This document shows, piece after piece, positions 1 to 64,000 of a stretch of DNA of 64,000 nucleotides. Numbering within the stretch: position 1 is the stretch's first letter; the number at the start of each line of letters is the position of its first letter. The notes under the pieces are model-generated. The model saw nothing but the letters and a program-made list of their open reading frames with translations, made no database searches and had not been told where the DNA came from. The position numbers and the translations under genes are program-made. Source of the DNA: an uncultured Erysipelotrichaceae bacterium (lineage in GTDB: Bacteria > Bacillota_I > Bacilli_A > RFN20 > CAG-826); contig CADCNT010000010.1 of NCBI GenBank assembly GCA_902802905.1, forward strand, positions 2,393-66,392. The letters run 5' to 3'.

Positions 1-528
1 ATTTCCTCTTTTATTTCTGTGGTTGCAGAAATTTTAGGACAAGAAGGTAATAAGATTACTATCCCTGGATATTACTATAAAGGTACACAAATCGATGAAG
101 AAGGAGCGATAGAAATTAAATTAGGCGTTGATTTCTCTTTCATGAAGACATTATTTGACGGTATTGATGATATGCCTGACATTTCCTTCCCTCAATTAGA
201 CCCAGACACAATTGAACAAGTTGTTTATACAACTTACTTAAATAACATCGTAACTGTTAATATCCCTGTTAGCGAAATAGATGTTTTATATCAATTATAT
301 TGGTACGGTGTTGATTTCAATGTTGATGGAGAAGGTAAACTAGTTAAAAATGACACTCCATTTGAGGGTCATAAACCTGGTAGTCATCCAACTGCTGAAG
401 ATGTAAAAACCATTAACGAAACATATAACTATAAAGAAACTCATAAGCAATTCTTTGAAACATTAAAAATGGATTCAGGAGACTATCGCGATTATTACAC
501 TTTAGCGATGGGATTATCAAAGGCATAA
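1..528 (+). CDS. 5'-truncated hypothetical protein upstream of ABC-2 ATPases
   Basis: Frame open from base 1 to TAA at 526-528, and the next ATG follows 1 nt later. No recognisable motif in the visible part. Confidence 0.6.
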   Translation: MSSFISVVAEILGQEGNKITIPGYYYKGTQIDEEGAIEIKLGVDFSFMKTLFDGIDDMPDISFPQLDPDTIEQVVYTTYLNNIVTVNIPVSEIDVLYQLYWYGVDFNVDGEGKLVKNDTPFEGHKPGSHPTAEDVKTINETYNYKETHKQFFETLKMDSGDYRDYYTLAMGLSKA

Positions 529-529
529 C

Positions 530-1501
530 ATGGATAAAAAAGAAATCATTATTGAAGTTGATCATTTAACAAAAGACTATGGCTATGGCCGTGGTGTCTT
601 TGATGTCTCTATTAAAGTCCATAAAGGTGAATGCTATGGCTATCTAGGCCCTAATGGAGCAGGTAAATCCACAACTATTAGACATATTATGGGCTTTGCT
701 AAACCAACAATAGGGGCAACCCGTATCTTTGGGCAAGACACTTTTGGTAATACCGAAAACATCTTAGATAAAGTTGGTTATTTACCAGGTGAACCCGCTA
801 TTCCAGCTGGTTTAGATGGTTGGGGATTCCTCAACATGATGGAAGGTATGAGAGGTGGAGTGGATAAAAACTGGCTTGATCATTTACTTAAGCTCTTTAA
901 ATTTAATCCCGGTGTACCTGTGAAATCTATGTCTCTAGGTGAAAAAAGAAAACTCGCAGTGGTTGCTGCTTTTATGAATGACCCAGATGTTTTAATTCTT
1001 GATGAACCTACCAGTGGACTAGATCCAGTAATGCAAAAAGTGTTTATCAAATTCATCATCGATGAAAAGAAAAGAGGAAAGACAATTCTTCTTTCAAGCC
1101 ATATCTTCTCTGAAGTAGACGCTACTTGTGACACGATTTCGATTATTAAAGATGGAAAACACGTCTCTACATTTAACGCGAAAGAATTAAAGAAAGAACA
1201 AAATCGAACATTCGAATTAGAATTTGCGGATAAAGATAATTTCCATCGTTTCATAGATGAAAAGAATAAATTCAGCATTGTTTCCTCTAATGAGTCCACA
1301 CTTAATTGTTTAGTGTCATTCCCACACGATAAATATAACGAATTCTTTGACACTCTTGAGGGAATTAAAGTCACTAAATTCCAAGAGAAACCATTTACAT
1401 TACAAGACTACTTTATGTCCTTCTACAAAGAAGAAAGAGACTTTGGTGGTCTAGCGGGAGTTAAAGGTAATTCTAAGGAGGGATTAAATAATGGAAAATA
1501 A
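530..1501 (+). CDS. ABC-2 type transporter ATP-binding protein
   Basis: Walker A GPNGAGKST, signature MSLGE, Walker B LILDEPT, H-loop SSH. Confidence 0.93.
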   Translation: MDKKEIIIEVDHLTKDYGYGRGVFDVSIKVHKGECYGYLGPNGAGKSTTIRHIMGFAKPTIGATRIFGQDTFGNTENILDKVGYLPGEPAIPAGLDGWGFLNMMEGMRGGVDKNWLDHLLKLFKFNPGVPVKSMSLGEKRKLAVVAAFMNDPDVLILDEPTSGLDPVMQKVFIKFIIDEKKRGKTILLSSHIFSEVDATCDTISIIKDGKHVSTFNAKELKKEQNRTFELEFADKDNFHRFIDEKNKFSIVSSNESTLNCLVSFPHDKYNEFFDTLEGIKVTKFQEKPFTLQDYFMSFYKEERDFGGLAGVKGNSKEGLNNGK

Positions 1502-2396
1502 AGAAGTCATTATTTCAGTTAAAAACCTCACTAAGGATTATGGTAAAGGTCGTGGTATCTTTGATATCTCTTTTGATGTATATAAGGGGTCTGTGTTTGG
1601 TTATTGCGGCACGAATGGTAGTGGTAAGACCACAACTTTAAGAAATATCATGGGCTTTATCAAGCCTGATAATGGCGAAGTCTTTGTAAAAGGATTAAAT
1701 GCTTGGAAAGAAGCGGATGAAATTAAAAAGTATATTGGCTATTTACCAGGCGAGATTGCCTTCCCGGCAGTGGAAAACGGCTCTGAATTTTTAAAGATAC
1801 AAGCAGAGTCTCTTGGTTTAACGGACATGTCTAAAGCGGAAAGAATCATTAACGCTTTGCAATTAGATCCAACCGCGAACTTAAAAAGAATGTCTAAAGG
1901 TATGAAACAAAAGACAGCGATTGTCGCCGCCTTCATGCATTCACCAGAAATATTAATATTAGATGAACCTACAACTGGCTTAGACCCATTGATGAGAGAT
2001 GCATTTGTGAATCTCATCAAAGAAGAAAAAGCCAGAGGGGCCACAATCATCATGTCTAACCACATGTTTGATGAATTAGAAGAAACATGTGATTATGTCG
2101 GATTTATTAAAGATGGACACTTAATAGATGTCGTGGACATGAACGCTTTAAGAAATCTCCCTTATCGAGATTATCAAATTACTCTTACAAATAAAGAAGA
2201 CTACGAAAAGATTGATGTTAGTAAATACGAAGTGCTCGAGAAGAATGATGATGAGTTATCGCTTCTTATAAGAGTAGAATTGAAGAACACTAATCAACTA
2301 CTTCAAGAGATTAGAAAATATCAAATCAGTGGATTTACGGAAAGAAAACATACATTAGAAGAACACTTCATTAAAGATATTAAGGAGGCAGAATAA
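1491..2396 (+). CDS. ABC-2 type transporter ATP-binding protein (paralog of the upstream gene)
   Basis: GTNGSGKTT, MSKGM, LILDEPTTGLDP, SNH. RBS AAGGAGG upstream. Confidence 0.93.
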   Translation: MENKEVIISVKNLTKDYGKGRGIFDISFDVYKGSVFGYCGTNGSGKTTTLRNIMGFIKPDNGEVFVKGLNAWKEADEIKKYIGYLPGEIAFPAVENGSEFLKIQAESLGLTDMSKAERIINALQLDPTANLKRMSKGMKQKTAIVAAFMHSPEILILDEPTTGLDPLMRDAFVNLIKEEKARGATIIMSNHMFDELEETCDYVGFIKDGHLIDVVDMNALRNLPYRDYQITLTNKEDYEKIDVSKYEVLEKNDDELSLLIRVELKNTNQLLQEIRKYQISGFTERKHTLEEHFIKDIKEAE

Positions 2397-2397
2397 G

Positions 2398-3384
2398 ATG
2401 GAAGCAACTCAAGAAAAAAGAAGAATCTCATTTATATCAAAACCATTATTCAAGCAGTCATTTAAATCATTATTTGGTTTATGGCTAGCGATGACTATTG
2501 GTTCTGCCTTTATCTTTATTATTATTAATGTGGCGATTGGCTCTAAGAGCATCTTCACTAACATTAATATGGATGAAGTTTCTACCTATGTTAAAAATGA
2601 AGGCTTAGGCTGGTTACAAGTTTTAGGTTTATTAGAAAAGATGGGCTTTAACTTAGCAAGAATTCAAGTCATGTCGCAAATTGACTTAAATAGCATTCTT
2701 AATGAATTAATATATAAGATTGCTGGTGTCTTATTACCAATGATTTATGTGATGATTTGCGCGAATAGATTAATCGCTGCACAGGTGAGTGATGGCTCTA
2801 TGGCGTATATCTTATCGACACCTACTAATCGTAAAACAGTGGTGAGAACCCAATACATTTTCTTACTTTTATCCATCTTTGTGATGTATATCGTGATCTT
2901 TGTTGCTGCTTATTCCTCAGAAGCGATTTCCCAAGCAATCCAAGCTGCTAAAACACCAACTAAAGTGAGAGCGTGGAATCCATATGTCACTCCGTTATTC
3001 TGCTTCGGTTCCTTCTTAAGCATCTTTGCTTTAGGTGGTATCGCCTTTGGTGCTTCATCTTTCTTTAATAAGAGCAATTATAGTGTCGCTGTTGGTGGAG
3101 GAGCATGTATCATTTCCTTCCTTTGCTGTATCTTAGGCTTATTTGGTAACCAAGTATTTGTCGCGGTCGGTATTGGTGTTAAAGCTATGAGCTTATTTAA
3201 CTATTTATCTATTTTCACTCTGGTGGACAACACCTCAATGAGTTCGTTTGCTAAAGCGGCGGCAGGATATGATGCAGCATTCGATTTTAATTGGATATGG
3301 GAGCTAGCAATCCTTATTGTAATAGGTGCTGTTTTTGCCTATTTAGGTGGCAGAAGATTTGTAAAAAAAGATTTGCCACTTTAA
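2398..3384 (+). CDS. ABC-2 transporter permease
   Basis: About 6 hydrophobic segments, DGSMAYILSTP motif and C-terminal FVKKDLPL, typical of this permease family. Confidence 0.88.
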   Translation: MEATQEKRRISFISKPLFKQSFKSLFGLWLAMTIGSAFIFIIINVAIGSKSIFTNINMDEVSTYVKNEGLGWLQVLGLLEKMGFNLARIQVMSQIDLNSILNELIYKIAGVLLPMIYVMICANRLIAAQVSDGSMAYILSTPTNRKTVVRTQYIFLLLSIFVMYIVIFVAAYSSEAISQAIQAAKTPTKVRAWNPYVTPLFCFGSFLSIFALGGIAFGASSFFNKSNYSVAVGGGACIISFLCCILGLFGNQVFVAVGIGVKAMSLFNYLSIFTLVDNTSMSSFAKAAAGYDAAFDFNWIWELAILIVIGAVFAYLGGRRFVKKDLPL

Positions 3385-3394
3385 TAAACTGGAA

Positions 3395-3426
3395 AGAAAA
3401 AAAGCAACCTGATGGTTGCTTTTCTT
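3395..3426. terminator. Bidirectional intrinsic terminator
   Basis: AAAAGCAACC-TGAT-GGTTGCTTTT between convergent genes. Confidence 0.85.
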
Positions 3427-3442
3427 ATATAAGTCTTTATTT

Positions 3443-5785
3443 TTATAAGTTGTTCACACACATAACTTCAATGTTTTCAACTTTAATTGGCTTTGTTGCT
3501 ATGATTCTAATTGGTCTATTTGCTAATAAATCAAAATAGTTATCGCTAAAGACAACTTCGTAGTCATGTGCGTTTAAATACACTGCGCGAGCAAAATTAT
3601 CTGAAGATATTTCAAATTCATATTCGCTTATTTGCTTCATCTTTATAGTTGCCGTTGGATATTTATAATTTTTGTCTTTCAAGAAATGGTAAATGTTTGA
3701 TGATAATAGCTTGCCATTTTTATCTTTTAAATATGCTACATAACCATAACAATTTTTGTCGTCTTCAAAATTGATAATATCAACATCGGAGTATTTATCA
3801 ACTCTAACACTAATGGTCTTTTCTTCTTTTAAATTGAATTCTAGATCAATTTTAGAATAAGAAAGTTGATATTCTTGTTCTTCACTGGTGTCGTTAGAGA
3901 CACAAATGCAATCTTTCTTAAAGAGAACTAAGTGTGGATTATAAAACCTCTTTGAATAGTAGTGCAGCGCTTTTAAACCAAAATAATAATCTATAGAACT
4001 TAATGATTGGCATGGCCAACAATCGTTTAACTGCCAATATATCGCTCCATTGCAGCGATATTTATTCCCTCTTAAGTTTTCTACACAAAGTTTAATTCCT
4101 TCAGCTTGAGTCAGCATTGATAAATATGTAACTTCTTTTAAGTCTTTTTCGTTGAAATTAAATTCTCTTCTTACATATCTCATCATCTTTTCATTGCTCT
4201 TGGCGGGGTCTTTTTGATGAGAAATCATGACTTTGGAATCCAAACTTAAATCAGATTCTTCTGTGAATTTACAAATCGTATCATAAGTTGGTAAAGATTG
4301 AAGGCCAAATTCAGATAATAATCTTGGTTTAATATTTAAATAATCTTCTATTTCTCTATCAGATCCCCATACCCACCAGTAGTGAGTGTCTAAGAAATTA
4401 GTGTCACTAGGTGAAGCAAAATATGGTTCTCCAGATGTCGGAGAAGATGTTAAATAATAGAAGTCACTCTCTTGATTAACAATATCTTTTAGCAAATGAT
4501 GGAACATTTCTAAATATTGTAGTGCTTGCTTATGACCGTGTCCTCTAACTCCGTCTTCTACTTCATTATTACCTGCAATTATAAATAGGGAAGCGTGGTG
4601 TCTAATTCTTCTTAACGCGTCGCGCGTTTCTTTTATTACATTATTTTTAAATAAGGAATCATCGATGTTGTAACTACCGCAGGCAAACATTAAGTCTTGC
4701 CAAACAAGGATTCCTAATCTATCGCATGTTTCATAAAAATCATCGTTTGGATAATAACCGCCACCCCACACTCTAATGCAATTGTGGTTGAAGTTTTTAG
4801 CAAGCTCAATGAGTCTTTCTGTTCTTTCTTTGCTGGTGAACGGAATGATGCTGTCTTCTGGAATATAGTTTGATCCTTTTAAGAAAACTTTATTGCCATT
4901 AACATATATTGCAAAGTTTCTGCCGTATTTATCAAAAGAGTCATCAACTCTAATTTTTCTGATTCCAATTTGGTAGTGGTAGCTATCTTCTCCTAAATCA
5001 ATTGTTAAATCGTATAGGTTTGGTTCTCCAAAACCAACGGGATTCCATAGTTTAGGAGAACTTATTTCAAAAAATACGCCATCTCTGTATGGTTTTTTGA
5101 CGTTAAATCCGTGACCTGATAAAGCTACTGATACATTAGATTTATCAGTGTTTTCAATTTCTAAATCAACTTTAACTATGACACTTCCGTCATCTTTGAA
5201 ATCATAATGATGTCTAAATGTTTCTAAATATCCATTATTGGTGGACAAGATACAAGACTCGCCCATGATTCCCATATCAGGAATAAGTGGTCCCCAGTCC
5301 CAGCCAAACATATAGTTGGCTTGTCTAATTATTGGGGATTCCTTTTCGGTTATCGCATAAGATTCAAATAAACCTTCTTCATTTGGATGGTTTTTGATGT
5401 AGTTATAAGAAGAAGAGAATAAGATGGTTAATTTGTTTTCAGCTTTTAAGATTTTGTTATCAAGTAAAAAGTGATAGCGGATATGCATATCACTAACATC
5501 GCTAATTAAAACGTCATTAACAAAAATTTTCGCGATAGTGCAAACTCTATCTAAAACAAGGTAGTTCTTCTTAGATAGTTCTTCCTTGCTTAAAACAAAA
5601 GTGGTTTCGAATTTATAATCCTTTTTTAAATAAGGTAGAACCTTTGCTTCATTATCTCGATAATATGGATCATCTATAAGATTGTTTTCTAAAAGAGCGC
5701 TCATAACTGAGCAAGGACATGACTTACTTACTACTTCAATACCTTCAGATGATATTTTCCATGATTGGTTTAATAGATGCTTCAT
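3443..5785 (-). CDS. GH2 beta-mannosidase-like glycoside hydrolase
   Basis: FGWDWGP, KGSNYIP, RVWGGGYY, WQDLMFAC, GNNE (acid/base), SEFG (nucleophile), YWQLNDCWP. Confidence 0.92.
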   Translation of the reverse strand: MKHLLNQSWKISSEGIEVVSKSCPCSVMSALLENNLIDDPYYRDNEAKVLPYLKKDYKFETTFVLSKEELSKKNYLVLDRVCTIAKIFVNDVLISDVSDMHIRYHFLLDNKILKAENKLTILFSSSYNYIKNHPNEEGLFESYAITEKESPIIRQANYMFGWDWGPLIPDMGIMGESCILSTNNGYLETFRHHYDFKDDGSVIVKVDLEIENTDKSNVSVALSGHGFNVKKPYRDGVFFEISSPKLWNPVGFGEPNLYDLTIDLGEDSYHYQIGIRKIRVDDSFDKYGRNFAIYVNGNKVFLKGSNYIPEDSIIPFTSKERTERLIELAKNFNHNCIRVWGGGYYPNDDFYETCDRLGILVWQDLMFACGSYNIDDSLFKNNVIKETRDALRRIRHHASLFIIAGNNEVEDGVRGHGHKQALQYLEMFHHLLKDIVNQESDFYYLTSSPTSGEPYFASPSDTNFLDTHYWWVWGSDREIEDYLNIKPRLLSEFGLQSLPTYDTICKFTEESDLSLDSKVMISHQKDPAKSNEKMMRYVRREFNFNEKDLKEVTYLSMLTQAEGIKLCVENLRGNKYRCNGAIYWQLNDCWPCQSLSSIDYYFGLKALHYYSKRFYNPHLVLFKKDCICVSNDTSEEQEYQLSYSKIDLEFNLKEEKTISVRVDKYSDVDIINFEDDKNCYGYVAYLKDKNGKLLSSNIYHFLKDKNYKYPTATIKMKQISEYEFEISSDNFARAVYLNAHDYEVVFSDNYFDLLANRPIRIIATKPIKVENIEVMCVNNL

Positions 5786-5787
5786 TG

Positions 5788-6609
5788 CTATTTTACCTGT
5801 TTATGATTTTTCCTAAATTTTAGAGGCGAACATCCAACGTACTTTATAAATTTGGAATAGAAGTTGCTTGTGGATTCAAAACCAGATTCAATAACTATTT
5901 CTGTGATTGATAAATCGGTTTCAATAATTAATTTCTTTGCGTATTCAATTCTTTGGTTGATGATGAAGTCTTGAATTGTAATCCCGTACTGTTTATGAAA
6001 AATGGTGGATGTGTAGAATTTGGAATAACCAACATATTCAGCGATTTCATCGAGTGAAACTTTTTGAGTAAAACGATTATTCTTTTGTAAAAAATAGATT
6101 ACTTTTGCGGAAACAGAATCATCATATAGTGATGTATTGTTCTTATCAAGTCTTATGAATAAGGTGAAAATCATCTCCACTAAAGCAATTCTTATGTCTA
6201 AAGATTTGTCGTGGTCTTTGTTCTCTATTTCGTCATTAATCATCTTAAATAAAAAATAGAATTTATCATATTGCTTATCAGTAAGATGAAAAACGATTGG
6301 GTTTTTGAAGGAGTGAAGTTTTTGAATAATCCAACCAGGAAGTATTGATGGTTTTACTTTAATATGCGAAAAGGAAATGCCTTCAGAAATGATTTGATGA
6401 TAGTCGATTGGTCGCAACAAAAAGATATCATTTTTCTTTAACTCAAATTCTTCTCCGTTGAATACTTGGCGGCCTTTTCCGGAGGTCACTAATTCAAACT
6501 CAAAATGGTCGTGGTAATGTAGGGGGTAATCCCCTGCAGGCCATTCGGCATAGCCAAATTTAATATCATCATCAAGGACAAAGACAAGATTGTCTCTTTT
6601 TTGTTCCAT
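5788..6609 (-). CDS. AraC family transcriptional regulator
   Basis: N-terminal cupin LHYHDHFEFELV and C-terminal double HTH (SLDEIA...GFESTSNFYSKFIKYVGCSP). Start placed at ATG 6609 just after a TATAAT; 6636 is an alternative. Confidence 0.9.
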   Translation of the reverse strand: MEQKRDNLVFVLDDDIKFGYAEWPAGDYPLHYHDHFEFELVTSGKGRQVFNGEEFELKKNDIFLLRPIDYHQIISEGISFSHIKVKPSILPGWIIQKLHSFKNPIVFHLTDKQYDKFYFLFKMINDEIENKDHDKSLDIRIALVEMIFTLFIRLDKNNTSLYDDSVSAKVIYFLQKNNRFTQKVSLDEIAEYVGYSKFYTSTIFHKQYGITIQDFIINQRIEYAKKLIIETDLSITEIVIESGFESTSNFYSKFIKYVGCSPLKFRKNHKQVK

Positions 6610-6733
6610 ACAACTATTATATAGCAACTCCTCCATATCACAATAAAAAGGAATTTTTTATCAATTCCAAAGTAGAGCTGGTATCTTTAGAAGGCTAAAA
6701 TATAGCTATATTAATTGATAAAGGGCTTTATAT

Positions 6734-9226
6734 ATGAAAAAAGTTTTACATTTAGTTTGTAATTCTCATATCGACCCTGTTTGGCAATGGGATTGGGATG
6801 AGGGTATAAGCGCAACATTATCTACTTTTTATGCTGCATGCAATCTTTTGGATAAGTACGACTTTATCTTCTGTCATAATGAAGTAATACTCTATGAATA
6901 TATTGAAAAATATGACCCAGAACTTTTTGCACGCATCGAGAAATTGGTAGCGGAAGGTAAATGGAAAATCATGGGAGGATGGTATATCCAACCTGATTGC
7001 TTGGTTCCTTCAGGCGAATCTTTTATTAGACAATGTTCTTTAGGAAGAGAATACTTTAAAGATAAATTTAACGTAAGACCAACTACTGCGATTAACTTTG
7101 ATGCTTTTGGCCATACAAGAGGACTTCCTTCAATTCTTAAAAAATGTGGCTTTGATTCATATGTTTTCTGCCGTCCTTTATTATGCTTGCATACAATGCA
7201 TGATGTTGATATGCCACATGGACCATACCTTTGGGAAGGATATGATGGAAGTCGTGTAAAAGCCCTTCGATATGAAGACACAGAAGCAAACTATACTTCA
7301 GTCTTTGGCTATGCGAAAAGAGATATCTTAAGAAAATCTGATTATTATAAAGACTTAGATGTCAGGCTCGCTCTTTGGGGCGTTGGAAATCATGGTGGGA
7401 TGTCTAGTGAAAAAGATTTAGAAGACATCATGGTCTTAATGGATGAGAAAAAAGGTGAATTCATTATTAAGCATTCTTCTTTAGAAGACTATTTTAAAGA
7501 ATGTGGTGAGCCAACCACTGCTGATAATCGTCAATACCTCGCTTTAATCAAATCGTATTCATCTGTGCATCCAATTAAGTTAGCTCACGATCAATTAGAA
7601 AATGCTTTATATTTCACTGAAAAAATCTGCTCTGTTGCTGACCTTTCAGGAAAATATCACTATAACAAAGAAGTGTTAAAAGACGCTGAACGTGTCTTAT
7701 GCCAAGTTGAATTCCACGATGTCTTAAGCGGCACTGCGATTAAGATTGGTACCGATTCATCAATTAGAAAAGCCCATCACGCAATCGATGAACTGAAAAA
7801 AGAAGCAATGACCGCGTTTGTGCGCCTTGCTGCTGACCTTCCTAAAGTTATCCCAGGTGATGACAATATGGTGGTCTTTAATCCATTCCCATACGAATTT
7901 AATGGCTATGTTGAAACTGAAATTTATCCAGTTAATGCATGCGTCGATAACCAAGCATTTAAACTTAATGTTTACGATATAAATGGAAAGCCAGTTGATT
8001 TCCAAATGATTCATGAAAACAGCTTGATTGGTCATCAAAAGAGAGTGCGTCTTATTTATGATGTGAAAGTTCCTGCTTTTTCTGTCACTTCTTATGGAGT
8101 TCATAATGAGGTCGTGAAAAAAGAAGAAAAATCAATCGATTGCGAAAATGACATCATTGTTGAAGATGAAGTTAAGTATGTTCGTATTTCTCGAAAGACT
8201 GGCTTTATTGAATCGTTCAAAGTCAACGGAGAAGAATATTTGGCTGGTCCAGGAGGAATCCCATCTATCTTTAGTGACGGACCTGATCCATGGGGTTGGC
8301 GAATTAAAAATTTAACAGATCCTGTTTATAACGAGAATGGATGGCCAGTTGATGTTGGCAAGTCCACTCTAAAAGATATGAGGTGTGACAATTCTTCCAA
8401 AGGTGTATATGAAGGTCTTAAAGGTGTCACTATTCTAGAAGAAGGCAAATTACTTACTGAAGTTCAATCTCTTTATTCTAGAGGTGAGACTCACGTTATA
8501 GTTAACTACAAGATTTATAAAAATAAACCAACTGTTGATATGAACATTCACGTTTTATTCAACGAACATCAAAAAGGTTTAAAAATCAAATTCCCTCTTA
8601 AAGGCAGCAAGAGCTATTTTGCTCAGATGGCGTTTGGAGTGGAGAACTACTCTGATGAAAAAGAATATCCATGCAACCGCTATGTCGGTATGAAAAAAGG
8701 CGACAAGTGTCTCGCCATTTATAATCGCAGCGGCATTCATAGTGTTTCCAAAAAAGGAAAATACATTACATTAACTTTACTTAATGGTTCAGCGTATTGC
8801 TGTCACCCAACAAGATCATATAATCCAATGCTTGTTGATATGAATCGTTATGTTCCATATATTGAGCAAGGCGTTAGTGATTTCTCCTTGCGCTTACAAG
8901 TCAACAAAGTGGAAGAATGTGAAAAGTATGCGATGGAATTTAACCAAGCACCTTATTCCTTACATTATTTCCCACATGGAAGTGGCAAGAATGTAGTAAA
9001 AGATATTATTACTTTATCTAATCCGAACATCGTAATTACCGCTCTCAAGCGAAGAAATGATGGAACTTTCTTAATCCGTTTATATAATGGATTAAGTAAG
9101 AAAGCTTCTACTGAGTTACAAATGAAAGGCATTAAAAAGAAGATTTCATTTGGTAAATATGAATTTAAGACTTTTGTCTTTAATGATAAACAAGTCGTAG
9201 AGTCGGAGGATGCTTCAATTTATTAA
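6734..9226 (+). CDS. GH38 alpha-mannosidase
   Basis: SHIDPVWQW zinc motif, GGWYIQPD, NFDAFGH nucleophile motif, GVGNHGG, FHDVLSGT. Confidence 0.92.
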   Translation: MKKVLHLVCNSHIDPVWQWDWDEGISATLSTFYAACNLLDKYDFIFCHNEVILYEYIEKYDPELFARIEKLVAEGKWKIMGGWYIQPDCLVPSGESFIRQCSLGREYFKDKFNVRPTTAINFDAFGHTRGLPSILKKCGFDSYVFCRPLLCLHTMHDVDMPHGPYLWEGYDGSRVKALRYEDTEANYTSVFGYAKRDILRKSDYYKDLDVRLALWGVGNHGGMSSEKDLEDIMVLMDEKKGEFIIKHSSLEDYFKECGEPTTADNRQYLALIKSYSSVHPIKLAHDQLENALYFTEKICSVADLSGKYHYNKEVLKDAERVLCQVEFHDVLSGTAIKIGTDSSIRKAHHAIDELKKEAMTAFVRLAADLPKVIPGDDNMVVFNPFPYEFNGYVETEIYPVNACVDNQAFKLNVYDINGKPVDFQMIHENSLIGHQKRVRLIYDVKVPAFSVTSYGVHNEVVKKEEKSIDCENDIIVEDEVKYVRISRKTGFIESFKVNGEEYLAGPGGIPSIFSDGPDPWGWRIKNLTDPVYNENGWPVDVGKSTLKDMRCDNSSKGVYEGLKGVTILEEGKLLTEVQSLYSRGETHVIVNYKIYKNKPTVDMNIHVLFNEHQKGLKIKFPLKGSKSYFAQMAFGVENYSDEKEYPCNRYVGMKKGDKCLAIYNRSGIHSVSKKGKYITLTLLNGSAYCCHPTRSYNPMLVDMNRYVPYIEQGVSDFSLRLQVNKVEECEKYAMEFNQAPYSLHYFPHGSGKNVVKDIITLSNPNIVITALKRRNDGTFLIRLYNGLSKKASTELQMKGIKKKISFGKYEFKTFVFNDKQVVESEDASIY

Positions 9227-9227
9227 T

Positions 9228-12200
9228 ATGAAAGCAGGCAAATTGTCTATTTGCTTATTAGGATTATTTACTTCAATGGCCTTAGTGGCCACGAATGTAA
9301 ATCAATCTTTTGCTTTTACTCATGCGTCTAACAATGTTGAGGGGTACTATGCTAAAGCTAGTAGTGGCGCTAACCTCAATAACATCAAGTTCGATTTAGA
9401 AGAAAATAGTGCCCCACAAGCGAGCTATAAGCCTGCATCAATTGACGCGATGAAATTAATTAGAGAAGATGGCTCAATCAACTATCTTCCAGAAAGTTAT
9501 GTCAACGCCACTATTGTTTTTACTAAAGTAAGTGCGACACAATATCAGATTCCTACAACGGTTTTGCAAGGCGTTAAAGGTGGCATCTCTAGAGGTGACA
9601 CGATTGTATTAGACGGAAACTTTACTTCCGACGATTGCACTTTGCATATCAAAGAATCAAAACTCTATGTTTATACCAAGGACGCAATTGTTACTGTTCC
9701 TCATTCAGTAAAAAACATCACTTCTTGTTTAGATAATCTTGTATCAAGTAAAGAAGCCAGAGACAGAGAATGGGCGTTTTTGCTTTGGTCTGAAGGTCTT
9801 TCTTTCGATGACTTTTTAAGGACAGTGGACGATGGCTACTATCCAACAAGCATTCATAATGTCTATGTCGATGGTCAACCACACGCGAATTGCTTATATG
9901 ACGCTCTTAGAAGAAGAGATCCTTATGATCCTAAAGCTTTAATGTATGAAATCTATGTTTGTGCCACTGGTCAAATTGGTACTGATAATCCAAATATTGG
10001 AACAGTGGTGGTATTAGATGGTGTCTTTAATTACAAAAATTATGTTCCAGGACAATATAGTGAAAATCCAATCCTTGATTTAGAACCTGGTGAAAGCTAT
10101 GGCATTCAAATTGGTCTCCTTACACTTTTAAAAGTTGGAGCGGGTGTTGATGACTATGTAAGAATTAATCTTAAATCTTATTTATTAGAACAATTTGAAC
10201 TTCTATATAACCCTGACCTATATGAACCAGACTTGTACTTACAAATTAGTGAGATGCAAGACGCCTTGGAAGCATCTTTAAAAGATTTAACAACCGCGAA
10301 AGATATTTATTCTGCTTATAACTATTATGTTTCCCAGATGGGATTATTAGAATTAACCGAAGAGAGTTTCCAATCCTTTAAAAATGCTTATATCAAAGAG
10401 GTTATGGATTACGTTGATGTTTCTCTTTATTGGGACTCTGTCGCTTTAACCATTCAAGGATATGTTGATGATTGTATTAACACTATTAATAACGCAGTTA
10501 CCACTAAACAAGTAGTAGATGCAGTTAATGAAGTGAAAACCAAAGTTGATAAAACCCACACTCGTTTATATGACATGGAACAGGCTATCTTGAATAGAAC
10601 TTCTGGTTGGGAAAACTATCTTGCCCAATATGATTATGTGACTTTAGATGATTTATCTTTAGGTGAATCACAAGTATTCCATGGAAGAAAAAGCGAAAGA
10701 CAAAATGATATCGATACGTATGATAAAGAAAAGAATCAAATCGATACATTTGTTCCTAGCGCGGAAAATAAAGCGGGTAATGTTGCTTTCTGCTTTAACT
10801 ATCAAGCTGACGCGGTTCCAACTAAAGGCGCGAACATCTTTATAGTTTTACGCGGCATTAAATATTTTGGTTATTGCTTTGCTATGGGCACCAATTCTAA
10901 AGGATTCTTCTTCCAACGTACACAAGGTGGAAGTGGTGAAGAAGATACTGATTTTGAAGGTCGAGAAAGATGCTTCATGTCTACTTCTAAAATCCCTGTT
11001 GTCATTAGAGCGATTGATTTAATTGAAGGTAATCGCACTTGGATTAATGTCAATATTGGTGGATTTGATTATTTAGACAAGATTGTTGATTCCTTATCAT
11101 TTGCCACTAATTCTCGTGTTTCTTTCCGCAACAATATTGAAGATGATAGTGATGTTGATGGCATTGCTACAATTAGCAACTACTATCATCCAAAAGCAAA
11201 AGATGTTAAGGCTAAATATTATGGACTATTTAACTACGATGGTGGACATAATGATGAAGATGAGACACTATACCTATCTTTAGATGATAATGAACTTAAA
11301 TATGATGCGGTTGAAGGAATTAATAGTTATGCGATTCGTAGCGATAATATTAAGCTCATTAGAAATAATGTTGAGTATAAATTAGGAAGAACTGACGTTC
11401 CTGTAATTGGCAAATATAGTGCTTCTTCTTATCGTTTATATTTATCTAATTTATTTAATAATGAAATCGGCGGGCTAGTTGATGGAGACACCATTGTTGT
11501 TTCCGGTGCCTTTGCCTATTTTGATGATGATCCAAACGATAAGGTTGCTTTTGAAGTTGGTACATCAAAATTTGTCTATTCTGCTTCTAGTAAGTCTTGG
11601 AGTCAAATTGTCTCACTAGAAGACGCTAAAAAAGATGCAATTAGACAATTAGATTATTATGTTAGCGAAGATTATTTAGAACAATTTGACGAAGCAGAAA
11701 AAGAACAAGTCACAAATATTGTTAATAACGCAGTTTTATATGTGAATAATCAAACCTCTGTTGAAGGTGTTTACACCGTATTTAATAACGCAGTTAACTC
11801 CATTAATACAGTGATGACTTCTTTACAAAAATATCAACAAGAAGTTATTTCACTTATTTCTTCTTACAAACAAGATGAATATGGTAGTTATCGTCAAGAA
11901 GAACTAGACCTCATCATGTCTTATAAGCAAGAAGCTACTGAAAGTGTTTATAATGCTTCATCTAGAAAAGAAATTGATGATATCTATCAAGAAACAATTG
12001 AGAAAATAGACGCTGTTTTGACTGATGAAGAAATGTCTATTAAAGAACTAAAAGAAGCAAAATATCAGGGTGTTAACACAATTAAGAATAGATATGCTTC
12101 TTTAATCAATAGCTCAATGAGTGATGAGAAGTTAGAAAAACTCAATAATGAAACTATTAAATCAATTGAAAACGTACAAGCCGCTAGTAGCATTGAAGAA

Positions 12201-12383
12201 GTGAATTCAGTTGTTAATGCTTATTTAAAAGCTCATCCACTTCCAAATAGTGGCTCTAGTGGATGTGACGGAAGTATTGCTACTTCTTCCATCATTATTT
12301 CCGCTTTAGCGGCAAGCTTCTTAACTATGTTAATAATTAAAAAATGGAAATATAAATTGATTGGAGGACAAATCAATGAATAA
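9228..12383 (+). CDS. Large secreted, C-terminally membrane-anchored protein of unknown function with helical stalk repeats
   Basis: Signal peptide from ATG 9228, repeated GDT(I/V)V(L/V)xG.F beta modules, DUF1542/FIVAR-like helical repeats, C-terminal GCDGSI + transmembrane helix + KK. Confidence 0.75.
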   Translation: MKAGKLSICLLGLFTSMALVATNVNQSFAFTHASNNVEGYYAKASSGANLNNIKFDLEENSAPQASYKPASIDAMKLIREDGSINYLPESYVNATIVFTKVSATQYQIPTTVLQGVKGGISRGDTIVLDGNFTSDDCTLHIKESKLYVYTKDAIVTVPHSVKNITSCLDNLVSSKEARDREWAFLLWSEGLSFDDFLRTVDDGYYPTSIHNVYVDGQPHANCLYDALRRRDPYDPKALMYEIYVCATGQIGTDNPNIGTVVVLDGVFNYKNYVPGQYSENPILDLEPGESYGIQIGLLTLLKVGAGVDDYVRINLKSYLLEQFELLYNPDLYEPDLYLQISEMQDALEASLKDLTTAKDIYSAYNYYVSQMGLLELTEESFQSFKNAYIKEVMDYVDVSLYWDSVALTIQGYVDDCINTINNAVTTKQVVDAVNEVKTKVDKTHTRLYDMEQAILNRTSGWENYLAQYDYVTLDDLSLGESQVFHGRKSERQNDIDTYDKEKNQIDTFVPSAENKAGNVAFCFNYQADAVPTKGANIFIVLRGIKYFGYCFAMGTNSKGFFFQRTQGGSGEEDTDFEGRERCFMSTSKIPVVIRAIDLIEGNRTWINVNIGGFDYLDKIVDSLSFATNSRVSFRNNIEDDSDVDGIATISNYYHPKAKDVKAKYYGLFNYDGGHNDEDETLYLSLDDNELKYDAVEGINSYAIRSDNIKLIRNNVEYKLGRTDVPVIGKYSASSYRLYLSNLFNNEIGGLVDGDTIVVSGAFAYFDDDPNDKVAFEVGTSKFVYSASSKSWSQIVSLEDAKKDAIRQLDYYVSEDYLEQFDEAEKEQVTNIVNNAVLYVNNQTSVEGVYTVFNNAVNSINTVMTSLQKYQQEVISLISSYKQDEYGSYRQEELDLIMSYKQEATESVYNASSRKEIDDIYQETIEKIDAVLTDEEMSIKELKEAKYQGVNTIKNRYASLINSSMSDEKLEKLNNETIKSIENVQAASSIEEVNSVVNAYLKAHPLPNSGSSGCDGSIATSSIIISALAASFLTMLIIKKWKYKLIGGQINE

Positions 12384-14010
12384 AAAATTATTAGTTATCC
12401 CAATGTTAGGTATTGTCATTCCTACTTTGTCTGCCTGTGGCAAGAAAAGCGGAACCATCGATGACCCGACAAAGGCCAATCTTCACGTTCTTACCTTGGA
12501 TAAAGGTATCGGCACTAAATGGCTTGAAAATGCAGCAGCAATCTTTAACGAAATGTATGCTGAATCCGAAGATTTCCAACAAGGCCGTAAAGGTGTTAAG
12601 GTCTCAATTATCGGTGACACTAAACTTGACGGTGCTTACTTAAATACCGCTGTTTTAAATGACGATATTTATTTCACTGAACAAGTCGATTATCGAGATT
12701 TAGTCAATAAAGGCAAGCTCCTTGATATTACCGATGTCTTAAAGGCTGACTTATCATTCTATGGAGACGAAGAAGGAAAGACAATTTTAAGCAAAATCGA
12801 CCCAACCATGGAATCTTATATGAACATGAATAATAAATATTATGGTGTTCCTTTCTATGATTCCTTCTACGGATTTGTTTATGATGTCACTTTATGGAAA
12901 GAAAATAATTTATATCTTTCTAACGATCCTGAAGATCCATTTGTCCCTTATGATGATGCTAATATTTCAGTTGGTTCAGATAACATAGCAGGTACACCTG
13001 ATGATGGTCTTCCAGCCACTTATGAAGAATTTGGTTTATTGATGGATGAACTCAATCAACGTGGCATCACTCCATTTATCACCGCTGATATCGCTAAAGA
13101 ATATGTCGCTGACTACTTATACAATGTTGTCGCTGACTATGAAGGCGTTAATCAAATGGTTTTGAATTTAACTTTAAATGGTACCGCGACTGATTTAATC
13201 GATACCGTGGATAATAATGGTAATATCACTTATAAACCAGCAACTCAAATTACGCAAAGCAATGGTTATTTGCTAACTAGACAAGCAGGTAGATACAGTG
13301 GTCTTAATTTCTTAAAGAATTACATTATGACCTTACCAAATGGTCAAGCTAGTGGTTATAGATTTGTTGATACACATACAACTGCCCAACGACAATTTGT
13401 CCAAAAGAATGTTGGTAGTCGTCCTGATGTCGGCATGATTATTGAAGGTTCTTGGTGGGAAAACGAAGCTGCTTCTATTATCGCTACCGAAGCAGAAAAG
13501 TCTGGAAGAAGAGACTTTGCAATTATGCCAATCCCATTTGCTAGCAAAGAAAAAGCTATTGAATCCAATTATAAGCATACCTATTTATCACTTTCTCAAA
13601 GCTTTGGTGTTATCTCCTCTAAATGTAGCAATGTCAAACTCGCAAAAGAATTCATGAAGTTCTTACATTGTGACAAGATGCTTTCTAAATTTACCGCAGA
13701 TACTTCAATTACCCGTCCTTTAAATTATGAAGTGACTTCTCAAGATCAATCTAAACTTAGCAACTACGCGAAATCACTTATTTATTTAAAACAGCATTCT
13801 AATATTGTTTATCCATATTCCTCTTTACCAGTGATGGTCAATAATCCATCAGATTTCAAACATTACTACTTTGTTTGGAAGTCTGACGTTGATGGCACTC
13901 CATATAATCATCCATGGGATTATTTAAGAGAAGGAAGCAAAAACCCAACAATCAAAAAATATTTTGATGGTCATTATGATCATTATTACAATAGGTGGCC
14001 AAACTTATAA
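12376..14010 (+). CDS. Carbohydrate ABC transporter substrate-binding lipoprotein
   Basis: Lipobox LSAC, YYGVPF, LPATYEEF, IIEGSWWENE, AKEFMKFL. RBS GGAGG; upstream of two permeases. Confidence 0.85.
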   Translation: MNKKLLVIPMLGIVIPTLSACGKKSGTIDDPTKANLHVLTLDKGIGTKWLENAAAIFNEMYAESEDFQQGRKGVKVSIIGDTKLDGAYLNTAVLNDDIYFTEQVDYRDLVNKGKLLDITDVLKADLSFYGDEEGKTILSKIDPTMESYMNMNNKYYGVPFYDSFYGFVYDVTLWKENNLYLSNDPEDPFVPYDDANISVGSDNIAGTPDDGLPATYEEFGLLMDELNQRGITPFITADIAKEYVADYLYNVVADYEGVNQMVLNLTLNGTATDLIDTVDNNGNITYKPATQITQSNGYLLTRQAGRYSGLNFLKNYIMTLPNGQASGYRFVDTHTTAQRQFVQKNVGSRPDVGMIIEGSWWENEAASIIATEAEKSGRRDFAIMPIPFASKEKAIESNYKHTYLSLSQSFGVISSKCSNVKLAKEFMKFLHCDKMLSKFTADTSITRPLNYEVTSQDQSKLSNYAKSLIYLKQHSNIVYPYSSLPVMVNNPSDFKHYYFVWKSDVDGTPYNHPWDYLREGSKNPTIKKYFDGHYDHYYNRWPNL

Positions 14011-14025
14011 TTTAGAGCCTTGTTT

Positions 14026-14964
14026 ATGAGTCTATTAAAAGGAAAGAAAATTAATCGTGTAGGAAAGACTCCTCTTAAAAAAGGAGATATCATTTTCTAC
14101 ACGCTTTTGCTTCTTATTCCTTTAAGCCAAATTTTAATATTCTATTTTGGTGTTAATTTCCAATCTTTCCTTTTAGCTTTCCAAACTAGAGACGCGAGCG
14201 GAAATCTCGTCTTCGATGCCTCTAAAAACTGGAATTTATTTGTTGCTGACGCTAAAACATCGATATTCTGGACTTACGTAGGGAATTCATTCTTGGTTTA
14301 TTTATTCACTTCGTTAACAGGAACAGTGTTAGCAACTTTATTCTCTTACTATATTTATAAAAGAAGAACGTTCTGCAACTTCTTTAAGTTTGTGTTGTTC
14401 TTACCTTCATTATTACCAGCAATTCTTTTAGTTATTATGTTTAAGGGCTTTGTTGGTAATGGTTTGCCGGCATATTTAAACTATATGTTTGGCATCGATT
14501 TTTCACAGATGGAAGGTGGAGGAAATATATTCCTTAAACAAAACACCACAACCATCATTATTATCACCATGTATTCCATTTGGATTTCTTTTGGCGCACA
14601 AGTTCTTGTTTATACAGGAGCGATGGATCAAATCTCTCCAGAAGTAATTGAAGCTGGTAAACTTGACGGAACCAATTCGTTTACCGAGTTTTTCCATATC
14701 ATCTTGCCTTCTATTCTTCCAACCTTAGGAACGTTCTTAATAGTGGGTATTGCCTCAATATTTACCAACCAGAATAACTTATTTAATTTCTATGGTGGTG
14801 GTGGACCACATGAACACTACACAATCGGTTATTTCATTTATTTGAAATTAAGAGATGGTGAAGCCAACTATCCATATGCTTCATTTATCGGACTTGTATG
14901 TACTTTATTTGTCTTACCTCTAACTTTTGGCGTAAGAAAACTAATCAATAGAGTGAGTAAATAA
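14026..14964 (+). CDS. Carbohydrate ABC transporter permease (MalF-type)
   Basis: EAA loop EAGKLDGT and 6 hydrophobic segments. Confidence 0.9.
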   Translation: MSLLKGKKINRVGKTPLKKGDIIFYTLLLLIPLSQILIFYFGVNFQSFLLAFQTRDASGNLVFDASKNWNLFVADAKTSIFWTYVGNSFLVYLFTSLTGTVLATLFSYYIYKRRTFCNFFKFVLFLPSLLPAILLVIMFKGFVGNGLPAYLNYMFGIDFSQMEGGGNIFLKQNTTTIIIITMYSIWISFGAQVLVYTGAMDQISPEVIEAGKLDGTNSFTEFFHIILPSILPTLGTFLIVGIASIFTNQNNLFNFYGGGGPHEHYTIGYFIYLKLRDGEANYPYASFIGLVCTLFVLPLTFGVRKLINRVSK

Positions 14965-14966
14965 TT

Positions 14967-15896
14967 ATGAAGAAGATTAAGTTAGGGACAAGCAAACATT
15001 TCAGTGTCACAAAAGGTAAACCATCTGTTACCACAGTTTTCTTATTTGTTTTACTTATCATTTACACTTTGGTTTTATTTATTCCAGTGATTTGGTCAAT
15101 CTATGCTTCTTTAGCGGATAGCTATACTTTTGGTGATGTTTTTGACCCTCAATACCCTAACTTATCAAAAACATTGGCCTTAAGCTTTGATAACTTTAAA
15201 TTTGCTTGGGAAGAATTAACAATTACTGTCCAAGTCAATGGTGTTAGAGAAACATTTGATACGATTGGTTTACTTGGCAATAGTATCTTATATTCCACGA
15301 TATCCGCTTTATCATTTACGATTTGTCCTGTAATAGTTGCATATGCAACTTCAAGATTTAAATATGGCTTCTCTAAGATTATTTATGCCTTTGTTGTCGT
15401 AGCAATGTCCTTGCCTATTGTTGGTAATATGGCTAGCGAAATTCAAATGTTACATAACTTAGGAATGTTTGACACGATTATCAGTATGGTGATCTTGAGA
15501 TTTAACTTCTTGTCGATTTACTTCTTAATTTTGCACGCGCAGTTCTCATCTATTCCTAATGATTATTCAGAAGCCGCGAAAGTTGATGGGGCAAGCAATT
15601 TAAGAATTATGTTACAAGTGGTGATTCCTCAATCACTTAACACAATTGTTACTGTCTTTATTCTTTCCTTTATTACTTATTGGAATGATTATCAAATCCC
15701 ATTGCTTTATTTGCCAAGTTATCCAACTGCTGCGTACGGCATCCATAACTTTATCTATAATCCAGATAGTGCGATGGCTACAGTGCCACATCAAATGGCG
15801 GTTGCGGTTTTGTTAACCTTACCTATCGTTATCGTCTTTATCGTCTTTAATAAACGTTTAAGAGTATCTGTCGCTATGGGAGGTATTAAGAGTTAA
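14967..15896 (+). CDS. Carbohydrate ABC transporter permease (MalG-type)
   Basis: EAAKVDGAS, FITYWNDY, C-terminal GGIKS. Confidence 0.92.
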   Translation: MKKIKLGTSKHFSVTKGKPSVTTVFLFVLLIIYTLVLFIPVIWSIYASLADSYTFGDVFDPQYPNLSKTLALSFDNFKFAWEELTITVQVNGVRETFDTIGLLGNSILYSTISALSFTICPVIVAYATSRFKYGFSKIIYAFVVVAMSLPIVGNMASEIQMLHNLGMFDTIISMVILRFNFLSIYFLILHAQFSSIPNDYSEAAKVDGASNLRIMLQVVIPQSLNTIVTVFILSFITYWNDYQIPLLYLPSYPTAAYGIHNFIYNPDSAMATVPHQMAVAVLLTLPIVIVFIVFNKRLRVSVAMGGIKS

Positions 15897-15898
15897 TT

Positions 15899-18800
15899 AT
15901 GAAATTTAAGAAATTATTAGTATTTTCTCTTTTAGGTTTACCTCTAGTTTTATCTTCTGTGAGCTGTGAATCTTCCTTTAACGCTTATTCCGTTAAACTT
16001 TTAAGAGCAACAGAAAACAATGATGTTTATATTGGCGATACGATTAATGTGGAAACCAGGCGCTTAGAATATGAAGGTGAACACCAAGATGTTTTAGGTG
16101 TTATCGTTAATCCTGACGGGGATACCTATCAAGGCAAGTCATTTACTGTCACTGAAGCCGGCCTATATAAAGTGGTTTATAAGGCTTATTTTGGTCATCA
16201 TAAAGAAGAACAAGTAGTGAATTACTTGTGTAAGAGAAAGAGCCAAAACTTCTTCTCTGTTACTAATCCAGTGGATGTCTCTTATGGCGAATATCGTCAT
16301 GACTTCGCTAATTACAGGAACGATGGAGTCATTATCGACATGAAGAGTGGTACTGAAATTCGCTTTAACGTGCCTCTTTCTATCGATGACTTTATGAACG
16401 ATCAAATTCAAACTCGTCCAGGAAAAGGTTATAAAGACCGTTCTTATGGTATGACCGCTAATCCGTTAATTGATTTCTTAATTGATCCAAACGAAGCGAT
16501 GTCTGCTGATTTTTCCACTTTAACTATTCGTTTAACTGACTCTATTGATAGAACTAACTTTGTTGATGTTCATATTGAAGATGCTTACTTAAGTGGTGTT
16601 CCTGATACATGGACTATGTCTAGTGTGAGAGTTGGTGCTTCTTGTAACTGGCAAATGGGCTGGGAATGGGACGGACAGGCTGATGGTAATCCTAATAAGA
16701 GTAATGTTGGTAAATTCCATAACGGCGTTAGTGGAACTGGTTTAAACCTTACTTTCCGCGCGGTTCATCATAGTAATGTTATTAATTCCGCGAAGATTTT
16801 ATATTGCGCTGCTAATGGTAGATTCTATAATTGCTTAGGTTCGTTAGAATCAACCACTAACTTTACATACTTTGTAAATGATTTAAGTGATCCTATAGTT
16901 TATGGCAATAGTGCTTGGGAAGGATTTAAGAGTGGAAAATTCTATTTATCCATTATTCCTACATCTTTCTCTAACGCTACTGCGAGATTATTAATTAAAT
17001 CAGTTGGCAAATATATTTTCCCTTCCGAAGTATTAGTGGATGATATTGCTCCAGTTATTTCTGTAGACACATTAGGCTACGATGATAAATATTTACCACG
17101 CGCAGCAGTGGGCAAAGCTTATCCAATATATGACGCTACTGTTAGTGATAACTATGATTTAGATTTGAACTGCAATGTCAGTGTTACTTATCGTGATTCC
17201 GTAAACAAAAAAGATATTGATGTTTCCGTTATTGATGACGCTTTCATGGTGAATAAATCTGGCTTCTACACTATTAAATATGAAGCTAGAGATAAAAGCG
17301 GAAATGTTGCTGATGTAATTACAAAACGTGTCATTACCACAGATATAGTTGATGATGTGGTTTTATCTTTGGATTCCCCCGAAAAGACTGTCAGTGCTTA
17401 TGATAATGTGAAAATTCCAAACATCAATGATGTTCAAAGTGTTGGTGGAGTTGAAAATAGCAAGATTGATATCACAAGACGTGTTATTGATCCAAAAGGA
17501 CATGAATTAATTATTTATGGTGATGAATTCCGTCCATCTTTAGTTGGTGATTATCAAGTAGTGTTCACTGGCAAAGATTATGTTGGTAATGCCGGAGAAG
17601 TGACTTATATAGTTCATTCTCAAGAATTAACTAAACCAGCATTTATTAGTGACCCTAACTTACCACCTGCCTTAATTAGTGGATTCAAATATCAAATCGA
17701 AAATATTTCCGCGATTGAAACTAAAGGCGGAGAGGTTGTACCTGTTACCCCTGAGATTTTAATCAATGACCAACCATATACTGGAGAATTTGTTGCAAGT
17801 GGTAATAAAGCCAAAGTGACTTATAAAGCAAATGGAGAATCATCATATTCTACTATTGATGTTGATTTAGATGTAATTGATGTTTCTAGTGATGAAGGTG
17901 GATTACATCACGCAAAATATTTTGTTGGTGATTATACCGCTAGCGAAAGCGTTTATCGCGAATCAAATAATGTTACTTTAAGTGGTGCTGTAGAAAGCTA
18001 TTCAACATTTATTAATCCACTTAATCCAAACGCTTTCTATATTGGTTTACGTTTGATTGAAGATCAAACAAATATGAGAACCGTAAGCGTGAAACTTACT
18101 GATTCTAAAGATAAAGACGTTCATGTGACCTTTGATATTGATTTAGTTGAACAAACAATTAAAGTACCGTATCTACCAGAATTAGCATTTAGCTTCTTTG
18201 AAGATATTGTTGGCTTAGAATATAACGACGAGAGTAAAGCGTTCTATGACACTAACCAAAATAAGTTGGGAACATTAATTAGAGATGATAACAACAATCC
18301 ATTTACTGGTTTTAGTGGTGGTGCTTATTTATCTGTTGGCTTTAAAGATATTGAAGGTTATTCAAGTCTAGCCATTGAAAAGATTTGTAATCAGCCAATT
18401 GGTTATAGAAGTAAAGGCAAAGATAGAATTCAACCATCAATCAAATACAATTCAACTTTAATTTCCGAGCAACAAAAAGGAAATCAATTTGTCTATCCAA
18501 CATTTGAGGCTTTTGATGTTTTAAGTGACATCGCGGAAACTTCAATTACTATTGTTAAACCAGATAACACATCAATCACTGGTGGTAAAGATATGAAAGA
18601 AACATTCACTATCGAACAGACTGGTGATTATCGTATTACTTATATTGCAAAAGATTCCGCGAACAACACTAAGAAAATCATTGAGATTGTTTCAGTTTAT
18701 GATGATTTACCACCAACAATCACAGTGAAAAACCCACCAAAGAGCTCCTATTCTTTGAATTCTTCATTTAAGATTCCAGAATACACCGCAAGCGATGAAA

Positions 18801-19066
18801 GCGGTAAATACACTGTGGATGTGATTTTAATCCTACCAACAAATGAAATGAGAATCTTAACTCACCATGTCCATGATGAAGAAACTGAAGAAGTGGATGT
18901 TATTGAATATGCTTTAGACCCAGAAAAAGAGCTTTATGATCCGAGCTTCATTGTTAATAAAACAACATGTAAATTGCAATTAAAAGGAACCTATAGACTA
19001 AGATACGTAGCCTATGATACTGCGTATAACACTACAACCTTAGAATATAGCTTCACCGTTAAATAG
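15899..19066 (+). CDS. Large lipoprotein with multiple Ig-like domains
   Basis: Lipobox VSC; repeated D..P.I ... G.Y.I.Y.A.D.sGN Ig-like units. Confidence 0.75.
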   Translation: MKFKKLLVFSLLGLPLVLSSVSCESSFNAYSVKLLRATENNDVYIGDTINVETRRLEYEGEHQDVLGVIVNPDGDTYQGKSFTVTEAGLYKVVYKAYFGHHKEEQVVNYLCKRKSQNFFSVTNPVDVSYGEYRHDFANYRNDGVIIDMKSGTEIRFNVPLSIDDFMNDQIQTRPGKGYKDRSYGMTANPLIDFLIDPNEAMSADFSTLTIRLTDSIDRTNFVDVHIEDAYLSGVPDTWTMSSVRVGASCNWQMGWEWDGQADGNPNKSNVGKFHNGVSGTGLNLTFRAVHHSNVINSAKILYCAANGRFYNCLGSLESTTNFTYFVNDLSDPIVYGNSAWEGFKSGKFYLSIIPTSFSNATARLLIKSVGKYIFPSEVLVDDIAPVISVDTLGYDDKYLPRAAVGKAYPIYDATVSDNYDLDLNCNVSVTYRDSVNKKDIDVSVIDDAFMVNKSGFYTIKYEARDKSGNVADVITKRVITTDIVDDVVLSLDSPEKTVSAYDNVKIPNINDVQSVGGVENSKIDITRRVIDPKGHELIIYGDEFRPSLVGDYQVVFTGKDYVGNAGEVTYIVHSQELTKPAFISDPNLPPALISGFKYQIENISAIETKGGEVVPVTPEILINDQPYTGEFVASGNKAKVTYKANGESSYSTIDVDLDVIDVSSDEGGLHHAKYFVGDYTASESVYRESNNVTLSGAVESYSTFINPLNPNAFYIGLRLIEDQTNMRTVSVKLTDSKDKDVHVTFDIDLVEQTIKVPYLPELAFSFFEDIVGLEYNDESKAFYDTNQNKLGTLIRDDNNNPFTGFSGGAYLSVGFKDIEGYSSLAIEKICNQPIGYRSKGKDRIQPSIKYNSTLISEQQKGNQFVYPTFEAFDVLSDIAETSITIVKPDNTSITGGKDMKETFTIEQTGDYRITYIAKDSANNTKKIIEIVSVYDDLPPTITVKNPPKSSYSLNSSFKIPEYTASDESGKYTVDVILILPTNEMRILTHHVHDEETEEVDVIEYALDPEKELYDPSFIVNKTTCKLQLKGTYRLRYVAYDTAYNTTTLEYSFTVK

Positions 19067-19078
19067 GAGGAAAAGAAG

Positions 19079-21004
19079 ATGAAAAAAAGATTATTTGTAT
19101 TTGCTTCATTAATCGCAGCTTTATCGCTTGGCAGCTGTTCTTCCTCATCCTCTGGAGGCGGAAAACAAGAAGGGCCAGAAGTTATCCCTGATAAATATAT
19201 CATGGAGAACAACGTTTCTACTTATTCATTAGTGTTAAGTAAGAATCCTCAAGCTAAAGAGACATTCGCAGCTTCGGAATTTACTTATTTCATGAAGCTT
19301 GCCACTAATTATGCTTTCCCAGTCCTCAATGAAAAAGAAGTTAGAGAAGGGCAACATTATATCTCTTTAGGTGTTACCGAACAATTTAAAGCTAACTTCC
19401 CTAATTATGATTATTCAATTCTTGATGGCACGCAATCTGGATACTTCATTTCTACCAAAGATGAGAATATCTATATTGTTTGTAGTGATGATTTTTCAGG
19501 CGATGGAGTCTTATATGGAGTTTATGACTTATTAGAAGACTTTATTGATTATCGTTATTACCATGACACAGAGATTTATTACGAAGAAAAATCTACGATT
19601 AATCTCATTGATTATAAACAGACTTTTGTGAACTATAGCTATGATATGCGTAGTATCTCTACTGTTTATACTTACACAAACGACTTACATTCTAGACGTA
19701 TGCGATTAATTAACAACTCTCGTGGTTCAGAATGGATGCGCGCTACATATGGACATAGTCAAATTCAAAAGATTTTAGGTCCTTGGATGATTGACACTAA
19801 TGATCCTCAAGGAAGAACATATGGACAATCTCATCCAGATTGGTTTACTGATCCAAATATGCCAAAACCAAGTAGTGGTGGCATGATGATTGATAACTGT
19901 TTAAATTGGTGTGCTGGTCCAGAAATTGAGCGTGTTGTTGCTGATAAATTAATTCAATTTATTCAAGCAGAGCCACTTGCGAAATTTATTATGTGCGCTC
20001 AAGAAGATAATAGTAGTACTTGTATTTCTCTTCCTGGTGTACAAGAAGCACTTGATACTTGGGCTAAAGGTTCTTATACCGCTTTACAGATTTATTTCAT
20101 GAACCACGTGATTGATTTAGTGGATGAATGGGCACAAAAGAATTGTCCTGAAAGAGAATTGCAATTTGTCATCTTTGCTTATCACACAACTTTAGAGCCA
20201 CCTCTAGACTCTAATGGTAATCCAGTGATCAAACTCCATGACAAATTAAGAATCTATATTGCGCCTATTAGAGCTAATTATTCAGCGCCATTTACTTCTC
20301 CACTTAACAAAGATACATATCGTATTTTTGAAGGATGGGATAAAGTGGCTCATGGCAAACTAATTACTTATTTATACGATTTAAATTACCGTATGTATTT
20401 TGTGAACTTCAATAACTTTGGTTCTTGTGGTGGTATCTATCAAGAATTATTAAAGTATGGTATTAAATACATCATGACACAGGGTGTTAGTGATAGTAAC
20501 GCTCCATGCTTTGACGAATTAAGAGTGTATTGCGAAGCTAAGTTGATGAGAGATGTTAGCCTTAACTATGATGATTTAGCCTATGACTTTATTGAACAAT
20601 ACTATAAAGATGTTGCCCCTCAACTAAAAGATTTCTATGACATGCTTAGAAATAGATATTCTTATTATCAAACATTAGTTAATCCTTCCAGTGGTGGCAC
20701 AACTGGCAATATTGATAATACCGCCCTTTATCCTTTAACCTTTGTGAGACAAATGGACCTCAAACTTAAGGAAGCTTTCACGGCTATTGAGGGCTATAAA
20801 AATATCGATCCTGAATATTATAATCTCCTCTATACTCGTATCATGAAAGAAAACTTAGAAGTTATTTATCTTAAAGTTAAACTTTATAGTGATTATTTCA
20901 TTACCGAAGTAGAAGAGTTAAAAGAAACATTCTATTTCTACGCGAACTACTTTGGCATCACTAAAGTAGGCGAAGGTATTCCAATTGAAGGAGCGCTTGG
21001 TTAA
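19079..21004 (+). CDS. DUF4838-like lipoprotein (putative glycoside hydrolase)
   Basis: Lipobox LGSC, N-terminal AASEF...GVLYGVYDLLE domain, HPDWF, QEDN, IFAYH, FDELRVY, F.E.YY. Confidence 0.7.
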   Translation: MKKRLFVFASLIAALSLGSCSSSSSGGGKQEGPEVIPDKYIMENNVSTYSLVLSKNPQAKETFAASEFTYFMKLATNYAFPVLNEKEVREGQHYISLGVTEQFKANFPNYDYSILDGTQSGYFISTKDENIYIVCSDDFSGDGVLYGVYDLLEDFIDYRYYHDTEIYYEEKSTINLIDYKQTFVNYSYDMRSISTVYTYTNDLHSRRMRLINNSRGSEWMRATYGHSQIQKILGPWMIDTNDPQGRTYGQSHPDWFTDPNMPKPSSGGMMIDNCLNWCAGPEIERVVADKLIQFIQAEPLAKFIMCAQEDNSSTCISLPGVQEALDTWAKGSYTALQIYFMNHVIDLVDEWAQKNCPERELQFVIFAYHTTLEPPLDSNGNPVIKLHDKLRIYIAPIRANYSAPFTSPLNKDTYRIFEGWDKVAHGKLITYLYDLNYRMYFVNFNNFGSCGGIYQELLKYGIKYIMTQGVSDSNAPCFDELRVYCEAKLMRDVSLNYDDLAYDFIEQYYKDVAPQLKDFYDMLRNRYSYYQTLVNPSSGGTTGNIDNTALYPLTFVRQMDLKLKEAFTAIEGYKNIDPEYYNLLYTRIMKENLEVIYLKVKLYSDYFITEVEELKETFYFYANYFGITKVGEGIPIEGALG

Positions 21005-21005
21005 T

Positions 21006-21623
21006 ATGAAAATGAAATTATTATTACTCCCTCTTTCTTTATTATTTGTTTTGGGTGGCTGTTCAAGTAATCAATCCGAAGGCGGACAATCCTCTAATAG
21101 TGATCCAGTTAATTTGGTAACCTTATCAGAAACTTCTATCTCTGTTCCAGAAGAAAGAAGTCACCAATTAGAAGCCACAATTGATTCTTCTTTAGAAAGA
21201 TATTTGAGATTTTGGTCTAGCGAGAATGAAGATGTCGCCACTGTTGATGAAAACGGCTTGGTGACCGCTGTTAAAAAAGGTAATACTATCGTGGTTATAC
21301 AAGTTGGTCAATACTACGCTAGATGTGCAGTAGAAGTAGTGGACTATTTACCAAACGAAGTCCTCTCTGTCACGTTTTCTAAGGATAACTATAACTTAAA
21401 TGTTGGTGATGAATACGTACTTGAACCAACTGTGAAGCTAGGCGAAGAAGAAATAACTGATTATGAAATTGCTTTCGAAAGTAGTAATTCTAATATTGCT
21501 ACTTATTTGTTAGATAAGTCATCTATAAAGGCTGTTGGTGAAGGAAAATGTGATATTTTATTCACCTTTACCTATTTAACTTATAGTGTTAAAGAATTAA
21601 TTTATGTTAATGTTTATGAGTAA
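21006..21623 (+). CDS. Lipoprotein with two bacterial Ig-like (Big_2) domains
   Basis: Lipobox LGGC; WSSENEDVATVDENGLVTAVKKG and ESSNSNIAT...IKAVGEG. Confidence 0.85.
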   Translation: MKMKLLLLPLSLLFVLGGCSSNQSEGGQSSNSDPVNLVTLSETSISVPEERSHQLEATIDSSLERYLRFWSSENEDVATVDENGLVTAVKKGNTIVVIQVGQYYARCAVEVVDYLPNEVLSVTFSKDNYNLNVGDEYVLEPTVKLGEEEITDYEIAFESSNSNIATYLLDKSSIKAVGEGKCDILFTFTYLTYSVKELIYVNVYE

Positions 21624-21625
21624 GC

Positions 21626-22345
21626 ATGGAAAAAATTAATCTTGAGCACGTAACTGTATATTTTGAAAACACAAAAGATAATATCGTCACCGCACTTGAT
21701 GATATATCTTTTTCATTTTTCGCTAATAAAATCAATGTCGTCGTTGGCTATTCAGGAAGCGGGAAGTCAACTTTATTAAAGTGCTTAACTGGTTCCTTGG
21801 TGTATAACGGCAAAATCCTTTTTGATGATAAGGACATTGAACTAATCCCAATTCAAAAAAGAGGGATATCCTATATGGATCAAAATATCACTTTGTATCC
21901 AAGCGCAAATGTTTATGAAAACATCATGTTCCCTTTAAAAGCAATGAAAGTGGAACACGATGTGGCTGATCAAAGAATTAAAGACATCGCTTGTAAATTA
22001 GATATTAGTCTTCTTTTAACTAGAAAGACCAAATTTTTATCAATGGGTCAAGCCAGCAGAGTTTATCTAGCAAGAACTTTAGTTAAAGATAGCGACATCT
22101 ATTTATTTGATGAGATATCAAAGAACTTAGATCCTTCTATCGCTAAAGAGATTTCGACTTTAGTGAAGAATTATCTTGTTGAGAATAATAAGACGGGAAT
22201 ATATGTTACCCATAACATTAACGAAGCGACTGCGATTGCTGATTATATTTATGTTTTAAATGAAGGCAAATTAGTGGGTATCTATACTCCAAAAGAATTT
22301 GTTTCTAGTGATAACGAAATAGTGAAATCTTTACTAGTGGGATGA
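21626..22345 (+). CDS. ABC transporter ATP-binding protein
   Basis: GYSGSGKST, LSMGQ, YLFDE, VTH. Confidence 0.88.
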   Translation: MEKINLEHVTVYFENTKDNIVTALDDISFSFFANKINVVVGYSGSGKSTLLKCLTGSLVYNGKILFDDKDIELIPIQKRGISYMDQNITLYPSANVYENIMFPLKAMKVEHDVADQRIKDIACKLDISLLLTRKTKFLSMGQASRVYLARTLVKDSDIYLFDEISKNLDPSIAKEISTLVKNYLVENNKTGIYVTHNINEATAIADYIYVLNEGKLVGIYTPKEFVSSDNEIVKSLLVG

Positions 22346-22346
22346 T

Positions 22347-23201
22347 ATGAAAAAGAAAAAGTCGGTTTTTTCTAACACTGATTATCAATATTCTTCTTTG
22401 CCTACTACTAGAAAAGAAGCTTTTAAAGATGTTTATAAGCATAATTTCAAAACCATTACTTTATCAGGTTTAACACTTTTACTTTTCGCCATTCCTTTAA
22501 TCATCTTCCTAGTAGCAATGGATTTTGGAAAACTAGGAATGACACCTGATAGATTTAATGAGCAAGAGTTAAGAGCAGTATTACTCTTATGGGATATTAT
22601 TGTGAATGCTGGCGCCATTGTTTTACTTTATTCTGTTTTAATTGGCCTTATGGGAATAATGAGAGTTCTCAAACTTTTAGTGTGGCAAGAAGGTATAGAC
22701 TTCTGGCATGACTTTAAAGTTGGAATAAAAGAAAACATCAAATATTTCTCTTTGTTGTATTTGTTTGGCTCTCTTATATATTTAGGAACTTACTGTGTAT
22801 ATATCTTTTTACTCAACTTCCTAATTGGTATTTGGCTAATTATTCTATTTATTATCATCTTTGTTTCAATTGGAATATGGGCTTATTTTGTGATTAATGT
22901 CTATCAAACAACATTATGGAATTACATTAAAAATGGGTTGTTCTTCTTTTCTAGAAGTCTTCCATTAACTCTCCTTTATGTTGTGATGATTGTGTTTCCG
23001 TTTTTCTCTATTTTCATTCCTGTTTCTGGACTTACGATTGTGATCAAATATCCTGTAATGATTGCTATGTTGATATTCCATTATCCATTTTTAATAATTG
23101 TTGGATATCTATATTCACTGACTAAATTTGATCTTTATATTAATAAAGATAATTACCCTGAAATTTATCGCAAAGGATTATACAATCTCAACAAAAAGTA
23201 A
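22347..23201 (+). CDS. Integral membrane protein, YesL/DUF624-like
   Basis: About 6 hydrophobic segments, DFKVGIKEN motif, sugar ABC context. Confidence 0.6.
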   Translation: MKKKKSVFSNTDYQYSSLPTTRKEAFKDVYKHNFKTITLSGLTLLLFAIPLIIFLVAMDFGKLGMTPDRFNEQELRAVLLLWDIIVNAGAIVLLYSVLIGLMGIMRVLKLLVWQEGIDFWHDFKVGIKENIKYFSLLYLFGSLIYLGTYCVYIFLLNFLIGIWLIILFIIIFVSIGIWAYFVINVYQTTLWNYIKNGLFFFSRSLPLTLLYVVMIVFPFFSIFIPVSGLTIVIKYPVMIAMLIFHYPFLIIVGYLYSLTKFDLYINKDNYPEIYRKGLYNLNKK

Positions 23202-23272
23202 TTTTTGTTCAATAAAACGAAAGAATTGCTATACCTGTTGCATTACCTTATAGATATAAGAGGACATAATTT

Positions 23273-24940
23273 ATGAAAAAATCACATTCATTTATTTTTG
23301 CTGGGTTTTTGTCTTTGTCTTTAATTTTGGCTGCCTGTGGGGCTCAGCCAGAAAAGAAGTACACAATTACATTCTTGGATGAAGACCAAACAGAATTAAG
23401 CGTCATTAAAGTCAAAAAAGGCGAAATGCCTGTTTATGATAAGGAAGAGCCTACCAAAGCATCAACCGCTCAATTTAGTTATGTTTTTAGTGGCTGGTCT
23501 CCAGAATTAGTGGAAGCCACTGAAGATGCGACATATACCGCAACTTATGCTTCTACAGTTAGAAGTTATACAATCACATTCTATGATGAAGATGGCACAA
23601 CTGTTTTAGATAGTAAGTCTGTAGAATACGGCACTGTCCCATCTACAAGTGTTGTTCCAACCAAAGCATCAACTGCGACAACCGATTACAAATTTAATGG
23701 TTGGGATCCAACTCCTGTTGCCGTAACTGGTGAAGCAAGTTATAGAGCAACATATTCTGAAAGTGCTAGAGAATACACCATTCAATTCGTTGATGGCGAT
23801 AAAGTATTACAATCTGGCAAGCTTCATTATGGAGATATGCCTGAATATAAAGGCAATGAGCCAACAAGAGAACCAAGTGAAGATTACACTTATATTTTTG
23901 AAGGTTGGGATAAAGCAATCGCCGCTGTTAGTGGAGATGCAACATATACTGCAGTCTTCCATGAAATTGACAAATTTGGTGTTTGCGCTCACTGTAACAA
24001 ATTCTTAGGATCTGAAAAGATTGCTGATTATTCAATTAAGGATTCCAAAATCAATGAAGTCGCTACTCCAGCAGTTGGATTTAATACAGTATATGGCAAA
24101 GCCAGTTTTGATAATGGCCCAGCAGGTATTGATTTAGATATTTCCAAATACGCTACAGTTTATTTTGCTCTAACTCATAGCATGACCTACTTATATGTCT
24201 TTGGTGGAAATGATGATTATGCAAAATTATATAACTTGGGATGGTTCCAATTTGTTTTGCAAAAAGATTCTGATTTAAAATGGCATGCTTATTACAAACT
24301 TGAAACTGAAAAAACTTGGATAGAATCTAAGCTCGATGACGGTGATAAAACTGCAACTAACTTATCTTCACTTCTCAAATTATATAACTGGAGCGAAGAT
24401 GAACGCGCTGCAGCTCAATTATTATGTACAGAAATCTATGCCTCTGATGCACATGAACACGCACCTGATGAATATGGCATTTGTAAGTTCTGTGGTATTT
24501 TAGCTGATAGTGAGCAAGTGTGTGACGCCGCTGTTAAAAACGCTCAACCAATTAATGAACCAGCACCAAAAGGATTTGAAATTGTTTCTTCTGTTACTGG
24601 ATTATCAAGCGGCAACGTTGGAGCAAGCTTCGATGCTACAAAATATAATAAGTTATACTTCTCCTTATGGCATGATATCTCATACGTCTACGTTTTTGGT
24701 GGAGATAGTAATAGCCCAACATTATGGCAAGCAGATTGGTATAACATTATGCTTGTTAAGGGTGAAAGCGGATGGGTGTCTTATTTCAAAAAAGCATCTG
24801 ATAGTACCTGGACAACAGATAAGACCAAAGTTGATGGTAAGAATGATGAAAACTTCTCCTCTATCTTGAGATTATATAACTGGTCGTCTCTACCTGGCGC
24901 TACAGTTAAATGTACTGAAGTTTACGGTGTTTTAGCCTAA
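23273..24940 (+). CDS. Lipoprotein: three InlB B-repeat/Flg_new-like units plus two copies of an uncharacterised ~140-aa module
   Basis: Lipobox LAAC; 3x YTI.F.D...G..P...Y.F.GW...YTA; 2x H..D..G.C..C...P..GF...YF.L.H...YVFGG...LYNW...CTE.Y. Confidence 0.8.
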   Translation: MKKSHSFIFAGFLSLSLILAACGAQPEKKYTITFLDEDQTELSVIKVKKGEMPVYDKEEPTKASTAQFSYVFSGWSPELVEATEDATYTATYASTVRSYTITFYDEDGTTVLDSKSVEYGTVPSTSVVPTKASTATTDYKFNGWDPTPVAVTGEASYRATYSESAREYTIQFVDGDKVLQSGKLHYGDMPEYKGNEPTREPSEDYTYIFEGWDKAIAAVSGDATYTAVFHEIDKFGVCAHCNKFLGSEKIADYSIKDSKINEVATPAVGFNTVYGKASFDNGPAGIDLDISKYATVYFALTHSMTYLYVFGGNDDYAKLYNLGWFQFVLQKDSDLKWHAYYKLETEKTWIESKLDDGDKTATNLSSLLKLYNWSEDERAAAQLLCTEIYASDAHEHAPDEYGICKFCGILADSEQVCDAAVKNAQPINEPAPKGFEIVSSVTGLSSGNVGASFDATKYNKLYFSLWHDISYVYVFGGDSNSPTLWQADWYNIMLVKGESGWVSYFKKASDSTWTTDKTKVDGKNDENFSSILRLYNWSSLPGATVKCTEVYGVLA

Positions 24941-24955
24941 TTTATTTATAAAAAT

Positions 24956-24990
24956 AAAAAACTGGCAGTTTATAAAAATTGCCAGTTTTT
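24956..24990 (+). terminator. Intrinsic terminator
   Basis: AAAAACTGGCAGTT...AATTGCCAGTTTTT. Confidence 0.8.
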
Positions 24991-25163
24991 ATATGCCATT
25001 GCAAAATAAAGGAAAAATTTTGAAAAATAGAGAATATAAGGAGACCATATAGGCCGTATCATAAAACCATAAATAAAAGTTTTTGTTATATAACATGCGG
25101 AGATTTGTTCTTTTGCGTAGTTTATTTCAAGAATTTAATTATTTCATAATTAGGAGGATAATT

Positions 25164-26495
25164 ATGAACAAGAAATTTACATTAACTAGTTTGTTAGCAG
25201 TTACAACACTCGCGGTGGTCGGTGTCATGGCTGTTACACAAGCTCCTCAATCTGCAAAACTTTTTGCTAATAACCCAGGTGGCGAGTGGCATCACTATCT
25301 AGAAAGTGATCCTCAACTCGATAGCCATGGCAAATCTACCAAAAGGGGCACGAAAGAATATTGGGTTGAATGTGGCGGCGGATATCAATTTACTGAACCT
25401 TCTACCGGAACAATTATTGAAGAAGCCGGCGCACCTAATACCAAAGAATTTGCTGCAAACGATAGTCGTTGGTCAGATTCTGATGATAACTATTGTGATG
25501 TACATGGACATAGTTTTGATTCTCATGGTGTTTGCGAACATTGTAATGCACTTAATGGTGGTTCCGTGATAGCTCCAAGAGCAATTGCTAATGCATCTGC
25601 ATCGGCTGAAGCAGCTCCATTAGGATTTACATCTGTTTCTACTGTTAATGGCGTAACACACAACACAGGTATCGGATATAACGTTGATGTTACCGCATAT
25701 AGCGTTTTGTATTTCTCTCTTTATCATAGCGCTTCTTATGCATATGTCTTTGGTGGCGATGGCCCAAGAATGTGGCAGTCAGATTGGTACAATATTTTAT
25801 TAATTAAAGGCCAAGATGGTTGGGAAGCAATAGCTAAAAAAGCAACTGAAACTGCATGGGATGATACTCGTACAAAAGTTGATGGCGCTACCGATCAAAA
25901 TTTTAGTAGCATCCTTAGAATGGCAAATTTTGAAAGTGAATTATCTAGTGCAAATATTAAATGTACTGAAGTTTATGGTATTTTACCTCCTCATAGTCAT
26001 TCACTTGATGAATTTGGTATTTGTACTATTTGCAAAGAATTTGTTGGTGCAACCAAACTTGCTGATTCAGCACTTTCCGAAAAACTTGATCCAGAAAATA
26101 ATCCTGCTGCTCCTGCCGGATTTGAAACCTCTGTAAGATCTGTCGCAACTCATAACTCAGGAGATAGAATTGCAAGTATTGATTGTTCTAACAAGAGCAA
26201 ATTATATTTCGCCCTCTATTCACCTGATTTCAATATTCAAATTTGTGATGGTGGTGGAAAGAGCTTCGAAAAAGGCGAATGGATTTATGTCTTCTGTGAC
26301 CACACTGGAGGATCCGGTAGCAATTTGTGGACAGTCTATGGCAGAAAAGCAAGTGAAAGTTCATTCAGTTTGTTGAAAGAATTCACAAAGGGTGGAAGTA
26401 CAAACTTAAAATATTTCTTTACTATAGTTAACTGGTCACAATCAAAAGGCGATTTCAGTATGTTCTCCACAGAAGTATACTCGATGTCATTCTAA
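25164..26495 (+). CDS. Secreted protein with two copies of the same uncharacterised module
   Basis: RBS AGGAGG before ATG 25164, signal peptide, WHHY...KEYWVEC N-domain, two HxxDxxGxCxxC...TEVY modules. Confidence 0.78.
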   Translation: MNKKFTLTSLLAVTTLAVVGVMAVTQAPQSAKLFANNPGGEWHHYLESDPQLDSHGKSTKRGTKEYWVECGGGYQFTEPSTGTIIEEAGAPNTKEFAANDSRWSDSDDNYCDVHGHSFDSHGVCEHCNALNGGSVIAPRAIANASASAEAAPLGFTSVSTVNGVTHNTGIGYNVDVTAYSVLYFSLYHSASYAYVFGGDGPRMWQSDWYNILLIKGQDGWEAIAKKATETAWDDTRTKVDGATDQNFSSILRMANFESELSSANIKCTEVYGILPPHSHSLDEFGICTICKEFVGATKLADSALSEKLDPENNPAAPAGFETSVRSVATHNSGDRIASIDCSNKSKLYFALYSPDFNIQICDGGGKSFEKGEWIYVFCDHTGGSGSNLWTVYGRKASESSFSLLKEFTKGGSTNLKYFFTIVNWSQSKGDFSMFSTEVYSMSF

Positions 26496-26514
26496 TCAAA
26501 TAATTAATTTAAAA

Positions 26515-26552
26515 AATGGCCACTCTTAATCGATTTATGATGGGTGGCCATT
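26515..26552 (+). terminator. Stem-loop, probable terminator
   Basis: AATGGCCACTC...GGGTGGCCATT. Confidence 0.6.
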
Positions 26553-26635
26553 ATTTATACTCTTATTAGCAAATTCTCAATACTGGTTAATAGTAATTGA
26601 GAAGAAAATAATAATATATACACGGAGGAACAAAC

Positions 26636-29275
26636 ATGAATAATAAAAAGAAATTAATCCTTACTTCGTTTGTAGCTTTAGCTACATGCGTTGGTGTTGG
26701 ATTGCAATTTATGTCTAATGTTCCTTTAAGCGTTGTTAATTCTACTAGTGGTGTCCAATGGAGACACTACGACAGAAAAGCCCCTACTCTTGCAGAAAAA
26801 GGCATTAAAGAGTATTGGGCCAATTGTGATGGCCATAATCACCAATTTGTAGCACCAGTAAGTGGCACAGTAGTGGATATGGGGTCAAACTATGATACCT
26901 CTGAATTTACTATTAATGATGATCGTTGGATTACATATTGTGATGAACACGGTCATAATCTAGATCAATATCATGTTTGCAGTAGATGTGGACAATTAGA
27001 TGGAGACTTAATTAGCGCGAAAGCAATTAATGGCTCTACTAGTTCTTCTAGTGTTAACCCTGCTAAAGGCTTTAATAGTGTCTATCTAGCGAGCAATGTT
27101 GCTAGAGGCTCTGAAGTTGGAGTTAATTTAGACATCTCCAGTTATGACTATATTTATTATGCTTTATATGTAGTTCCTCAAGATTACCTCACTTATTTAT
27201 GTGTTTATGGTGGTAATACAGATACATACGCTAAGATGTCTCCTGGTAGTTGGTATTATCTATTACTTTATAGAAACAAACTTAACGATAATAAATTGGA
27301 ACTATATTTTAGACATACGTTAAGTGATAGTTGGGAAAGTAAAGTATTAGATGCTGCTGATCAGACAACAACATCATTTAGCAAAATTAGATTCTATACA
27401 TGGGAGAAAGATAGTTCACAACAATATCTTGTAAATTATTCAGTTTATTGTAGTGAAGTTTACGCAATAGATGCTGAAACATATTGCGCTCATACATTCG
27501 ATGAACATAATGTTTGCACCAAATGTATGAAACATAAAAACGCTGTTCAAGTATATGACTATTCCATTAGTGAATCTACTCCTACAGATATCATTGTGGC
27601 TCCAGTAGGATTTAACAATGTCTATTCTGCAACAGGAAAGCCTTCTGGATATAACGGAGCAGATGTAGATATTACTAAATATAACGTCTTGTATTTAGCA
27701 TTATACGGAACAGAATATTTGCTTCCATATAGTGGAGGAGAAAATGACAATACCCACAAGATTATTGCGGAACGTTGGTATTACCTTCTTTTAGAAAGAG
27801 TCAATGGCTCTTGGACTGGTTATATAAGAGATGGCACATCTGGCTCATGGGTTTCTCGTACAGTTGATGGGCCTAATGATACTAACTTTAAATCCTTATT
27901 AAGACTTTATAACTGGGGAAGTGGAGTGCCATCAATTACAATTTACAATACTGAACTATACGCTGATGAGACTCCGATTACTCCAGAGGAATTAACTGGT
28001 GGCTTAAATATAGGCGTATGGAATGGTTCATATCATTTTATTAATACATCATCAATTGATGACATGGTTGATGCTGGTATTAGCACTGTTATAGGTGTTA
28101 ATCCGCGTTGGAATTCAAACTGGAATAATGTACTTAATTATGCATTGTCTAAAGGCGTGAAATTTATTGTTGATCCACGTGGTTGGGATTCTGAACATAA
28201 ATGTTATGCTGATTGGGATGGAACATGCCCAAGCTACGCTAGTCACGATGCTGTTCTTGGTTTCATAATGTGGGATGAACCAAGCACACTTAAGTTTTCA
28301 GAAATTGCGGATATGAAAGCGCAATTTGACGCTGTTATGCCTGCAAATAAAATCTTCTTTGTGAATTTACTTTCTTCTGCAGCGTCCCAAACTGGTTTAT
28401 TTGGAAGTGAAAGTGTACCTCCAAGTTATAATTACTACGAAACTAATTATGCGCAAGCATATCACAATACAGTAAATCCAGATGTTTATAGTTATGATTC
28501 TTATCCATTATTTACTAATGGACAAATTAGAAAATCATACTTTGCAACACTTGATATCTGGAGCAATTTATCAAAAACAACACATATTCCTACTTGGTAT
28601 ACCTTCTTAGCCTCATCTCATTTATCTGGTGATGGTGATGGATATACATATATATTGCCAAGCAAAGAACAATTAAAATGGCAAATGTCAGTCGCTGTTT
28701 CATTTGGTATCACTAACTTAATGCATTATGTATTTGCTACTGATCAAGCAGACTATACTTGTATGGCAAATATCAATGGAAGCAAGAATGCTTACTTTAA
28801 TACTATCTGTAACGCTGATGAAGAAATGCATTATTTAGATAGTGAACTACCTAAATATACATGGGAAGCTGCGACTACATATCACAACAATTCAAACAAC
28901 GATTCAAAAAAGAATTTATTGTTTAAAGAATTGCAACACACAGTGTCTAATTCACAAGTTGGTATTAATACTATTTCGGCGACATCAGACTTATTAATTG
29001 GCTCTTACATTAAAGGTGATGACCATGCTTATATGGTTGTTAACTCAGGTACAAGCACTGATTATACAAGTATATGGTCCAAAAATTATACTGATTATAA
29101 CGCAAATATTGCTTATGAGAACAACGCAAATACAGTTTCAATTACATTTAGCTCTAGCTATAGCGGTGCTTATGTTATGAAAGACGGAGAAACAACTTAT
29201 GTTTCCGCTAGTAGTAACACAATTAGTATTAACTTAGATGCTTATGGAAGCGCATTTGTTATTCCAGTTAAATAA
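26636..29275 (+). CDS. Secreted modular protein: two uncharacterised modules plus a C-terminal glycoside-hydrolase-like TIM barrel
   Basis: Signal peptide, WRHY...KEYWANC N-domain, two modules, then DAGISTV...[11 protein letters not shown]...VNLL...SYDSYP...LKWQ. Confidence 0.72.
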
Positions 29276-29298
29276 TTTATAGATTAGAGGATTTTGTT

Positions 29299-31101
29299 AT
29301 GGCAAAGAGTAGACTTATTGGTGATTATCCAGTAATTGGTATTCGCCCAACAATCGATGGCAGACGCGGCAAGATTAAAGTCCGTGAGTCTTTAGAAGAG
29401 CAGACAATGAATATGGCTAAGGCCGCTGCTAAATTGATTGAAGAAAATGTTTTCTATTCAAACGGAGAACATGTAAAAACTGTAATTGCAGATACAACAA
29501 TTGGCAGAGTTGCAGAAGCTGCAGCCTGTGCTGATAAGTTTAAAAAAGCGGGAGTAGATATCACTTTAACTGTCACACCTTGCTGGTGTTATGGTGCTGA
29601 AACCATGGACATGGACCCAATGACTATTAAAGCCGTTTGGGGATTTAATGGTACTGAAAGACCAGGAGCGGTTTATCTTGCTAGTGTTTTAGCAACACAT
29701 TCTCAAAAAGGATTACCTGCTTTTGGTATTTATGGTCATGATGTTCAAGACGCTGACGACACTTCAATTCCAGATGATGTCAAAGAAAAAATTTTAAGAT
29801 TTGCTAGAGCCGCAGTTGCCGCCGCAACAATGAGAGGCAAATCATATTTACAAATTGGTTCAGTAACCATGGGTATTGGCGGATCTATTATTGATCCTAA
29901 CTTCTTTGAAGAATATCTTGGCATGAGAGTCGAATCTGTAGATGAAGTGGAAATCATTCGAAGAATGGATCAAGGCATCTATGATTTAGAAGAATATAAT
30001 AAAGCTCTTGCATGGGTTAAAGAACACTGCAAGCCAGACTTTGATAAGAACCCTAAAGAACTTCAAAAGAGCCCTGAGCAAAAAGAAAAGGACTGGGAGT
30101 TCACTGTTAAGATGGCATGTATTATCAAAGATTTATATAACGGGAATAAGAATTTAAAAGGTTGGGAAGAAGAACAAGTAGGACACAACGCGATTGTTGG
30201 TGGCTTCCAAGGTCAAAGACAATGGACAGACTTCTATCCAAACTGTGATTTCCCGGAAAGCATTCTTAATTCTACATTTGACTGGAATGGCGCTAGAGAA
30301 CCATATGTTCTAGCCACTGAAAACGACACTCTAAACGGAGTTTCGATGCTCTTTATGAAATTATTAACAGGAAGAGCACAAATGTTCTCAGATGTCAGAA
30401 CGTATTGGTCAGGTAAATCAGTAGAAAGAGTTGCTGGTTATAAGATTAACGGACACGCTAAAGAAGCAGATGGTTTCTTACATCTTATTAATAGTGGTGC
30501 TACATGTGTTGATGCTTGTGGTGAAGTTAAAGATGAATTAGGCAACCCAGTCATGAAGAAGTGGTGGGATGTTAATGAAGCAGATATTAAGACCATGATG
30601 AACGCAACTACTTGGCCTGCTGCGGATTTAGGATATTTTAGAGGTGGTGGATACTCCTCTAGATTTGTTACTCGCGCAGAAATGCCGATGACAATGATTA
30701 GATTAAATTTAGTTAAAGGATTAGGACCTGTTCTTCAAATAGTTGAAGGTTGGAGTGTTAATCTACCTGATGAAGTGACAGATGTTTTATGGAAGAGAAC
30801 TGATTATACTTGGCCGTGTACCTGGTTTACTCCACGTATTACTGGTAAATATCCATTTACAAGTGCGTATGATGTGATGAATAATTGGGGTGCTAATCAT
30901 GGTGCTATTTCTTATGGACATATTGGTGCAGATTTAATTACTTTAGCTTCAATCCTTAGAATTCCTGTTTGTATGCATAACGTTGATGAAAAAGATATTT
31001 ATCGTCCATCTTCTTGGAGTGCATTCGGAATGGATAAGGAAGGTCAAGACTATAGAGCATGTGAAGCCTATGGTCCAATGTATAAAAATATTAGAAAATA
31101 A
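29299..31101 (+). CDS. fucI: L-fucose isomerase
   Basis: [62 protein letters not shown]. Confidence 0.97.
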
Positions 31102-31126
31102 TTAAAATAATTTAGGGGGATAAGTT

Positions 31127-32737
31127 ATGGCAACTTTATCTTTAAAAAGTATTAATAAAATATATCCAAACAATGTACAAGCAGTGTTTGACTTTAATCT
31201 TGATATCAAGGATAAAGAGTTTATTGTTTTTGTTGGCCCTTCTGGATGTGGTAAGTCGACAACATTAAGAATGATTGCGGGTTTAGAAGACATTACTGCT
31301 GGTCAATTATATATTGATGGATTAATGGTGAATAATGTTGCCCCTAAAGATCGTAACATCGCCATGGTGTTCCAATCCTATGCTTTATATCCACATATGA
31401 CTGTTTTTAATAACATGTCATTCTCTTTGAAACTTAGAAGTATTAAATTCCCTCTTTACGAAGAAAATGCTGAAGCAGATGCTTTAAAAGAAAAGAATCT
31501 AGTCTTGTTTAAAGAAGTCGATAAATTAAATCGTGCGATTAAAAAGAAAAACGAACCAAAAGAATTATTAGATAAAAGAGAAGAGATTCTTGAAGAAATC
31601 TACTCTAATGAAGAAAAAAGAAAAACGATGCTTGTACCTTTAAAAGGTATTAGTGAAGTAGAAATCAAAGATACCGAAGAATTAATCAAGAAGATTAACA
31701 AAGACATCTTAGATTCTAAAAAGGCCCTTGAAAAAGCTAATAAAGATATAGAAAAACTAAACAAGATGCTTTCTAATCCAAAGGCTAATGAAGAAGACAT
31801 CGAAGAGATCAATAAATCGCTTAAAATGCTTAACGAATATCAAAAGCTTACTTCTGAAGGGATTAGTCAAAAAGAAAATCAAATTAAGGCTACAGAAGAG
31901 CAATTAGAATTCTTTAAGAATAACGAAGTGCCTTTAATGAAATATCGTAAACACACTCGTTATGAGATTAAACTGGAAGTTTATAAGACCGCTAAAATAT
32001 TGGACTTATCTAGATACTTATTTAGAAAGCCTGCCGCTTTATCGGGTGGGCAAAGACAACGTGTCGCTTTAGGTAGAGCCATAGTGAGACATCCAAAAGT
32101 GTTCTTAATGGATGAACCATTATCTAACTTAGACGCTAAATTAAGAGCGCAAACTAGAAACGAGATTTCTCGTATTCATGAATCTGTTGGTGCCACTACA
32201 ATTTATGTTACCCATGACCAAACAGAAGCTATGACAATGGCGGATCGTATTGTCGTTATGAAAGACGGATATATCCAACAAATTGGCACTCCGAAAGAAG
32301 TCTATTACAATCCAAACAATATGTTTGTTGCGGGATTCATCGGCTCTCCTGCTATGAATTTCTTTAATGGCAAGCTTATTAAAGACAAATTTGTCTTCTC
32401 TGGAGAAGGAGATGCTTTTGTTAAACTTAGCAAAGAACAAGTTAACTTATTAAAAGATTATCAAGATAAAGAATTAGTGCTTGGCATTAGACCAGAATCC
32501 ATCTTCTTTAAAGGTGATTCAAATAATGCAAAACCATCTAATGAGTTACAATCTGTTTGTGACTTTGCAGAACTATTAGGTCATGAATTAGTGATCTATA
32601 GTGATATAAACGGGCAAAAGTTTATTATTAAAACTTCAATTGAAAACGATATAAATGATCATGACAAAATTAACTTCTTATTTAATGAAGATGCCTTATA
32701 TTTCTTTGACAAGGAAACAACTAGGAGAATTCAATAA
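31127..32737 (+). CDS. msmX: MsmX/MalK-type sugar ABC ATPase with a ~170-aa charged helical insertion
   Basis: GPSGCGKST, FQSYALYPHM, LSGGQRQR, MDEPLSNLD, VTHDQ, C-terminal OB/TOBE region. Confidence 0.88.
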   Translation: MATLSLKSINKIYPNNVQAVFDFNLDIKDKEFIVFVGPSGCGKSTTLRMIAGLEDITAGQLYIDGLMVNNVAPKDRNIAMVFQSYALYPHMTVFNNMSFSLKLRSIKFPLYEENAEADALKEKNLVLFKEVDKLNRAIKKKNEPKELLDKREEILEEIYSNEEKRKTMLVPLKGISEVEIKDTEELIKKINKDILDSKKALEKANKDIEKLNKMLSNPKANEEDIEEINKSLKMLNEYQKLTSEGISQKENQIKATEEQLEFFKNNEVPLMKYRKHTRYEIKLEVYKTAKILDLSRYLFRKPAALSGGQRQRVALGRAIVRHPKVFLMDEPLSNLDAKLRAQTRNEISRIHESVGATTIYVTHDQTEAMTMADRIVVMKDGYIQQIGTPKEVYYNPNNMFVAGFIGSPAMNFFNGKLIKDKFVFSGEGDAFVKLSKEQVNLLKDYQDKELVLGIRPESIFFKGDSNNAKPSNELQSVCDFAELLGHELVIYSDINGQKFIIKTSIENDINDHDKINFLFNEDALYFFDKETTRRIQ

Positions 32738-33363
32738 TGGTTATTGATTTCTTAGGTGACTCTATTACTGAAGGGGCATTAGCGTCAGCCCAAAATAAAT
32801 GCTATGTTGAAAGAGTTGGGCAAATACTTAACTGTAAAGTGATTAACCACGGTGTTAGTGGTACACGTATCGCACGTCAAATAAAACCATCAACAACGCA
32901 TCGCTTTGATTTGGATTTTTGTTATCGTATTAAAGATTTAGACCCGAAAGCGGATTTATTATTTGTTTTTGGTGGTACGAATGATTTTGGACATGGTGAT
33001 GCACCAATTGGGGTTAGTTCTGATTCTGATCCTTCTACCTTTTATGGGGCAATGAATTATCTTTGCGAAAATTTACTTAAGATGTATCAAAGAAAACAAA
33101 TTACATTTATAATTCCTCTTCATAGAAAAGATGAAGATAACCCTTATGGCGAAGGAGAAAAAGAAAGACCATATCTTACTTTAGAAGAATATATAAACAT
33201 AATGATTGAAGTGCTAAATAAGTATCAAATCAATTACTTAGATTTTAGAGAGGATTTTGGTGAAGCAGAAAATAATCCTTTATTCGGGGATGGCTTACAC
33301 CCAAGCGATATGGGCCACGAATTATTAGCCCAGCTCATTGTTAACTATATTAAAAACAAATAA
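32737..33363 (+). CDS. SGNH/GDSL hydrolase (putative carbohydrate esterase)
   Basis: GDSIT, GVSG, GGTND, DGLHP. Confidence 0.92.
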   Translation: MVIDFLGDSITEGALASAQNKCYVERVGQILNCKVINHGVSGTRIARQIKPSTTHRFDLDFCYRIKDLDPKADLLFVFGGTNDFGHGDAPIGVSSDSDPSTFYGAMNYLCENLLKMYQRKQITFIIPLHRKDEDNPYGEGEKERPYLTLEEYINIMIEVLNKYQINYLDFREDFGEAENNPLFGDGLHPSDMGHELLAQLIVNYIKNK

Positions 33364-33386
33364 TTGTTTTAAAATAATTGTAGATT

Positions 33387-34595
33387 ATGAAACCACAATA
33401 CATTCAAAATTTTGAAAAATTAGGCTTTGGACTATTTGTTCATTATGGACTTTATAGTGTTCTTGGAAAAGGCGAATGGTATGAACATGTCTACAATATG
33501 GACAAAGGGAAATATCATCTACTCTCTAATCGCTTCAAAGTAAGCAAATCATGGGCCACTAATTTAGTTAGAACCGCTAAAAAAGCGGGAGCGAGATATA
33601 TTACTTTTACTACAAGACATCATGATGGTTTTTCTTTATATGATACATGTGGTTTATCAAAGTTTGATGCTATTCATTCTTTAGCTAAACGCGATTTGGT
33701 TAAAGAGTTTGTGGAAGCATGTAATAAAGAAGGCATTGTTCCAATGTTTTATCACACCTTGATTGATTGGGATAATGATGACTATAAAAACAACTTTTCA
33801 AAATACATTGATTATCTTATTAAAAGCATTGAGATATTATGCACTAAATACGGCCGTATTGGTGGATTCTGGTTTGATGGATATTGGGATAAGCCAAACG
33901 CTGATTGGCAGTTTGATCGTCTTTATAAAACAATAAGAAAATATCAACCAGAGGCCATTATTATTAATAACACCGGCTTATCGGCTCTAGGAGAAGTTAG
34001 CCATTATGATATTGACTCTGTTACCTTTGAAAGAGGAAAACCATTTAGGGTTTCTTCTAGTGATGGCAAAGAAAGAGCAGGAGAAGTGTGTGATTCCTTA
34101 ACTGACCATTGGGGATATGCAAAAAATGATATCGCTTTTAAAAGCATTCCTTATTTAATTGAAGAGTTAGTGGAATGCAGATATCAAAGATGTAACTTAT
34201 TACTTAATGTCGGTCCGCTTGCTAGTGGCGAATTAAGACCATTAGAAAAAGATATTTTGTTTGAATTTGGTAAATGGGTGAAACTACAAAGACATGTGAT
34301 TTTTGATTGTGTTCCTAGCGGAATTAAGGCTACAAATGCATGCGTTTTTGAAGATGATAAATATTATTATGCCCTTATCAATAATGTTCCGATGAGCGCT
34401 AACGAGAATGTTACCCGTCAACAAAATAGGCCGCAAGTAATTATCCGTACCAATAAAAGAATAGCGGAGCCTAAATATTTGGATGATAACGACCAAAAAA
34501 TAAAAGTGGATCAAAAGACACATTCGTTTGAAGTGCTTCCATTTATGTATGGTAATAGCCTTTACACTAGAGTGGTGAGATTCAAGTTAAAATAA
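33387..34595 (+). CDS. GH29 alpha-L-fucosidase
   Basis: FGLFVHYGLYS, TTRHHDGFSL, FWFDG, HWGY, NLLLNVGP. Confidence 0.92.
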   Translation: MKPQYIQNFEKLGFGLFVHYGLYSVLGKGEWYEHVYNMDKGKYHLLSNRFKVSKSWATNLVRTAKKAGARYITFTTRHHDGFSLYDTCGLSKFDAIHSLAKRDLVKEFVEACNKEGIVPMFYHTLIDWDNDDYKNNFSKYIDYLIKSIEILCTKYGRIGGFWFDGYWDKPNADWQFDRLYKTIRKYQPEAIIINNTGLSALGEVSHYDIDSVTFERGKPFRVSSSDGKERAGEVCDSLTDHWGYAKNDIAFKSIPYLIEELVECRYQRCNLLLNVGPLASGELRPLEKDILFEFGKWVKLQRHVIFDCVPSGIKATNACVFEDDKYYYALINNVPMSANENVTRQQNRPQVIIRTNKRIAEPKYLDDNDQKIKVDQKTHSFEVLPFMYGNSLYTRVVRFKLK

Positions 34596-34625
34596 AACGC
34601 CGTATTGTGTTAAGAAGTCGATTGT

Positions 34626-35690
34626 ATGAATGTAATAGACATCATTTCTAAGTTTAATATTGTAGGAAGTGTTATTGATTATTCTCCAATTGGAAATGGT
34701 CATATCAACACGACCTTTTTAATTAAAACTGATTGTGAAAAAGCCTATGTCTTGCAAAAGATAAATAACAACGTTTTTAAAAATGTTGATGGATTAATGA
34801 ATAACATCTTTCAAGTTACAGAATATCTAAGCAACAATGATTTTGAAACATTAGAGTTAATTAAAACAAAAGACGGCGGTGTTTATTATCAAGTCGGAAA
34901 TGAATATTATCGAGTCCTAGTGTTTATTGATAATGCGATTTGTTATGAGGGAGTTACAGACTTGCAACAAGTTTATAACGCCGGGAAAGCTTTTGGCTTA
35001 TTGCATAAAGCATTAAGAGGATTTGATGCTTCTTTGCTATATGAAGTTATCCCTAACTTCCATAACACTAAACAAAGATATAACGATTTATTAGTATCGA
35101 TTAAAAGCGATCAAGTTAATAGAGTTAAGGATTGCAAAACAGAAATTGATAATCTTCTTAGATATGAGAAACAATATTCAATAATAGTAGATGCATTAGC
35201 AAATAAAGAAATATCTTTTGTGGTTACTCATAACGATCCAAAAATTAACAATGTCTTATTTGATAAGACTAGTGGAGATATACGCGCGGTCATTGATTTA
35301 GATACGATAATGCCTGGCAGTTATCTTTATGACTTTGGTGACGCTTTAAGAAGTTTATTTACTGGTGAATATGAAGATTCAAAAGATTTATCTAAGATTG
35401 GTGTTAACACACAAATATTTGAAAAGTATACAGCGGGATATCTTAATGAGATGAAAGATGTTTTAAATAAGAAAGAAATATCCCTTTTAGCGTTTTCAAC
35501 TTTCTTGTTAACTATCGAGTCTGCAATAAGATTTATAACAGATTATCTTAATGGTGATACATACTTTAAGACCGATTATCCTGAACATAATCTAATAAGA
35601 GCGAGAACACAGTTAAAGCTCGCTAATGAGATTTTTAATCGACTACCTGAATTGAATAAAATAGTTCAAGAATGTTTGACTAAAAAGTAA
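34626..35690 (+). CDS. APH-family phosphotransferase, N-acetylhexosamine 1-kinase-like
   Basis: GNGHINTT, LQKIN, IPNFHNT, THNDPKINN, IDLDT, YDFGD, RFITDYLNGDTYFK, HNLIRA. Confidence 0.85.
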   Translation: MNVIDIISKFNIVGSVIDYSPIGNGHINTTFLIKTDCEKAYVLQKINNNVFKNVDGLMNNIFQVTEYLSNNDFETLELIKTKDGGVYYQVGNEYYRVLVFIDNAICYEGVTDLQQVYNAGKAFGLLHKALRGFDASLLYEVIPNFHNTKQRYNDLLVSIKSDQVNRVKDCKTEIDNLLRYEKQYSIIVDALANKEISFVVTHNDPKINNVLFDKTSGDIRAVIDLDTIMPGSYLYDFGDALRSLFTGEYEDSKDLSKIGVNTQIFEKYTAGYLNEMKDVLNKKEISLLAFSTFLLTIESAIRFITDYLNGDTYFKTDYPEHNLIRARTQLKLANEIFNRLPELNKIVQECLTKK

Positions 35691-35746
35691 AAATAAGTGG
35701 CCTCTGTTGGTTTTTAAATAAAAATGTTAAAAAAGGAGAAAACAAT

Positions 35747-36565
35747 ATGAACTTCATTGATTCTAAATTTGTAAAAGAAATAAGTGAAATAACCGATAAC
35801 ATGTATCGTCAAGGCTGGGATGAACGTAATGGCGGAAATATCTCATATATGATTGATGAAGAATATGTTAGAGAATATTTTCCTAAAGACATTTTTATTA
35901 GAGACATTGAACTTGGTTTTACCGCTGATGAGTTGCTTATAGGCAAGTACTTTTTAGTTACTGGAACTGGTAAATACTTTAGGAACATCATTAAAGATCC
36001 TGAGAATAATTTAGGATTAGTAAAAATAGATGATAGCGGCCATGTTGCTCATCTTATTTGGGGATATAAATGTGGTGGCAAGATGACAAGCGAATTTCCA
36101 GCTCACTTAATGAGCCACGCGGCAAGATTAAAAGTAAATCCAAAAAATCGAATAGTAATGCACACTCACCCAACATATACAATCTGTATGGGAGCATGTT
36201 TGCCAGTTGATGATATTGTCTTCACAAGAAAACTTTGGAAATCAAACACTGAAGCAGTAGTGGTTTTCCCTGAAGGCATAGGCGTACTTCCTTGCATGAT
36301 TTGTGGCACAAACGAAATTGGAGAGGCTACTGCTGAAAAAATGAAAGAATATCGTTTAGTTTCTTGGACTAACCATGGAATATATGGTGTTGGCGAAACT
36401 ATCGATGAAGCTTTTGGCTTAATTGAAACTGTAGAGAAGACCGCTCAGATTTATATGATTAGCCTTGGCCATGTTGTTAATGAAATTCCTGATGAAGTTA
36501 TTATTGGTTTAGCAAAGCTATGGAATTTAAAAATGAAACCAGGTGTTATTGATGATAAAAAATAA
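35747..36565 (+). CDS. rhaD: Class II aldolase, rhamnulose-1-phosphate aldolase family
   Basis: GWDERNGGNIS, TGTGKYFRN, TSEFPAH, HTHPT, NHG, FGLIETVEK. Confidence 0.9.
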   Translation: MNFIDSKFVKEISEITDNMYRQGWDERNGGNISYMIDEEYVREYFPKDIFIRDIELGFTADELLIGKYFLVTGTGKYFRNIIKDPENNLGLVKIDDSGHVAHLIWGYKCGGKMTSEFPAHLMSHAARLKVNPKNRIVMHTHPTYTICMGACLPVDDIVFTRKLWKSNTEAVVVFPEGIGVLPCMICGTNEIGEATAEKMKEYRLVSWTNHGIYGVGETIDEAFGLIETVEKTAQIYMISLGHVVNEIPDEVIIGLAKLWNLKMKPGVIDDKK

Positions 36566-37862
36566 GTATTATCTCGCTATTGATTTAGGTGCCTCTGGTG
36601 GCAGACACATCATTGGTTATCAGAGAAACGATAAAATCGTTTTAAAAGAAGTATATCGTTTCAAAACAATGATGGAAGATACTGCTGATGGTTTTGTGTG
36701 GAACCATGTTCGTATCTTTAATGAGATAATTCACGGGATAAAAAAAGCATTTGAGTTATATCCAGAGATTGTTTCTTTAGCAATCGATACTTGGGGTGTT
36801 GATTATGTACTTTTAAACGGAGATAAACCAATGCCTCCGTTTTATGCATATCGAAATAAACGTAATATCGCTTCTAGCGAGCATGTTAATAAAATCATTC
36901 CTTTTGCAGAATTATATAAAATGACTGGCGCGCAATTTGCAACATATAACACTATTTATCAGCTATATGCAGATAAAAGAGAAGGCAGATTACTAAACGC
37001 TACTGATTATTTGATGATACCTAGTTATTACACATATAAGTTAACAGGTATAAAGACTCACGAATACACTGATGAATCTACAACATCACTTTTAAATCCA
37101 TTAACAGGGCAATATGCATATCCACTAATTGATTTATTAGACTTGCCAAGAAGACTATTTGGCAAAATTATGTTTGCTGGTAACTATGTTGGAGAATTAC
37201 TTCCAGAAATTCAGAAGAAAGTTGGGGGTAACTGCAAAGTTGTTTTGTGTGCGTCTCATGACACCGCTAGCGCTTTTGAATCTACCGATATCGATGAAGA
37301 ATCTGTCTTTATTTCTAGTGGAACTTGGTCGCTTTTAGGAATAAAAACCGATTCTCCAATCATTTCTGAACAATCACTAAAAGCAAACTACACTAATGAA
37401 GGTGGAGTTGGCTACATTAGGTTTTTAAAAAACATTATGGGTATGTGGGTTGCTAATAGTCTTAAAAACCAATTACATCTAGCACATGCTTATATAGACA
37501 AGCACATAGATAGTGTTGATTACAAAGTTACATTTGATATAAATGATATCAGCCTTCTTGCTCCTGAAAATATGAAAAAGGCTTTATTAAAACTATTAGA
37601 GAAATGCCCTCCTCAAAACGATTTGGAACTCTTTGCTTCTATTTATCGTTCGATGGCTATTTCTTATAGTAATGCGATTAAAGAATTAGAGAATATTACA
37701 AATAGAACATTTAAAAAGATTGTCATCGTTGGTGGTGGTTCTAAAAACAAATATTTAAATAGTCTTGTAGAAGAATATACAGGTAAAAAAGTAATTGTTG
37801 GTTCAACAGAAGCAACAGCGCTTGGTAATATTAAAATGCAAATGAAAGCAAATAAAGACTAA
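36552..37862 (+). CDS. rhaB: FGGY kinase, rhamnulokinase/fuculokinase-like
   Basis: AIDLGASGGR, IDTWGVD, SHDTASA, SSGTWSL, TNEGG, KNIMGMW, VGGG, EATALGN. Confidence 0.88.
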   Translation: MIKNKYYLAIDLGASGGRHIIGYQRNDKIVLKEVYRFKTMMEDTADGFVWNHVRIFNEIIHGIKKAFELYPEIVSLAIDTWGVDYVLLNGDKPMPPFYAYRNKRNIASSEHVNKIIPFAELYKMTGAQFATYNTIYQLYADKREGRLLNATDYLMIPSYYTYKLTGIKTHEYTDESTTSLLNPLTGQYAYPLIDLLDLPRRLFGKIMFAGNYVGELLPEIQKKVGGNCKVVLCASHDTASAFESTDIDEESVFISSGTWSLLGIKTDSPIISEQSLKANYTNEGGVGYIRFLKNIMGMWVANSLKNQLHLAHAYIDKHIDSVDYKVTFDINDISLLAPENMKKALLKLLEKCPPQNDLELFASIYRSMAISYSNAIKELENITNRTFKKIVIVGGGSKNKYLNSLVEEYTGKKVIVGSTEATALGNIKMQMKANKD

Positions 37863-37881
37863 CTACTAATAACTATGGTTT

Positions 37882-37906
37882 AGCGTCATTATATATGGCG
37901 CTTTTT
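37882..37906. terminator. Probable bidirectional terminator
   Basis: AGCGTCAT-TATAT-ATGGCGCT followed by a T-run, between convergent genes. Confidence 0.6.
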
Positions 37907-38747
37907 ATTTTGTAGCTCTTTTTAAAGAAGCAAAGGCTTCAAAATATCTTTTTCCTAAAGTCAAAATTGATTCTTTTGAGAAATGGTCTAAATCGCCATT
38001 ATGAATGGCTTCTGCATTGCTAGGTAAATCGGAAGTAGAAACAAACGCTGCATTACCGATTTTATTACATACATCGATAGTGGCTTTTTCCACAGCTTCT
38101 GTTTCGACTAAATAACGTTTTTTCCAATCCCTGCACATGCCGCCAGTGATAATTGGAAAATCAAATTGCTTATATTCTTCTCTAAAGGCTACGAACTGCT
38201 TTAAAAGATTTGAATAGTAATAGTTGTATCTTTCATCATAAGTAAACTGAGCGTTTTCGAATGCATCATGTTCTCCTTGATGCCAAAGGAAAGCGACTAT
38301 TCTATTGTTCTTGTTTAAGGATAGTCCGACATTAACCATGTCTAATATTCTTATATATAATGGGTTACCGACACCATGTTGGTCAAAAGCAAACCCGCTT
38401 CCGCCATAACCAGTTTTGATTACAAGTATTTTTCTATTTGGGGAATAAAACTGTGATTTTTTATATTCTTCAACAAAGCCAAGTGATAAATCAGCGTTAT
38501 ATTTATCTTCAGATTTTCTTTCTTGTAGTTCTCTTATTATTGTCTCTACAGGATAGACAAAATCTAGACCACCATAAGATCCATCTTCTTTTAATTTCAT
38601 TCCGAATTTATTCTTATCAATTATTTCATAAGCATCAGATATTACTAAAGGCTTACTATCGAGTGAAACACCGTATCCTTCTGCATTGCTTTGACCAGCA
38701 AGAATGATGATATCAAATTCCATCTTGCTTAAATCATCTTTATTCAT
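37905..38747 (-). CDS. Sialate O-acetylesterase (SASA)/CE6-like SGNH esterase
   Basis: AGQSNAEG, WHQGEHD, DLDHF. Confidence 0.85.
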   Translation of the reverse strand: MNKDDLSKMEFDIIILAGQSNAEGYGVSLDSKPLVISDAYEIIDKNKFGMKLKEDGSYGGLDFVYPVETIIRELQERKSEDKYNADLSLGFVEEYKKSQFYSPNRKILVIKTGYGGSGFAFDQHGVGNPLYIRILDMVNVGLSLNKNNRIVAFLWHQGEHDAFENAQFTYDERYNYYYSNLLKQFVAFREEYKQFDFPIITGGMCRDWKKRYLVETEAVEKATIDVCNKIGNAAFVSTSDLPSNAEAIHNGDLDHFSKESILTLGKRYFEAFASLKRATK

Positions 38748-38761
38748 ATATTAATTGCCTT

Positions 38762-40300
38762 TTAAATTCTTTTTTCTAACTCTAAACAGATATAGTGATA
38801 TATTGGCAAGTGATATTCTTGCACTTTGTATGTTTCTGTTTCTGGCGCTTTAATGCAGACGGAAGATAATCTAGATAGTTCGCTATCGTTTTTGCCGGTT
38901 AACGAGATAGTCTTAAGCCCCAACGATTTTGCTATCTTAGCGGCGTTAACAACGTTTTTTGAATTCCCTGATGTTGATAACATCAATAAAACATCATTAG
39001 GACTATTTTTAGAATATCCAACAACTTCTTGAGCAAAAATAAAGTCTGGATCTACATCGTTGCTAAAGGCAGTTAAGAAAGCAACTTGAGATGTAAGATC
39101 GATACAAGGGATGCCTAATTGCAATTTGCTTGAAACCTCTTCATTGAATTCTTGATTAATTTTGTTGAATATTTCTTTGTTTAGGGGCGCTCTTTTAACA
39201 AATGCTTTCATTAGTTCAGCAGTGATATGAGCAGCGTCGCTGCTAGAACCGCCATTTCCGCATACCAAAATCTTGCCATTGTTTTTATAGCAGCTTTCTA
39301 AGATATCAATCGCATGTTCAATGTTCTCTTTTTGGTTACTTAATTCTGGATAACGTTCATAAAATGTCTTCATATCATCACCTACTGTTATTCCCATTAA
39401 CGAAGAATAGTCATCTATTTGTTCTTGTAGCATTGAAGGCACAACCCTGCATGCTTCAAAGTTATTTTTGATTGTGTTATTTTTAACGGATTCTAATACT
39501 TTCTTTTCCAGTATGTCTATACATCTTGGATAGATACCTCCTATAACCACTAAATCTAGATTTAAGATATCTATCAAAACAGAAATGGTTTCTCCTAATC
39601 TCTTAGCGACTTCATCTAATACTTCTATAGCTACTTTATCGCCTAATCTTGCTTCATCTGCAATGTCTTTAGTTGTAAGTGTTTGATACTTATTAAGAGC
39701 GGTGGACTTGTCTTTGATATATTCTTTTGCCCAAAGAGGAATGTTGCCTCCTGCGACAAACCCTTCAACTGAACCAGCTTTGTTATAACCAACTGGACCA
39801 ATTTCACTTAAACGAACGTGACCAATTTCTCCTGCCATCCCATTATGACCTACATAAAGCTTGTCGTTTAGAATTAATCCGCTTCCTATACCAGTGCCAA
39901 AGGTTAGATATGCCATATTGTGATAGCCTTTTCCAGCACCGAGTTTATATTCTGCTAGCGCACATGCATCTGCATCGTTAAGCATATAAACGTCAGTGTG
40001 ATACTTTTGTTTTAAAAGATTTACTATTGGGAAATTATCAAAGCCAGGCAGATGTGGTGGCTTTAATAACAACCCTTTATTGATATCTAATGGACCTCCA
40101 ACAGAAATAGAGATAGCTTCTGCTGAATAAGGAGATTTATCGATAATTGAATATATTTGTTCCATTTCTTTTTCTGGATTATTAGGGAATGAAGCAAAAA
40201 CTACTTTTTCGATATTAGAAAAGCCACCATCATAAAAGGCGTGTGTTACAGCGGTTTTTGTGCCGCCTATTGATATTCCAAAAACACTGATCTTTTTCAT
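38762..40300 (-). CDS. ROK-family sugar kinase fused to a SIS (GmhA-like) phosphosugar isomerase domain
   Basis: N-part IGGTKT, NDADACALAE, GTGIGSG, AGEIGH. C-part CGNGGSSSDAAH, TAFSND, STSGNS, QEYH. Confidence 0.88.
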   Translation of the reverse strand: MKKISVFGISIGGTKTAVTHAFYDGGFSNIEKVVFASFPNNPEKEMEQIYSIIDKSPYSAEAISISVGGPLDINKGLLLKPPHLPGFDNFPIVNLLKQKYHTDVYMLNDADACALAEYKLGAGKGYHNMAYLTFGTGIGSGLILNDKLYVGHNGMAGEIGHVRLSEIGPVGYNKAGSVEGFVAGGNIPLWAKEYIKDKSTALNKYQTLTTKDIADEARLGDKVAIEVLDEVAKRLGETISVLIDILNLDLVVIGGIYPRCIDILEKKVLESVKNNTIKNNFEACRVVPSMLQEQIDDYSSLMGITVGDDMKTFYERYPELSNQKENIEHAIDILESCYKNNGKILVCGNGGSSSDAAHITAELMKAFVKRAPLNKEIFNKINQEFNEEVSSKLQLGIPCIDLTSQVAFLTAFSNDVDPDFIFAQEVVGYSKNSPNDVLLMLSTSGNSKNVVNAAKIAKSLGLKTISLTGKNDSELSRLSSVCIKAPETETYKVQEYHLPIYHYICLELEKRI

Positions 40301-40418
40301 TGATTATCGCTATGAATATTATACATTTTATATATAATAAGACTGCTATTTTTTAATAATATTTAGTGTTTAAGTGACATCAGTTGCTTTTTTATAGTGA
40401 TTATCATTTATTGCTGTG

Positions 40419-40436
40419 GCATAATTATGCTATAAT
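40419..40436 (+). promoter_or_regulatory. Toxin-antitoxin promoter with palindromic operator
   Basis: Perfect palindrome GCATAATTATGC (40419-40430) abutting an extended -10 TGcTATAAT. Confidence 0.65.
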
Positions 40437-40456
40437 TTTGTCAAGAAGGAACAATT

Positions 40457-40720
40457 ATGCCAACAATTATACCAATTAGAGACCTAAGAAATACCAGTGA
40501 GATTTCAGAAATGGCCCACAAAAAACAAGAACCTATTTTTATTACTAAAAACGGATATAGCGATTTAGTTTTAATGAGCACTGAATTATATGAGAAGATT
40601 GCTCTTACTAATCGTATAGATCAAGCTATTTTTGAATCTGAAGAAGAAGTCTTGAATGGTGCTAAGCCGATTTCTTTAAAAGAAGCAAGGAAACAGCTAG
40701 ATGGAAAATATTACAAATGA
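40457..40720 (+). CDS. Type II antitoxin, Phd/YefM family
   Basis: IIPIRDLRN...EPIFITKNG..DLVLMS.ELYE. Confidence 0.9.
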   Translation: MPTIIPIRDLRNTSEISEMAHKKQEPIFITKNGYSDLVLMSTELYEKIALTNRIDQAIFESEEEVLNGAKPISLKEARKQLDGKYYK

Positions 40721-41015
40721 ATATGAAATTTTAGTCAATCCTAGGGCATGTAGAGATATTGAAGACATTTATAAATATATATCTTCAGAAATATTGGAAC
40801 CAATAGTTGCCAAACAACAAACAGACCGCATTTGGGATGCAATTAGCCTGCTATCTACTTTTCCTTATTCCCATCAGGACAGGATTGTAGGAAGATATGC
40901 TGGGAAAGGCTATAAACAGCTTCTTATAGACAACTATATGGTTATCTATAGAATAACTGAAGATAAAAAAATTGTGACTGTTGTAACAGTTCAATACGCC
41001 GGCAGAAATATTTAA
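40701..41015 (+). CDS. Type II toxin, RelE/ParE family
   Basis: Overlaps the antitoxin; A.RDIEDIY.YI...L..FP...DNYMVIYRI.....V.V..V.Y. Confidence 0.88.
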   Translation: MENITNEYEILVNPRACRDIEDIYKYISSEILEPIVAKQQTDRIWDAISLLSTFPYSHQDRIVGRYAGKGYKQLLIDNYMVIYRITEDKKIVTVVTVQYAGRNI

Positions 41016-41203
41016 TTGCTATTAAATAGACATAGTAGCTAATAAATAACACTTGGGTGGATATGAAAATCACTCTCGCTAGTAAGCGGAGTTCTTTATG
41101 TATATGTTCAATAGAAGAACGAGTATTTATAAACAAGTGGTGGAACATATATTCATACTATAATCCGATGTTGCATAAATAGATGCTTGTTTGTTTATAG
41201 TTA

Positions 41204-41232
41204 TTGAAAATAAAGCTCCAATTGATTATGAT
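41204..41232 (+). promoter_or_regulatory. Sigma-A-like promoter of the tRNA
   Basis: TTGAAA-17 bp-TATGAT, ending 10 nt before the tRNA. Confidence 0.55.
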
Positions 41233-41242
41233 AATTAGCACT

Positions 41243-41318
41243 GGGTCTGTAGCTCACCTGGGAGAGCGTATCGTTCGCAACGATAAGGTAGGGAGTTCGA
41301 GCCTCCTCAGATCCACCA
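41243..41318 (+). tRNA. tRNA-Ala(CGC)
   Basis: 76 nt; acceptor GGGTCTG/CAGATCC with the G3:U70 Ala determinant; anticodon arm TATCG-TTCGCAA-CGATA; T-loop TTCGAGC; encoded CCA. Confidence 0.96.
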
Positions 41319-41331
41319 AAATAGTGAAAAA

Positions 41332-41414
41332 TGTTGTTGTCTAAAGTCACTTATTCGAAATTGGACAAAACGACTTATCCAGCATAGATTAGGCCTCTTA
41401 TGAGGTCTTTTCTT
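41332..41414 (+). repeat. ~84-bp intergenic element copy 1 (ends in terminator AGGCCTC-loop-GAGGTCT-TTT)
   Basis: Aligns without gaps, except in the terminator loop, to 43885-43968. Partial third copy at 44761-44805. Confidence 0.8.
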
Positions 41415-41433
41415 TGACCTTTATTATTTCTTG

Positions 41434-41465
41434 TGTGACACTTTTGTGACAACCACTGTGATAAT
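41434..41465 (+). promoter_or_regulatory. Regulon motif copy 1
   Basis: TGTGACA-CTTT-TGTGACA-accac-TGTGATAAT upstream of precursors 1-2. Confidence 0.8.
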
Positions 41466-41488
41466 ATAAAATCAACTAAGGAGATATT

Positions 41489-41782
41489 ATGCATATGAAA
41501 CAAGATTTATTAAAAGGTTTAACTAAAGAACAAATCGCAAAAGTTAAAGCATGCAAAAATCATGAAGAACTATTAGCGTTAGCAAAAGAAGAAGGCATTG
41601 AATTAACTGATGAACAACTATCCGCTATTAGTGGTGGTGGTGTCTGTAGTGTTGCTTCAGATGTTGGAGATTTTTTTAATCCATTTGATTGTCCAGAGTG
41701 TGGAAGCAACAAAGTTGAGGCAGTGAAAGGCAAAGGTAATCTATTCCAATGCCAAAGCTGCGGATTTAAATGGAGAGAGTAA
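41489..41782 (+). CDS. Nif11-like double-glycine leader precursor 1 with zinc-ribbon-like core
   Basis: Leader ...ELLALAKEEGIELTDEQLSAISGG; core GVC...CPEC-X16-CQSCGFKW. True start may be ATG 41495. Confidence 0.88.
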   Translation: MHMKQDLLKGLTKEQIAKVKACKNHEELLALAKEEGIELTDEQLSAISGGGVCSVASDVGDFFNPFDCPECGSNKVEAVKGKGNLFQCQSCGFKWRE

Positions 41783-41789
41783 AGATTCC

Positions 41790-42083
41790 ATGAAACAAGA
41801 TTTATTAAAAGGCTTAACTAAAGAACAAATCGCAAAAGTTAAAGCATGTAAAAACCACGATGAGCTTTTAAGCCTTGCTAAAGAAGAAGGCATTGAGCTC
41901 ACTGATGAACAATTACAAGTCGTTAGTGGTGGCGGCGCCTGCAGTGCTATTTCCAGTATTGGCGATAAAATCAATCCATGGGATTGCCCAAGATGCGGTG
42001 CGAACAAACCTGTAAAAGATGGCAGGACCTACACTTGCGAGAAGTGCGGCTACACATGGACAGACAATAGTTCACCAATTTAA
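41790..42083 (+). CDS. Nif11-like leader precursor 2
   Basis: Same leader (...QVVSGG); core GAC...CPRC-X13-CEKCGYTW. Confidence 0.88.
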   Translation: MKQDLLKGLTKEQIAKVKACKNHDELLSLAKEEGIELTDEQLQVVSGGGACSAISSIGDKINPWDCPRCGANKPVKDGRTYTCEKCGYTWTDNSSPI

Positions 42084-42108
42084 TAAAAACGTTAATTATT
42101 CTATCGTG

Positions 42109-42132
42109 ACCGAGTGAAATATCTCGGTTTTT
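42109..42132 (+). terminator. Intrinsic terminator
   Basis: ACCGAG-TGAAATAT-CTCGGT-TTTT. Confidence 0.7.
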
Positions 42133-42255
42133 CTTTTGCTTGCTCGTATTCGAGCCACGTGGCGCGTTTCTTTTATTAATAAAAACTAATTACTATCGGG
42201 TAGAATTAACGTGTTAATAGAGAAAAAAATATGAAAGCAAGATTAATATTTCTTG

Positions 42256-42287
42256 TGTGACACTTTTGTGGCGATTACCGTGATAAC
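42256..42287 (+). promoter_or_regulatory. Regulon motif copy 2
   Basis: TGTGACA-CTTT-TGTGGCG-attac-CGTGATAAC upstream of precursor 3. Confidence 0.75.
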
Positions 42288-42315
42288 ATATTATTATTCA
42301 AGGAGAATATAGCTT

Positions 42316-42603
42316 ATGAAGCAAGATTTATTAAAAGGTTTAACTGACGAACAAATCGCTAAAGTTCAAGCATGTAAAGATCGCGAAGAATTGTTATTAT
42401 TAGCAAAATCTGAAGGGATTGAACTTACCGATGAACAACTAGAAGCTGTTAATGGTGGAGCGTGTTCTAACACAGATAATTGTCCGCCATGTCCATCATG
42501 TCGAAGCACTAATGTTAAATTAAGACAATCTGGCAAGATTTTAAAAAAATACAAGTGTAATGATTGTGGTAAAGAGTTCCAAACAGAATATACAAGCAAA
42601 TAA
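42316..42603 (+). CDS. Nif11-like leader precursor 3
   Basis: Leader ...EAVNGG; core AC...CPPCPSC-X18-CNDCGKEF; RBS AAGGAG. Confidence 0.88.
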   Translation: MKQDLLKGLTDEQIAKVQACKDREELLLLAKSEGIELTDEQLEAVNGGACSNTDNCPPCPSCRSTNVKLRQSGKILKKYKCNDCGKEFQTEYTSK

Positions 42604-42763
42604 ACTAACTGCCTTCAAACTTAATCAATATAAAATAAAAGCCGGGTGTAAAAGTGAACTAGTCGAACAAAAACAAACATATATCGTTAAAGATTTATTG
42701 GAAGCGGAAGGTCTTGTTTAGGAGTTATTTATTTTGCTACAATAAACTCAAAGGGGAATTAAA

Positions 42764-43198
42764 ATGACGTTTAACGAAATTTACAGCACGTACTTAAATT
42801 ATTCACAAGATGAAAAAATCGCACTTGCAAAAGGCGCGACAGTTGAATTGCTTAAGTTTTTCCAAAAAGTTGGCTTGACGGAAGACAATCCTGAATTAGT
42901 TCAATCTTTCTTTCATACATTGCTTTCACTCTTCATTGGTGCAGATGGTAAAATCACCTCTAATGAAGCTGCAATTTATAATGAGATTTTTGGAACAAAC
43001 TATCGTCCATCCGAAATGGTAGGATTTGTTGGTGAAGTTATTAAAGAAACAGATAATTTTATTGACATAGATTCATTTATCGACCAAATGAATCAAGAAC
43101 AAAAAACATTATGCTGCTATATTATTTTAGCGATTATAACAGCTGATGGAAACGTTACCGCTGAAGAATCTGCCGCATTTGAAAGAATCTTAGCTTAA
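42764..43198 (+). CDS. TerB-like protein
   Basis: Two ADG.(I/V)T..E motifs (GADGKITSNE, TADGNVTAEE) in a helical protein. Confidence 0.65.
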   Translation: MTFNEIYSTYLNYSQDEKIALAKGATVELLKFFQKVGLTEDNPELVQSFFHTLLSLFIGADGKITSNEAAIYNEIFGTNYRPSEMVGFVGEVIKETDNFIDIDSFIDQMNQEQKTLCCYIILAIITADGNVTAEESAAFERILA

Positions 43199-43215
43199 TT
43201 TCTAAAGGTAAACAT

Positions 43216-43244
43216 AAGACACTCCTAAAAAATGGGGTGTTTTT
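43216..43244 (+). terminator. Intrinsic terminator
   Basis: AGACACTCC...GGGGTGTTT-TT. Confidence 0.65.
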
Positions 43245-43297
43245 ATTATAGAACATTATCAAATCAATTATGTTAAAATATCAATAAGGGAATAATA

Positions 43298-43876
43298 ATG
43301 GCGAGTGATTTAGGAAAAAGCTATAAGCTTAAAAAGATAAAAATTAATTATCCAAATGGTGATGTTTATGAAGGAATGGGCGCTGCCTATTATAATCCGC
43401 CATATGAACCTCATGGAATAGGTCGATATTATCAAAAGTCTAGTGGAATTACTTTTGAAGCAGACTGGGAGTGGAGAAAGGGACCAGACTTTAAATCGAT
43501 AAGAATAATAAATAAGCCATTAGGAAAATCGTTTGTTATCTTACAGGTTTACGCTGGTGAGATTTATAGCGATTTAGTTCATCTTGATATAATCGAGGCA
43601 AAAGAAGGAGAATACGCCTTTAAAGATTTGCCATCTATCATCTTAGAACCACATAGTTGGTCAAAACATCAATTTGTTATAAAGAAAGTAAGCGACGAAG
43701 AATTGATTTTTGATTTTACCGGTCCGAAAGTGGATCACGGTAATTTTATCAACAAGCGCGCACCTAAGAATGAGCCAAAAGAATATGAATCAACTGTATC
43801 ATCACATATCATTTGGGATCACGATGATGAATATGATGTGAGCCAAACCGCAAAAATCGAACTATTATATTTTTAA
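43298..43876 (+). CDS. Hypothetical protein with an N-terminal MORN-like repeat
   Basis: YPNGDVYEG...PHGIGRYY...GITFEADW. Confidence 0.65.
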   Translation: MASDLGKSYKLKKIKINYPNGDVYEGMGAAYYNPPYEPHGIGRYYQKSSGITFEADWEWRKGPDFKSIRIINKPLGKSFVILQVYAGEIYSDLVHLDIIEAKEGEYAFKDLPSIILEPHSWSKHQFVIKKVSDEELIFDFTGPKVDHGNFINKRAPKNEPKEYESTVSSHIIWDHDDEYDVSQTAKIELLYF

Positions 43877-43884
43877 AAGGTAGC

Positions 43885-43968
43885 TGTCGTCGTCCAAATC
43901 CACTTATCTGGTTTTGCACAAAACGACTTATTCAACATAGATGAGGCCTCCGCGTGAGGTCTTTTCTT
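43885..43968 (+). repeat. ~84-bp intergenic element copy 2
   Basis: Homologous to 41332-41414 (CACTTAT...ACAAAACGACTTAT...CATAGAT.AGGCCTC...GAGGTCTTTTCTT). Confidence 0.8.
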
Positions 43969-43999
43969 GTGGCACATTTGTGACAAATGGTGTGATAAT
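43968..43999 (+). promoter_or_regulatory. Regulon motif copy 3
   Basis: TGTGGCA-CATT-TGTGACA-aatgg-TGTGATAAT upstream of precursor 4. Confidence 0.8.
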
Positions 44000-44026
44000 A
44001 TAAAAATCAACAAGGAGACTTGCGAT

Positions 44027-44323
44027 ATGAAACAAGAATTATTAAAAGGATTAACTGAAGAACAAATTGCTAAAGTCAAGAAATGCAAGAACTACGACGA
44101 ACTATTAGAACTTGCCAAAGCTGAAGGTGTTGAATTAACTGACGAACAATTAAAAATTGTTAGTGGCGGTGGCAAAGACTATTGTCAATCTACACCAAGC
44201 GACCCGTGTATGTATTGCGGATCAAAAGACGTCAAATATAAAAGAGAAACAACTGGTGTCTTATTTGATTACCAATATTGTGGCACATGTAGAACATGCG
44301 GAAGATCCTTTTATATTTTTTAA
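44027..44323 (+). CDS. Nif11-like leader precursor 4
   Basis: Start ATG 44027 after AAGGAG; core GKDYC...CMYC-X23-CRTCGRSF. Confidence 0.88.
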   Translation: MKQELLKGLTEEQIAKVKKCKNYDELLELAKAEGVELTDEQLKIVSGGGKDYCQSTPSDPCMYCGSKDVKYKRETTGVLFDYQYCGTCRTCGRSFYIF

Positions 44324-44368
44324 TTATAAAAGCGTAATAACCAAATACCCCTTTATATTATTAAATTT

Positions 44369-44392
44369 GAAGCCGTTTAAAAGCGGCTTTTT
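44369..44392 (+). terminator. Intrinsic terminator
   Basis: GAAGCCG-TTTAAAAG-CGGCTTT-TT. Confidence 0.7.
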
Positions 44393-44393
44393 G

Positions 44394-44425
44394 TGTGGCA
44401 CATTTGTGACAGATACTGTGATAGC
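44394..44425 (+). promoter_or_regulatory. Regulon motif copy 4
   Basis: TGTGGCA-CATT-TGTGACA-gatac-TGTGATAGC upstream of precursor 5. Confidence 0.8.
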
Positions 44426-44453
44426 ATAGAATTAACAAAGGAGAACTTTGAAA

Positions 44454-44723
44454 ATGAAAGAAGAATTATTAAAAGGTTTAAGCGAAGAACAAATCGCGAA
44501 AGTTAAAAAATGTAAAAGCCAAGATGAATTATTAAAACTCGCTAAAGAGGAAGGCATTGAATTAACTAGTGAGCAAATCGAAGCCGTCAGTGGTGGCGGA
44601 TGTTTCTCAAGCATGAAATGCCCAAATTGTGGTTCAAAAGATTTTAGAAAATTGCCAAATTACCAAATAAGTGGATGTTCAACTTATAAATGTAATGCAT
44701 GCGGTCACGAGTGGTCTTTATAA
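44454..44723 (+). CDS. Nif11-like leader precursor 5
   Basis: Leader ...EAVSGG; core GC...CPNC-X20-CNACGHEW. Confidence 0.88.
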   Translation: MKEELLKGLSEEQIAKVKKCKSQDELLKLAKEEGIELTSEQIEAVSGGGCFSSMKCPNCGSKDFRKLPNYQISGCSTYKCNACGHEWSL

Positions 44724-44781
44724 AATAAACACGATAAGTGAATTAATAAAATACTATCAAAAGATTTATACCGTATAGATT

Positions 44782-44805
44782 AGGCCTTTTCGGAGGCCTT
44801 TTTTT
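44782..44805 (+). terminator. Intrinsic terminator (related to the 84-bp element)
   Basis: AGGCCTT-TTCG-GAGGCCT followed by a T-run. Confidence 0.75.
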
Positions 44806-44836
44806 GTGGCACTTTTGTGACAATACCTATGATAGT
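44805..44836 (+). promoter_or_regulatory. Regulon motif copy 5
   Basis: TGTGGCA-CTTT-TGTGACA-atacc-TATGATAGT upstream of precursors 6-7. Confidence 0.8.
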
Positions 44837-44864
44837 ATATGAATATCAAAGGAGAATTTTGAAA

Positions 44865-45149
44865 ATGAAAGAAGAATTACTTAAAGGTTTAACTGAAGAA
44901 CAAATCGCTAAAGTAAAAGCTTGCAAAAACCAAGATGAATTGTTAGCGTTAGCCAAACAAGAAGGCGTTGAACTCACAGATGAACAATTAGCCGCTGTTT
45001 CCGGTGGTATCTGCACAAGTACACCTACCTTTATCTGCCCAAAATGTGGTTCTGCCAAAATTAAAACTAGATATAATGAAAACTCTATTGCTGAATGGTG
45101 GAATAATACCTGTCAAGATTGTGGATTTGTCTGGATTGTTAATAAATAA
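44865..45149 (+). CDS. Nif11-like leader precursor 6
   Basis: Leader ...AAVSGG; core IC...CPKC-X21-CQDCGFVW. Confidence 0.88.
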   Translation: MKEELLKGLTEEQIAKVKACKNQDELLALAKQEGVELTDEQLAAVSGGICTSTPTFICPKCGSAKIKTRYNENSIAEWWNNTCQDCGFVWIVNK

Positions 45150-45167
45150 TAAAGGAGAATTTTGAAA

Positions 45168-45455
45168 ATGAAAAAAGATTTATTCAAAGGTTTAAGCGAA
45201 GAACAAATCGCTAAAGTAAAAGCTTGTAAAAATAGTGAAGAACTCTTGGCTTTAGCTAAAGCAGAGGGCATTGAACTTACAGATGAACAACTAGCCGCGA
45301 TTAGTGGTGGTGGCGCTTGTAGTGTTGTTTCAGATCTCGGAGATAAAATCAATCCTTTTGATTGCCCATTCTGTGGATATAACGGTAAATTTGATAAAGA
45401 CGGTAATGAAATTACCTGTCCAAAATGTGGAAAAACTTGGAGAGATAACGGTTAA
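45168..45455 (+). CDS. Nif11-like leader precursor 7
   Basis: Leader ...AAISGG; core GAC...CPFC-X14-CPKCGKTW. Confidence 0.88.
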   Translation: MKKDLFKGLSEEQIAKVKACKNSEELLALAKAEGIELTDEQLAAISGGGACSVVSDLGDKINPFDCPFCGYNGKFDKDGNEITCPKCGKTWRDNG

Positions 45456-45515
45456 TATTTAAAGCTTTTTGATATTCGAAAATAAGTTCTCGAATAAAAA
45501 AAGAATAAGCCTCTA

Positions 45516-45545
45516 AAAAGCCGAGTGCAAAATCTCGGTTTTTTT
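45516..45545 (+). terminator. Intrinsic terminator
   Basis: AAAAGCCGAG-TGCAAAAT-CTCGGTTTTTTT, similar to 42109-42132. Confidence 0.75.
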
Positions 45546-45578
45546 GTGGCACTTTTGTGACATAGGTATTGATACAAT
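45545..45578 (+). promoter_or_regulatory. Regulon motif copy 6
   Basis: TGTGGCA-CTTT-TGTGACA-taggt-ATTGATACAAT upstream of the lipase gene. Confidence 0.75.
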
Positions 45579-45620
45579 AATAAGCGAAGGGAAAATAATT
45601 ATTATTTTTAAGAGAGTTAT

Positions 45621-47624
45621 ATGAAAAATTTTGCATTAATGTTCTTCCTCTCATGTGGGCTTGTCACTGGTGTTGCTAGTGGTGGGGCTCCTACTAGAGC
45701 AAATGAAACTTATGAAGTGAATAAGTATTCTTTTTTCTACGCTCCTGATAGTAGATATGAAACTGCACCTCACTTCACCGCCGATATTTATTTTTCCCAA
45801 TCCTATTTTGAACACTCATCCTATGAATATGACACACATTTAGCTACTGCTTCCCTTTGCTTAGCGATGTCCACTTATCCTGACTATACTTCAGCATATG
45901 ATGATGAATGGTATCAAAGCCAACCTAAGTTTATTAAGAATACATTGGAGACTATTGGCTTTAATTCATTTACTACTAATCAAGATTACGTAGAAACTGC
46001 GAGAATGGATTCTATTGGTTTGGCCATTGCTAAAAAAGAATTTAATAATTATACAGTTATTGCTGTGGCACCTAGATCTGGTGGCTATTATAGAGAATGG
46101 GCAAACAATATGCATTTAGGCGATGGCACTAAGTCAGACTATATGCATGAAGGCTGGTATAACGCAGCTAATAAGTTAATTGATTTTGTTATTAATTACG
46201 TTAAAGATAACCAAGTCACTGGACGTGTGAAATTATGGATGACAGGTTATTCTAGAGGCGGAGCAACCGCTAATTTGGCTGCCGGTTTAATTGATGCCCG
46301 TTTAGATAAGGGTGAAAACTTATTAGGTAATCAAGCCAGTTTAACTAGAGAAGATGTCTATGCTTATACATTTGAAGCGCCTCAAGGAGCGAATGTAAAT
46401 TCTAAAACCATTAAACTCCCTAAAGATGCCATTTATGGCAATATCTTTAATGTAATTCATCCTAATGATATCGTTCCTAAAGTTGCGATGGCGGAGTATG
46501 GCTTTACTCGCTTTGGAATTGATAAATTCATTACCACTAAATTTTATGATCCTAGCAATTACGACAGTAATCGCCGTGTCTTTAATAAGTTATTTGATAT
46601 CGTCAATCAAAATGATGAAGTCAAATACAGCGGTGATAATTTTGGAATGTATGGTCTTAAAATTGAAGACTTCTTAAGAATTATTACCGTGATTCCTGCG
46701 ATTGTTGGTTTAATTACTGGTGACCTTGGTCAAGCAAAAGACAAAACTAAGGCCAATTATGACGCCAATATTGCATCAACCTTATTCATTGAAGAAATTA
46801 CCTCAGAACTAGGTTCTAGAGATAACTATGTTAAGAAATATCAACCCTCTTTAGAGAATTTGATGCTTATTATGAAGAACGAACAGTACACTGATATACC
46901 TTCTACTCCAGGTTTAGTGTTAAGAATGTTTATCCTTACTGTTTTATCTAGTTCTCTTTTAGGTAATTTTAATTCGATACAAAAGGCTATTAAGAGTAGC
47001 GTAGGTTCTTATGCGTCTGCAATCGTGGACCTCCTTGATGTTTTAGTTGATCCAATGGTGGATGCATATTGGGAAAGACCAAATGAACTTATCTCTATTG
47101 CAGTGCATATTGGTGATATCTTCCAAAACCATTATGCGGATATCATTCTCGCCCATGTGCAAGCACAAGATAGTTACTATATTGATGACTATAACAAGAA
47201 TAATGAAGAAAAGATTAGTGTTGTTTCTTTTAGAAATAACGCTGATTTTGGAAGAATGAAATTCTTCGGCTTTAATGATTTAGGCTTAAGATTAGAGAGC
47301 AAGAACGGCACTCGTGTTGTTAACGTTGAAGGACATCTTGTTGGCAAGAGCGATATTGAGCAATGCAATAAAGAATATGCGGTTGGCTATTATAGCTATA
47401 TTACCGAAGAGAAGATGGAACTATTTATGCCTATCAATAAGAAATATAACATCTCGATGAAGTCTTATTCTAAAAAGCCACGTCACCGCGTTGAATATTG
47501 GGCTTACTATCAATTCTTTGCTTTAGATAATCGCGGAGTAAAAAGAGCGCAACTAGACCATAAAAAAGACACAGCCTACTTTAACTCTGATCGCTTTAAA
47601 CGCGACGTTAATGTCAAACTATAA
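45621..47624 (+). CDS. Secreted alpha/beta hydrolase, lipase class 3-like
   Basis: Signal peptide; HEGW, WMTGYSRGG (GxSxG), YTFEAP, NVIHPNDIVPKV. Confidence 0.82.
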   Translation: MKNFALMFFLSCGLVTGVASGGAPTRANETYEVNKYSFFYAPDSRYETAPHFTADIYFSQSYFEHSSYEYDTHLATASLCLAMSTYPDYTSAYDDEWYQSQPKFIKNTLETIGFNSFTTNQDYVETARMDSIGLAIAKKEFNNYTVIAVAPRSGGYYREWANNMHLGDGTKSDYMHEGWYNAANKLIDFVINYVKDNQVTGRVKLWMTGYSRGGATANLAAGLIDARLDKGENLLGNQASLTREDVYAYTFEAPQGANVNSKTIKLPKDAIYGNIFNVIHPNDIVPKVAMAEYGFTRFGIDKFITTKFYDPSNYDSNRRVFNKLFDIVNQNDEVKYSGDNFGMYGLKIEDFLRIITVIPAIVGLITGDLGQAKDKTKANYDANIASTLFIEEITSELGSRDNYVKKYQPSLENLMLIMKNEQYTDIPSTPGLVLRMFILTVLSSSLLGNFNSIQKAIKSSVGSYASAIVDLLDVLVDPMVDAYWERPNELISIAVHIGDIFQNHYADIILAHVQAQDSYYIDDYNKNNEEKISVVSFRNNADFGRMKFFGFNDLGLRLESKNGTRVVNVEGHLVGKSDIEQCNKEYAVGYYSYITEEKMELFMPINKKYNISMKSYSKKPRHRVEYWAYYQFFALDNRGVKRAQLDHKKDTAYFNSDRFKRDVNVKL

Positions 47625-47637
47625 GGAGGAAAAGAAG

Positions 47638-48723
47638 ATGAAAAGAAATGCTTTATTATTAATTCCTCTAGTGGTGGGACTTGTCTCTTGTAGTAACTCT
47701 TCTAGTGTTCCAAATCGAGAGACTGTGAATAGATTAAAAGAATTGTTAAGTAAACAAGACTTGTCTGAATTCTACACTAAAACAGTAAATGGTATTTATT
47801 CACAAGAATATGATGTTTTAGACATTGAAAAAGACGGAGAAGAAAGAACAACAAGTTATTTCAGCTATCTTGGAGTTGGTCTATTCGGTTTCTATTATGA
47901 TCTTAGCAAGAATCAATATGACTCTATTGTTGATGAAAATGGTGATATTGATACCTTTGATGCGATTTCTACTGGGCAAGGATCATATGGCATCATGCAA
48001 GTATCCAGAACCATGTATTTTAATAGAGAAGGTAGTTCCGAGGCCAAAATTAATAACCTCGATATTTCACAAAATGTTAATCTTAAAACTGTCGAACAAG
48101 ATCTCTGGGTCGAAAATAGTCTACTTGTTAGCGATGATGGTGTCTTTCAGTATGAAACTCGTCAAGAATTCTCCGCTATTATAAATAGAGAATTATTATT
48201 TAACTCTGTTTCTACTAGAACATTCCGTGATATTTTTTCAAAAGTAGATTTATTTGACACTCCTGGGAATGTTGAACATTTAGATAAGTTATATTTTTCC
48301 ATCTGTCGAGATTTAGCAAACAAAAGCGATAAGCAAATTAGTAATTTCATAAAAGCAAATCAAGTTTCTATTCAAGAAGAACAAAATAATGTTGAAGTAA
48401 GTTTTGTTTACACTAACGAAGATCTTGAAGAAGAGGAAATGGATTATATTTTCCCTGGTGCGATTAAAGGAACACTTTATTTTGATAAAGAAACTTATCA
48501 ATTCTTAAACTTCGAATACGAAATGGTATATCAAGTCGAAACCTATGATAGGGAAACTGGTAGCATTAAGGTCATTAATACAAAATTCACTTGTTCTGGA
48601 GAATCCACTCGTGAAATACCACATGATACAGTAGAACCAATTAACCCAACAATCTATGATGATGTTGCTCAGTTTTTAGAAGATGTAAATGAAAATGTCG
48701 TGCCACCAAGTATTGTCATATAG
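47638..48723 (+). CDS. Acidic lipoprotein of unknown function
   Basis: RBS AAGGAGG, lipobox LVSC; starts 13 nt after the lipase stop. Confidence 0.78.
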   Translation: MKRNALLLIPLVVGLVSCSNSSSVPNRETVNRLKELLSKQDLSEFYTKTVNGIYSQEYDVLDIEKDGEERTTSYFSYLGVGLFGFYYDLSKNQYDSIVDENGDIDTFDAISTGQGSYGIMQVSRTMYFNREGSSEAKINNLDISQNVNLKTVEQDLWVENSLLVSDDGVFQYETRQEFSAIINRELLFNSVSTRTFRDIFSKVDLFDTPGNVEHLDKLYFSICRDLANKSDKQISNFIKANQVSIQEEQNNVEVSFVYTNEDLEEEEMDYIFPGAIKGTLYFDKETYQFLNFEYEMVYQVETYDRETGSIKVINTKFTCSGESTREIPHDTVEPINPTIYDDVAQFLEDVNENVVPPSIVI

Positions 48724-48734
48724 TTTGTTATCTA

Positions 48735-48764
48735 TTTGGCACTTTTGTGACATTTCATGTGCTT
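48735..48764 (+). promoter_or_regulatory. Regulon motif copy 7 (degenerate, no ORF directly behind it)
   Basis: TTTGGCA-CTTT-TGTGACA-tttca-TGTGCTT. Confidence 0.55.
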
Positions 48765-48805
48765 CAAAGGTAAAATATTGCCAAAGCTTCGTGCGATGGC
48801 GTTTG

Positions 48806-48840
48806 AAAACAGTATCGAAAGCTCGGTACTGTTTTGTTTT
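48806..48840 (+). terminator. Intrinsic terminator
   Basis: AAAACAGTATCGA-AAGC-TCGGTACTGTTTT. Confidence 0.75.
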
Positions 48841-48902
48841 ATAAAGTGGCACACCTATTCTTCTTTTTGAAAGAATGAATGTTTTGATAAAATGAAATTG
48901 TT

Positions 48903-49613
48903 ATGAGAAGAATATATTTCTCTTGGATAATCGCGGTACTTGGAATTTTTGGCACTGTTTATGGTGCTTATTTGCTCATTTATCACTTTAATCACGGAAA
49001 TTGGCTTTCCGCTTTCAGTTTAGTATTACTTATTATTGGCATAGTGTGTTTATTGCTTTCTATTCCTGTGTGGATTATTTCCTATATAAACAATAAGAAA
49101 ATGAAGGATGAACCAACTCATCCACTTGTAAAAGAAGAGCCTAAAAAAGAAGTAGTGGAACAACCTAAAGAAGAAAAAATAGAACCAGTGCAAAGACAAA
49201 AACCAGCACGCAGCGGCTATATTTCTAGGTCTGATGATAAAACTTACACAAGTTATGTCCCAACTACGGTTTATGTAAAACAAGTCGGTTATGGACCTGT
49301 TTTAAGAGTGGAAGGTAATCGTATTTTAAATATGCGTTCTAATACGTATTATCGTATTGAAGGGAATATGGTTAACCAAGAAGGATCTGGTCCAGTGTTT
49401 GAAATAGTGGGTAACCAAATTAAAAATGCTTTTGGTGGCTACTTATTTGAATTAAGTGGCAGCAATATTAATAAAGTTTATGGTGGCTTTTATGCCTCTG
49501 TTAGCGGGAACTACATCTCCTTATATGATTTATCAATGAAATATGAGATGACAGATAGTTTGTCTAAGAAGCAAATACTCGTTGTTGCTGCCTTACTTTT
49601 TAGGAGTTTATAA
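48903..49613 (+). CDS. Membrane protein with five ~16-aa beta-repeats (beta-flower-like C-terminal domain)
   Basis: 2 transmembrane segments, P/E/K linker, repeats LRVEGNRI / YRIEGNMV / FEIVGNQI / FELSGSNI / ASVSGNYI, then a hydrophobic helix. Confidence 0.7.
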   Translation: MRRIYFSWIIAVLGIFGTVYGAYLLIYHFNHGNWLSAFSLVLLIIGIVCLLLSIPVWIISYINNKKMKDEPTHPLVKEEPKKEVVEQPKEEKIEPVQRQKPARSGYISRSDDKTYTSYVPTTVYVKQVGYGPVLRVEGNRILNMRSNTYYRIEGNMVNQEGSGPVFEIVGNQIKNAFGGYLFELSGSNINKVYGGFYASVSGNYISLYDLSMKYEMTDSLSKKQILVVAALLFRSL

Positions 49614-49618
49614 AAAAT

Positions 49619-49640
49619 AATCGCCTTATGAGGCGATTTT
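49619..49640. terminator. Bidirectional terminator
   Basis: AATCGCCT-TATG-AGGCGATT-TT between convergent genes. Confidence 0.8.
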
Positions 49641-49651
49641 CTTTTGTTTCT

Positions 49652-50635
49652 TTAGATTAGATTTTTTTTGAATTTATATTTTATGAAGTGATGAAATCTC
49701 TTATTCTTATCGAATAAAATGCTTTTTGTTCTATCCAGTTGTGGCTCAATTGCAATTCCTCTTCTGGCTTCTTGTTTTGAATTATTAGCGACAAAGCCTG
49801 GAGCAAAGTTATCAGTGTATATAACAACCGCATCTAAACTTGTTGATATATTAAGTTGGTAACGCTCATTTTTCAGTGTTATTTGACTGATATTTGGGTT
49901 AACTTTATCAAAAACCCAACAGTGGTCAAATCCTTTTAGCATTCCGTTATTTATCTCTTTGTTATCGATATCTATGCCTAGTTTCTTTTCTTTTCGGAAA
50001 TCTAAATAAGAAGGAACCGCTTTGCTTTTGGTGAAAATAAGATCTTTTGGATCTAACTGTAAATAATTAGACGCTTTTACTTGTAAGCTGAGATTATTTA
50101 CTCCAGCATCTCCTAAACAAAAGTAGGAGTGGTTAGTAAGAGATATTGGACATTTTCCATCTAGCGAACAATCTAACACTATTTTGATGTCTGGTTTATC
50201 GTTTGCTATTTCATATCTCACTTTGATTAATGCGTTAGAAGGAAAACCTGACTCTCCAGCTTTAGATAAGTATGAGAATGTGATAGATGTGTTTCTTTTG
50301 TTTTCTTTTACTACATACTTAAATTTTTGATTTGATAAACCATCTATTCCTCCATGGAGGGTTTTACTGTCTTCGTTAGCGGCTAAACGATATATATGTC
50401 CATCAATTTTGATAACACTGTCTTTAACTCTACCTGCGACTCTACCAATGGTTTTGCCGTGATAGACATCGTTTCTTACAAAATCTTTTATGTATTTTGG
50501 GCGATAAAGCATCTCCACGTCATCGTACACAATATAGAAAAGTGAAGCTCCTAAATCACATAGGGTGATAACCATATGAGAGTTATTAGTAACTTGGATG
50601 AATTTTAGATTTTCTTTTTCAAAGGTTTTAATCAT
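49652..50635 (-). CDS. galM: Aldose 1-epimerase (mutarotase)
   Basis: GKTIGRVAGR, LHGG, TNHSYF, GFDH, IYTDN, IAIEPQ. Confidence 0.88.
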   Translation of the reverse strand: MIKTFEKENLKFIQVTNNSHMVITLCDLGASLFYIVYDDVEMLYRPKYIKDFVRNDVYHGKTIGRVAGRVKDSVIKIDGHIYRLAANEDSKTLHGGIDGLSNQKFKYVVKENKRNTSITFSYLSKAGESGFPSNALIKVRYEIANDKPDIKIVLDCSLDGKCPISLTNHSYFCLGDAGVNNLSLQVKASNYLQLDPKDLIFTKSKAVPSYLDFRKEKKLGIDIDNKEINNGMLKGFDHCWVFDKVNPNISQITLKNERYQLNISTSLDAVVIYTDNFAPGFVANNSKQEARRGIAIEPQLDRTKSILFDKNKRFHHFIKYKFKKNLI

Positions 50636-50702
50636 ATTGCTACCTTAAATTATAACTTAGATTGTTGTGATTATAACCATCAAACATTACAATTAAAAAG
50701 CA

Positions 50703-51446
50703 ATGAATAAAATTATTTACAATTATCACACTCATACATCTAGATGTGGCCACGCCGTTGGTCTAGATGAAGAATATGTTATTAAAGCAATTGAGTTAGG
50801 AATTAAGCGTCTTGGGTTTTCTGACCATATCTTTTTTCCGGGTTTATCTCAAAAAGGTGTGAGAATGAACGAAGATGAAGTAGATGGATATTTAAAGTCT
50901 ATTCATCAATTAAAAGAAAAATATAAAGATCAAATAGATATCAAAGTTGGCTTTGAGGCAGAGTACTTGCCAATGTTTATTGATGAATATAAAGATTTAG
51001 TAAAATCTGGAAAAATTGATTATCTAATTCTCGGTCAACATTTTGGTCAATTTGCTAACAAGATTGATATTTATAAAGAAGATGTTATTAGATACGCATT
51101 AGATGTAAAAGGAGCCATTTCCGTTGGGATTTTCACATATATAGCCCATCCAGATCATTTCCTTTTAGGAGTGAAGAAGTGGAATGAAAACTGTGAGAAA
51201 GCCGTTCGCATTATCATGCAAGCATGTGAAGAAACTGGTACTCCAATTGAGATTAATATTTTAGGCATAAGAGAACATAGGCCATATCCAAGTAAAGAAC
51301 TATTTAAAATTTCTAAAGAATATAATGTGAAATATGTACTAGGTGTTGATGCGCATAAGCCAGAAGATTTTAATCAAAAAGATATCGATCGTGCATTTAC
51401 CTTCCTAAAAGAATTAGACATAGATATATTAAATTTAAAAATATAA
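50703..51446 (+). CDS. PHP-domain phosphatase (histidinol-phosphatase/HisJ family)
   Basis: YHTHTSRCGHA, GFSDH, GFEAEY, GQH, AHPD, EIN, GVDAH. Confidence 0.88.
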   Translation: MNKIIYNYHTHTSRCGHAVGLDEEYVIKAIELGIKRLGFSDHIFFPGLSQKGVRMNEDEVDGYLKSIHQLKEKYKDQIDIKVGFEAEYLPMFIDEYKDLVKSGKIDYLILGQHFGQFANKIDIYKEDVIRYALDVKGAISVGIFTYIAHPDHFLLGVKKWNENCEKAVRIIMQACEETGTPIEINILGIREHRPYPSKELFKISKEYNVKYVLGVDAHKPEDFNQKDIDRAFTFLKELDIDILNLKI

Positions 51447-51457
51447 TTAAATTATAT

Positions 51458-51491
51458 TGTGGCACATTTGTGACAATATATGTGATACCAT
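51458..51491 (+). promoter_or_regulatory. Regulon motif copy 8, promoter of the maturation/export operon
   Basis: TGTGGCA-CATT-TGTGACA-atata-TGTGATACCAT, ending 9 nt before ATG 51501. Confidence 0.8.
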
Positions 51492-51500
51492 ATTTTCAAC

Positions 51501-52673
51501 ATGCTAGAAAAAGAAATTCTTACATTGATGTATCAAGATTTTGAAGTTCTTACTTTTGAAGTGGACTACGAAAAAGAAAGAATCAGAATTGTTGAAAAGC
51601 TAGAACATTTCGATAAAGCACCTTATGGCGTAACCGAAGATAGTTTTAAACTGATGAGATTTTTTAACGCTCGCACTATATCCGCACAAAGAAGTGACTA
51701 TGAAGCAATTCTAAAAGCTATGAAATGCAAGAGTGGTTTTGAACTATCTTTTAAAGGACATGGGCTTTCTTTAGCCAATCATTATTGGTTTAAAAGAGAA
51801 GGCGAAAATTTAAAATATGGTGACATTAACTTCTTTACTAATAAGTGGGATGATACATTCGGTAGAGCGGTATTAAGTGGAGACTACGAAGCTTTAAAGA
51901 CATGTGACTTAAATGTTCCTGATATAGTTATCTCTGGTTGGGGCGTTAAGGGGTGGATTTATGATAACGGACCTAAATTATATAAATTAGGAATCCATAA
52001 TGAACATCCAGAAGAAGCAATATGTGAAGTTTTAGCCGCTAAACTCGCTAGTAGATTATTAAGCCCAGAAGAAGTGCTCCAATATGAGCTAAAGACGATT
52101 AACGGGAAGTATGCTTCTGTGTCTAAGCCATTAATCACTGTGGATGAAGAATTAGTACCTCTATCAATTCTTTTACCTCCTGCTTGGTATTTAATGTTTA
52201 AAGAGAAAAACGCAAATAGAGATCTGAGTAAAGAATTCTTTAAGAAAGTTGAAAACTATGACATGCCTGAGTTATATCAATTCTTTGTCAAAGTTTCTTG
52301 CTTACGTACGTTATGCTTTGTCTCTGATTTGCATTTCGATAACCTCTCTGCAATTAGAAATATGAAAACAGGAAAGCTGAAAATGGCGCCTCTATATGAT
52401 TTAGGTGGAGCGTTTGGTTCTTCTGAATCAGGTAAGAGTATGATTACAAACGCCAATAAAGGTACTTTATTAATAATCTATTTTATGTTTGGTGATTTAT
52501 CTCCAGATTGGGATTATTCTTGGTACAAGCCAGAAAAACTAGTTGGAATTGAAGATGAGATTAGAGAATATTTATCAAAGAGTGATTTCTATAACCCTGA
52601 AATTATCGACTGTGTAATTGAGATTTATCATCAACAAAAGAAAACTTTAGATGAAATAGCGAAAAAGATTTAA
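51501..52673 (+). CDS. HipA/CtkA-like Ser/Thr kinase
   Basis: GLSLANHYW, GWGVKGW...LYKLG...EEAICEVLA, catalytic SDLHFDN and APLYDLG. Confidence 0.78.
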   Translation: MLEKEILTLMYQDFEVLTFEVDYEKERIRIVEKLEHFDKAPYGVTEDSFKLMRFFNARTISAQRSDYEAILKAMKCKSGFELSFKGHGLSLANHYWFKREGENLKYGDINFFTNKWDDTFGRAVLSGDYEALKTCDLNVPDIVISGWGVKGWIYDNGPKLYKLGIHNEHPEEAICEVLAAKLASRLLSPEEVLQYELKTINGKYASVSKPLITVDEELVPLSILLPPAWYLMFKEKNANRDLSKEFFKKVENYDMPELYQFFVKVSCLRTLCFVSDLHFDNLSAIRNMKTGKLKMAPLYDLGGAFGSSESGKSMITNANKGTLLIIYFMFGDLSPDWDYSWYKPEKLVGIEDEIREYLSKSDFYNPEIIDCVIEIYHQQKKTLDEIAKKI

Positions 52674-52686
52674 AAGGAGAAAGAGT

Positions 52687-54081
52687 ATGTTTTATCGTTT
52701 AAAAGATAATGTTGCATTAAGAAAGTGGAGATATGTCGACCGTGCGATTTATAGAAAAGGCAGTGAAAACGCAACCGGCATTTCTCAAAAAGAATTTGAT
52801 ATACTTCTTCTTTGTGATGGAAAGCATGATATCGAACCATCTCCATATCTTGCTAATTTATTATCTCAACGGCTTATTGAAGAATGTAAAGAAGGTGATG
52901 AGGCTAATCCCTGGTCACTTTTACATGAATATGATAACTATTACTTCCCAAAGATGAATTTAATGATTACTGGGAAATGTAATCTTAACTGTTTGCACTG
53001 TTTCAATGCGAAAGATAACGCTCCGCTTAATACTGAATTAACTTATGAAGAAGTTTTAAATATTTTGGATCAAGCACGTGATATTGGAGTGCATGCTTTT
53101 ACCATTACAGGTGGGGAGCCGTTAGTTCATCGTCGTTTCTTAGATATTATTAGAGCGATTTATGAAAGGGACATGTTTGTCTTTGAATTGAACACTAATG
53201 GCTTACTTATCACTCAAAAAATGCTTGATGTCTTTAAAGAGTTAAAATGTTACCCATTAATTAAAATTTCTTTTGATGGAGTTGGCTATCATAACTGGAT
53301 GCGACAAAATCCAAGAGCGGAAGATTTAACTGTTAAAGCGATTCAATTATGTATTAAGAATGGCTTTAGAGTGAAAGCACAAGTGCAAGTTAATCGTAAA
53401 AATGTCGACGTGATGTTAGATACCGCCAAACTTCTAAATGAAATGGGTGTTGATGAGATGAGAATTATTAGAACTACTGAAGCACCTAGATGGGAAAAGA
53501 ATTCTCCAGATTCTTCTTTGCCAATTGAAGAGTACTATCAAAGAATGTTGGAGTTCGCTAAAACATATACTCAAAGCGATATGGAAATGACTATTGATAT
53601 CTGGCAACTTATCAGACTATACCCAAGACACAAATCCTATGATTTAGTTCCTATTGCCTGTTCTAAAGATGAATTTAATATCCGTATTCCAATGTGCAAA
53701 GGTAATCGTGGTATGATTGCGGTTTCTTCTAGCGGAGAAGCTGTACCTTGTTTACAGATGTCTGGTTGGTTTATGGAACGCGGAATTAGCTTAGGTAATG
53801 TTCTTAAAACTCCTTTAAAAGAATTAGTAAAAGATAGCCCATATCTTAATTTAGCAATGGCACCTTTGCTTAAGCAAATTTTGGAAAATGATAAATGTGG
53901 TAACTGTAAATACTATAAAGTTTGTGCCGGTGGTTGCCCTGCCTTAGGACTGCTATATTCTAAAAACGGAGACTACTATCATGAAGATATAACGAAATGT
54001 ATTTTCTTTGAAAATGGTTGGTATGATAGAATAGTTCAAGAATTAAACGAATGGCATCTAATTAAAGCATTGGATCTTTAA
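52687..54081 (+). CDS. Radical SAM/SPASM-domain enzyme with an N-terminal RRE-like extension (putative peptide maturase)
   Basis: CNLNCLHC, TGGEP, NTNG, ISFDG; SPASM MCKG...GEAVPC...LGNV...CGNC...CAGGCPA...C; ~85-aa N-terminal extension with ILLLCDG. Confidence 0.92.
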   Translation: MFYRLKDNVALRKWRYVDRAIYRKGSENATGISQKEFDILLLCDGKHDIEPSPYLANLLSQRLIEECKEGDEANPWSLLHEYDNYYFPKMNLMITGKCNLNCLHCFNAKDNAPLNTELTYEEVLNILDQARDIGVHAFTITGGEPLVHRRFLDIIRAIYERDMFVFELNTNGLLITQKMLDVFKELKCYPLIKISFDGVGYHNWMRQNPRAEDLTVKAIQLCIKNGFRVKAQVQVNRKNVDVMLDTAKLLNEMGVDEMRIIRTTEAPRWEKNSPDSSLPIEEYYQRMLEFAKTYTQSDMEMTIDIWQLIRLYPRHKSYDLVPIACSKDEFNIRIPMCKGNRGMIAVSSSGEAVPCLQMSGWFMERGISLGNVLKTPLKELVKDSPYLNLAMAPLLKQILENDKCGNCKYYKVCAGGCPALGLLYSKNGDYYHEDITKCIFFENGWYDRIVQELNEWHLIKALDL

Positions 54082-54093
54082 TGTTAAATTTTT

Positions 54094-54477
54094 ATGAAAA
54101 AGCAAGACGTTCATATTTCTAGCCCAGAAGAATTAAACAAGCACTTACAACATTCTTCACCGGTAACTTGGATAATTTTGTTTGCGACAATCGCAATCCT
54201 TATCGCGTTTTTTGCTTGGTCATTTATCTATAAATTAAAGGTGAAAATTACTGGTACCGCTACTGTTAATAGTGGTGTTGCTACTTTAGTTGTTGATCAA
54301 CAATCTTCTTCGCAATTAAAAGAAGGGCAGACTGTTCATATTTCTAATGCTGAAGGACTCTTATCATATAACGACCAAGACGAACCAATCGTCAGCAATT
54401 TGACGTTAGATGATGGAGAATATTCTTTCTATATCGTCGTAAAAGAAATTAGACCAATTGATTTTGTAATCAAATAA
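54094..54477 (+). CDS. Short NHLP/NHLM-type secretion accessory protein (HlyD-related)
   Basis: ISSPEELN...SP.TW + transmembrane helix at the N-terminus and RPIDFV at the C-terminus match NHLM secretion proteins; no central coiled coil. Confidence 0.75.
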   Translation: MKKQDVHISSPEELNKHLQHSSPVTWIILFATIAILIAFFAWSFIYKLKVKITGTATVNSGVATLVVDQQSSSQLKEGQTVHISNAEGLLSYNDQDEPIVSNLTLDDGEYSFYIVVKEIRPIDFVIK

Positions 54478-54481
54478 AAAG

Positions 54482-56656
54482 ATGAAAAAGAAGAGAATAA
54501 AGAAGCAAGTGACTCATGGAGTAGCCAATACTCCGATTATTATGCAGTTAGAAGCTCTTGAATGTGGAGCTGCTTCTTTAGCAATGGTCATGGCCTATTA
54601 CGGCAAATGGGTACCACTTGAACAAGTCCGTGTTGATTGTGGCGTTTCTCGTAACGGTAGTAATGCGAAAAACATCTTAAGAGCAGCAGAAAAATATGGT
54701 TTCAAAACTAAAGGCTTTGCTTATAACGTTAAGAGACTTAGAGAAAGAGGAAAGTTCCCTGCTATTATCCACTGGGGTGGTGGACACTTTGTTGTTTTAA
54801 ATGGTTTTAGAGGAAACAAAGCAATTCTTAATGACCCTGCAAAAGGTTTAGTGAAAGTTGATTTAAAAACTTTCGATAAAATCTTTACTGGGATTTATCT
54901 TGAAATTACTCCAGATGAGAATTTTGAACCAGGCGGCAAAAGGAAATCTGTTTTCAAATTCGCTAAAAAGAGACTTAGAGGCGCTTTTGCCTTAGTGGCC
55001 TTCTTCTCAATTACGACGATTGTCTTTTATTTATTTACGATTATTAGTCCAGCAGCAAATCAGGTTTTTGTGGACTACCTGTTAGGAGGGAATAATCCGT
55101 CTTGGTTATTGCCGTTTATTTTTATATTTGCCGGTGTTGGCTTGTTGCAAGTCATAGTGACAATAGTTCAATCCTTATATCAGTATAAGATTAGAGGCAA
55201 ATTAGATTTAATTGGTTCATCCACATACATGTGGAGAATCTTACGTTTACCAATCGACTTCTTTTCTCAACGAATGGTTGGAGACTTACAAGCACGTCAA
55301 AGCGAAAACGCGACTATTGCAGAAACATTGGTGAATGTTTTTGCTCCGCTTTTATTTAACACGATTATGATCGTTGTTTATTTAGTAGTCATGTTAAATA
55401 AGAGCTGGATCCTTACCCTTGTTGGTGTTTTTACCATCTTAGTTAACGCATTCGTTTCACGTTATATTTCTAGAGTAAGAGTTAACATCTCTAGAGTTCA
55501 AGCACGTGATAACTCGAGATTAGCTGGTATGACCTCTAAAGGTATTGAAATGATTGAAACCATTAAATCAAATGGCGCAGAAACCTCTTATTTCTCTAGT
55601 TGGCAAGAAGCCGCTGATAGTGTCTATCAACAAAACGTGAAGATGGCAAAAACTAATTCTTTCCTTGGCTTAGTTCCTACCTTCGTTGCCACATTAGCTA
55701 ACTACGCAGTTTTAATTCTTGGTGTCTACTATACAGTTATTGGCCAATTCACTGTTGGTGCTATTTTAGCGTTCCAAGGTTTATTAAGTGCCTTCATGGC
55801 TCCTGCTAACACACTTATCAGTAGTGGCCAAACTTTACAAGAAATGCGTACTTCTATGGAAAGAGTGGATGACGTTTTAGAATATCCTCTTGATCCAAAT
55901 GTTACTCGTGAAATTGAAATGGAACATGTTTCCAAAATTAAAGGTAACTTAATTCTTAAAGATGTAACCTTTGGTTACTCTAGATTAGATAAACCAGTTT
56001 TAACTAACTTCAACTTAGAAATTAAACAAGGTCAAAAAGTGGCGATTGTTGGTACAACCGGTAGTGGTAAGTCCACAATCTCTAAATTAATTTCTGGTTT
56101 ATATTCACCATGGTCAGGTGAAATCATCTTTGATGGTAAAAAGATTGAAGAAATTGACCATGAAATCTTTACTTCATCGATCGCGGTTGTTGACCAAGAC
56201 ATCACCTTATTTGAAGACACAGTCATGAATAACATCAAGATGTGGGATCGTTCCATTGAAGATTACGAAGCCATTATGGCGTGTAATGATGCGCAAATTC
56301 ATAATTCTATTATTTCTAGACAAGGCGGATATAATGCACCTGTGTTAGAAGGTGGTAAGAACTTCTCTGGTGGCGAAAAACAAAGATTAGAGATTGCTCG
56401 TTCCTTAGCGATGGATCCAAGCATTATCATCCTTGATGAAGCCACTAGTGCGCTTGATGCGAAAACTGAATTTGAAGTGGTAAAAGCAATTAAAGCTAGA
56501 GGTATTACCACAATTGTTATCGCTCATAGATTATCAACGATTAGAGACGCTGATTTAATCGTGGTTTTACAAAAAGGAATTATCGTCGAACAAGGAACTC
56601 ATGACGAGTTAATGGCGTTAAAAGGTTCCTATTACGATTTAGTTACAAACGAATAG
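54482..56656 (+). CDS. NHLP-type peptidase-containing ABC transporter (C39 peptidase/permease/ATPase)
   Basis: QLEALECGAASLAM (catalytic Cys), CGVSRNG, IIHW...HFVV, NDPA; GTTGSGKST, FSGGE, ILDEATS. Confidence 0.93.
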   Translation: MKKKRIKKQVTHGVANTPIIMQLEALECGAASLAMVMAYYGKWVPLEQVRVDCGVSRNGSNAKNILRAAEKYGFKTKGFAYNVKRLRERGKFPAIIHWGGGHFVVLNGFRGNKAILNDPAKGLVKVDLKTFDKIFTGIYLEITPDENFEPGGKRKSVFKFAKKRLRGAFALVAFFSITTIVFYLFTIISPAANQVFVDYLLGGNNPSWLLPFIFIFAGVGLLQVIVTIVQSLYQYKIRGKLDLIGSSTYMWRILRLPIDFFSQRMVGDLQARQSENATIAETLVNVFAPLLFNTIMIVVYLVVMLNKSWILTLVGVFTILVNAFVSRYISRVRVNISRVQARDNSRLAGMTSKGIEMIETIKSNGAETSYFSSWQEAADSVYQQNVKMAKTNSFLGLVPTFVATLANYAVLILGVYYTVIGQFTVGAILAFQGLLSAFMAPANTLISSGQTLQEMRTSMERVDDVLEYPLDPNVTREIEMEHVSKIKGNLILKDVTFGYSRLDKPVLTNFNLEIKQGQKVAIVGTTGSGKSTISKLISGLYSPWSGEIIFDGKKIEEIDHEIFTSSIAVVDQDITLFEDTVMNNIKMWDRSIEDYEAIMACNDAQIHNSIISRQGGYNAPVLEGGKNFSGGEKQRLEIARSLAMDPSIIILDEATSALDAKTEFEVVKAIKARGITTIVIAHRLSTIRDADLIVVLQKGIIVEQGTHDELMALKGSYYDLVTNE

Positions 56657-56669
56657 AAAGGAGAAATAG

Positions 56670-58853
56670 ATGGGTTGGTTTGAAGATCAAGTAAGCCAAA
56701 GAAAGAAACTCGATGCGAAAACATTCGAAGATTCTTTTAAGTCGCTTGCAGGCATCCACGTTAAAAACCAAAAGAACCTCTCTGAACAAGAAATCAGAGA
56801 AAACTTTGCTATTTCGCAAATTCTTTCTTATTACCATCATCGTATGGCGGATGTGCCGTCCACAATCAAGACTTTTAAAGATAAACTCAGCTATGTTTTA
56901 GGCCAATACGGCATTGAATATCATAAAGTGGAATTGACTGGTGAATATGTTAATGAGAACAGCTCTCCATTACTTATCTACACCCTTATTGATGAGATTC
57001 CAGTTATCTTATTCCCAACTAAAAACAATCAATATTATTACATCCATTATGGAACTGGTAAAAAGGTCTATATCGATGCGGAATTAATTCACAAATTAGA
57101 AATTGATGCGATTAGTTTCTATCGTCCTCTTCCTTCTGCGAAGATGTCAATTAAGGAATATGCGAAATATTTACGTAAATCCATTAGGCCACTTGATATC
57201 ATCTTATTAGTCCTATTTGCTGCTGCCGCATCTGGTGTTGGCTTATTGGTGCCATATTTCACCAAGATGTTGACTGGTGATGTTGTCCGTAGCCAAAACG
57301 TTAAATTATTCGTCCTTGCATCCATTTATGTTGTAAGCGCCGCAACGGGATTATTGCTTGTTAAGGCAATACAAGGATATATCAACTCGGTTGTTATGAT
57401 GAAAGTACAGAAGTCTGTACAAGAAGCAACGATGATGAGAGTGTTATCCTTACCACCTTCATTCTTCAAAAAATATAATACCGGTGAACTTGCTGCTAGA
57501 TTTGCTAGTGTTAATAGCCTTGCAAACATGATTTTAAGCGGAGTCTTTATGACTTTAGTTTCTGTTATCATGTCACTTTCTTATTTATTCCAACTCATCG
57601 GCTTTGCTCCATCTCTTATCGTTCCTGTGATCTTAATTCTTCTTGTCACTGCTGGATTTAATATTTTTATTTCCCTCTTACAAAAGAAATATACCGCGCA
57701 AAACTTAGAACTCACTTCTAAAGAAGCTGGTGTTACTTATGAAATGATTAACGGTATTCAAAAAATTAGATTAGCAGGTTCAGAAAAAAGAGTGTTTGCT
57801 AAATGGGCAAATGCCTACGCTAAATCTGCAAAAGTTAGATATAATCCACCTCTTATTTTAAGAATTTCAACTGCGATTACTTTACTTATTACTTCTTTAG
57901 GTAATGTGGTTCTCTATTATGTTGCAGCGAAAAACAATATTGACGCTGGTAGCTATATGGCATTTGTCTCTAGCTATGGTGTTCTTTCCGGAGCCTTTAC
58001 TTCATTAACTTCCGTAGTGCAAGTGATTACTTCTCTCCAACCAGTTTACGAGATGGCAAGACCAATCTTAGAGACCGAACCAGAAACCGCTCAAGGCAAA
58101 CTCGTTTTAGAGTCTGTTAAAGGTAATATCAAACTTGAAAACGTCTGCTTCAAATATATTGAAGACGGACCACTTGTGCTTAACAATTTATCCTTAGAAA
58201 TTCATGAAGGTGAATACATCGCAATCGTTGGTCAAACTGGATGTGGCAAATCCACTTTAGTGAGAGTCCTTTTAGGATTTGAAGAACCGTTAAGCGGTAA
58301 AGTTACTGTAGATGGCCATGACATTAATGATGTCGACTTATCTTCACTAAGAAAGAAAATTGGCACTGTTTTACAAAATGGAACTTTGTTCCATGCGGAT
58401 ATTTTATCTAACATCATTATTTCCTGCCCAACTGTTAAAGAAGAAGAAGCTTGGGTGGCTGCAGAAATCGCTAATATCGCTGATGACATTAGAGAAATGC
58501 CTATGGGCATGAAGACAGTTATTTCTGAAGGTCAAGGTGGTATCTCTGGTGGACAAAAACAAAGAATTATGATTGCTAGAGCTATCGTCCATAGACCAAA
58601 GATTTTAATCTTCGATGAAGCCACTAGTGCTCTTGATAACAAGACTCAAAAGAGTATTACTGAGTCGATTAATAAACTTAACTGTACAAGAATCGTTATT
58701 GCTCATAGATTATCCACAATTAAAAATGCTGATAGAATTATCATGCTTGAAGGTGGTAAGATTATCGAAGAAGGCAGTTACGATTCCTTGATTGCCAAGA
58801 AAGGCAAATTTGCTGAACTTGTCGAAAGACAAAGATTAGATAACGATAAATAA
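56670..58853 (+). CDS. Second NHLP-type ABC transporter subunit (permease/ATPase, N-domain lacks the catalytic Cys)
   Basis: MGWFEDQ start, FYRPLP, GQTGCGKST, ISGGQKQR, IFDEATSALD, IAHRLST. Confidence 0.9.
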   Translation: MGWFEDQVSQRKKLDAKTFEDSFKSLAGIHVKNQKNLSEQEIRENFAISQILSYYHHRMADVPSTIKTFKDKLSYVLGQYGIEYHKVELTGEYVNENSSPLLIYTLIDEIPVILFPTKNNQYYYIHYGTGKKVYIDAELIHKLEIDAISFYRPLPSAKMSIKEYAKYLRKSIRPLDIILLVLFAAAASGVGLLVPYFTKMLTGDVVRSQNVKLFVLASIYVVSAATGLLLVKAIQGYINSVVMMKVQKSVQEATMMRVLSLPPSFFKKYNTGELAARFASVNSLANMILSGVFMTLVSVIMSLSYLFQLIGFAPSLIVPVILILLVTAGFNIFISLLQKKYTAQNLELTSKEAGVTYEMINGIQKIRLAGSEKRVFAKWANAYAKSAKVRYNPPLILRISTAITLLITSLGNVVLYYVAAKNNIDAGSYMAFVSSYGVLSGAFTSLTSVVQVITSLQPVYEMARPILETEPETAQGKLVLESVKGNIKLENVCFKYIEDGPLVLNNLSLEIHEGEYIAIVGQTGCGKSTLVRVLLGFEEPLSGKVTVDGHDINDVDLSSLRKKIGTVLQNGTLFHADILSNIIISCPTVKEEEAWVAAEIANIADDIREMPMGMKTVISEGQGGISGGQKQRIMIARAIVHRPKILIFDEATSALDNKTQKSITESINKLNCTRIVIAHRLSTIKNADRIIMLEGGKIIEEGSYDSLIAKKGKFAELVERQRLDNDK

Positions 58854-58865
58854 TTGGAGGCTTTT

Positions 58866-59159
58866 ATGGAACATAAACTAGAAAACGGAGTATTAACATT
58901 ATTTTTCAAAGGAGATCTTAACTCCAGCAATTCTGAACAAATAGAAGAAGAGATTGAAAAAATCTTAGGCGCAAATAAATTCCAAAGTATAGTGCTTGAT
59001 TTTGCAGAATTACGTTATATTTCATCTGCTGGATTAAGAATCATTCTTAAGATTAAAAAAGAACATGATGACACCAAAGTCGTTAAGGTCAATAAAGATG
59101 TTTATGATATCTTTGAAATGGTTGGCTTTAGCAGTGTCATCACCATTGAACGAGCTTAA
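58866..59159 (+). CDS. STAS-domain protein (anti-sigma factor antagonist-like)
   Basis: GDLNS, VLDFAELRYISSAGLR, VYDIFEMVGF; RBS GGAGG before ATG 58866. Confidence 0.88.
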   Translation: MEHKLENGVLTLFFKGDLNSSNSEQIEEEIEKILGANKFQSIVLDFAELRYISSAGLRIILKIKKEHDDTKVVKVNKDVYDIFEMVGFSSVITIERA

Positions 59160-59178
59160 GAATTGTTGTTAGATAATA

Positions 59179-59207
59179 AAGTCCAAGAGTTTGCTCTTGG
59201 CTTTTTA
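59179..59207 (+). terminator. Intrinsic terminator ending the export operon
   Basis: CCAAGAG-TTTG-CTCTTGG-CTTTTT. Confidence 0.75.
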
Positions 59208-59319
59208 TTTTTTTCAAAAACTAAACGGAAACCAGATGGATTTTATAAAAAGCAAAATAATAAAACCATTCATAAAACAAATCATGTAAAATGATTTAGT
59301 CAAAAGTTGAGGACTAATT

Positions 59320-61197
59320 ATGAAAACAAAACTACTTTATATTACAATTCTTCCGCTTCTAATTACCTCATGTAATGGTGGAGGAAACTCTAATAAAGAT
59401 TCATATACTACAAAAGAGATTCATGCTTATTACTCTGATAGCAAGAATAATACCGCTGTTAATCTTCGTTATTACAACAAAAGTGTTATTCCTTATATTT
59501 CTTTAAAAGACTATCAACAATTACTTTATCGCGGAAGAACCTATCCAGAAGGTAGGGACAGGATGGACATGAGCAAACAAGGTGATGTTTATACCTTCAC
59601 TGTTGCCGGAGATTTCAGCGCTACATTCGATGTTAAAAACAATAAGATGGAATCCTCTAACCTATGGTCATTTAAGAACACTAATCTTAATGGAGTTGGT
59701 GATATTAATTCTGCTTCATATGATGGCTTACCTTTCACAAAACCAACTGGTGTGACTTATTCTGGTACGCCTGTAACCACTGTGATTGATTTTTCAAAAT
59801 ATGATTTAAAAATCTATGGAGACGATAAAGGCGTTTATGTGCCACTTGGTTTTGCTCTTGATTTATTTAGCAACGAAAACATTTTACAAGGTGCATATAA
59901 CTCCAAAGATATTTATATCTTTAATTTCACAGAAAACGAATCATTAAACGATTTTGGTGGTAGATACTATAACGCGATGTATTCTAATTCAATAAAACAA
60001 GAATATGCGAACTATGTTTATAACGAACTTTGTTTAGATTATGATTTCTTCCTTGGTAGACCAGGTAGAAGTTCATTAGAATTCTATTATTATTTAGCGA
60101 ATGGATTAGATGCTGCTTTAAATTCAAGAACACTTGGTAGAACCATATCTAGTTATATGAAGTCAACAGACTTAGGAAAGTTCATTGCTGGGGCAACTTT
60201 ATTAGGATTGCTGCGTCAAGATGGTGGCCATAGTGGTTATTCTCCACTTAATACTTACTATTTTGATCAAGCAAGCGGCCAATATGCACGTCCAACTTGG
60301 TTAACTGATTCCTTATATATGAATGCTTACTCTTACGTATCTGCTGAACTTAGCAAGCATTTTGAAGAACTAGATAACTATGATAGGTCAATTGGCTATC
60401 ACAGTGATATTTATAAAGCCAGAAACGAAAAACTTGGAAAACCAAGTCGTTCTTTAAGCGGAACTGAAACATACACTAAAGATGGGGATGTTGCTTATAT
60501 CCATATCGATGGCTTTATGGGCGAGATCGGACTCCAAAATGAATGGAAAAAATACTACGCTGGTGAAAGGGACACAATTCCATTTGGTGATGGTGTTGGT
60601 GGTGCAGTTGGTGCCATCTCTTATGGTGTTAGAGAAGCATCAAAAGATAGTGAAATTAAACATTTAATCCTAGATTTGGCGGCAAATACGGGTGGAAGTA
60701 CCGATGAAATGCTTTTTATGATTGGTTTACTTACTGGCAGTTCGTCCTTCTATACACACAATACGATGAATAAGACTTTTAATACTGCTACTTATAGCTT
60801 TGATTTCAACTTTGACAAAGTGTTTGATGAAAAAGATAAAGAGATTTATTCACTGCTTGAAGGGAAAGACATCACCGTGTTAGCTACAAGAAATGGATTC
60901 TCTTGTGGCGGCATTTCTCCTATTTATCTACACGATGAAGGACTTTTCACAATTGGTGAAGAATGTGGTGGAGGTTCCTGCTCTATTTATATGCAATATG
61001 ATGGATATGGAAATAATAATCGTGCCTCAACACCTTCTCATACTGTTTCTAAAAACTTAGTTAGTATTGATGTTGCCAGAAAAACTGTTTGTGATCATAA
61101 ACTCAATTTCCCAAGTGATCAGACTGGATATGATTATTCAAGCTTATACGACACCGCTACTTTAAGAGCGTTGATTGAAGCACATTATTCTAAATAA
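59320..61197 (+). CDS. S41-family peptidase lipoprotein
   Basis: Lipobox ITSC; DGGHS, AYIHIDGF, ILDLAANTGG, GFSCG, IGEECGGGSC. Confidence 0.8.
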   Translation: MKTKLLYITILPLLITSCNGGGNSNKDSYTTKEIHAYYSDSKNNTAVNLRYYNKSVIPYISLKDYQQLLYRGRTYPEGRDRMDMSKQGDVYTFTVAGDFSATFDVKNNKMESSNLWSFKNTNLNGVGDINSASYDGLPFTKPTGVTYSGTPVTTVIDFSKYDLKIYGDDKGVYVPLGFALDLFSNENILQGAYNSKDIYIFNFTENESLNDFGGRYYNAMYSNSIKQEYANYVYNELCLDYDFFLGRPGRSSLEFYYYLANGLDAALNSRTLGRTISSYMKSTDLGKFIAGATLLGLLRQDGGHSGYSPLNTYYFDQASGQYARPTWLTDSLYMNAYSYVSAELSKHFEELDNYDRSIGYHSDIYKARNEKLGKPSRSLSGTETYTKDGDVAYIHIDGFMGEIGLQNEWKKYYAGERDTIPFGDGVGGAVGAISYGVREASKDSEIKHLILDLAANTGGSTDEMLFMIGLLTGSSSFYTHNTMNKTFNTATYSFDFNFDKVFDEKDKEIYSLLEGKDITVLATRNGFSCGGISPIYLHDEGLFTIGEECGGGSCSIYMQYDGYGNNNRASTPSHTVSKNLVSIDVARKTVCDHKLNFPSDQTGYDYSSLYDTATLRALIEAHYSK

Positions 61198-61204
61198 CTA
61201 AATG

Positions 61205-61225
61205 ACCACCTTATGGTGGTTTTTT
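61205..61225 (+). terminator. Intrinsic terminator
   Basis: ACCACC-TTAT-GGTGGT followed by a T-run. Confidence 0.75.
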
Positions 61226-61328
61226 AATTTACAAATATTTACCTACATCATTAACAATATAAAATATAATTTTATGAACACCTCATTAAGTGATAGAATA
61301 TTCTAGTGTTTCAAAGGGGGATTCTACT

Positions 61329-62741
61329 ATGAAATACGACGTGATTATTGTCGGTGCCGGCCCTAGTGGTTATATGTGTGCTTATGAGCTTGCTAATAAG
61401 AGCAAGGATTTGAAGATACTCCTTCTTGATCGTGGTCGTAATATCTATGAAAGAAAATGCCCTGTACTTAATCATCAATTAGATAAATGTCCAATTAATA
61501 ATAAAGGCTATAGAGAATGCTATCCAGCATGCGCAATCACTAATGGTTTTGGTGGAGCAGGTGCATATTCTGATGGCAAGTTTAATATCACCACTGAATT
61601 TGGTGGCTGGTTAACTGATTACATGTCTCCTGAAGAATTAATGGAGATTATTGATTATGTTGATAAAATCAACATTCATTATGGCGCTACTGAAGTTATC
61701 ACTAATCCAGATACTGATAAGGTTAGAGAGATTGAAAGAAGAGCAATTTCTGTTGGTGTTAAACTTTTAAGAAGCAAAGTAAGACATCTAGGTACCGAAG
61801 AAAACATTAAGATCCTCTCTCGTATCTATGATGATTTGAAAGAGAAAGTAGAAATGAGATTCTCCACAAAAGTGGTAGATATCGTTTTACAAAATAAAGA
61901 GATTAAAGGCGTCAAACTTGAATCTGGTGAAAATATTGAAGGCAAGTTTGTGGTTTTAGGTGTGGGAAGAGAAGGTTCCAAATGGCTTAATGAGTTATTT
62001 GAGAAATATCAAATTCCAATGTCACAAACACAAGTTGATGTTGGTGTGCGTGTGGAATGTCCTAACATCGTTATGGAAGAAATTAATGAAAACCTTTACG
62101 AAGGAAAATTTGTCTATAAGACTTCTGTTGGTTCAACAGTAAGAACTTTCTGTTCTAATCCTGGTGGACACGTTGTTATGGAAAATTATGAAGGTGTGGT
62201 TAATGTTAATGGCCACTCCTATAATGATTCATCATTAAGCAGCAATAACACCAACTTTGCTTTATTAGTATCTCATCATTTTGAAGAGCCATTCAAAAAA
62301 CCTAATGAATATGCTTTAAAAGTGTCCTCCTTAGTCAATCAGTTAGCCTGTGGTAGTGTTATCGTCCAAAAGTATGGAGATATTAAGCTTGGTAGAAGAA
62401 GCACAGTGAAACGTATTGAAGAAGGGTTTGTAAGACCTACTTTAAAAGAAGCTGTCCCTGGAGATTTAGCTTTAGCATTACCATATAAGACTATGAGATC
62501 AATTATTGAAATGATTGAAGTCTTAGATAAAATCACTCCTGGTATCGCTACCGAACACACTTTACTTTATGGAGTAGAGGCTAAATATTATAGTGCCCAT
62601 CCAAAGATGGATAAGTATTTGGAAGTTGACGGCATTAAAAACTTATATGTTGCAGGTGATGGAGCAGGCTTGACTCGTGGTCTTGCCCAAGCCAGTGCCT
62701 GTGGAGTATATATTGCAAGAAACATCTTAAAGAAGGAATAG
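61329..62741 (+). CDS. NAD(P)/FAD-dependent oxidoreductase (uncharacterised family)
   Basis: VGAGPSG, GFGGAGAYSDGK, RHLGTE, VRTFCSNPGG, YGVEAKYY, AGDGAGLTRG. ATG at 61329. Confidence 0.88.
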   Translation: MKYDVIIVGAGPSGYMCAYELANKSKDLKILLLDRGRNIYERKCPVLNHQLDKCPINNKGYRECYPACAITNGFGGAGAYSDGKFNITTEFGGWLTDYMSPEELMEIIDYVDKINIHYGATEVITNPDTDKVREIERRAISVGVKLLRSKVRHLGTEENIKILSRIYDDLKEKVEMRFSTKVVDIVLQNKEIKGVKLESGENIEGKFVVLGVGREGSKWLNELFEKYQIPMSQTQVDVGVRVECPNIVMEEINENLYEGKFVYKTSVGSTVRTFCSNPGGHVVMENYEGVVNVNGHSYNDSSLSSNNTNFALLVSHHFEEPFKKPNEYALKVSSLVNQLACGSVIVQKYGDIKLGRRSTVKRIEEGFVRPTLKEAVPGDLALALPYKTMRSIIEMIEVLDKITPGIATEHTLLYGVEAKYYSAHPKMDKYLEVDGIKNLYVAGDGAGLTRGLAQASACGVYIARNILKKE

Positions 62742-62743
62742 TT

Positions 62744-63940
62744 ATGTCAAAGTATGTTGGAGTTACCTCAAGAGGTATTCGTCTTCCAATTATTAAAGAA
62801 GGCGACAATTTAGTCAAAATCGTGACGGAAGCCGTCTTAATTGCTAGTGAGAACGAGCCATTTGCGTTACATGATCGTGATGTTATTGCGATTACCGAAA
62901 GTATTGTTGCCCGCGCTCAAGGTAACTATGCAACCGTGGATGATATAGCCACTGATGTGAAAAATAAATTTGGTGAAGGTTCCACAATTGGAGTTATCTT
63001 CCCAATCCTTTCTCGTAATAGATTCGCAATTTTATTAAAAGGATTTGCTAGAGGGGTAAAGAAAATTGTTTTAATGCTATCTTATCCTTCTGATGAAGTT
63101 GGTAATGCTTTACTTACTTATGATGAATTAGATGAAAAAGGTATCAATCCTTATAGCGATGTTCTTTCTTTAGAGAAGTATCGTGAATTATTTGGACATA
63201 AGGTGCATGAATTCACTGGAGTTGATTATATCGACTATTATGTTGACCTGATAAAAAAAGAAGGCACAGATGTAGAAGTGGTGTTTGCTAACCAAGCAAA
63301 GACTATCTTAAAGTACACTGATAAAGTTCTTAACTGTGATATTCATACAAGAAGTAGAACGAAACGCATTTTAAAGGCTAATGGCGGCAAGATTGTCTTA
63401 GGCATGGATGAAATTCTTAATTCCTCTGTTAACGGCTCTGGATATAACGAAAAATACGGTTTATTAGGTTCTAATAAATCTACTGAAGAAAAAGTTAAAT
63501 TATTCCCACGTGATTCTCAGTCGTTAGTAGATAACATTCAACAAGTTATGTTAGAAAAAACTGGTAAGCATTTAGAAGTCATGGTGTATGGCGATGGTGC
63601 TTTTAAAGATCCTCAAGGAAAGATTTGGGAATTAGCAGACCCTGTTGTATCTCCTTTCTTTACCGAAGGGCTTAGAGGCACACCTAATGAACTTAAGCTT
63701 AAATTCTTAGCTGATAACGACTTCAAAGATTTAAAAGGTGAAGAGCTTAAAGAGGCTATTAAAGCTAGAATTAAAGAAAAGGGCGCTAACTTAGTGGGTA
63801 ACATGGCATCACAAGGTACCACTCCAAGACAACTCACTGACTTAATTGGTTCACTTTGTGATTTGACTAGTGGTTCTGGTGATAAGGGAACCCCTGTTGT
63901 CTTAGTGCAAAATTATTTCACTAACTATTCTGAAGAATAA
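62744..63940 (+). CDS. Coenzyme F420-0:L-glutamate ligase (CofE)-like protein
   Basis: PIIKEGDNL, ITESIVARAQG, DLTSGSGDKGTPVVLV. Confidence 0.8.
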   Translation: MSKYVGVTSRGIRLPIIKEGDNLVKIVTEAVLIASENEPFALHDRDVIAITESIVARAQGNYATVDDIATDVKNKFGEGSTIGVIFPILSRNRFAILLKGFARGVKKIVLMLSYPSDEVGNALLTYDELDEKGINPYSDVLSLEKYRELFGHKVHEFTGVDYIDYYVDLIKKEGTDVEVVFANQAKTILKYTDKVLNCDIHTRSRTKRILKANGGKIVLGMDEILNSSVNGSGYNEKYGLLGSNKSTEEKVKLFPRDSQSLVDNIQQVMLEKTGKHLEVMVYGDGAFKDPQGKIWELADPVVSPFFTEGLRGTPNELKLKFLADNDFKDLKGEELKEAIKARIKEKGANLVGNMASQGTTPRQLTDLIGSLCDLTSGSGDKGTPVVLVQNYFTNYSEE

Positions 63941-63942
63941 AC

Positions 63943-64000
63943 ATGGAAGCATTTAAAACTTATTTATTACAAAACTGGATTCTTGTCCTTATATTAGCGG
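63943..64000 (+). CDS. Possible start of a membrane protein running off the window
   Basis: ATG 2 nt after the previous stop; MEAFKTYLLQNWILVLILA open to the edge. Confidence 0.4.
   Translation, partial: MEAFKTYLLQNWILVLILA

Follow-up and report, generated by a model that had tools for sequence, protein, structure and literature searches.

The window analysed here, a 64,000-nucleotide stretch of DNA from an uncultured Erysipelotrichaceae bacterium, carries seven paralogous precursor genes within 41495-45455 and a six-gene operon at 51501-59159, both on the + strand (Table 1). All seven ORFs were confirmed, as were the 48-aa leaders ending in (V/I)(S/N)GG that the preliminary description had ascribed to them. 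The leader is Nif11-like in 7/7 precursors, closes with ISGG, VSGG or VNGG within the pattern ELTDEQLxA(V/I)(S/N)GG found in all seven, and precedes a single Cys and, after that, a zinc-ribbon-like core, CPxCG...CxxCG. The precursors are 53-71% identical to precursor 1, and 34 columns are invariant in the alignment of the seven. Precursor 1 might instead start further upstream, with the ATG at 41489. The 3' flank of the tRNA-Ala(CGC) gene recurs, together with a terminator, at 43885-43967 and 44759-44805 (repeat families D6 and D8). No homologues of the TerB-like and 192-aa proteins encoded between precursors 3 and 4 were seen in related loci. An RNA library of bovine gut yielded contigs matching precursor genes, e.g. 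45190-45329 with 2 differences in 140 positions; being contigs only, for which DNA carry-over is possible, they hint weakly at precursor expression.

Table 1. Genes and promoter elements of the precursor array, its surroundings and the operon
Feature	Position	Strand	Description
tRNA-Ala(CGC)	41243..41318	+	directly 5' of precursor array (ARAGORN)
Promoter motif 1	41434..41475	+	TGTGACA heptamer direct repeats, 11-bp spacing, then TGTGATAATAT as extended -10
Precursor 1	41495-41782	+	95 aa; leader residues 1-48, ISGG end; core GVCS...CPECG...CQSCG
Precursor 2	41790-42083	+	97 aa; begins 7 nt past precursor 1; terminator 42108-42129
Precursor 3	42316-42603	+	95 aa; promoter motif 2 at 42256-42273
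TerB-like gene	42764-43198	+	between precursors 3 and 4; Pfam TerB 1.9e-5
192-aa protein gene	43298-43876	+	between precursors 3 and 4; without family match
Precursor 4	44027-44323	+	98 aa; promoter motif 3 at 43968-43985
Precursor 5	44454-44723	+	89 aa; promoter motif 4 at 44394-44411
Precursor 6	44865-45149	+	94 aa; promoter motif 5 at 44805-44822
Precursor 7	45168-45455	+	95 aa; 18 nt 3' of precursor 6
Lipase_3 secreted protein gene	45621-47624	+	3' of motif 45545-45562
370-aa lipoprotein-like protein gene	47611-48723	+	after lipase gene
Operon promoter	51458..51499	+	heptamer-repeat motif as at precursors, plus TGTGATACCATAT
HipA-like kinase	51501-52673	+	390 aa
rSAM/SPASM enzyme	52687-54081	+	464 aa; Radical_SAM PF04055 1.8e-20, SPASM PF13186 3.3e-6
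Mini-HlyD	54094-54477	+	127 aa; one transmembrane helix and short domain
ABC1	54482-56656	+	724 aa; C39 peptidase/permease/ATPase; Peptidase_C39 1.8e-32
ABC2	56670-58853	+	727 aa; permease/ATPase without peptidase domain
STAS protein	58854-59159	+	101 aa, single-domain, anti-sigma-antagonist type; STAS 1.3e-14

The operon genes are separated by gaps of 0-13 nt and followed by a terminator-like hairpin at 59183-59200. Profile searches bore out the content previously given for it: a kinase, an rSAM/SPASM enzyme, a short secretion protein, two ABC subunits and a STAS protein. TIGR03796, TIGR03797 and TIGR03794 are the top-scoring families for ABC1, ABC2 and mini-HlyD, yet each scores below its equivalog cut-off (840.2 bits against 853.3, 653.7 against 709.4, and 33.1 against 156.2, the last over positions 2-67 of 421 only). 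No C39 match was found in ABC2 by profile search. The C39-ABC, the peptidase-free ABC and the HlyD-like gene are adjacent, in an order kept in 18/23 related loci, across which mini-HlyD stays short (127-157 aa). Similarly, the Nif11 model PF07862 gave 23.7 bits (precursor 1) and 17.4 bits against a cut-off of 23.8 and matched at profile positions 21-46 only, and TIGR03798 gave 18.5-22.5 bits against 32.3 for four precursors. The Nif11 and NHLP-type labels are thus apt as names of the nearest families, with every curated model below cut-off. Judging from these families, the C39 domain of ABC1 would cleave the precursors after the GG, and ABC1, ABC2 and the membrane-anchored mini-HlyD would export the cores.

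Array and operon are tied together by a promoter motif, TGTGRCACWTTTGTGRCR, with 8 sites on the + strand of the window where 0.03 are expected (100 shuffles). Five sites (41434, 42256, 43968, 44394, 44805) provide promoters for the seven precursor genes; of the others, one precedes the operon (51458), one the lipase gene (45545), and the third, at 48735, has one mismatch. The claim of a common upstream motif therefore stands, with two amendments. Precursors 2 and 7 lack their own motif and trail precursors 1 and 6 by 7 and 18 nt, so that motif 1 serves both precursors 1 and 2; and the motif also occurs elsewhere, with 22 sites genome-wide that include lipoprotein, lipase and STAS/PP2C gene promoters. 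The Lipase_3 and 370-aa lipoprotein-like genes are accordingly members of the regulon, not peptide machinery; a homologue of the latter adjoins precursor and kinase genes in a related genome (G102). In 11 related Bacilli loci, including some from another family, the motif is kept 5' of kinase, short-precursor and precursor genes. All of these would be co-expressed from promoters with 11-bp-spaced TGTGRCA heptamers, the probable binding sites of an OmpR-like response regulator that co-occurs with the motif. Orthologues of this regulator (at least 67% identity) are found in 8/151 genomes of the order, including all 5 that have precursors, and it lies directly 5' of the system in two loci (L035 and L037). 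Pfam detects its receiver domain only, the DNA-binding domain being assigned solely from OmpR-family structure alignments that reach residue ~199; by every test run it is not LytTR-like.

Also linked to the system are genes for partner switching (STAS, PP2C, anti-sigma-type kinase). The STAS protein of the operon scores 59.6 bits with TIGR00377, above the cut-off of 53.45. PP2C-plus-HATPase_c_2 proteins are encoded on another contig at C1:23283-25130 and C1:~94.5 kb, and C1:22984-25342 forms one motif-driven unit in which genes for STAS, a PP2C-plus-HATPase_c_2 fusion and a short precursor are combined. We found no alternative sigma factor in the host genome except a SigH-like protein; the Lachnospiraceae versions of the system carry an ECF sigma factor. 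A STAS / PP2C / anti-sigma-type-kinase partner switch would thus sit within the system's regulon.

The short precursor of that unit (C1:25151-25342, 15-aa core) is the fourteenth in the 1.54-Mb host genome, the window holding 7 of the 14. The window cores are 40-49 aa long and do not resemble low-complexity hypervariable short cores. Six of the seven have orthologues, with a mean core identity of 64-93% against 78-94% for the leaders: cores are conserved between species about as much as leaders, and are not hypervariable. Among 123 parsed cores, a set biased toward close homologues, all 123, with both core classes represented, have a Cys within 0-3 residues of the matched GG, followed directly by Ser or Thr in 104. 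CxxC...CxxC is present in 7/7 window cores and 116/123 family cores, and the knuckles themselves, CPxC(G/N/R) and CxxCGxx(W/F/Y), in 113/123 and 115/123. Several zinc-ribbon Pfam/NCBIfam models match the cores at E 1e-5 to 1e-2, none reaching its cut-off (Zn_ribbon_IS1595 2.2e-4 for precursor 1), and PF08271 is precomputed on many precursor homologues. By sequence, the cores are zinc-ribbon-like, with two CxxC knuckles and a spacer of beta-hairpin length. Cys-rich cores have 5 or 6 Cys per ~45 residues, short cores a single one. We propose two product classes with a common leader, a short hydrophilic core and Cys4 zinc-ribbon mini-proteins of ~45 aa. The short-core precursors number about one per operon copy (one each in the genomes G000, G071 and G085, two in G102), and their peptide would be the product cognate to the operon and may serve as a signal; the many zinc-ribbon mini-proteins would be candidate effectors.

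The rSAM enzyme is the sole SPASM protein in the host genome. Its orthologues are 66-85% identical across Bacilli and Lachnospiraceae, and in 16 of them the CX3CX2C cysteines (C98, C102, C105) and seven C-terminal ones (C337, C355, C404, C407, C413, C417, C438) are invariant. The best sequence matches are the RiPP maturases SuiB (E 3e-9) and SkfB (E 3e-8), also retrieved by Foldseek with the predicted model (3e-14 and 7e-14; TMq 0.60-0.64 over ~485 columns, identity 14-18%), whose mean pLDDT is 74 with low confidence at the cluster-binding loops. The N-terminal domain has ~88 aa, of which residues 1-67 are modelled as three strands followed by helix-strand-helix-strand (pLDDT 77-93); it may be RRE-like, judging solely from the overall fold similarity of the model to the RRE-bearing SuiB. 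None of the equivalog models came near its cut-off, the best being AhbD (109 bits against 500), and the maturase models fell far below (StsB 80.8 against 625, PapB 69.1 against 340, WgkB 80.8 against 650). The absence of YcaO and LanM/LanC genes, previously noted for the window, holds for the entire 95.5%-complete assembly. The proposal of a leader-guided export system with C39/ABC cleavage at GG and a RiPP-maturase-like rSAM/SPASM enzyme is thus supported at the level of predicted proteins. The enzyme would act on the core before export. Its likeliest target would be the Cys found 1-4 residues past the GG, joined in a thioether-type cross-link, a specific chemistry to which we would give somewhat less than even odds. 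In Lachnospiraceae loci, small ORFs directly 5' of the rSAM gene have leaders ending in ...ISAAG and Cys-free cores, which argues against Cys as a universal target; and cross-linking of cores so highly conserved and fold-like would be unusual.

The kinase is a Ser/Thr kinase of the HipA/CtkA fold. Its best PDB profile match is CtkA (1.7e-18), and its AlphaFold2 model (pLDDT 94.8) matches HipA in Foldseek (E 3e-10, TM 0.56-0.60). K150, D276, N281 and D300 are invariant in the family alignment, and we take them, by analogy with HipA, to be the ATP-binding Lys, the catalytic Asp and Asn, and the Mg-binding Asp. Pfam HipA_C matches 25/42 aligned family members (E<=0.001); the window kinase reaches 16.4 bits, below the gathering threshold of 30.5 (E 0.007). 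We regard the kinase as part of the system because distant relatives, with 27-34% identity, again adjoin Nif11-like precursors in 12/21 metagenome loci, several of those loci showing neither rSAM nor STAS on the contig. It is also optional, not essential, since it is absent beside the rSAM gene in L028, L037, L038, some Bacilli loci and most Lachnospiraceae loci. The role given to it in the preliminary description thus survives in this weaker form. Where present, it would most likely phosphorylate Ser/Thr of the peptide.

The linkage of precursors and operon follows from the common promoter motif, from co-occurrence in genomes and from the embedding of precursors in the operons of relatives. 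Of 151 genomes of the order, 5 have precursors; kinase and rSAM accompany them in 4. The fifth (G079) has 6 precursors and ABC1, with rSAM and kinase not found; its contig breaks off right where ABC1 begins, which leaves their absence undemonstrated. Among 23 related loci, from ruminant-gut Bacilli and Lachnospiraceae MAGs, rSAM, mini-HlyD, both ABC subunits and STAS occur together in 18; rSAM with ABC1 and STAS each reach 18/23, and a precursor 13/23. Synteny is hence kept for a five-gene set, with the kinase inconstant. A short-core precursor of 61-76 aa lies directly beside the rSAM gene in 8/23 loci; a precursor also adjoins it in G071 and G102, though not in the window. In one locus (L066) the rSAM gene is separated from the exporter genes by three zinc-ribbon precursors. 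The idea of one enzyme set serving a library of Cys-rich cores therefore keeps its precursor-operon linkage, though the library is not a hypervariable one, and modification of the zinc-ribbon cores is something we infer, because the operon's most constant partner is the short-core precursor.

With a probability of roughly 0.6, we read the locus as a self-contained NHLP/Nif11-type peptide maturation and export system with zinc-ribbon cargo and its own regulation, a reading based on family membership and gene association. It is unlikely, if far from negligible, that the rSAM enzyme, and the kinase where present, modify the short-core signal only, and that the zinc-ribbon proteins, like class II bacteriocins, are exported unmodified behind a GG leader and merely share leader, exporter and regulon. 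The position of short-core precursors beside the rSAM gene, at about one per operon copy, would fit this, as would the conserved, fold-like character of the zinc-ribbon cores and the likening of such leader ends to those of unmodified class II bacteriocins by Haft et al. 2010 (PMC2887384). Yet the post-GG Cys is kept in both classes, both carry the same leader, the expected binding site of an RRE-type enzyme, zinc-ribbon precursors are embedded in the L066 operon, and the window operon lacks a short precursor.

If the zinc-ribbon cores are modified, their cysteines might be donors for several rSAM-made thioether bridges instead of metal ligands, giving sactipeptide- or ranthipeptide-like products in the manner of the SCIFF family. 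The number of Cys per core, the thioether-forming SkfB among the nearest solved relatives of the enzyme, and the weak NCBIfam matches to StsB, PapB and WgkB point this way; the knuckle signatures typical of zinc ribbons, the zinc-ribbon matches (below cut-offs) and PF08271 annotations, maturase scores of 69-81 bits against cut-offs of 340-650, and the single Cys of short cores make it quite improbable. Nor do we think it probable that the HipA-like gene is an operon passenger, a growth-arresting toxin-type kinase or regulator acting e.g. on STAS proteins. Characterised HipA-family members are toxins or secreted kinases, going by PDB match titles, phospho-signalling parts (STAS, STAS-APH, PP2C-HATPase) abound in this operon and in related ones, and many loci do without the kinase. 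Against this, no HipB-type HTH antitoxin gene adjoins the kinase gene, whose neighbours are a PHP-domain gene (5') and the rSAM gene (3'), and its distant relatives keep company with Nif11-like precursors even in several loci without rSAM or STAS on the contig.

The maturation and export system thus favoured appears to be undescribed yet widely shared, and may also control its own production. A literature search found no publication describing a matching system, in keeping with the preliminary statement that no characterised class combines these parts. The closest parallel is NHLP/N11P, as presented by Haft et al. 2010 (PMC2887384): a long conserved leader ending in ...ELxxEQLxAVxGG (N11P motif 2, ELSDEELEAVAGG, matched by ELTDEQLxA(V/I)SGG in the window), large paralogous precursor families dispersed over the genome, and a three-gene export set of C39-ABC, second ABC subunit and HlyD-like protein. 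Here, in contrast, every curated leader and exporter model scores below cut-off, the HlyD partner is cut down to 127 aa, the enzymes are an rSAM/SPASM protein and a HipA-fold kinase instead of cyclodehydratase or LanM, the cores are conserved and zinc-ribbon-like instead of short hypervariable Cys/Ser/Gly-rich stretches, and the hosts are ruminant-gut Bacilli and Lachnospiraceae instead of cyanobacteria and similar groups. In prochlorosin biosynthesis a single enzyme serves many Nif11-leader cores (PMC10783134). Here too, many precursors have a common Nif11-type leader and the genome encodes one candidate modifying enzyme, but there is no LanM/LanC and the cores are conserved between species. 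With SuiB/streptide, SkfB and other RRE-containing maturases the rSAM enzyme shares an N-terminal domain, rSAM core and SPASM domain; it differs in its 14-18% identity, its lack of an NCBIfam equivalog match and the unusual conservation of its orthologues. The kinase has the fold and catalytic residues of HipA and Helicobacter pylori CtkA, without a HipB partner and, in 12/21 distant-kinase loci, with a leader-peptide gene as neighbour. In streptococcal Blp/Com systems, signal and effector peptides share a common GG leader and one C39 ABC exporter, under a direct-repeat promoter and two-component control. By analogy, the overall logic of the system may be that of a pheromone-plus-bacteriocin regulon extended by an rSAM enzyme and a kinase, with zinc-ribbon-like effector cores, a regulator that is not LytTR-like, a STAS/PP2C partner switch and, in the Lachnospiraceae versions, an ECF sigma factor.

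Open reading frames and their alignment bear out the preliminary description of seven small genes sharing a 48-aa leader with a (V/I)(S/N)GG end. The products of precursors 1-7 (89-98 aa; 53-71% identity to precursor 1 by alignment) close this common leader with ISGG, VSGG or VNGG, followed by an optional G/A/V/I (precursor 4 has GKDY instead), a single Cys and, beyond a variable linker, a pair of CxxC knuckles of the pattern CPxCG ... CxxCG-x-x-W/F. The 1.54-Mb, 95.5%-complete assembly encodes 14 precursors, 13 of zinc-ribbon type and one with the short core CGTNSNNHNHRKIDD. It also holds a motif-driven precursor remnant (MKRVLLKGLTT..., with a stop after 19 codons), a decayed family member. 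At E<=0.001 a database search gathers 3316 clusters of this family, whose members, if they bear a name, go by 'Nif11 family protein', 'Zn-ribbon protein' or simply hypothetical; an ESM Atlas search with precursor 1 gave no informative name, every cluster being labelled 'hypothetical protein'. Orthologues were found elsewhere for six of the seven window cores. The view of these cores as a hypervariable library was not sustained: mean identity between orthologues is 64-93% for cores against 78-94% for leaders, which argues that the cores are under purifying selection as whole domains. PMC2887384 describes the cores of NHLP/N11P precursors as hypervariable, whereas those of the window are conserved between orthologues.

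The operon has exactly the six genes first described, as judged from open reading frames and domains. Its first product matches Pfam on its own with E 0.007 only, and a profile of 42 relatives searched against solved structures finds the HipA-like kinase CtkA at 1.7e-18. HipA_C is matched by 25 of these relatives, K150, D276, N281 and D300 are invariant in the family alignment, and HipA structures rank top in Foldseek (E 3e-10, TM 0.56-0.60) when searched with the AlphaFold2 model (pLDDT 94.8). By these criteria the protein is a HipA-fold kinase. A paralogue with 25-27% identity was ruled out as part of the system; it sits among ribosomal-protein genes. The second product carries radical SAM and SPASM domains (Pfam) and is the one SPASM protein of the genome. 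None of the NCBIfam equivalogs came near its cut-off with this enzyme, and its nearest solved relatives, by sequence and by fold, are the RiPP maturases SuiB and SkfB. Its model (mean pLDDT 74) places an alpha/beta domain of ~88 aa at the N-terminus, ahead of the TIM-barrel core, which would be consistent with a role in peptide recognition. A complex prediction of this enzyme (alignment A3) with three 4Fe-4S clusters, SAM and precursor alignment A4 scored 0.03 vs a mark of 0.32, a 'no answer' that is neutral on binding. Lanthipeptide or YcaO chemistry can be set aside, since the absence of such genes noted for the window extends to the 95.5%-complete assembly, where neither LanC-like nor YcaO genes were found.

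ABC1 has a full C39 domain. NHLP export models are the best-scoring for ABC1 and ABC2, just below the cut-off (840 vs 853 bits and 654 vs 709 bits). The Nif11 and NHLP labels stand as nearest families and fall short as formal assignments, the N11P leader model and all three exporter models being below threshold. The mini-HlyD protein of 127 aa matches only the N-terminal 66 positions of a HlyD-like model; it is short in all related loci (127-157 aa) and is therefore not a broken gene. The last gene encodes a STAS protein of the anti-sigma-antagonist type, above the model cut-off.

The motif reported before both array and operon, the 18-nt TGTGRCACWTTTGTGRCR, occurs 8 times in the window, always on the + strand (chance expectation 0.03). 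Five sites serve the precursors, one precedes a Lipase_3 gene, one is weaker and one precedes the operon; five suffice for all seven, since precursors 2 and 7 trail 1 and 6 and have no separate promoter. When as many as two mismatches are allowed, the genome has 22 sites. They head nine precursor transcription units, the decayed remnant, the operon, the STAS/PP2C/short-precursor unit and a number of large genes for lipoproteins, secreted proteins or membrane proteins (lipoproteins or secreted proteins of 681, 932, 749 and 1083 aa among them), which places the precursors in a wider surface and secretome regulon. The motif is built of TGTGRCA heptamers at 11-bp spacing (three in tandem in the Bacilli locus L037), the last one 8 bp ahead of a GATAAT-type -10 box, an arrangement that presumably fits activators of the OmpR/SARP type. 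In 11 Bacilli loci, one of them in the genome of another family, it is kept upstream of the genes for the kinase, the short precursor and the precursors; it was not found in the Lachnospiraceae loci examined. A sigma-54 reading (TGGCAC-N5-TGACA) fails: the -12 element is wrong, a conserved extended -10 lies behind the motif, and Sigma54_DBD has no match in the genome. A dedicated alternative sigma factor was likewise discarded, the one Sigma70_r2 match in the genome being RpoD; matches to TIGR02937, including a SigH-like 204-aa protein by an rlmB-like gene, are weak and none is tied to the system. A generic sigma-70 promoter scan showed no enrichment (73 found vs 73.1 expected).

Two related loci, L035 and L037, have a response regulator immediately upstream of the system, and its C-terminal half aligns with structures of the OmpR/PhoB family. 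The orthologue in the genome studied here (65% identity) overlaps a histidine kinase gene of PF06580 type. At 67% identity or more, 8 of 151 genomes of the order have an orthologue, among them all 5 with precursors; this count overstates the support because related genomes are not independent samples. As for the short precursor, it comes after a STAS gene and the gene of a 615-aa membrane protein combining a SpoIIE-type PP2C phosphatase domain with an anti-sigma-type HATPase_c_2 domain, and one motif copy heads all three.

Coordinates of features in the window (plain numbers), elsewhere in its genome (C, contig) and in related loci (L) or genomes (G)
Feature	Location	Remark
Phd/YefM antitoxin and ParE toxin pair	40457-41015	Directly upstream of tRNA and array; Pfam 1.1e-8, 1.9e-11
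tRNA-Ala(CGC) gene and flank	41243-41414	Directly upstream of array; ~80-nt flank with terminator hairpin lies 3' of the gene
Copies of the flank	43885-43967; 44759-44805	68-79% identity; precede precursors 4 and 6
Precursors 1-7	41495-45455	
Example joints in DNA-run contigs	41782 to 44865; 41414 to 44417	Runs X5, X9; region 41200-46000
Not covered by RNA-library contigs	42649-43614; 45547-46000	Uninformative, as contigs only
Weaker motif site	48735	
Operon	51501-59159	
Motif sites, examples (others exist)	C1:22916; C4:49207; C6:9432; C12:41936; C12:35665; C19:5369	
Short-precursor gene	C1:25151-25342	
Precursor remnant	C8:16809-16930	
Response regulator and histidine kinase genes	C8:25117-27134 (regulator C8:26382-27134)	
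Kinase paralogue	C11:49474-50889	
Second kinase locus of G102 (L021)	G102:C6:2780-4761	
Partner-switching set	L042:11577-14521	Also in L049, L044
Small ORFs (76-85 aa)	L042:9667-9924; L044:8812-9042	Directly upstream of Lachnospiraceae rSAM/STAS genes
NRPS-like and MATE-like genes	L037:4-8510; L028:4-3926	Bacilli

The copies of the tRNA flank inside the array may reflect growth by duplication of units that include this tRNA-distal flank; alternatively, the array may be placed at an integration site. In contigs from DNA runs, precursor 1 is joined straight to precursor 6 or 7, leaving out ~3 kb between promoter copies. Such joints suggest other cassette orders in related strains, though at 90% likeness they may stem from other organisms. 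One bovine-gut RNA library gave 66 contigs matching the array over precursor genes at 90% identity or above (4 at >=99%, 8 at 95-99% and 54 at 90-95%), mostly from relatives; this is a weak hint of precursor transcription, with DNA carry-over possible. For the naming of habitats, shares under 0.2 were disregarded.

Within the order, precursors were found in 5 of 151 genomes; four of these five carry the kinase (54-100% identity) and the same four the rSAM gene. In the fifth, G079, with 6 precursors, the contig stops exactly at the start of an ABC1 of 82% identity, so that its rSAM and kinase genes may be unassembled. In a scan of species-representative genomes, rSAM orthologues (66-85% identity) turned up at 23 loci, some on the same contigs as those of the order genomes G071 and G085. 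They are labelled uncultured Bacilli, Erysipelotrichaceae, Lachnospiraceae or Pseudobutyrivibrio and come mostly from ruminant samples. As to the proposed check by synteny in related genomes, rSAM lies alongside ABC1 in 18/23 loci, with STAS in 18/23 and with a precursor in 13/23. A short-core precursor of 61-76 aa directly adjoins the rSAM gene in 8/23, and the kinase is found in 7/23 plus one distant copy, being mostly missing from Lachnospiraceae loci. The L040 contig, binned with a Methanomethylophilaceae archaeon MAG, carries a precursor, an rSAM gene (product 72% identical to the window's), ABC1, ABC2 and STAS; mis-binning is more likely here than transfer to an archaeon. At L021 the second kinase of G102 is flanked by a zinc-ribbon precursor on the upstream side and by a short one of 62 aa downstream; the 370-aa lipoprotein of the window has a homologue next to it, and rSAM is absent from that stretch. 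Two Bacilli loci, L037 and L028, have large NRPS-like (adenylation/condensation-type) and MATE-like genes directly upstream of the STAS, regulator, precursor and rSAM genes. In Lachnospiraceae operons a full partner-switching set lies between the rSAM and exporter genes: HAMP-PP2C phosphatase, STAS protein, 168-aa ECF-type sigma factor and 140-aa anti-sigma kinase.

Distant relatives of the kinase (27-34% identity to it) led to 21 metagenome loci. In 12 of the 21, several of them on contigs of ~60% G+C, the kinase adjoins a Nif11-like-leader precursor with a short Trp/Cys/Ser-rich core, quite unlike those of the window; other loci have the gene order kinase, rSAM, mini-HlyD, ABC1, and in L066 the rSAM gene is separated from the exporter genes by three zinc-ribbon precursors. 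Pairs of distant HipA-like kinase and Nif11-like precursor are seen in L058-L063, L076 and L077 (e.g. ...AGG then AWYNCMNETW), and in L058 a small radical-SAM activase-like gene adjoins the pair.

Judged from genes and their neighbourhoods, the parts are thus precursors with a common leader and GG end, an exporter set of C39-ABC type, a single rSAM/SPASM enzyme resembling RiPP maturases, a HipA-fold kinase associated with precursors, a common regulon and a link to STAS/PP2C signalling. We would give about one chance in four to their forming a cell-to-cell signalling and effector system that ruminant-gut Firmicutes share horizontally. In it a short peptide, modified by the rSAM enzyme and possibly also phosphorylated, would be exported, sensed through a two-component system and/or a STAS-PP2C partner switch, and would turn on a regulon that comprises surface proteins and exported mini-proteins of the zinc-ribbon kind. 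In the main, narrower reading, precursors would be cleaved after GG and exported, with the short peptide as candidate signal and the zinc-ribbon proteins as candidate effectors. The enzymes would act around the new N-terminus. We surveyed 142 sequences (the top 120 database homologues and 22 locus precursors), of which 123 were parsed; in this set, biased to close homologues, a Cys stands 0-3 residues from the matched GG in 123/123 and Ser or Thr comes next in 104/123. The rSAM enzyme would act on that conserved Cys, a thioether being the simplest guess for its product, and the kinase would phosphorylate the neighbouring Ser/Thr. The small ORFs upstream of Lachnospiraceae rSAM genes, which have a leader end ...ELxMISAAG and short acidic/basic cores and may be a second precursor type, are free of Cys and so warn against the thioether.

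Other readings of the same parts deserve consideration. The zinc-ribbon proteins might be cargo left unmodified. Their four Cys, in a CxxC...CxxC arrangement kept by 116/123 parsed cores of the same biased set, might donate bridges instead of binding zinc. The kinase, for its part, might be regulatory or toxin-like, and here the distant-kinase loci, L066 included, provide our strongest evidence, from gene neighbourhood, that it belongs with the peptides.

If the signalling and effector reading is true, the kinase would be the first HipA-family member devoted to precursors of ribosomal peptides, while the zinc-ribbon precursors would be the first exported proteins of this type with a 'RiPP leader'. 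Should the individual steps hold, the HipA kinase fold would join the enzymes acting on leader-bearing ribosomal peptides, a Nif11/GG leader could carry small folded metal-binding domains beyond short modified peptides, and a connection between peptide export and signalling by partner switching would be drawn for gut bacteria that are uncultured and genome-reduced. The 14 genes and ~22 promoters in a 1.5-Mb genome, together with core machinery that keeps 66-85% identity between two bacterial classes, speak for ecological importance in the rumen. With its seven small genes and 7.7-kb operon, the system should be within reach of heterologous expression tests.

The combination of parts was absent from the literature searched, which took in part of PubMed Central (~1.7 million of its articles lay outside), a minority of the papers in subscription journals and no supplements. 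Its closest likeness is to NHLP/N11P systems, whose mode of working it shares while scoring under the curated cut-offs for the N11P leader and for each of the three exporter models. In regulatory logic it resembles the regulons of GG-leader pheromones and bacteriocins. The partner enzymes and the cargo differ from those of every described class found in that literature.

Follow-up and report, generated by a model that had tools for sequence, protein, structure and literature searches.

Promoters controlled by SARP activators carry direct repeats 11 or 22 bp apart that adjoin the -10 element, with the afs box extending from -40 to -19 and protein contacts limited to the leading 8 bp of the 11-bp repeats (PMC10936776). 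The promoter element described here, termed the box, matches the afs box of afsS, the site of AfsR, in repeat period, in the -40 to -19 span and in the 8-bp conserved parts, and its targets are likewise gene clusters of the secondary-metabolite type. The DNA-binding domain of the candidate regulator, a response regulator encoded on another contig, has, in both profile and fold comparisons, its nearest counterparts in two SARP proteins, AfsR and EmbR. The systems differ in that the candidate has an N-terminal receiver domain and a paired histidine kinase, in that its activation domain is down to ~35 residues with no BTAD match, and in the host, not an actinomycete but one of the Bacilli with a small, low-GC genome. 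In contrast to SARP promoters, box promoters have a strong TRTGn extended -10, and the repeat sequence TGTGRCAC is this system's own.

Regulators of the OmpR/PhoB type, among them PhoB at the Pho box, WalR/YycF and the NisR/SpaR regulators of lantibiotic clusters, act at the -35 position. The candidate shares their architecture of receiver and winged helix, it would bind tandem repeats one helical turn apart in place of a -35 element, and a ribosomal-peptide cluster appears to be placed under two-component control here too, as with NisR/SpaR. However, the candidate falls below Pfam Trans_reg_C, its winged helix is nearer to those of SARPs and is followed by a C-terminal helical extension, and its partner kinase belongs to PF06580 (LytS/YesM), not HisKA. 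The LytTR-regulated bacteriocin and pheromone regulons (AgrA, ComE, BlpR, PlnC/D), which use 9-bp direct repeats ~21 bp apart, follow the same logic, with many small insulated peptide operons plus an ABC/C39 exporter, one direct-repeat box and one kinase-regulator pair, but the repeat period of our box is 11 bp and not ~21 bp. No LytTR domain scored above cut-off in the genome, the sole signal being 20.2 bits inside an 839-aa frame, and neither a pheromone gene nor an auto-induction loop could be identified for the box regulon.

Searching the 64-kb window (the whole stretch of DNA analyzed, 64,000 nt) for TGTGRCRNNTTTGTGRCR with up to two mismatches returned eight matches, all on the + strand, seven of them exact (41434, 42256, 43968, 44394, 44805, 45545 and 51458) and one, at 48735, with a single mismatch. 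The mean for 100 dinucleotide shuffles was 0.28 matches, and no shuffle reached eight, which bears out the eight + strand copies of the preliminary description. The sites, the units behind them and the terminators between them are arranged as follows.

41434-41467, + strand: site 1, 22-bp box (41434-41455) and extended -10 TGTGATAATAT (41457-41467)
41489-42083, + strand: unit 1, two Nif11-leader zinc-ribbon precursor genes (41489-41782 and 41790-42083)
42108-42129: terminator after unit 1
42256-42289, + strand: site 2, box and extended -10; repeat 2 reads TGTGGCG
42316-42603, + strand: unit 2, precursor gene, 95 aa
43943-43963: terminator hairpin, 3' end 5 nt before site 3
43968-44001, + strand: site 3, box and extended -10
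44027-44323, + strand: unit 3, precursor gene, 98 aa
44394-44427, + strand: site 4, box and extended -10
44454-44723, + strand: unit 4, precursor gene
44782-44799: terminator, 3' end 6 nt before site 5
44805-44838, + strand: site 5, box and extended -10 (TATGATAGTAT)
44865-45455, + strand: unit 5, two precursor genes (44865-45149 and 45168-45455)
45545-45578, + strand: site 6, box and extended -10 (ATTGATACAAT)
45621-48723, + strand: unit 6, secreted Lipase_3 protein (667 aa) and a 370-aa protein without family match
48735-48768, + strand: site 7, degenerate copy TTTGGCAC with weak -10
51458-51491, + strand: site 8, box and extended -10 (TGTGATACCAT)
51501-59159, + strand: unit 8, six genes, from a HipA_C-like protein to a STAS protein
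51501 (operon start), + strand: unit 8, gene 1, HipA_C-like protein, 390 aa
52687-54081, + strand: unit 8, gene 2, radical SAM/SPASM enzyme
Between genes 2 and 4, + strand: unit 8, gene 3, HlyD-N-like membrane protein, 127 aa
54482-56656, + strand: unit 8, gene 4, C39-peptidase ABC exporter
56670-58853, + strand: unit 8, gene 5, second ABC exporter
58854-59159, + strand: unit 8, gene 6, STAS protein, anti-sigma-antagonist-like, last in the export operon

Measured against a Nif11-leader peptide system with NHLM-type export, in which a Nif11-type leader ending in GG goes with a pair of C39 ABC exporters, the cluster is borderline: the Nif11 match scores 23.7 bits for a cut-off of 23.8, and the exporter family scores also lie just under the curated cut-offs (TIGR03796, 840 vs 853; TIGR03797, 654 vs 709). 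The box stands before five precursor units with seven precursor genes, the Lipase_3 operon and the 51501 operon, all co-directional with their copies, as had been described for the precursor units, the lipase operon and the maturation operon; at up to two mismatches, TerB, the 192-aa gene, galM, PHP and the sugar genes are without a copy in front. At site 7 both repeat 1 and the -10 (TTCAAA) are degenerate, no ORF was found between the site and the terminator at 48806-48835, and the copy is probably vestigial. At site 8, the -10 is 9 nt from the ATG of the next gene.

The element consists of two 11-bp direct repeats (TGTGRCACwTT and TGTGACAannn), followed by the Gram-positive extended -10 TRTGnTAnnAT. 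In a logo built from 21 sites of the genome itself and 54 sites from relatives, the two repeats begin at 0 and 11, the -10 hexamer begins at 28 and positions 23-33 read T, R, T, G, n, T, A, a, n, A, T, which is the sigma-A extended -10 pattern; the Gram-positive -16 region or extended -10 consensus (TRTGn) is quoted in PMC6570832. What had been taken for a triple direct repeat therefore contains two real 11-bp repeats and a third 'repeat' that is the -16/-10 consensus. Position 2 is G in 20-21 of the 21 own sites and in 54/54 sites of relatives for repeats 1 and 2; in the third element it is G in 12 and A in 5 of the own sites (n=21), and G in 24 and A in 20 of those from relatives (n=54). Conservation over these 21 + 54 sites is found only in TGTGRCAC, TTTGTGACA and T.TG.TA..AT, with none between -30 and -9 or in the 18-22 spacer, indicating that selection acts on the element and that it is more than duplicated DNA. 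No -35 was found at 16-18 nt from the -10, implying that basal activity should be low and that an activator would be needed.

Across the genome, 16 exact copies were found vs 0 expected, and 21 at up to one mismatch vs 0.5 expected (10 Markov simulations). The system is dispersed, as proposed before, but larger than thought, with 21 sites genome-wide vs eight in the window, and 20 of the 21 have a co-directional gene ~40-100 nt downstream. Every one of the 14 Nif11-leader zinc-ribbon precursor genes lies downstream of a box, ten at 70-73 nt from the box start, two in second place of a gene pair (368 and 375 nt) and another two further along an operon (857 and 2247 nt). Scatter before unrelated genes, which had been named as speaking against a regulon, was not seen in that sense, the 13 copies beyond the window standing before further precursors and secreted or surface proteins. 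Among the non-homologous genes preceded by a box are the lipase, the export operon, a STAS operon, a potassium channel, a glycosyltransferase and lipoproteins, and the regulon includes a STAS protein together with a membrane SpoIIE-HATPase_c_2 fusion. A 180-aa protein with a weak helix-turn-helix signal is encoded downstream of one box-driven precursor.

The candidate regulator is a 250-aa response regulator (G000, contig C8:26382-27134; the window is on another contig), with the gene for a multi-pass membrane histidine kinase of the PF06580 type just upstream. Receiver-domain hits in this genome number four, of which a hybrid kinase accounts for two, a REC-GGDEF-EAL protein for one and the candidate for the last; the candidate alone among the genome's receiver proteins has a DNA-binding output. 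Its residues 3-110 match Pfam Response_reg (E 9.2e-22), and the acidic pocket retains the DD, D51, T and K positions, the conserved residues of receiver pockets. Pfam Trans_reg_C (PF00486) gave no match in the regulator's own sequence even at E up to 10, while matching 22 of its 60 aligned relatives (best E 1.7e-7). A profile search of solved structures with the C-terminal domain yielded five matches below E 0.001; besides AfsR (E 3.7e-5) and EmbR (E 8.6e-4) these include only DrrB (E 5.2e-5), a match that begins in left-over receiver sequence of the profile. With the predicted model of the DNA-binding domain (pLDDT 94.4), all six Foldseek matches at E ≤0.001 are AfsR or EmbR (TM 0.61-0.64, 138-147 columns), and classical OmpR/PhoB effector domains reach E 0.014 or worse over ~83 columns; fold matches of the full-length protein include DrrB, PhoP, VanR, KdpE and RpaA. 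As judged from profile and predicted model, the domain is an OmpR-superfamily winged helix of the SARP type, with AfsR and EmbR closest. The winged helix is followed by ~35 residues with two short helices, and Pfam BTAD matched neither the regulator nor any of the 60 aligned relatives. The predicted recognition helix is near-invariant in eight orthologues and different in four paralogues, and ~2,000 clusters at 50% identity carry a C-terminal domain of this type.

The expectation that 11-bp repeats over the -35 region reflect an OmpR/PhoB-type regulator is supported at the level of sequence analysis, as the sole DNA-binding response regulator has an OmpR-superfamily winged helix. The earlier suggestion of an unlinked activator or alternative sigma factor survives in its first half, the candidate activator lying outside the window and co-occurring with the box, but not in its second, the -10 being a canonical sigma-A extended -10. 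That the cluster lacks a regulator is correct for the 22 ORFs scanned here (37.9-64 kb), among which no DNA-binding regulator was found, but in other species the regulator is inside the cluster.

The exact box occurs in 16 of the 22 other species of the genus and in none of 18 genomes of other genera, these counts being drawn from related genomes and not from independent samples; a reversed-pattern control gave 0 in every one of these genomes. The box is invariant over 17 species, with flanks and spacer not conserved. Regulator orthologues (66-77% identity; a fragment in G008 is 85% identical) are present in 13 of the 16 box genomes, in none of the six box-less congeners and in none of the 18 genomes of other genera, and the three box genomes without one are 69-77% complete. 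The radical-SAM enzyme gene (9/16 box genomes, 1/6 box-less congeners) and the 390-aa gene (10/16 box genomes) track the box less well than the regulator does. G013, which has the radical-SAM and 615-aa genes and in which box and regulator orthologue are both absent, fits the regulator-box model, although this genome is only 85% complete. G022 keeps box and regulator, with the box 20 bp past the regulator gene, while the radical-SAM maturase, 390-aa and 615-aa genes were not found there. The G016 cluster runs from kinase and regulator through a 396-aa gene, a box, a precursor, the radical-SAM enzyme, the exporters, STAS, a 383-aa STAS-like protein and a 615-aa protein to a further box and the lipase, and the regulator is within 2.5 kb of the radical-SAM gene in five of the ten species that have the latter. 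A box in front of the kinase-regulator pair was looked for and not found, which leaves the system with no visible auto-induction loop.

We consider it likely that the box is the operator of this response regulator, which would activate sigma-A extended -10 promoters, with binding predicted from sequence. Each site would be a sigma-A promoter with a strong extended -10 and no usable -35, the 22-bp operator standing where the -35 would be; with the -10 hexamer assumed at -12 to -7, the operator would cover -40 to -19. Upon a signal presumably sensed by its membrane partner kinase, the phosphorylated regulator, in which a receiver domain precedes the SARP-type winged helix and the remaining stub of an activation domain, would occupy both repeats as a tandem head-to-tail dimer and recruit or adapt RNA polymerase, with transcription starting ~7 nt past the -10. 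The single RNA run found contains 5% of the sampled words, is stored as contigs and gives no view of transcription starts. Kinase and regulator would turn on ~20 insulated units, comprising all 14 precursors, the radical-SAM/ABC export operon, the lipase operon, an operon of STAS and membrane phosphatase-kinase proteins and several secreted or surface proteins, presumably by activation rather than repression.

Regulator and box are linked by correlation, and cross-species profiling took in the regulator, the SigH-like factor, a 93-aa protein and the cluster genes rather than every transcription factor, so another DNA-binding protein might occupy the two repeats while the regulator merely travels with the same gene set. 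The 180-aa protein could be such a binder, as could the HipA_C-like 390-aa protein, relatives of which form an Atlas cluster auto-named 'excisionase-family DNA-binding'. We regard this as improbable, given that G012, G018 and G022, all with box and regulator, yielded no 390-aa gene, and that the contiguous G016 cluster is without a further regulator gene. Tandem direct repeats of 11-bp period also suit a winged-helix response regulator, whereas helix-turn-helix dimers mostly bind inverted repeats.

A repressor operator, or a promoter that merely spread with the duplication of precursor genes and is served by no dedicated activator, is a very unlikely reading of the box. The ten precursor genes at 70-73 nt share a similar ribosome-binding region as well as the distance, which points to common descent of promoter and gene, but non-homologous genes also stand behind the box, its invariance in 17 species contrasts with unconserved flanks and spacer, and the missing -35 argues against a promoter without activator.

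An alternative-sigma promoter, with TGTGRCA as a -35-like element read by the divergent SigH-like 204-aa factor or by a factor set free through the STAS/SpoIIE-HATPase partner switch, is hardly credible: although the regulon holds anti-sigma-type parts, GTGATA follows the first repeat at 17 nt and TGGCAC resembles the sigma-54 -24 element, the -10 is that of sigma-A, RpoD is the only Sigma70_r2 gene found in the 95.6% complete genome, the SigH-like factor occurs in 19 of 22 congeners (five of the six box-less ones included) and is just 23-40% identical between species vs an invariant box, and the search of 40 further genomes gave no orthologue of the 93-aa region-4-only protein, the matches there being only RpoD or other longer sigma-like ORFs. 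A sigma-54 promoter was rejected, as GG is replaced by GA in 4/21 own sites, the -12 position has AC without GC, and Sigma54_DBD was not found in the same genome.

With the response regulator as the preferred reading, the box supplies an uncultured gut or rumen lineage with a candidate regulator and with an operator and regulon that can be tested, and links an unstudied architecture, a receiver joined to a SARP-type winged helix, to a defined DNA site. A single kinase signal is predicted to turn on a whole arsenal of exported zinc-ribbon peptides, and the 22-bp box and regulator could be portable parts for expressing silent peptide clusters in a laboratory host. Sigma adaptation is reportedly an actinomycete mechanism; if the SARP-like mechanism is true, its reach at the -35 position would extend beyond actinomycetes. 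Tentatively, and with slightly less than even confidence, we propose that receiver-fused, BTAD-truncated SARPs are a large uncharacterized class in Bacillota that may use sigma adaptation at -35-less extended -10 promoters, with this genus giving the first complete predicted operator and regulon, one two-component switch for 14 diverse, exported zinc-ribbon mini-proteins, a membrane partner-switching module and surface proteins.

The box, a predicted 22-bp operator of two 11-bp direct repeats followed by an extended -10, was searched for in the window with the pattern TGTGRCRNNTTTGTGRCR, allowing ≤2 mismatches, which returned eight matches, all on the + strand:

41434, + strand, box
42256, + strand, box
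43968, + strand, box
44394, + strand, box
44805, + strand, box
45545, + strand, box
48735, + strand, box with 1 mismatch
51458, + strand, box

Positions, strand and sequences agree with the preliminary description. Shuffled windows gave 0.28 matches on average and none of 100 shuffles reached eight; the box is a real and strongly non-random feature. Downstream of these copies lie five precursor units with seven genes for Nif11-leader zinc-ribbon peptides (precursor genes) in total, a Lipase_3 operon, and an export operon encoding a HipA_C-like 390-aa protein, a radical SAM/SPASM enzyme, a 127-aa membrane protein, two NHLM-like ABC exporters, one of which carries a C39 peptidase, and a STAS protein. 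A terminator scan placed + strand hairpins 5′ of the boxes at 43968, 44805 and 41434, ending 5, 6 and 26 nt away, respectively, and a fourth lying 127 nt ahead of the 42256 box; visual inspection added two more, preceding the 44394 and 45545 boxes. Because hairpins precede the boxes, the units appear insulated from each other. A Phd/YefM antitoxin and ParE toxin pair (window 40457–41015) lies immediately upstream of the first precursor unit.

The degenerate box at 48735 comes with an alternative GTGACA-18-TAAAAT promoter match (window 48735–48840) and leads directly into a 13-pair terminator with no ORF between; it is a promoter copy that has decayed, or else it gives rise to an RNA of ~55 nt. 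At window 51486–51503, the ATG of the 390-aa gene stands 9 nt past the -10 hexamer and has no Shine-Dalgarno sequence, so that the mRNA from which the export operon's first gene is translated may have no leader, or hardly any.

In the genome carrying the window (G000; 1.54 Mb, 25 contigs, 35% GC, 95.6% completeness), we counted 16 exact boxes, 21 at ≤1 mismatch and 24 at ≤2 mismatches, against averages of 0, 0.5 and 7.1 over ten Markov-simulated genomes; the three additional two-mismatch matches thus do not exceed chance. Outside the window, 13 sites precede the following:

six intact precursor-containing units, among them a STAS, membrane SpoIIE-HATPase_c_2 and precursor operon, and an AbiEii-like and precursor unit
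one unit with a broken precursor, then a 544-aa secreted protein
a 681-aa secreted protein
a 1083-aa lipoprotein
a pair of lipoproteins of 932 and 752 aa
a potassium-channel protein
a GT2 glycosyltransferase

All 14 precursor genes found by a leader regex have a site upstream on the same strand, with the box starting 70–73 nt from the gene in 10 cases, the remainder being two second genes and two later operon genes. The regulon comprises about 20 units behind a conserved, putative activator operator. On contig C8 of the same genome, a CotH-kinase-family lipoprotein of 432 aa (L005:5937–7235, a locus at C8:20936–22234) follows the box-driven precursor, and the neighbouring box at C8:16809 has a broken precursor remnant.

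Among the 22 other species of the genus (congeners), the exact 18-base pattern was present in 16, compared with 0/18 genomes from 17 other genera of the order, counts that are comparative, related genomes being non-independent samples; the reversed-pattern control gave 0 in 41/41 genomes. Relatives' sites likewise lie before precursors, lipase operons, the STAS operon and large surface proteins. The motif is not scattered before unrelated genes in a way that would refute the putative regulon of the preliminary description: the 13 sites beyond the window lie before further precursors and secreted or surface proteins.

To define the anatomy of the element, we aligned the 21 sites from G000 with 54 from 18 stretches of 11 congeners. 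Only TGTGRCAC (positions 0–7), TTTGTGACA (9–17) and T.TG.TA..AT (23–33) are conserved, with almost no information at positions -30 to -9 or in the spacer 18–22; position 7, though free in the search pattern, is C in 21/21 own sites and 51/54 sites of relatives. At its second base, the third element has G and A in roughly equal shares where the repeats consistently have G, and it runs on as n-TA-nn-AT, so that it represents a -16 region plus -10 and not the third direct repeat that had been claimed; PMC6570832 gives the Gram-positive consensus for these regions as TRTGnTATAAT. Setting the hexamer at positions 28–33 to -12 to -7 places the two 11-bp repeats at -40 to -19. The gaps from GTGRCA to the -10 are then 21 and 10 nt, neither in the 16–18 nt range, implying that box promoters lack a usable -35. 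The Pho box, WalR and NisR served as comparisons for the box.

We then considered which protein might bind the box, for which an alternative sigma factor or an unlinked OmpR/PhoB-type activator had been suggested. A sigma-54 reading of TGGCAC was discarded, as no sigma-54 DNA-binding domain was found in G000 and the -12 GC is absent, and so was a LytTR regulator, with nothing in G000 above the cut-off. The only Sigma70_r2 gene found is RpoD, and region-4 scans gave two leads. The first, a stand-alone 93-aa protein (L006:1175–1456, a locus at G000 C12:29174–29455, - strand) near the C12 precursor loci, resembles RpoD region 4 (Sigma70_r4 E 1.6e-9; 43% identity to the RpoD C-terminus); it was rejected as a conserved factor because 40 other genomes held no orthologue, matching only via RpoD or other longer sigma-like ORFs. 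The second, a divergent SigH-like factor of 204 aa, occurs in 19/22 congeners, including 5/6 without the box, and is only 23–40% identical between species, a distribution and rate of change unsuited to an invariant promoter. The alternative sigma factor is thus not supported. The 390-aa HipA_C-like protein was set aside as binder because it was not found in three genomes that have both box and regulator.

The absence of any Trans_reg_C match at E ≤0.01 in G000 at first seemed to speak against an OmpR-type factor, until the unassigned C-terminus of a response regulator on contig C8 was examined. Of the four receiver domains in G000, a hybrid kinase has two, a REC-GGDEF-EAL protein has one, and the fourth belongs to the following:

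G000 C8:26382–27134, 250-aa response regulator, preceded by a PF06580 histidine kinase gene

The suggestion of an OmpR/PhoB-type activator is supported and narrowed to a receiver-fused SARP-like regulator. Pfam assigns nothing to residues 120–250, and in one public source a close relative is called a 'two-component SAPR family response regulator'. Searching the whole library with the last 133 residues returned 1,993 representatives at E ≤0.001, most being ~265 aa long and carrying the domain C-terminally, and 22/60 aligned relatives of the regulator match Trans_reg_C. The domain profile gave five matches below E 0.001 among solved structures, including AfsR (E 3.7e-5) and EmbR (E 8.6e-4); the sole other protein was DrrB (E 5.2e-5), whose match begins in receiver sequence left over in the profile. 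As a single query sequence, the C-terminal part had no significant match among solved structures (AfsR E 0.66). The model of the full regulator (pLDDT 93.6) resembles two-domain OmpR/PhoB regulators; a VIA-align search with the whole model was filled by receiver-domain matches only and is uninformative on the C-terminal domain. With the domain model (pLDDT 94.4), all six Foldseek matches at E ≤0.001 were AfsR or EmbR, over 138–147 columns, whereas classical effector domains reached E 0.014 or worse over ~83 columns. With only ~35 residues left past the winged helix, the SARP-defining activation domain is truncated. Across eight orthologues the predicted recognition helix (…EEDHPSYLRNLIADI…) hardly varies; four paralogues have a different one. 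Titles and abstracts on SARP-like, SAPR or COG3947 response regulators, on SARP proteins with a receiver domain in Firmicutes, and on Nif11 with SPASM and zinc ribbon describe neither this regulator class nor the box.

Counting a fragment in G008 (85% identity), regulator orthologues, otherwise 66–77% identical, were found in 13/16 box genomes, and in 0/6 box-less congeners and 0/18 genomes of other genera. The box genomes without a found orthologue, G009, G020 and G021, are each 69–77% complete. The radical-SAM enzyme (9/16 box genomes plus the box-less G013) and the 390-aa gene (10/16) fit less well, and G018 and G022 (95–97% complete) keep box and regulator with neither of these genes found. 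Distant paralogues at 30–36% identity (G009, G013, G036, G040) were also discarded. G009 and G013 have only the paralogous pair, and their STAS/615-aa operons show no box at ≤3 mismatches; the stretches analysed in G036 and G040 contain no exact 7-mer repeated 11 bp apart.

Of the ten other species that have the radical-SAM gene, five (G002, G007, G010, G015 and G016) carry the regulator ≤2.5 kb from it and in the same orientation. In G016, the contiguous order is kinase, regulator, 396-aa gene, box, precursor, radical-SAM enzyme, 129-aa gene, two exporters, STAS, 383-aa gene, 615-aa gene, box and lipase. In G022 (locus L053, C9:7078–13200), kinase, regulator and box are retained and very large surface proteins are box-driven, the box beginning 20 bp past the regulator gene, upstream of the 1762-aa surface protein it drives. 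No radical-SAM, 390-aa or 615-aa gene was found in G022, so the regulon is not bound to the peptide system. Auto-regulation of the kinase-regulator pair was rejected, since a terminator follows the C8 precursor and no box lies 5′ of the kinase in G016 or G022.

PMC10936776 describes SARP sites as direct repeats spaced 11 or 22 bp whose 3′ repeat adjoins the -10, with the afs box covering -40 to -19 and contacts limited, within each 11-bp repeat, to its first 8 bp. The box equals the afs box, as portrayed there, in length, position and 8+3 conservation pattern, and we therefore propose activation by a tandem dimer. A phosphorylated tandem dimer of the C8 regulator would occupy the box and activate sigma-A polymerase, and the extended -10 would make up for the absent -35. 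Regulator binding, direction of effect, start site and kinase signal are our inferences. One metatranscriptome run contained 5% of sampled words, as contigs of relatives, mostly 90–95% alike, from which starts, ends and strand are not readable.

Partner-switching parts also occur in the regulon. A STAS gene closes the export operon (window 58854–59159), and at L001:1485–3631 (a locus at G000 C1:22984–25130) a box drives a STAS gene and a 615-aa membrane protein, a SpoIIE phosphatase fused to an RsbW-like HATPase_c_2 kinase; a second STAS gene with a 720-aa paralogue follows an NRPS-like gene (G000 C1:94954–97427). The sigma factors in G000 are RpoD and one SigH-like factor only. Downstream of the box-driven AbiEii-like gene and precursor unit, a 937-aa protein (L006:2105–4918, G000 C12, - strand) that adjoins a membrane GGDEF protein matches the Pfam RdRP family, the eukaryote-type RNA-dependent RNA polymerase, at E 1.7e-7.

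Follow-up and report, generated by a model that had tools for sequence, protein, structure and literature searches.

Seven short genes on the forward strand form an array just 3' of a tRNA-Ala gene (anticodon CGC; positions 41243–41318, forward strand, located with ARAGORN) in the window, by which we mean the whole 64,000-nucleotide stretch of DNA analysed here. Each open reading frame has an AAGGAG ribosome-binding site 9–11 nt 5' of its ATG and encodes a precursor composed of a 48-residue Nif11-like leader, terminating in SGG or NGG, and a core of 41–50 amino acids that contains the motif CxxC-X(13–23)-CxxCGxx[W/F]. The spacer between the two CxxC knuckles measures 16 residues in precursor 1 (41495–41782, with a 47-residue core), 13 in precursor 2 (41790–42083, core of 49), 18 in precursor 3 (42316–42603, 47), 23 in precursor 4 (44027–44323, 50), 20 in precursor 5 (44454–44723, 41), 21 in precursor 6 (44865–45149, 46) and 14 in precursor 7 (45168–45455, 47); the cores of precursors 3, 4 and 5 have six cysteines. 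The core pattern, the core lengths and the set of spacers given in an earlier, sequence-only reading of this DNA are all recovered from the translations, although the CPxCG knuckle that it described is not universal (CPSCR in precursor 3, CMYCG in precursor 4).

Mean pairwise identity among the seven precursors is 0.78 for the leader and 0.25 for the core, with G47 and G48 of the leader invariant. Seven additional paralogs, located on other contigs of the same genome, bring the total to 14 copies, all of which contain the Gly-Gly pair. The combination of leader and double knuckle is not due to chance, since CxxC-x(8–30)-CxxC is found in 13 of the 14 leader-bearing genes and in only 39 of the 9761 stop-to-stop frames of 40–130 amino acids in this genome. 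The precursors have the organization of Nif11-like precursors, a Gly-Gly leader end followed by a core peptide; the leader scores below the curated cut-offs in all seven cases against TIGR03798 (12.7–22.5 bits, cut-off 32.3) and, at best, just below that of PF07862 (23.7 against 23.8). The double-glycine leader signature TIGR01847 is exceeded by precursor 7 alone (17.7 against 15.7), the other six being below the cut-off or unlisted. None of the curated family models or papers that we found describes this large and so far unnamed family, in which a leader of the cleave-and-export kind is joined to a tiny domain resembling a zinc finger.

The cores are hydrophilic, with a net charge of −1 to +5, unlike typical membrane-active bacteriocins. 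The neighbors of the array are a TerB-like gene, a gene for an uncharacterized 192-residue protein and a lipase gene, none of them recognizable as an immunity gene; orthologs of the lipase adjoin the arrays of two other genomes as well. A repeat of about 80 nt (D6/D4; 41332–41414, without assigned strand) begins 14 nt past the tRNA-Ala gene, with a second copy at 43885–43967 and a partial one at 44759–44805, and may represent a duplication resembling an attachment site.

Predicted fold and evolution of the cores

The structure of the precursor 6 core, modelled alone with AlphaFold2, consists of three strands (residues 18–24, 29–35 and 41–45) at a mean pLDDT of 90.3. The AlphaFold2 model of full-length precursor 1 shows a three-helix leader, a disordered segment at residues 46–62 and a ribbon at pLDDT 72–77. 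When the precursor 6 core was compared to known structures using VIA-align, it matched the NrdR ribbon (Z 5.2, rmsd 1.8 over 39 residues), ZPR1 (Z 4.8), RPB9 (Z 4.5, but with a poor superposition, rmsd 7.2 over 45 residues) and TFIIS (1y1v_S; Z 3.8, rmsd 1.7 over 39). The leading Foldseek matches were A12.2, Rpp21, TFIIS and NrdR, with TMq of 0.6–0.75. These scores are low, the best Z being 5.2 and every Foldseek E-value at least 0.09, as a result of the small size of the domain (~40 residues); the best structural matches are nevertheless almost all zinc ribbons. Curated zinc-ribbon families gave many matches, all of them sub-threshold (PF09723 scored 23.0 against 34.4, for instance, and PF01096 10–12 against 21). 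The two CxxC knuckles and the three-stranded antiparallel sheet that define a zinc ribbon are thus both present in the predicted structure, and the models support a scaffold of the TFIIS/RPB9/TFIIB/NrdR type, in agreement with the TFIIS/RPB9-type ribbon that had been proposed from the motif, for which structure prediction had been suggested as a check.

The sequence-only reading also described the loop between the knuckles as hypervariable, on leaders that are nearly identical, and suggested a comparison of selection on the two parts. Loops do diverge between paralogs, but a given core type is found in other species with almost no change, and within a type the loop identity is 0.63–0.92, compared to 0.75–0.82 for the leader. 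Core pN/pS is 0.14 for type 1 and 0.28 for type 2, and among the type-1 orthologs of six genomes the leader and the core have the same ratio, 0.143, so that purifying selection acts on both and hypervariability of the loop is not borne out. The 91 pairs of paralog leaders have a pS of 0.60 and a pN of 0.17, and the high pS indicates that the paralogs are old. The loops vary between ancient paralog types and are, within a type, about as conserved as the leader; the ribbons would make up a lasting set of six or more surface variants, each of them old and conserved, and not a fast-evolving library.

The radical SAM/exporter operon and its upstream element

The genes that could mature and export these precursors lie about 6 kb from the array, beyond unrelated genes, in an operon on the forward strand. 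It opens with a gene for a HipA_C-like protein of 390 amino acids (51501–52673; Pfam HipA_C at E 0.007, below the cut-off; atlas features 0.98), which is also found upstream of the radical SAM gene in 8 of 10 loci. Next is a radical SAM/SPASM enzyme of 464 amino acids (52687–54081; PF04055 at 74.2 bits, PF13186 at 27.7 bits) with a CxxxCxxC motif at residues 98–105, the one SPASM-domain protein encoded in the genome. This combination of domains is that of sactipeptide and ranthipeptide maturases, whereas the curated models of such synthases gave 80.8 against a cut-off of 625 (StsB) and 69.1 against 340 (PapB). No NCBIfam model scored above its cut-off for this enzyme, the top match being the heme synthase AhbD (109 against 500), and its 90-residue N-terminal extension had no Pfam match at E-values up to 10 and no match to a recognition-element (RRE) family. 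A 127-residue protein with a hydrophobic N-terminal stretch follows (54094–54477; TIGR03794 at 33 bits against 156); it matches just the N-terminus of the HlyD-like protein of NHLP systems and is conserved in 10 of 10 loci. Downstream of it are an ABC exporter with an N-terminal C39 peptidase domain (54482–56656; PF03412 at 112 bits, above the cut-off; TIGR03796 at 840.2 against 853.3) and a second ABC permease/ATPase subunit (56670–58853; TIGR03797 at 653.7 against 709.4), whose best family matches are NHLP/Nif11-type subunits, both slightly under the cut-offs. A STAS anti-sigma-factor antagonist (58854–59159; TIGR00377 at 59.6 bits, above the cut-off of 53.45) closes the operon.

Array and operon are linked by a promoter-like element of 45 nt (repeat family D3; TGTGRCAC-W-TTTGTGRC...TGATA), the copies listed here being on the forward strand. 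Repeat searches placed it upstream of precursors 1 and 2 (41428–41472), 3 (42250–42294), 4 (43962–44006), 5 (44388–44432) and 6 and 7 (44799–44843); a further copy (45539–45583, from the repeat and genome searches) precedes the lipase_3 gene (45621–47624), and the genome search located another (51458–51500) immediately before the maturation and export operon. Ten of the 16 strict matches in the genome adjoin precursor units and another precedes the operon, while the repeat of about 80 nt is upstream of only three of the 16. In other genomes, 26 sites fall within arrays, 22 of them before leader open reading frames. The shared element points to a single regulon that comprises the precursor genes and the operon.

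Across 61 relatives, an ortholog of the radical SAM enzyme is encoded in 13, all of which have precursors, and it is absent from all 44 relatives that are precursor-negative. In two well assembled genomes (G011 and G018) precursors are present and the radical SAM gene was not detected; in each case the contig stops right at the exporter gene, on the side on which the radical SAM gene would be expected. In a third genome (G009), a stop codon interrupts both a precursor and a fragment of the exporter, as if the two were decaying together. These data bear on the proposal that the products stay in the cytoplasm as zinc-ribbon proteins with a Nif11-like domain, for example nucleic-acid binders or cargo of mobile elements at tRNA-Ala, and that the link to the exporter is coincidental. 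One database source does label relatives 'predicted RNA-binding Zn-ribbon protein (DUF1610)', and the array lies directly past the tRNA gene with its attachment-like repeat. We nevertheless regard this as very improbable, given the invariant Gly-Gly that closes the leader, the co-occurrence of precursors with enzyme and C39 exporter, the upstream element that ties them to the operon, and the apparent decay of precursor and exporter together. Export of the cores is plausible because a Gly-Gly leader, an ABC exporter with a C39 peptidase and a common promoter-like element are found together. Of the exported mini-proteins with variable loops envisaged previously, the export is retained as plausible and the variability applies between core types.

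The N-terminal cysteine and its candidate modification

A fifth cysteine, overlooked in the sequence-only reading, is located at core position 1–5, counted from the Gly-Gly, in 14 of the 14 genomic copies. The arrays of five other genomes have it in 53 of their 54 genes; it is invariant in an alignment of 99 diverse ribbon cores, and in nearly all ribbon cores it is followed by a Ser/Thr-rich stretch (13 of 13 here, 52 of 52 in five other genomes). Among 141 parsed representatives of the family, 127 have a cysteine within six residues of the Gly-Gly; about 10 have none nearby, so the residue is not obligatory. The leader has a cysteine of its own, Cys20, that does not vary across an 84-row alignment.

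The genomic context of the enzyme provides a possible role for this residue. In 22 of the 45 close loci, defined by an enzyme at least 65% identical, a gene for a short core with a single cysteine, at the position of the fifth cysteine, is found within 150 nt upstream of the radical SAM gene; the other 23 have no leader gene within that distance, and none of the 45 has a ribbon-type gene directly upstream. Such a short core also precedes the enzyme in seven of the ten loci from relatives. Among distant Clostridia loci (enzyme 41–52% identical), cores that combine Gly-Gly, the cysteine and CxxC..CxxC are paired with the enzyme, and in one (L107) the ribbon-type gene is directly upstream. In the genome studied here, the short-core gene follows a STAS and PP2C/anti-sigma-kinase operon that bears the same promoter-like element, a context that fits an inducer peptide sharing the exporter with its regulon.

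These observations argue against the alternative, raised in the sequence-only reading, that the four CxxC cysteines are thioether donors for the enzyme; the thioethers would then be sactionines or ranthionines and the mature product a polycyclic peptide in place of a metalloprotein, which we now consider unlikely. The enzyme belongs to the radical SAM/SPASM type, its nearest solved relatives, by weak matches, are the peptide crosslinkers SuiB (E 3e-9) and SkfB (E 3e-8), and small cysteine-rich proteins such as CrpA (CrpC) and QhpC (QhpD) are described as substrates in the available part of one study (PMC13692751); precursor 6 also resembles the methanogen Cys-rich peptide model TIGR04165, at 22 bits against a cut-off of 60. 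However, the precursor that usually adjoins the enzyme has a single cysteine, and the spacing between the knuckles varies from 13 to 23 residues while the knuckles are fixed. Moreover, a glycine after each knuckle, a proline in the first and an aromatic residue three positions past the second are conserved (in 84 sequences, G90 is invariant and P67, G70 and W93 are each conserved in at least 90%). Donor cysteines alone would require neither these hallmarks nor the confidently predicted ribbon fold.

A more serious contender, which we hold possible but doubtful, is that the ribbons use the leader for cleavage and export only and leave the cell unmodified and metal-stabilized, the enzyme acting solely on the short, pheromone-like peptide. 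The gene adjoining the enzyme in the close loci, the regulatory setting of the short-core gene and the representative cores that lack the N-terminal cysteine are all compatible with it. On the other hand, the persistence of that cysteine and its Ser/Thr-rich stretch demands a reason, the leaders of the ribbons are as strictly conserved as that of the short core, and distant homologs of the enzyme have ribbon-type cores nearby. We give an even chance to the reading in which the 14 precursors yield exported, metal-bound zinc-ribbon mini-proteins that are probably modified at the N-terminal cysteine only. Several of the results above speak against it: the low fold-match scores, the family models that stay below their cut-offs, the cores with no cysteine near the Gly-Gly, the 23 close loci that have no leader gene ahead of the enzyme, the distance between enzyme and array in this window, the N-terminal extension with no recognition-element match, the two genomes in which the radical SAM gene was not detected, the array neighbors, none recognizable as an immunity gene, and the hydrophilic character of the cores.

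Proposed pathway and comparison with known systems

According to this reading, each precursor would comprise a helical Nif11-like leader with its Gly-Gly end, a flexible Ser/Thr-rich segment with one conserved cysteine and a ribbon of about 35 residues in which four cysteines hold a metal ion. The radical SAM enzyme would receive the precursor via the leader and modify it once, at or from the N-terminal cysteine, most likely by forming one thioether ring, in the same reaction as on the short single-cysteine peptide that is its usual gene neighbor. The C39 domain of the exporter would then cleave after the Gly-Gly and the core would leave the cell, most likely to serve as an extracellular binding module in antagonism or signaling. 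More tentatively, such a system might represent a new class of natural products with a folded metalloprotein domain as the core: a Nif11-type leader would bring the mini-proteins first to the radical SAM enzyme, for a single N-terminal cysteine-derived ring that is a shared 'handle', and then to a C39 exporter, and the entire set would be co-induced with the pheromone-like peptide by STAS/PP2C partner switching. If so, rumen bacteria with tiny genomes would secrete a conserved arsenal of 10–27 different zinc-ribbon binding modules. With one radical SAM enzyme and one exporter for an entire family, the arrangement is an unusual and testable variant of peptide natural-product systems.

Parts of this arrangement have counterparts elsewhere. 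In class II bacteriocin regulons, one C39 ABC exporter serves both the products with Gly-Gly leaders and a short inducer peptide, and copies of one promoter element recur among their genes. The system described here has the same components, but its sensing module is of the STAS/PP2C/anti-sigma-kinase type in place of a histidine kinase and response regulator, it includes a radical SAM enzyme, and its products are predicted zinc ribbons. The Nif11/NHLP systems with a three-gene NHLM exporter (TIGR03798, TIGR03794, TIGR03796, TIGR03797) provide the best matches for the leader and both ABC subunits, although all scores are below the curated cut-offs (leader 22.5/32.3, ABC1 840/853, ABC2 654/709) and the counterpart of the HlyD-like protein has shrunk to 127 amino acids.

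In the pairs QhpD/QhpC and CrpC/CrpA, a ranthionine-forming radical SAM/SPASM enzyme modifies a cysteine-rich, protein-like substrate that carries a leader, crosslinking several of its cysteines; the available part of the source (PMC13692751) describes no zinc ribbon and contains the word 'zinc' zero times. In contrast, the minimal substrate here has one cysteine, and the sequence does not place the enzyme in that group (PapB model at 69 against 340). Formation of one thioether ring from a single cysteine by a radical SAM enzyme has a precedent in the enteropeptins, as far as the available portions of the sources go (PMC10288494, PMC12395415, PMC12973295), their precursor KgrA having a single cysteine (PMC10288494); the leader, enzyme family and accessory enzymes differ, and enteropeptins lack an appended folded domain. 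The prochlorosins of marine picocyanobacteria (ProcA/ProcM), described in part in PMC10783134, similarly combine many scattered precursors, a conserved Nif11-type Gly-Gly leader and dissimilar cores with a single maturase and a single C39 ABC exporter for all, as do the 14 precursors and single SPASM enzyme here. Their maturase is a lanthionine synthetase and not a radical SAM/SPASM enzyme, and their cores are unstructured Ser/Thr/Cys peptides, whereas those in the present system, whose host belongs to the rumen Bacilli and has a genome of ~1.5 Mb, are predicted to be folded zinc ribbons of types that are conserved between species.

Precursor genes and their repertoire of cores

Seven small genes lie on the + strand at 41489-45455, each with an AAGGAG ribosome-binding site 9-11 nt 5' of its ATG. 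They form five units (1+2, 3, 4, 5 and 6+7) with a 45-nt repeat ahead of each, and units 1+2, 4, 5 and 6+7 are followed by a hairpin and T-run that were judged by eye to be terminators. The seven products consist of a 48-aa leader, with SGG or NGG at its end, and a core of 41-50 aa in which two CxxC pairs are separated, from precursor 1 to precursor 7, by 16, 13, 18, 23, 20, 21 and 14 residues in the translations, the second pair always being part of a CxxCGxx[W/F] motif. Chance cannot account for the CxxC..CxxC pattern, which is present in 39 of the genome's 9761 small frames versus 13 of 14 leader-bearing genes. The core lengths, spacers and second knuckle reported in the sequence-only reading were all reproduced exactly. 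That reading overlooked a fifth core Cys, 1-5 residues past the Gly-Gly in every genomic copy, as well as a leader Cys20 (codon at, for example, 41552-41554) that is invariant in 84 of 84 aligned sequences and replaced in a few short-core leaders of other genomes. It also overlooked seven further paralogs on contigs C1, C6, C8 and C12 of the same genome (G000; 1.54 Mb in 25 contigs). The paralogs off the window are dispersed among unrelated genes (GGDEF, IS200/IS605, AbiEii-like), and the one on C1 encodes a core of 15 aa that lacks the ribbon and has just one Cys. A decayed leader remnant, ~19 codons and then a stop, is found at G000:C8:16869-16928; a copy of the promoter-like element precedes it and a secreted-protein gene follows.

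The loops between the Cys pairs had been described as hypervariable, a view that the comparison of leader and loop substitutions does not bear out. A profile search of 5.8 billion proteins returned 3316 relatives at E up to 0.001, among them near-identical counterparts of every window paralog; the ribbon motif is present in 120 of the best 120 of these 3316, top matches that a profile built from this window biases towards close relatives. Between the seven window paralogs, identity is 0.78 in the leader and 0.25 in the core. Within a core type, loops (identity 0.63-0.92) are about as conserved as leaders (0.75-0.82), and pN/pS of the core is low: type-1 orthologs from six genomes give 0.143 for leader and core alike, and type-2 orthologs from three genomes give 0.17 for the leader and 0.28 for the core. 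Mean pS among paralog leaders (91 pairs) is 0.60, with a mean pN of 0.17; because synonymous divergence is near saturation, the paralogs are old and have not been homogenised by gene conversion. The arrays of five other genomes repeat the same types, 52 of 54 copies having ribbon cores, one a short core and one a frameshift. On these sequence comparisons, core diversity is best described as a stable repertoire without ongoing diversification. The type-6 copy of the related genome G006 is frameshifted (locus L031, about 685).

An ~80-nt repeat, D4/D6, is located at 41332-41414, 14 nt after tRNA-Ala(CGC), and again 2.5 kb downstream at 43885-43967 with 79% identity; a partial copy lies at 44759-44805. 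The pair resembles an attachment-site duplication, and the array as a whole may be mobile. The tRNA gene is closely preceded, at 40457-41015, by genes for a Phd/YefM antitoxin and a ParE toxin, and relatives of this pair flank arrays in three related genomes (G002, G006, G010). On contig C12 (G000:C12:30104-32917, locus L021:2105-4918, - strand), a gene that adjoins a GGDEF gene and has two precursor paralogs in its vicinity encodes a 937-aa protein that matches the Pfam RNA-dependent RNA polymerase family PF05183 (E 1.7e-7, 30.8 bits versus a cut-off of 23.8), which is unusual in a bacterium.

Predicted fold of the cores

Searched against sequence models, the precursors gave only sub-threshold matches, to many zinc-ribbon families and to Nif11. 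The AlphaFold2 model of full-length precursor 1 (84 aligned homologs) has a leader of three helices and a C-terminal domain of three strands (pLDDT 72-77), with a disordered stretch at residues 46-62, where both the Gly-Gly and the fifth Cys are located. For the core of precursor 6 alone (99 diverse homologs), mean pLDDT reached 90.3 and pTM 0.65, with strands at 18-24, 29-35 and 41-45. A VIA-align search of 48,161 chains ranked NrdR, ZPR1, the TFIIS-containing chain 7ui9_S, RPB9 and the TFIIS ribbon at the top; NrdR aligned with a Z of 5.2 and an rmsd of 1.8 over 39 residues and the TFIIS row 1y1v_S with 1.7 over 39, the rmsd being 6.4 for 7ui9_S and 7.2 for RPB9. Foldseek ranked A12.2, Rpp21, TFIIS and NrdR with TMq 0.6-0.75; against the PDB it found nothing at E 0.001 or better and none below 0.09, and its ranking serves as a fold description only. 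The structural scores are weak in absolute terms, as they must be at 40 residues, and the list is nearly pure zinc ribbon. The zinc-ribbon scaffold put forward in the sequence-only reading has held up under this check, with a fold of the NrdR/TFIIS/RPB9 type that is well supported by prediction, and we infer that the ribbon Cys hold a metal.

That reading also considered the four ribbon Cys as thioether donors for the radical SAM enzyme. Thioether crosslinks on protein-sized Cys-rich substrates are on record for CrpA/CrpC and QhpC/QhpD (PMC13692751). The conservation of non-Cys ribbon residues speaks against such a role here: among 84 sequences, G90 is invariant and P67, G70 and W93 are each kept in at least 90%, and these residues matter to a ribbon, not to a thioether donor.

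The enzyme and exporter operon and the candidate modification site

The operon at 51501-59159 (+) encodes, in order, a HipA_C-like protein, the radical SAM/SPASM enzyme (52687-54081), a 127-aa membrane protein, the C39 ABC exporter, a second ABC subunit and a STAS protein; it is 6 kb off the array, with lipase, lipoprotein, membrane protein, aldose epimerase (other strand) and PHP phosphatase genes in between. The 390-aa HipA_C-like protein (51501-52673, +) shows weak kinase-like features (Pfam E 0.007, Atlas 0.98), its gene keeps its position in 8 of 10 enzyme loci, and its candidate roles are peptide kinase, regulator or toxin. Kept in 10 of 10 loci, the 127-aa protein has a match confined to the N-terminus of an NHLP-system HlyD-like protein. 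The enzyme, the sole SPASM protein of the genome, is covered by no curated family and has SuiB (E 3e-9) and SkfB (E 3e-8) as its nearest solved relatives; a search for a recognition element on its N-terminal 98 residues gave no Pfam match at E up to 10. The genome, which is 95.6% complete, contains two C39 domains and no YcaO, and a LanC-like search was uninformative, as control genomes were silent too. The predicted complex of the enzyme with precursor 1 (score 0.06, mark 0.32) has no bearing either way.

Among 61 related genomes, precursors are found in 17 and the enzyme in 13, all 13 enzyme genomes being precursor-positive and none of the 44 precursor-negative genomes having the enzyme, counts that come from kin rather than independent genomes and carry no statistic. 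As for the exceptions, the exporter gene of G011 and G018 stops at a contig edge where the enzyme gene would sit, G009 (73% complete) has a stop codon in a precursor and in an exporter fragment, and G020 is 69% complete. Together with the upstream element and a conserved gene order, this co-occurrence ties the operon to the precursors in spite of the distance.

The 45-nt element, in which three TGTGRYA-like boxes, spaced by roughly one helical turn, are combined with a TGTGATAAT-like box, has 16 sites in the genome in its strict form, ten of them beside precursors, one directly before the operon and one before the lipase gene. It is located in the window at 41428-41472, 42250-42294, 43962-44006, 44388-44432, 44799-44843, 45539-45583 and 51458-51500, and elsewhere on C1, C4, C6, C8 and C12; the genes downstream are precursors, the rSAM/ABC operon, the lipase gene, a STAS operon and genes for a 681-aa secreted protein and an AbiEii-like protein. 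Arrays of other genomes contain 26 sites, and a leader gene follows at 22 of them (21 scripted, one by eye). From a one-genome-per-species scan that yielded 141 stretches with enzyme relatives, 80 of which were kept, we counted 45 loci with an enzyme at least 65% identical and enough upstream sequence (some may duplicate genomes of the related set), and the element is present at 12 of them. It has the look of a combined operator and promoter serving a single regulon. The end of a mobile repeat was considered and rejected, and a regulatory role preferred, because 13 of the 16 sites lack D4/D6, the element always faces a downstream gene, and no matching inverted partner was found within 41000-46000. 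A lipase_3 protein (667 aa) and a 370-aa lipoprotein, encoded at 45621-48723, carry the shared upstream element and may be co-regulated secreted cargo; both are beside the array in G010, as is the lipase in G006.

At 7 of 10 loci in relatives, the enzyme gene is directly preceded by that of a short-core precursor, whose leader is the same; a single Cys comes right past its Gly-Gly, and the core, of 12-25 residues, often ends in [K/R][K/R]-I/F-[D/E]-x. A single-Cys precursor ends at most 150 nt from the enzyme gene in 22 of the 45 loci, the other 23 having none by leader profile. In the representative library, where 141 were parsed, the ribbon motif is present in 99 and a Cys at most 6 residues from the Gly-Gly in 127, and the short cores with a single Cys make up a class of their own next to the ribbon type. 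Near distant enzyme homologs (41-52% identity; titles Ruminococcus, Clostridia, Tissierellia), cores with Gly-Gly, Cys and CxxC..CxxC are encoded. Since only the leader, the first core Cys and Ser/Thr-rich surroundings are common to all partners of the enzyme family, the first core Cys, rather than the four ribbon Cys, is most likely where the enzyme acts. This is a further point against the ribbon Cys as thioether donors, which we regard as improbable. A fixed acceptor residue past the first Cys was sought and rejected, 131 cores showing a trend only (Ser/Thr 33-37% at +1 to +3, Asp/Glu/Asn 34% at +4).

On contig C1 (G000:C1:22916-25342; locus L025:4917-7343), the promoter-like element is followed in order by a STAS gene, a gene for a 615-aa membrane protein in which a PP2C/SpoIIE phosphatase is fused to an anti-sigma-kinase-like ATPase, and the short single-Cys precursor at 25151-25342. 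Because the short precursor follows this operon, with the same element, and the exporter operon ends in a second STAS gene, the short peptide may be an inducer. The STAS/PP2C set might sense a pheromone-like peptide by partner switching.

Our preferred reading, to which we give an even chance, is that the leader would bind the enzyme, which would modify the N-terminal Cys once, whereupon the C39 domain, at residues 1-150 of the exporter, would cleave past the Gly-Gly and the metal-bound ribbon would leave the cell. Export of the ribbons without modification is a less likely alternative, albeit one with a real share of the probability. The rumen is strongly reducing, which makes extracellular Cys4-metal sites more plausible there than disulfides; as the cores are hydrophilic, with a net charge of -1 to +5, binding modules rather than pore formers are to be expected. 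Zinc ribbons usually work inside the cell, where they bind nucleic acids or proteins. That the precursors, with their Gly-Gly leaders, should be cytoplasmic proteins seems to us very improbable.

Distribution and relation to known systems

In a class-wide sample of 300 genomes, the precursor profile (E up to 1e-8) matched 4, all in one genus; a closer sample extended the precursors to three genera, which belong to one family, and as many as 27 matches were counted in a ~1.6 Mb genome. The family comprises 2380 clusters (50% identity) at E up to 0.001 and 316 at E up to 1e-10. By record title, enzyme relatives come from metagenome-assembled genomes of rumen and gut. Most relatives at 65-85% identity are filed under Bacilli, Erysipelotrichaceae or Bacillales, several orthologs at 66-70% carry a Lachnospiraceae or Pseudobutyrivibrio title, and relatives at ~50-55% bear the titles Ruminococcus, Oscillospiraceae, Eggerthellaceae and Treponema. 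The orthologs under other-taxon titles (loci L059-L062, L064, L066, L068, L069, L071, L073-L084, L101 and L106) suggest horizontal spread of the enzyme among rumen taxa, provided that the submitters' labels are right. Runs holding the array are labelled bovine, goat or plain gut metagenomes, and one run alone has more than half of the sampled words. In the metatranscriptome run X20, the precursor genes are partly covered by contigs and depth is zero at 42633-43591, a region that two DNA runs cover at least partly; this was set aside as expression evidence, since transcription cannot be read from contigs and a leader with many copies also draws in relatives.

Relatives are named in databases as 'hypothetical protein', 'Nif11 family protein' or 'DUF1610 Zn-ribbon protein', and no NCBIfam or Pfam model matches the precursors at cut-off, save TIGR01847, a double-glycine signature of 15 residues, on precursor 7. 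The open-access papers searched hold no description of zinc-ribbon cores on Nif11/Gly-Gly leaders; supplements to radical SAM compendia such as PMC10288494 may list the enzyme. Single-Cys sactipeptides are on record in KgrA and the enteropeptins (PMC10288494, PMC12395415, PMC12973295). If our reading is true, the enzyme would be a radical SAM enzyme with a minimal substrate of one Cys, the cores would offer a compact natural display scaffold with many conserved surface variants, and the whole would be a candidate cell-cell interaction system of uncultured rumen bacteria. The system can be placed among those in which radical-SAM-associated precursors of the Nif11/Gly-Gly-leader kind are paired with an NHLM-type exporter. 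The cores of RiPPs are as a rule peptides without structure; a family of zinc ribbons secreted under the guidance of a leader would, if true, connect the RiPP and zinc-ribbon worlds.
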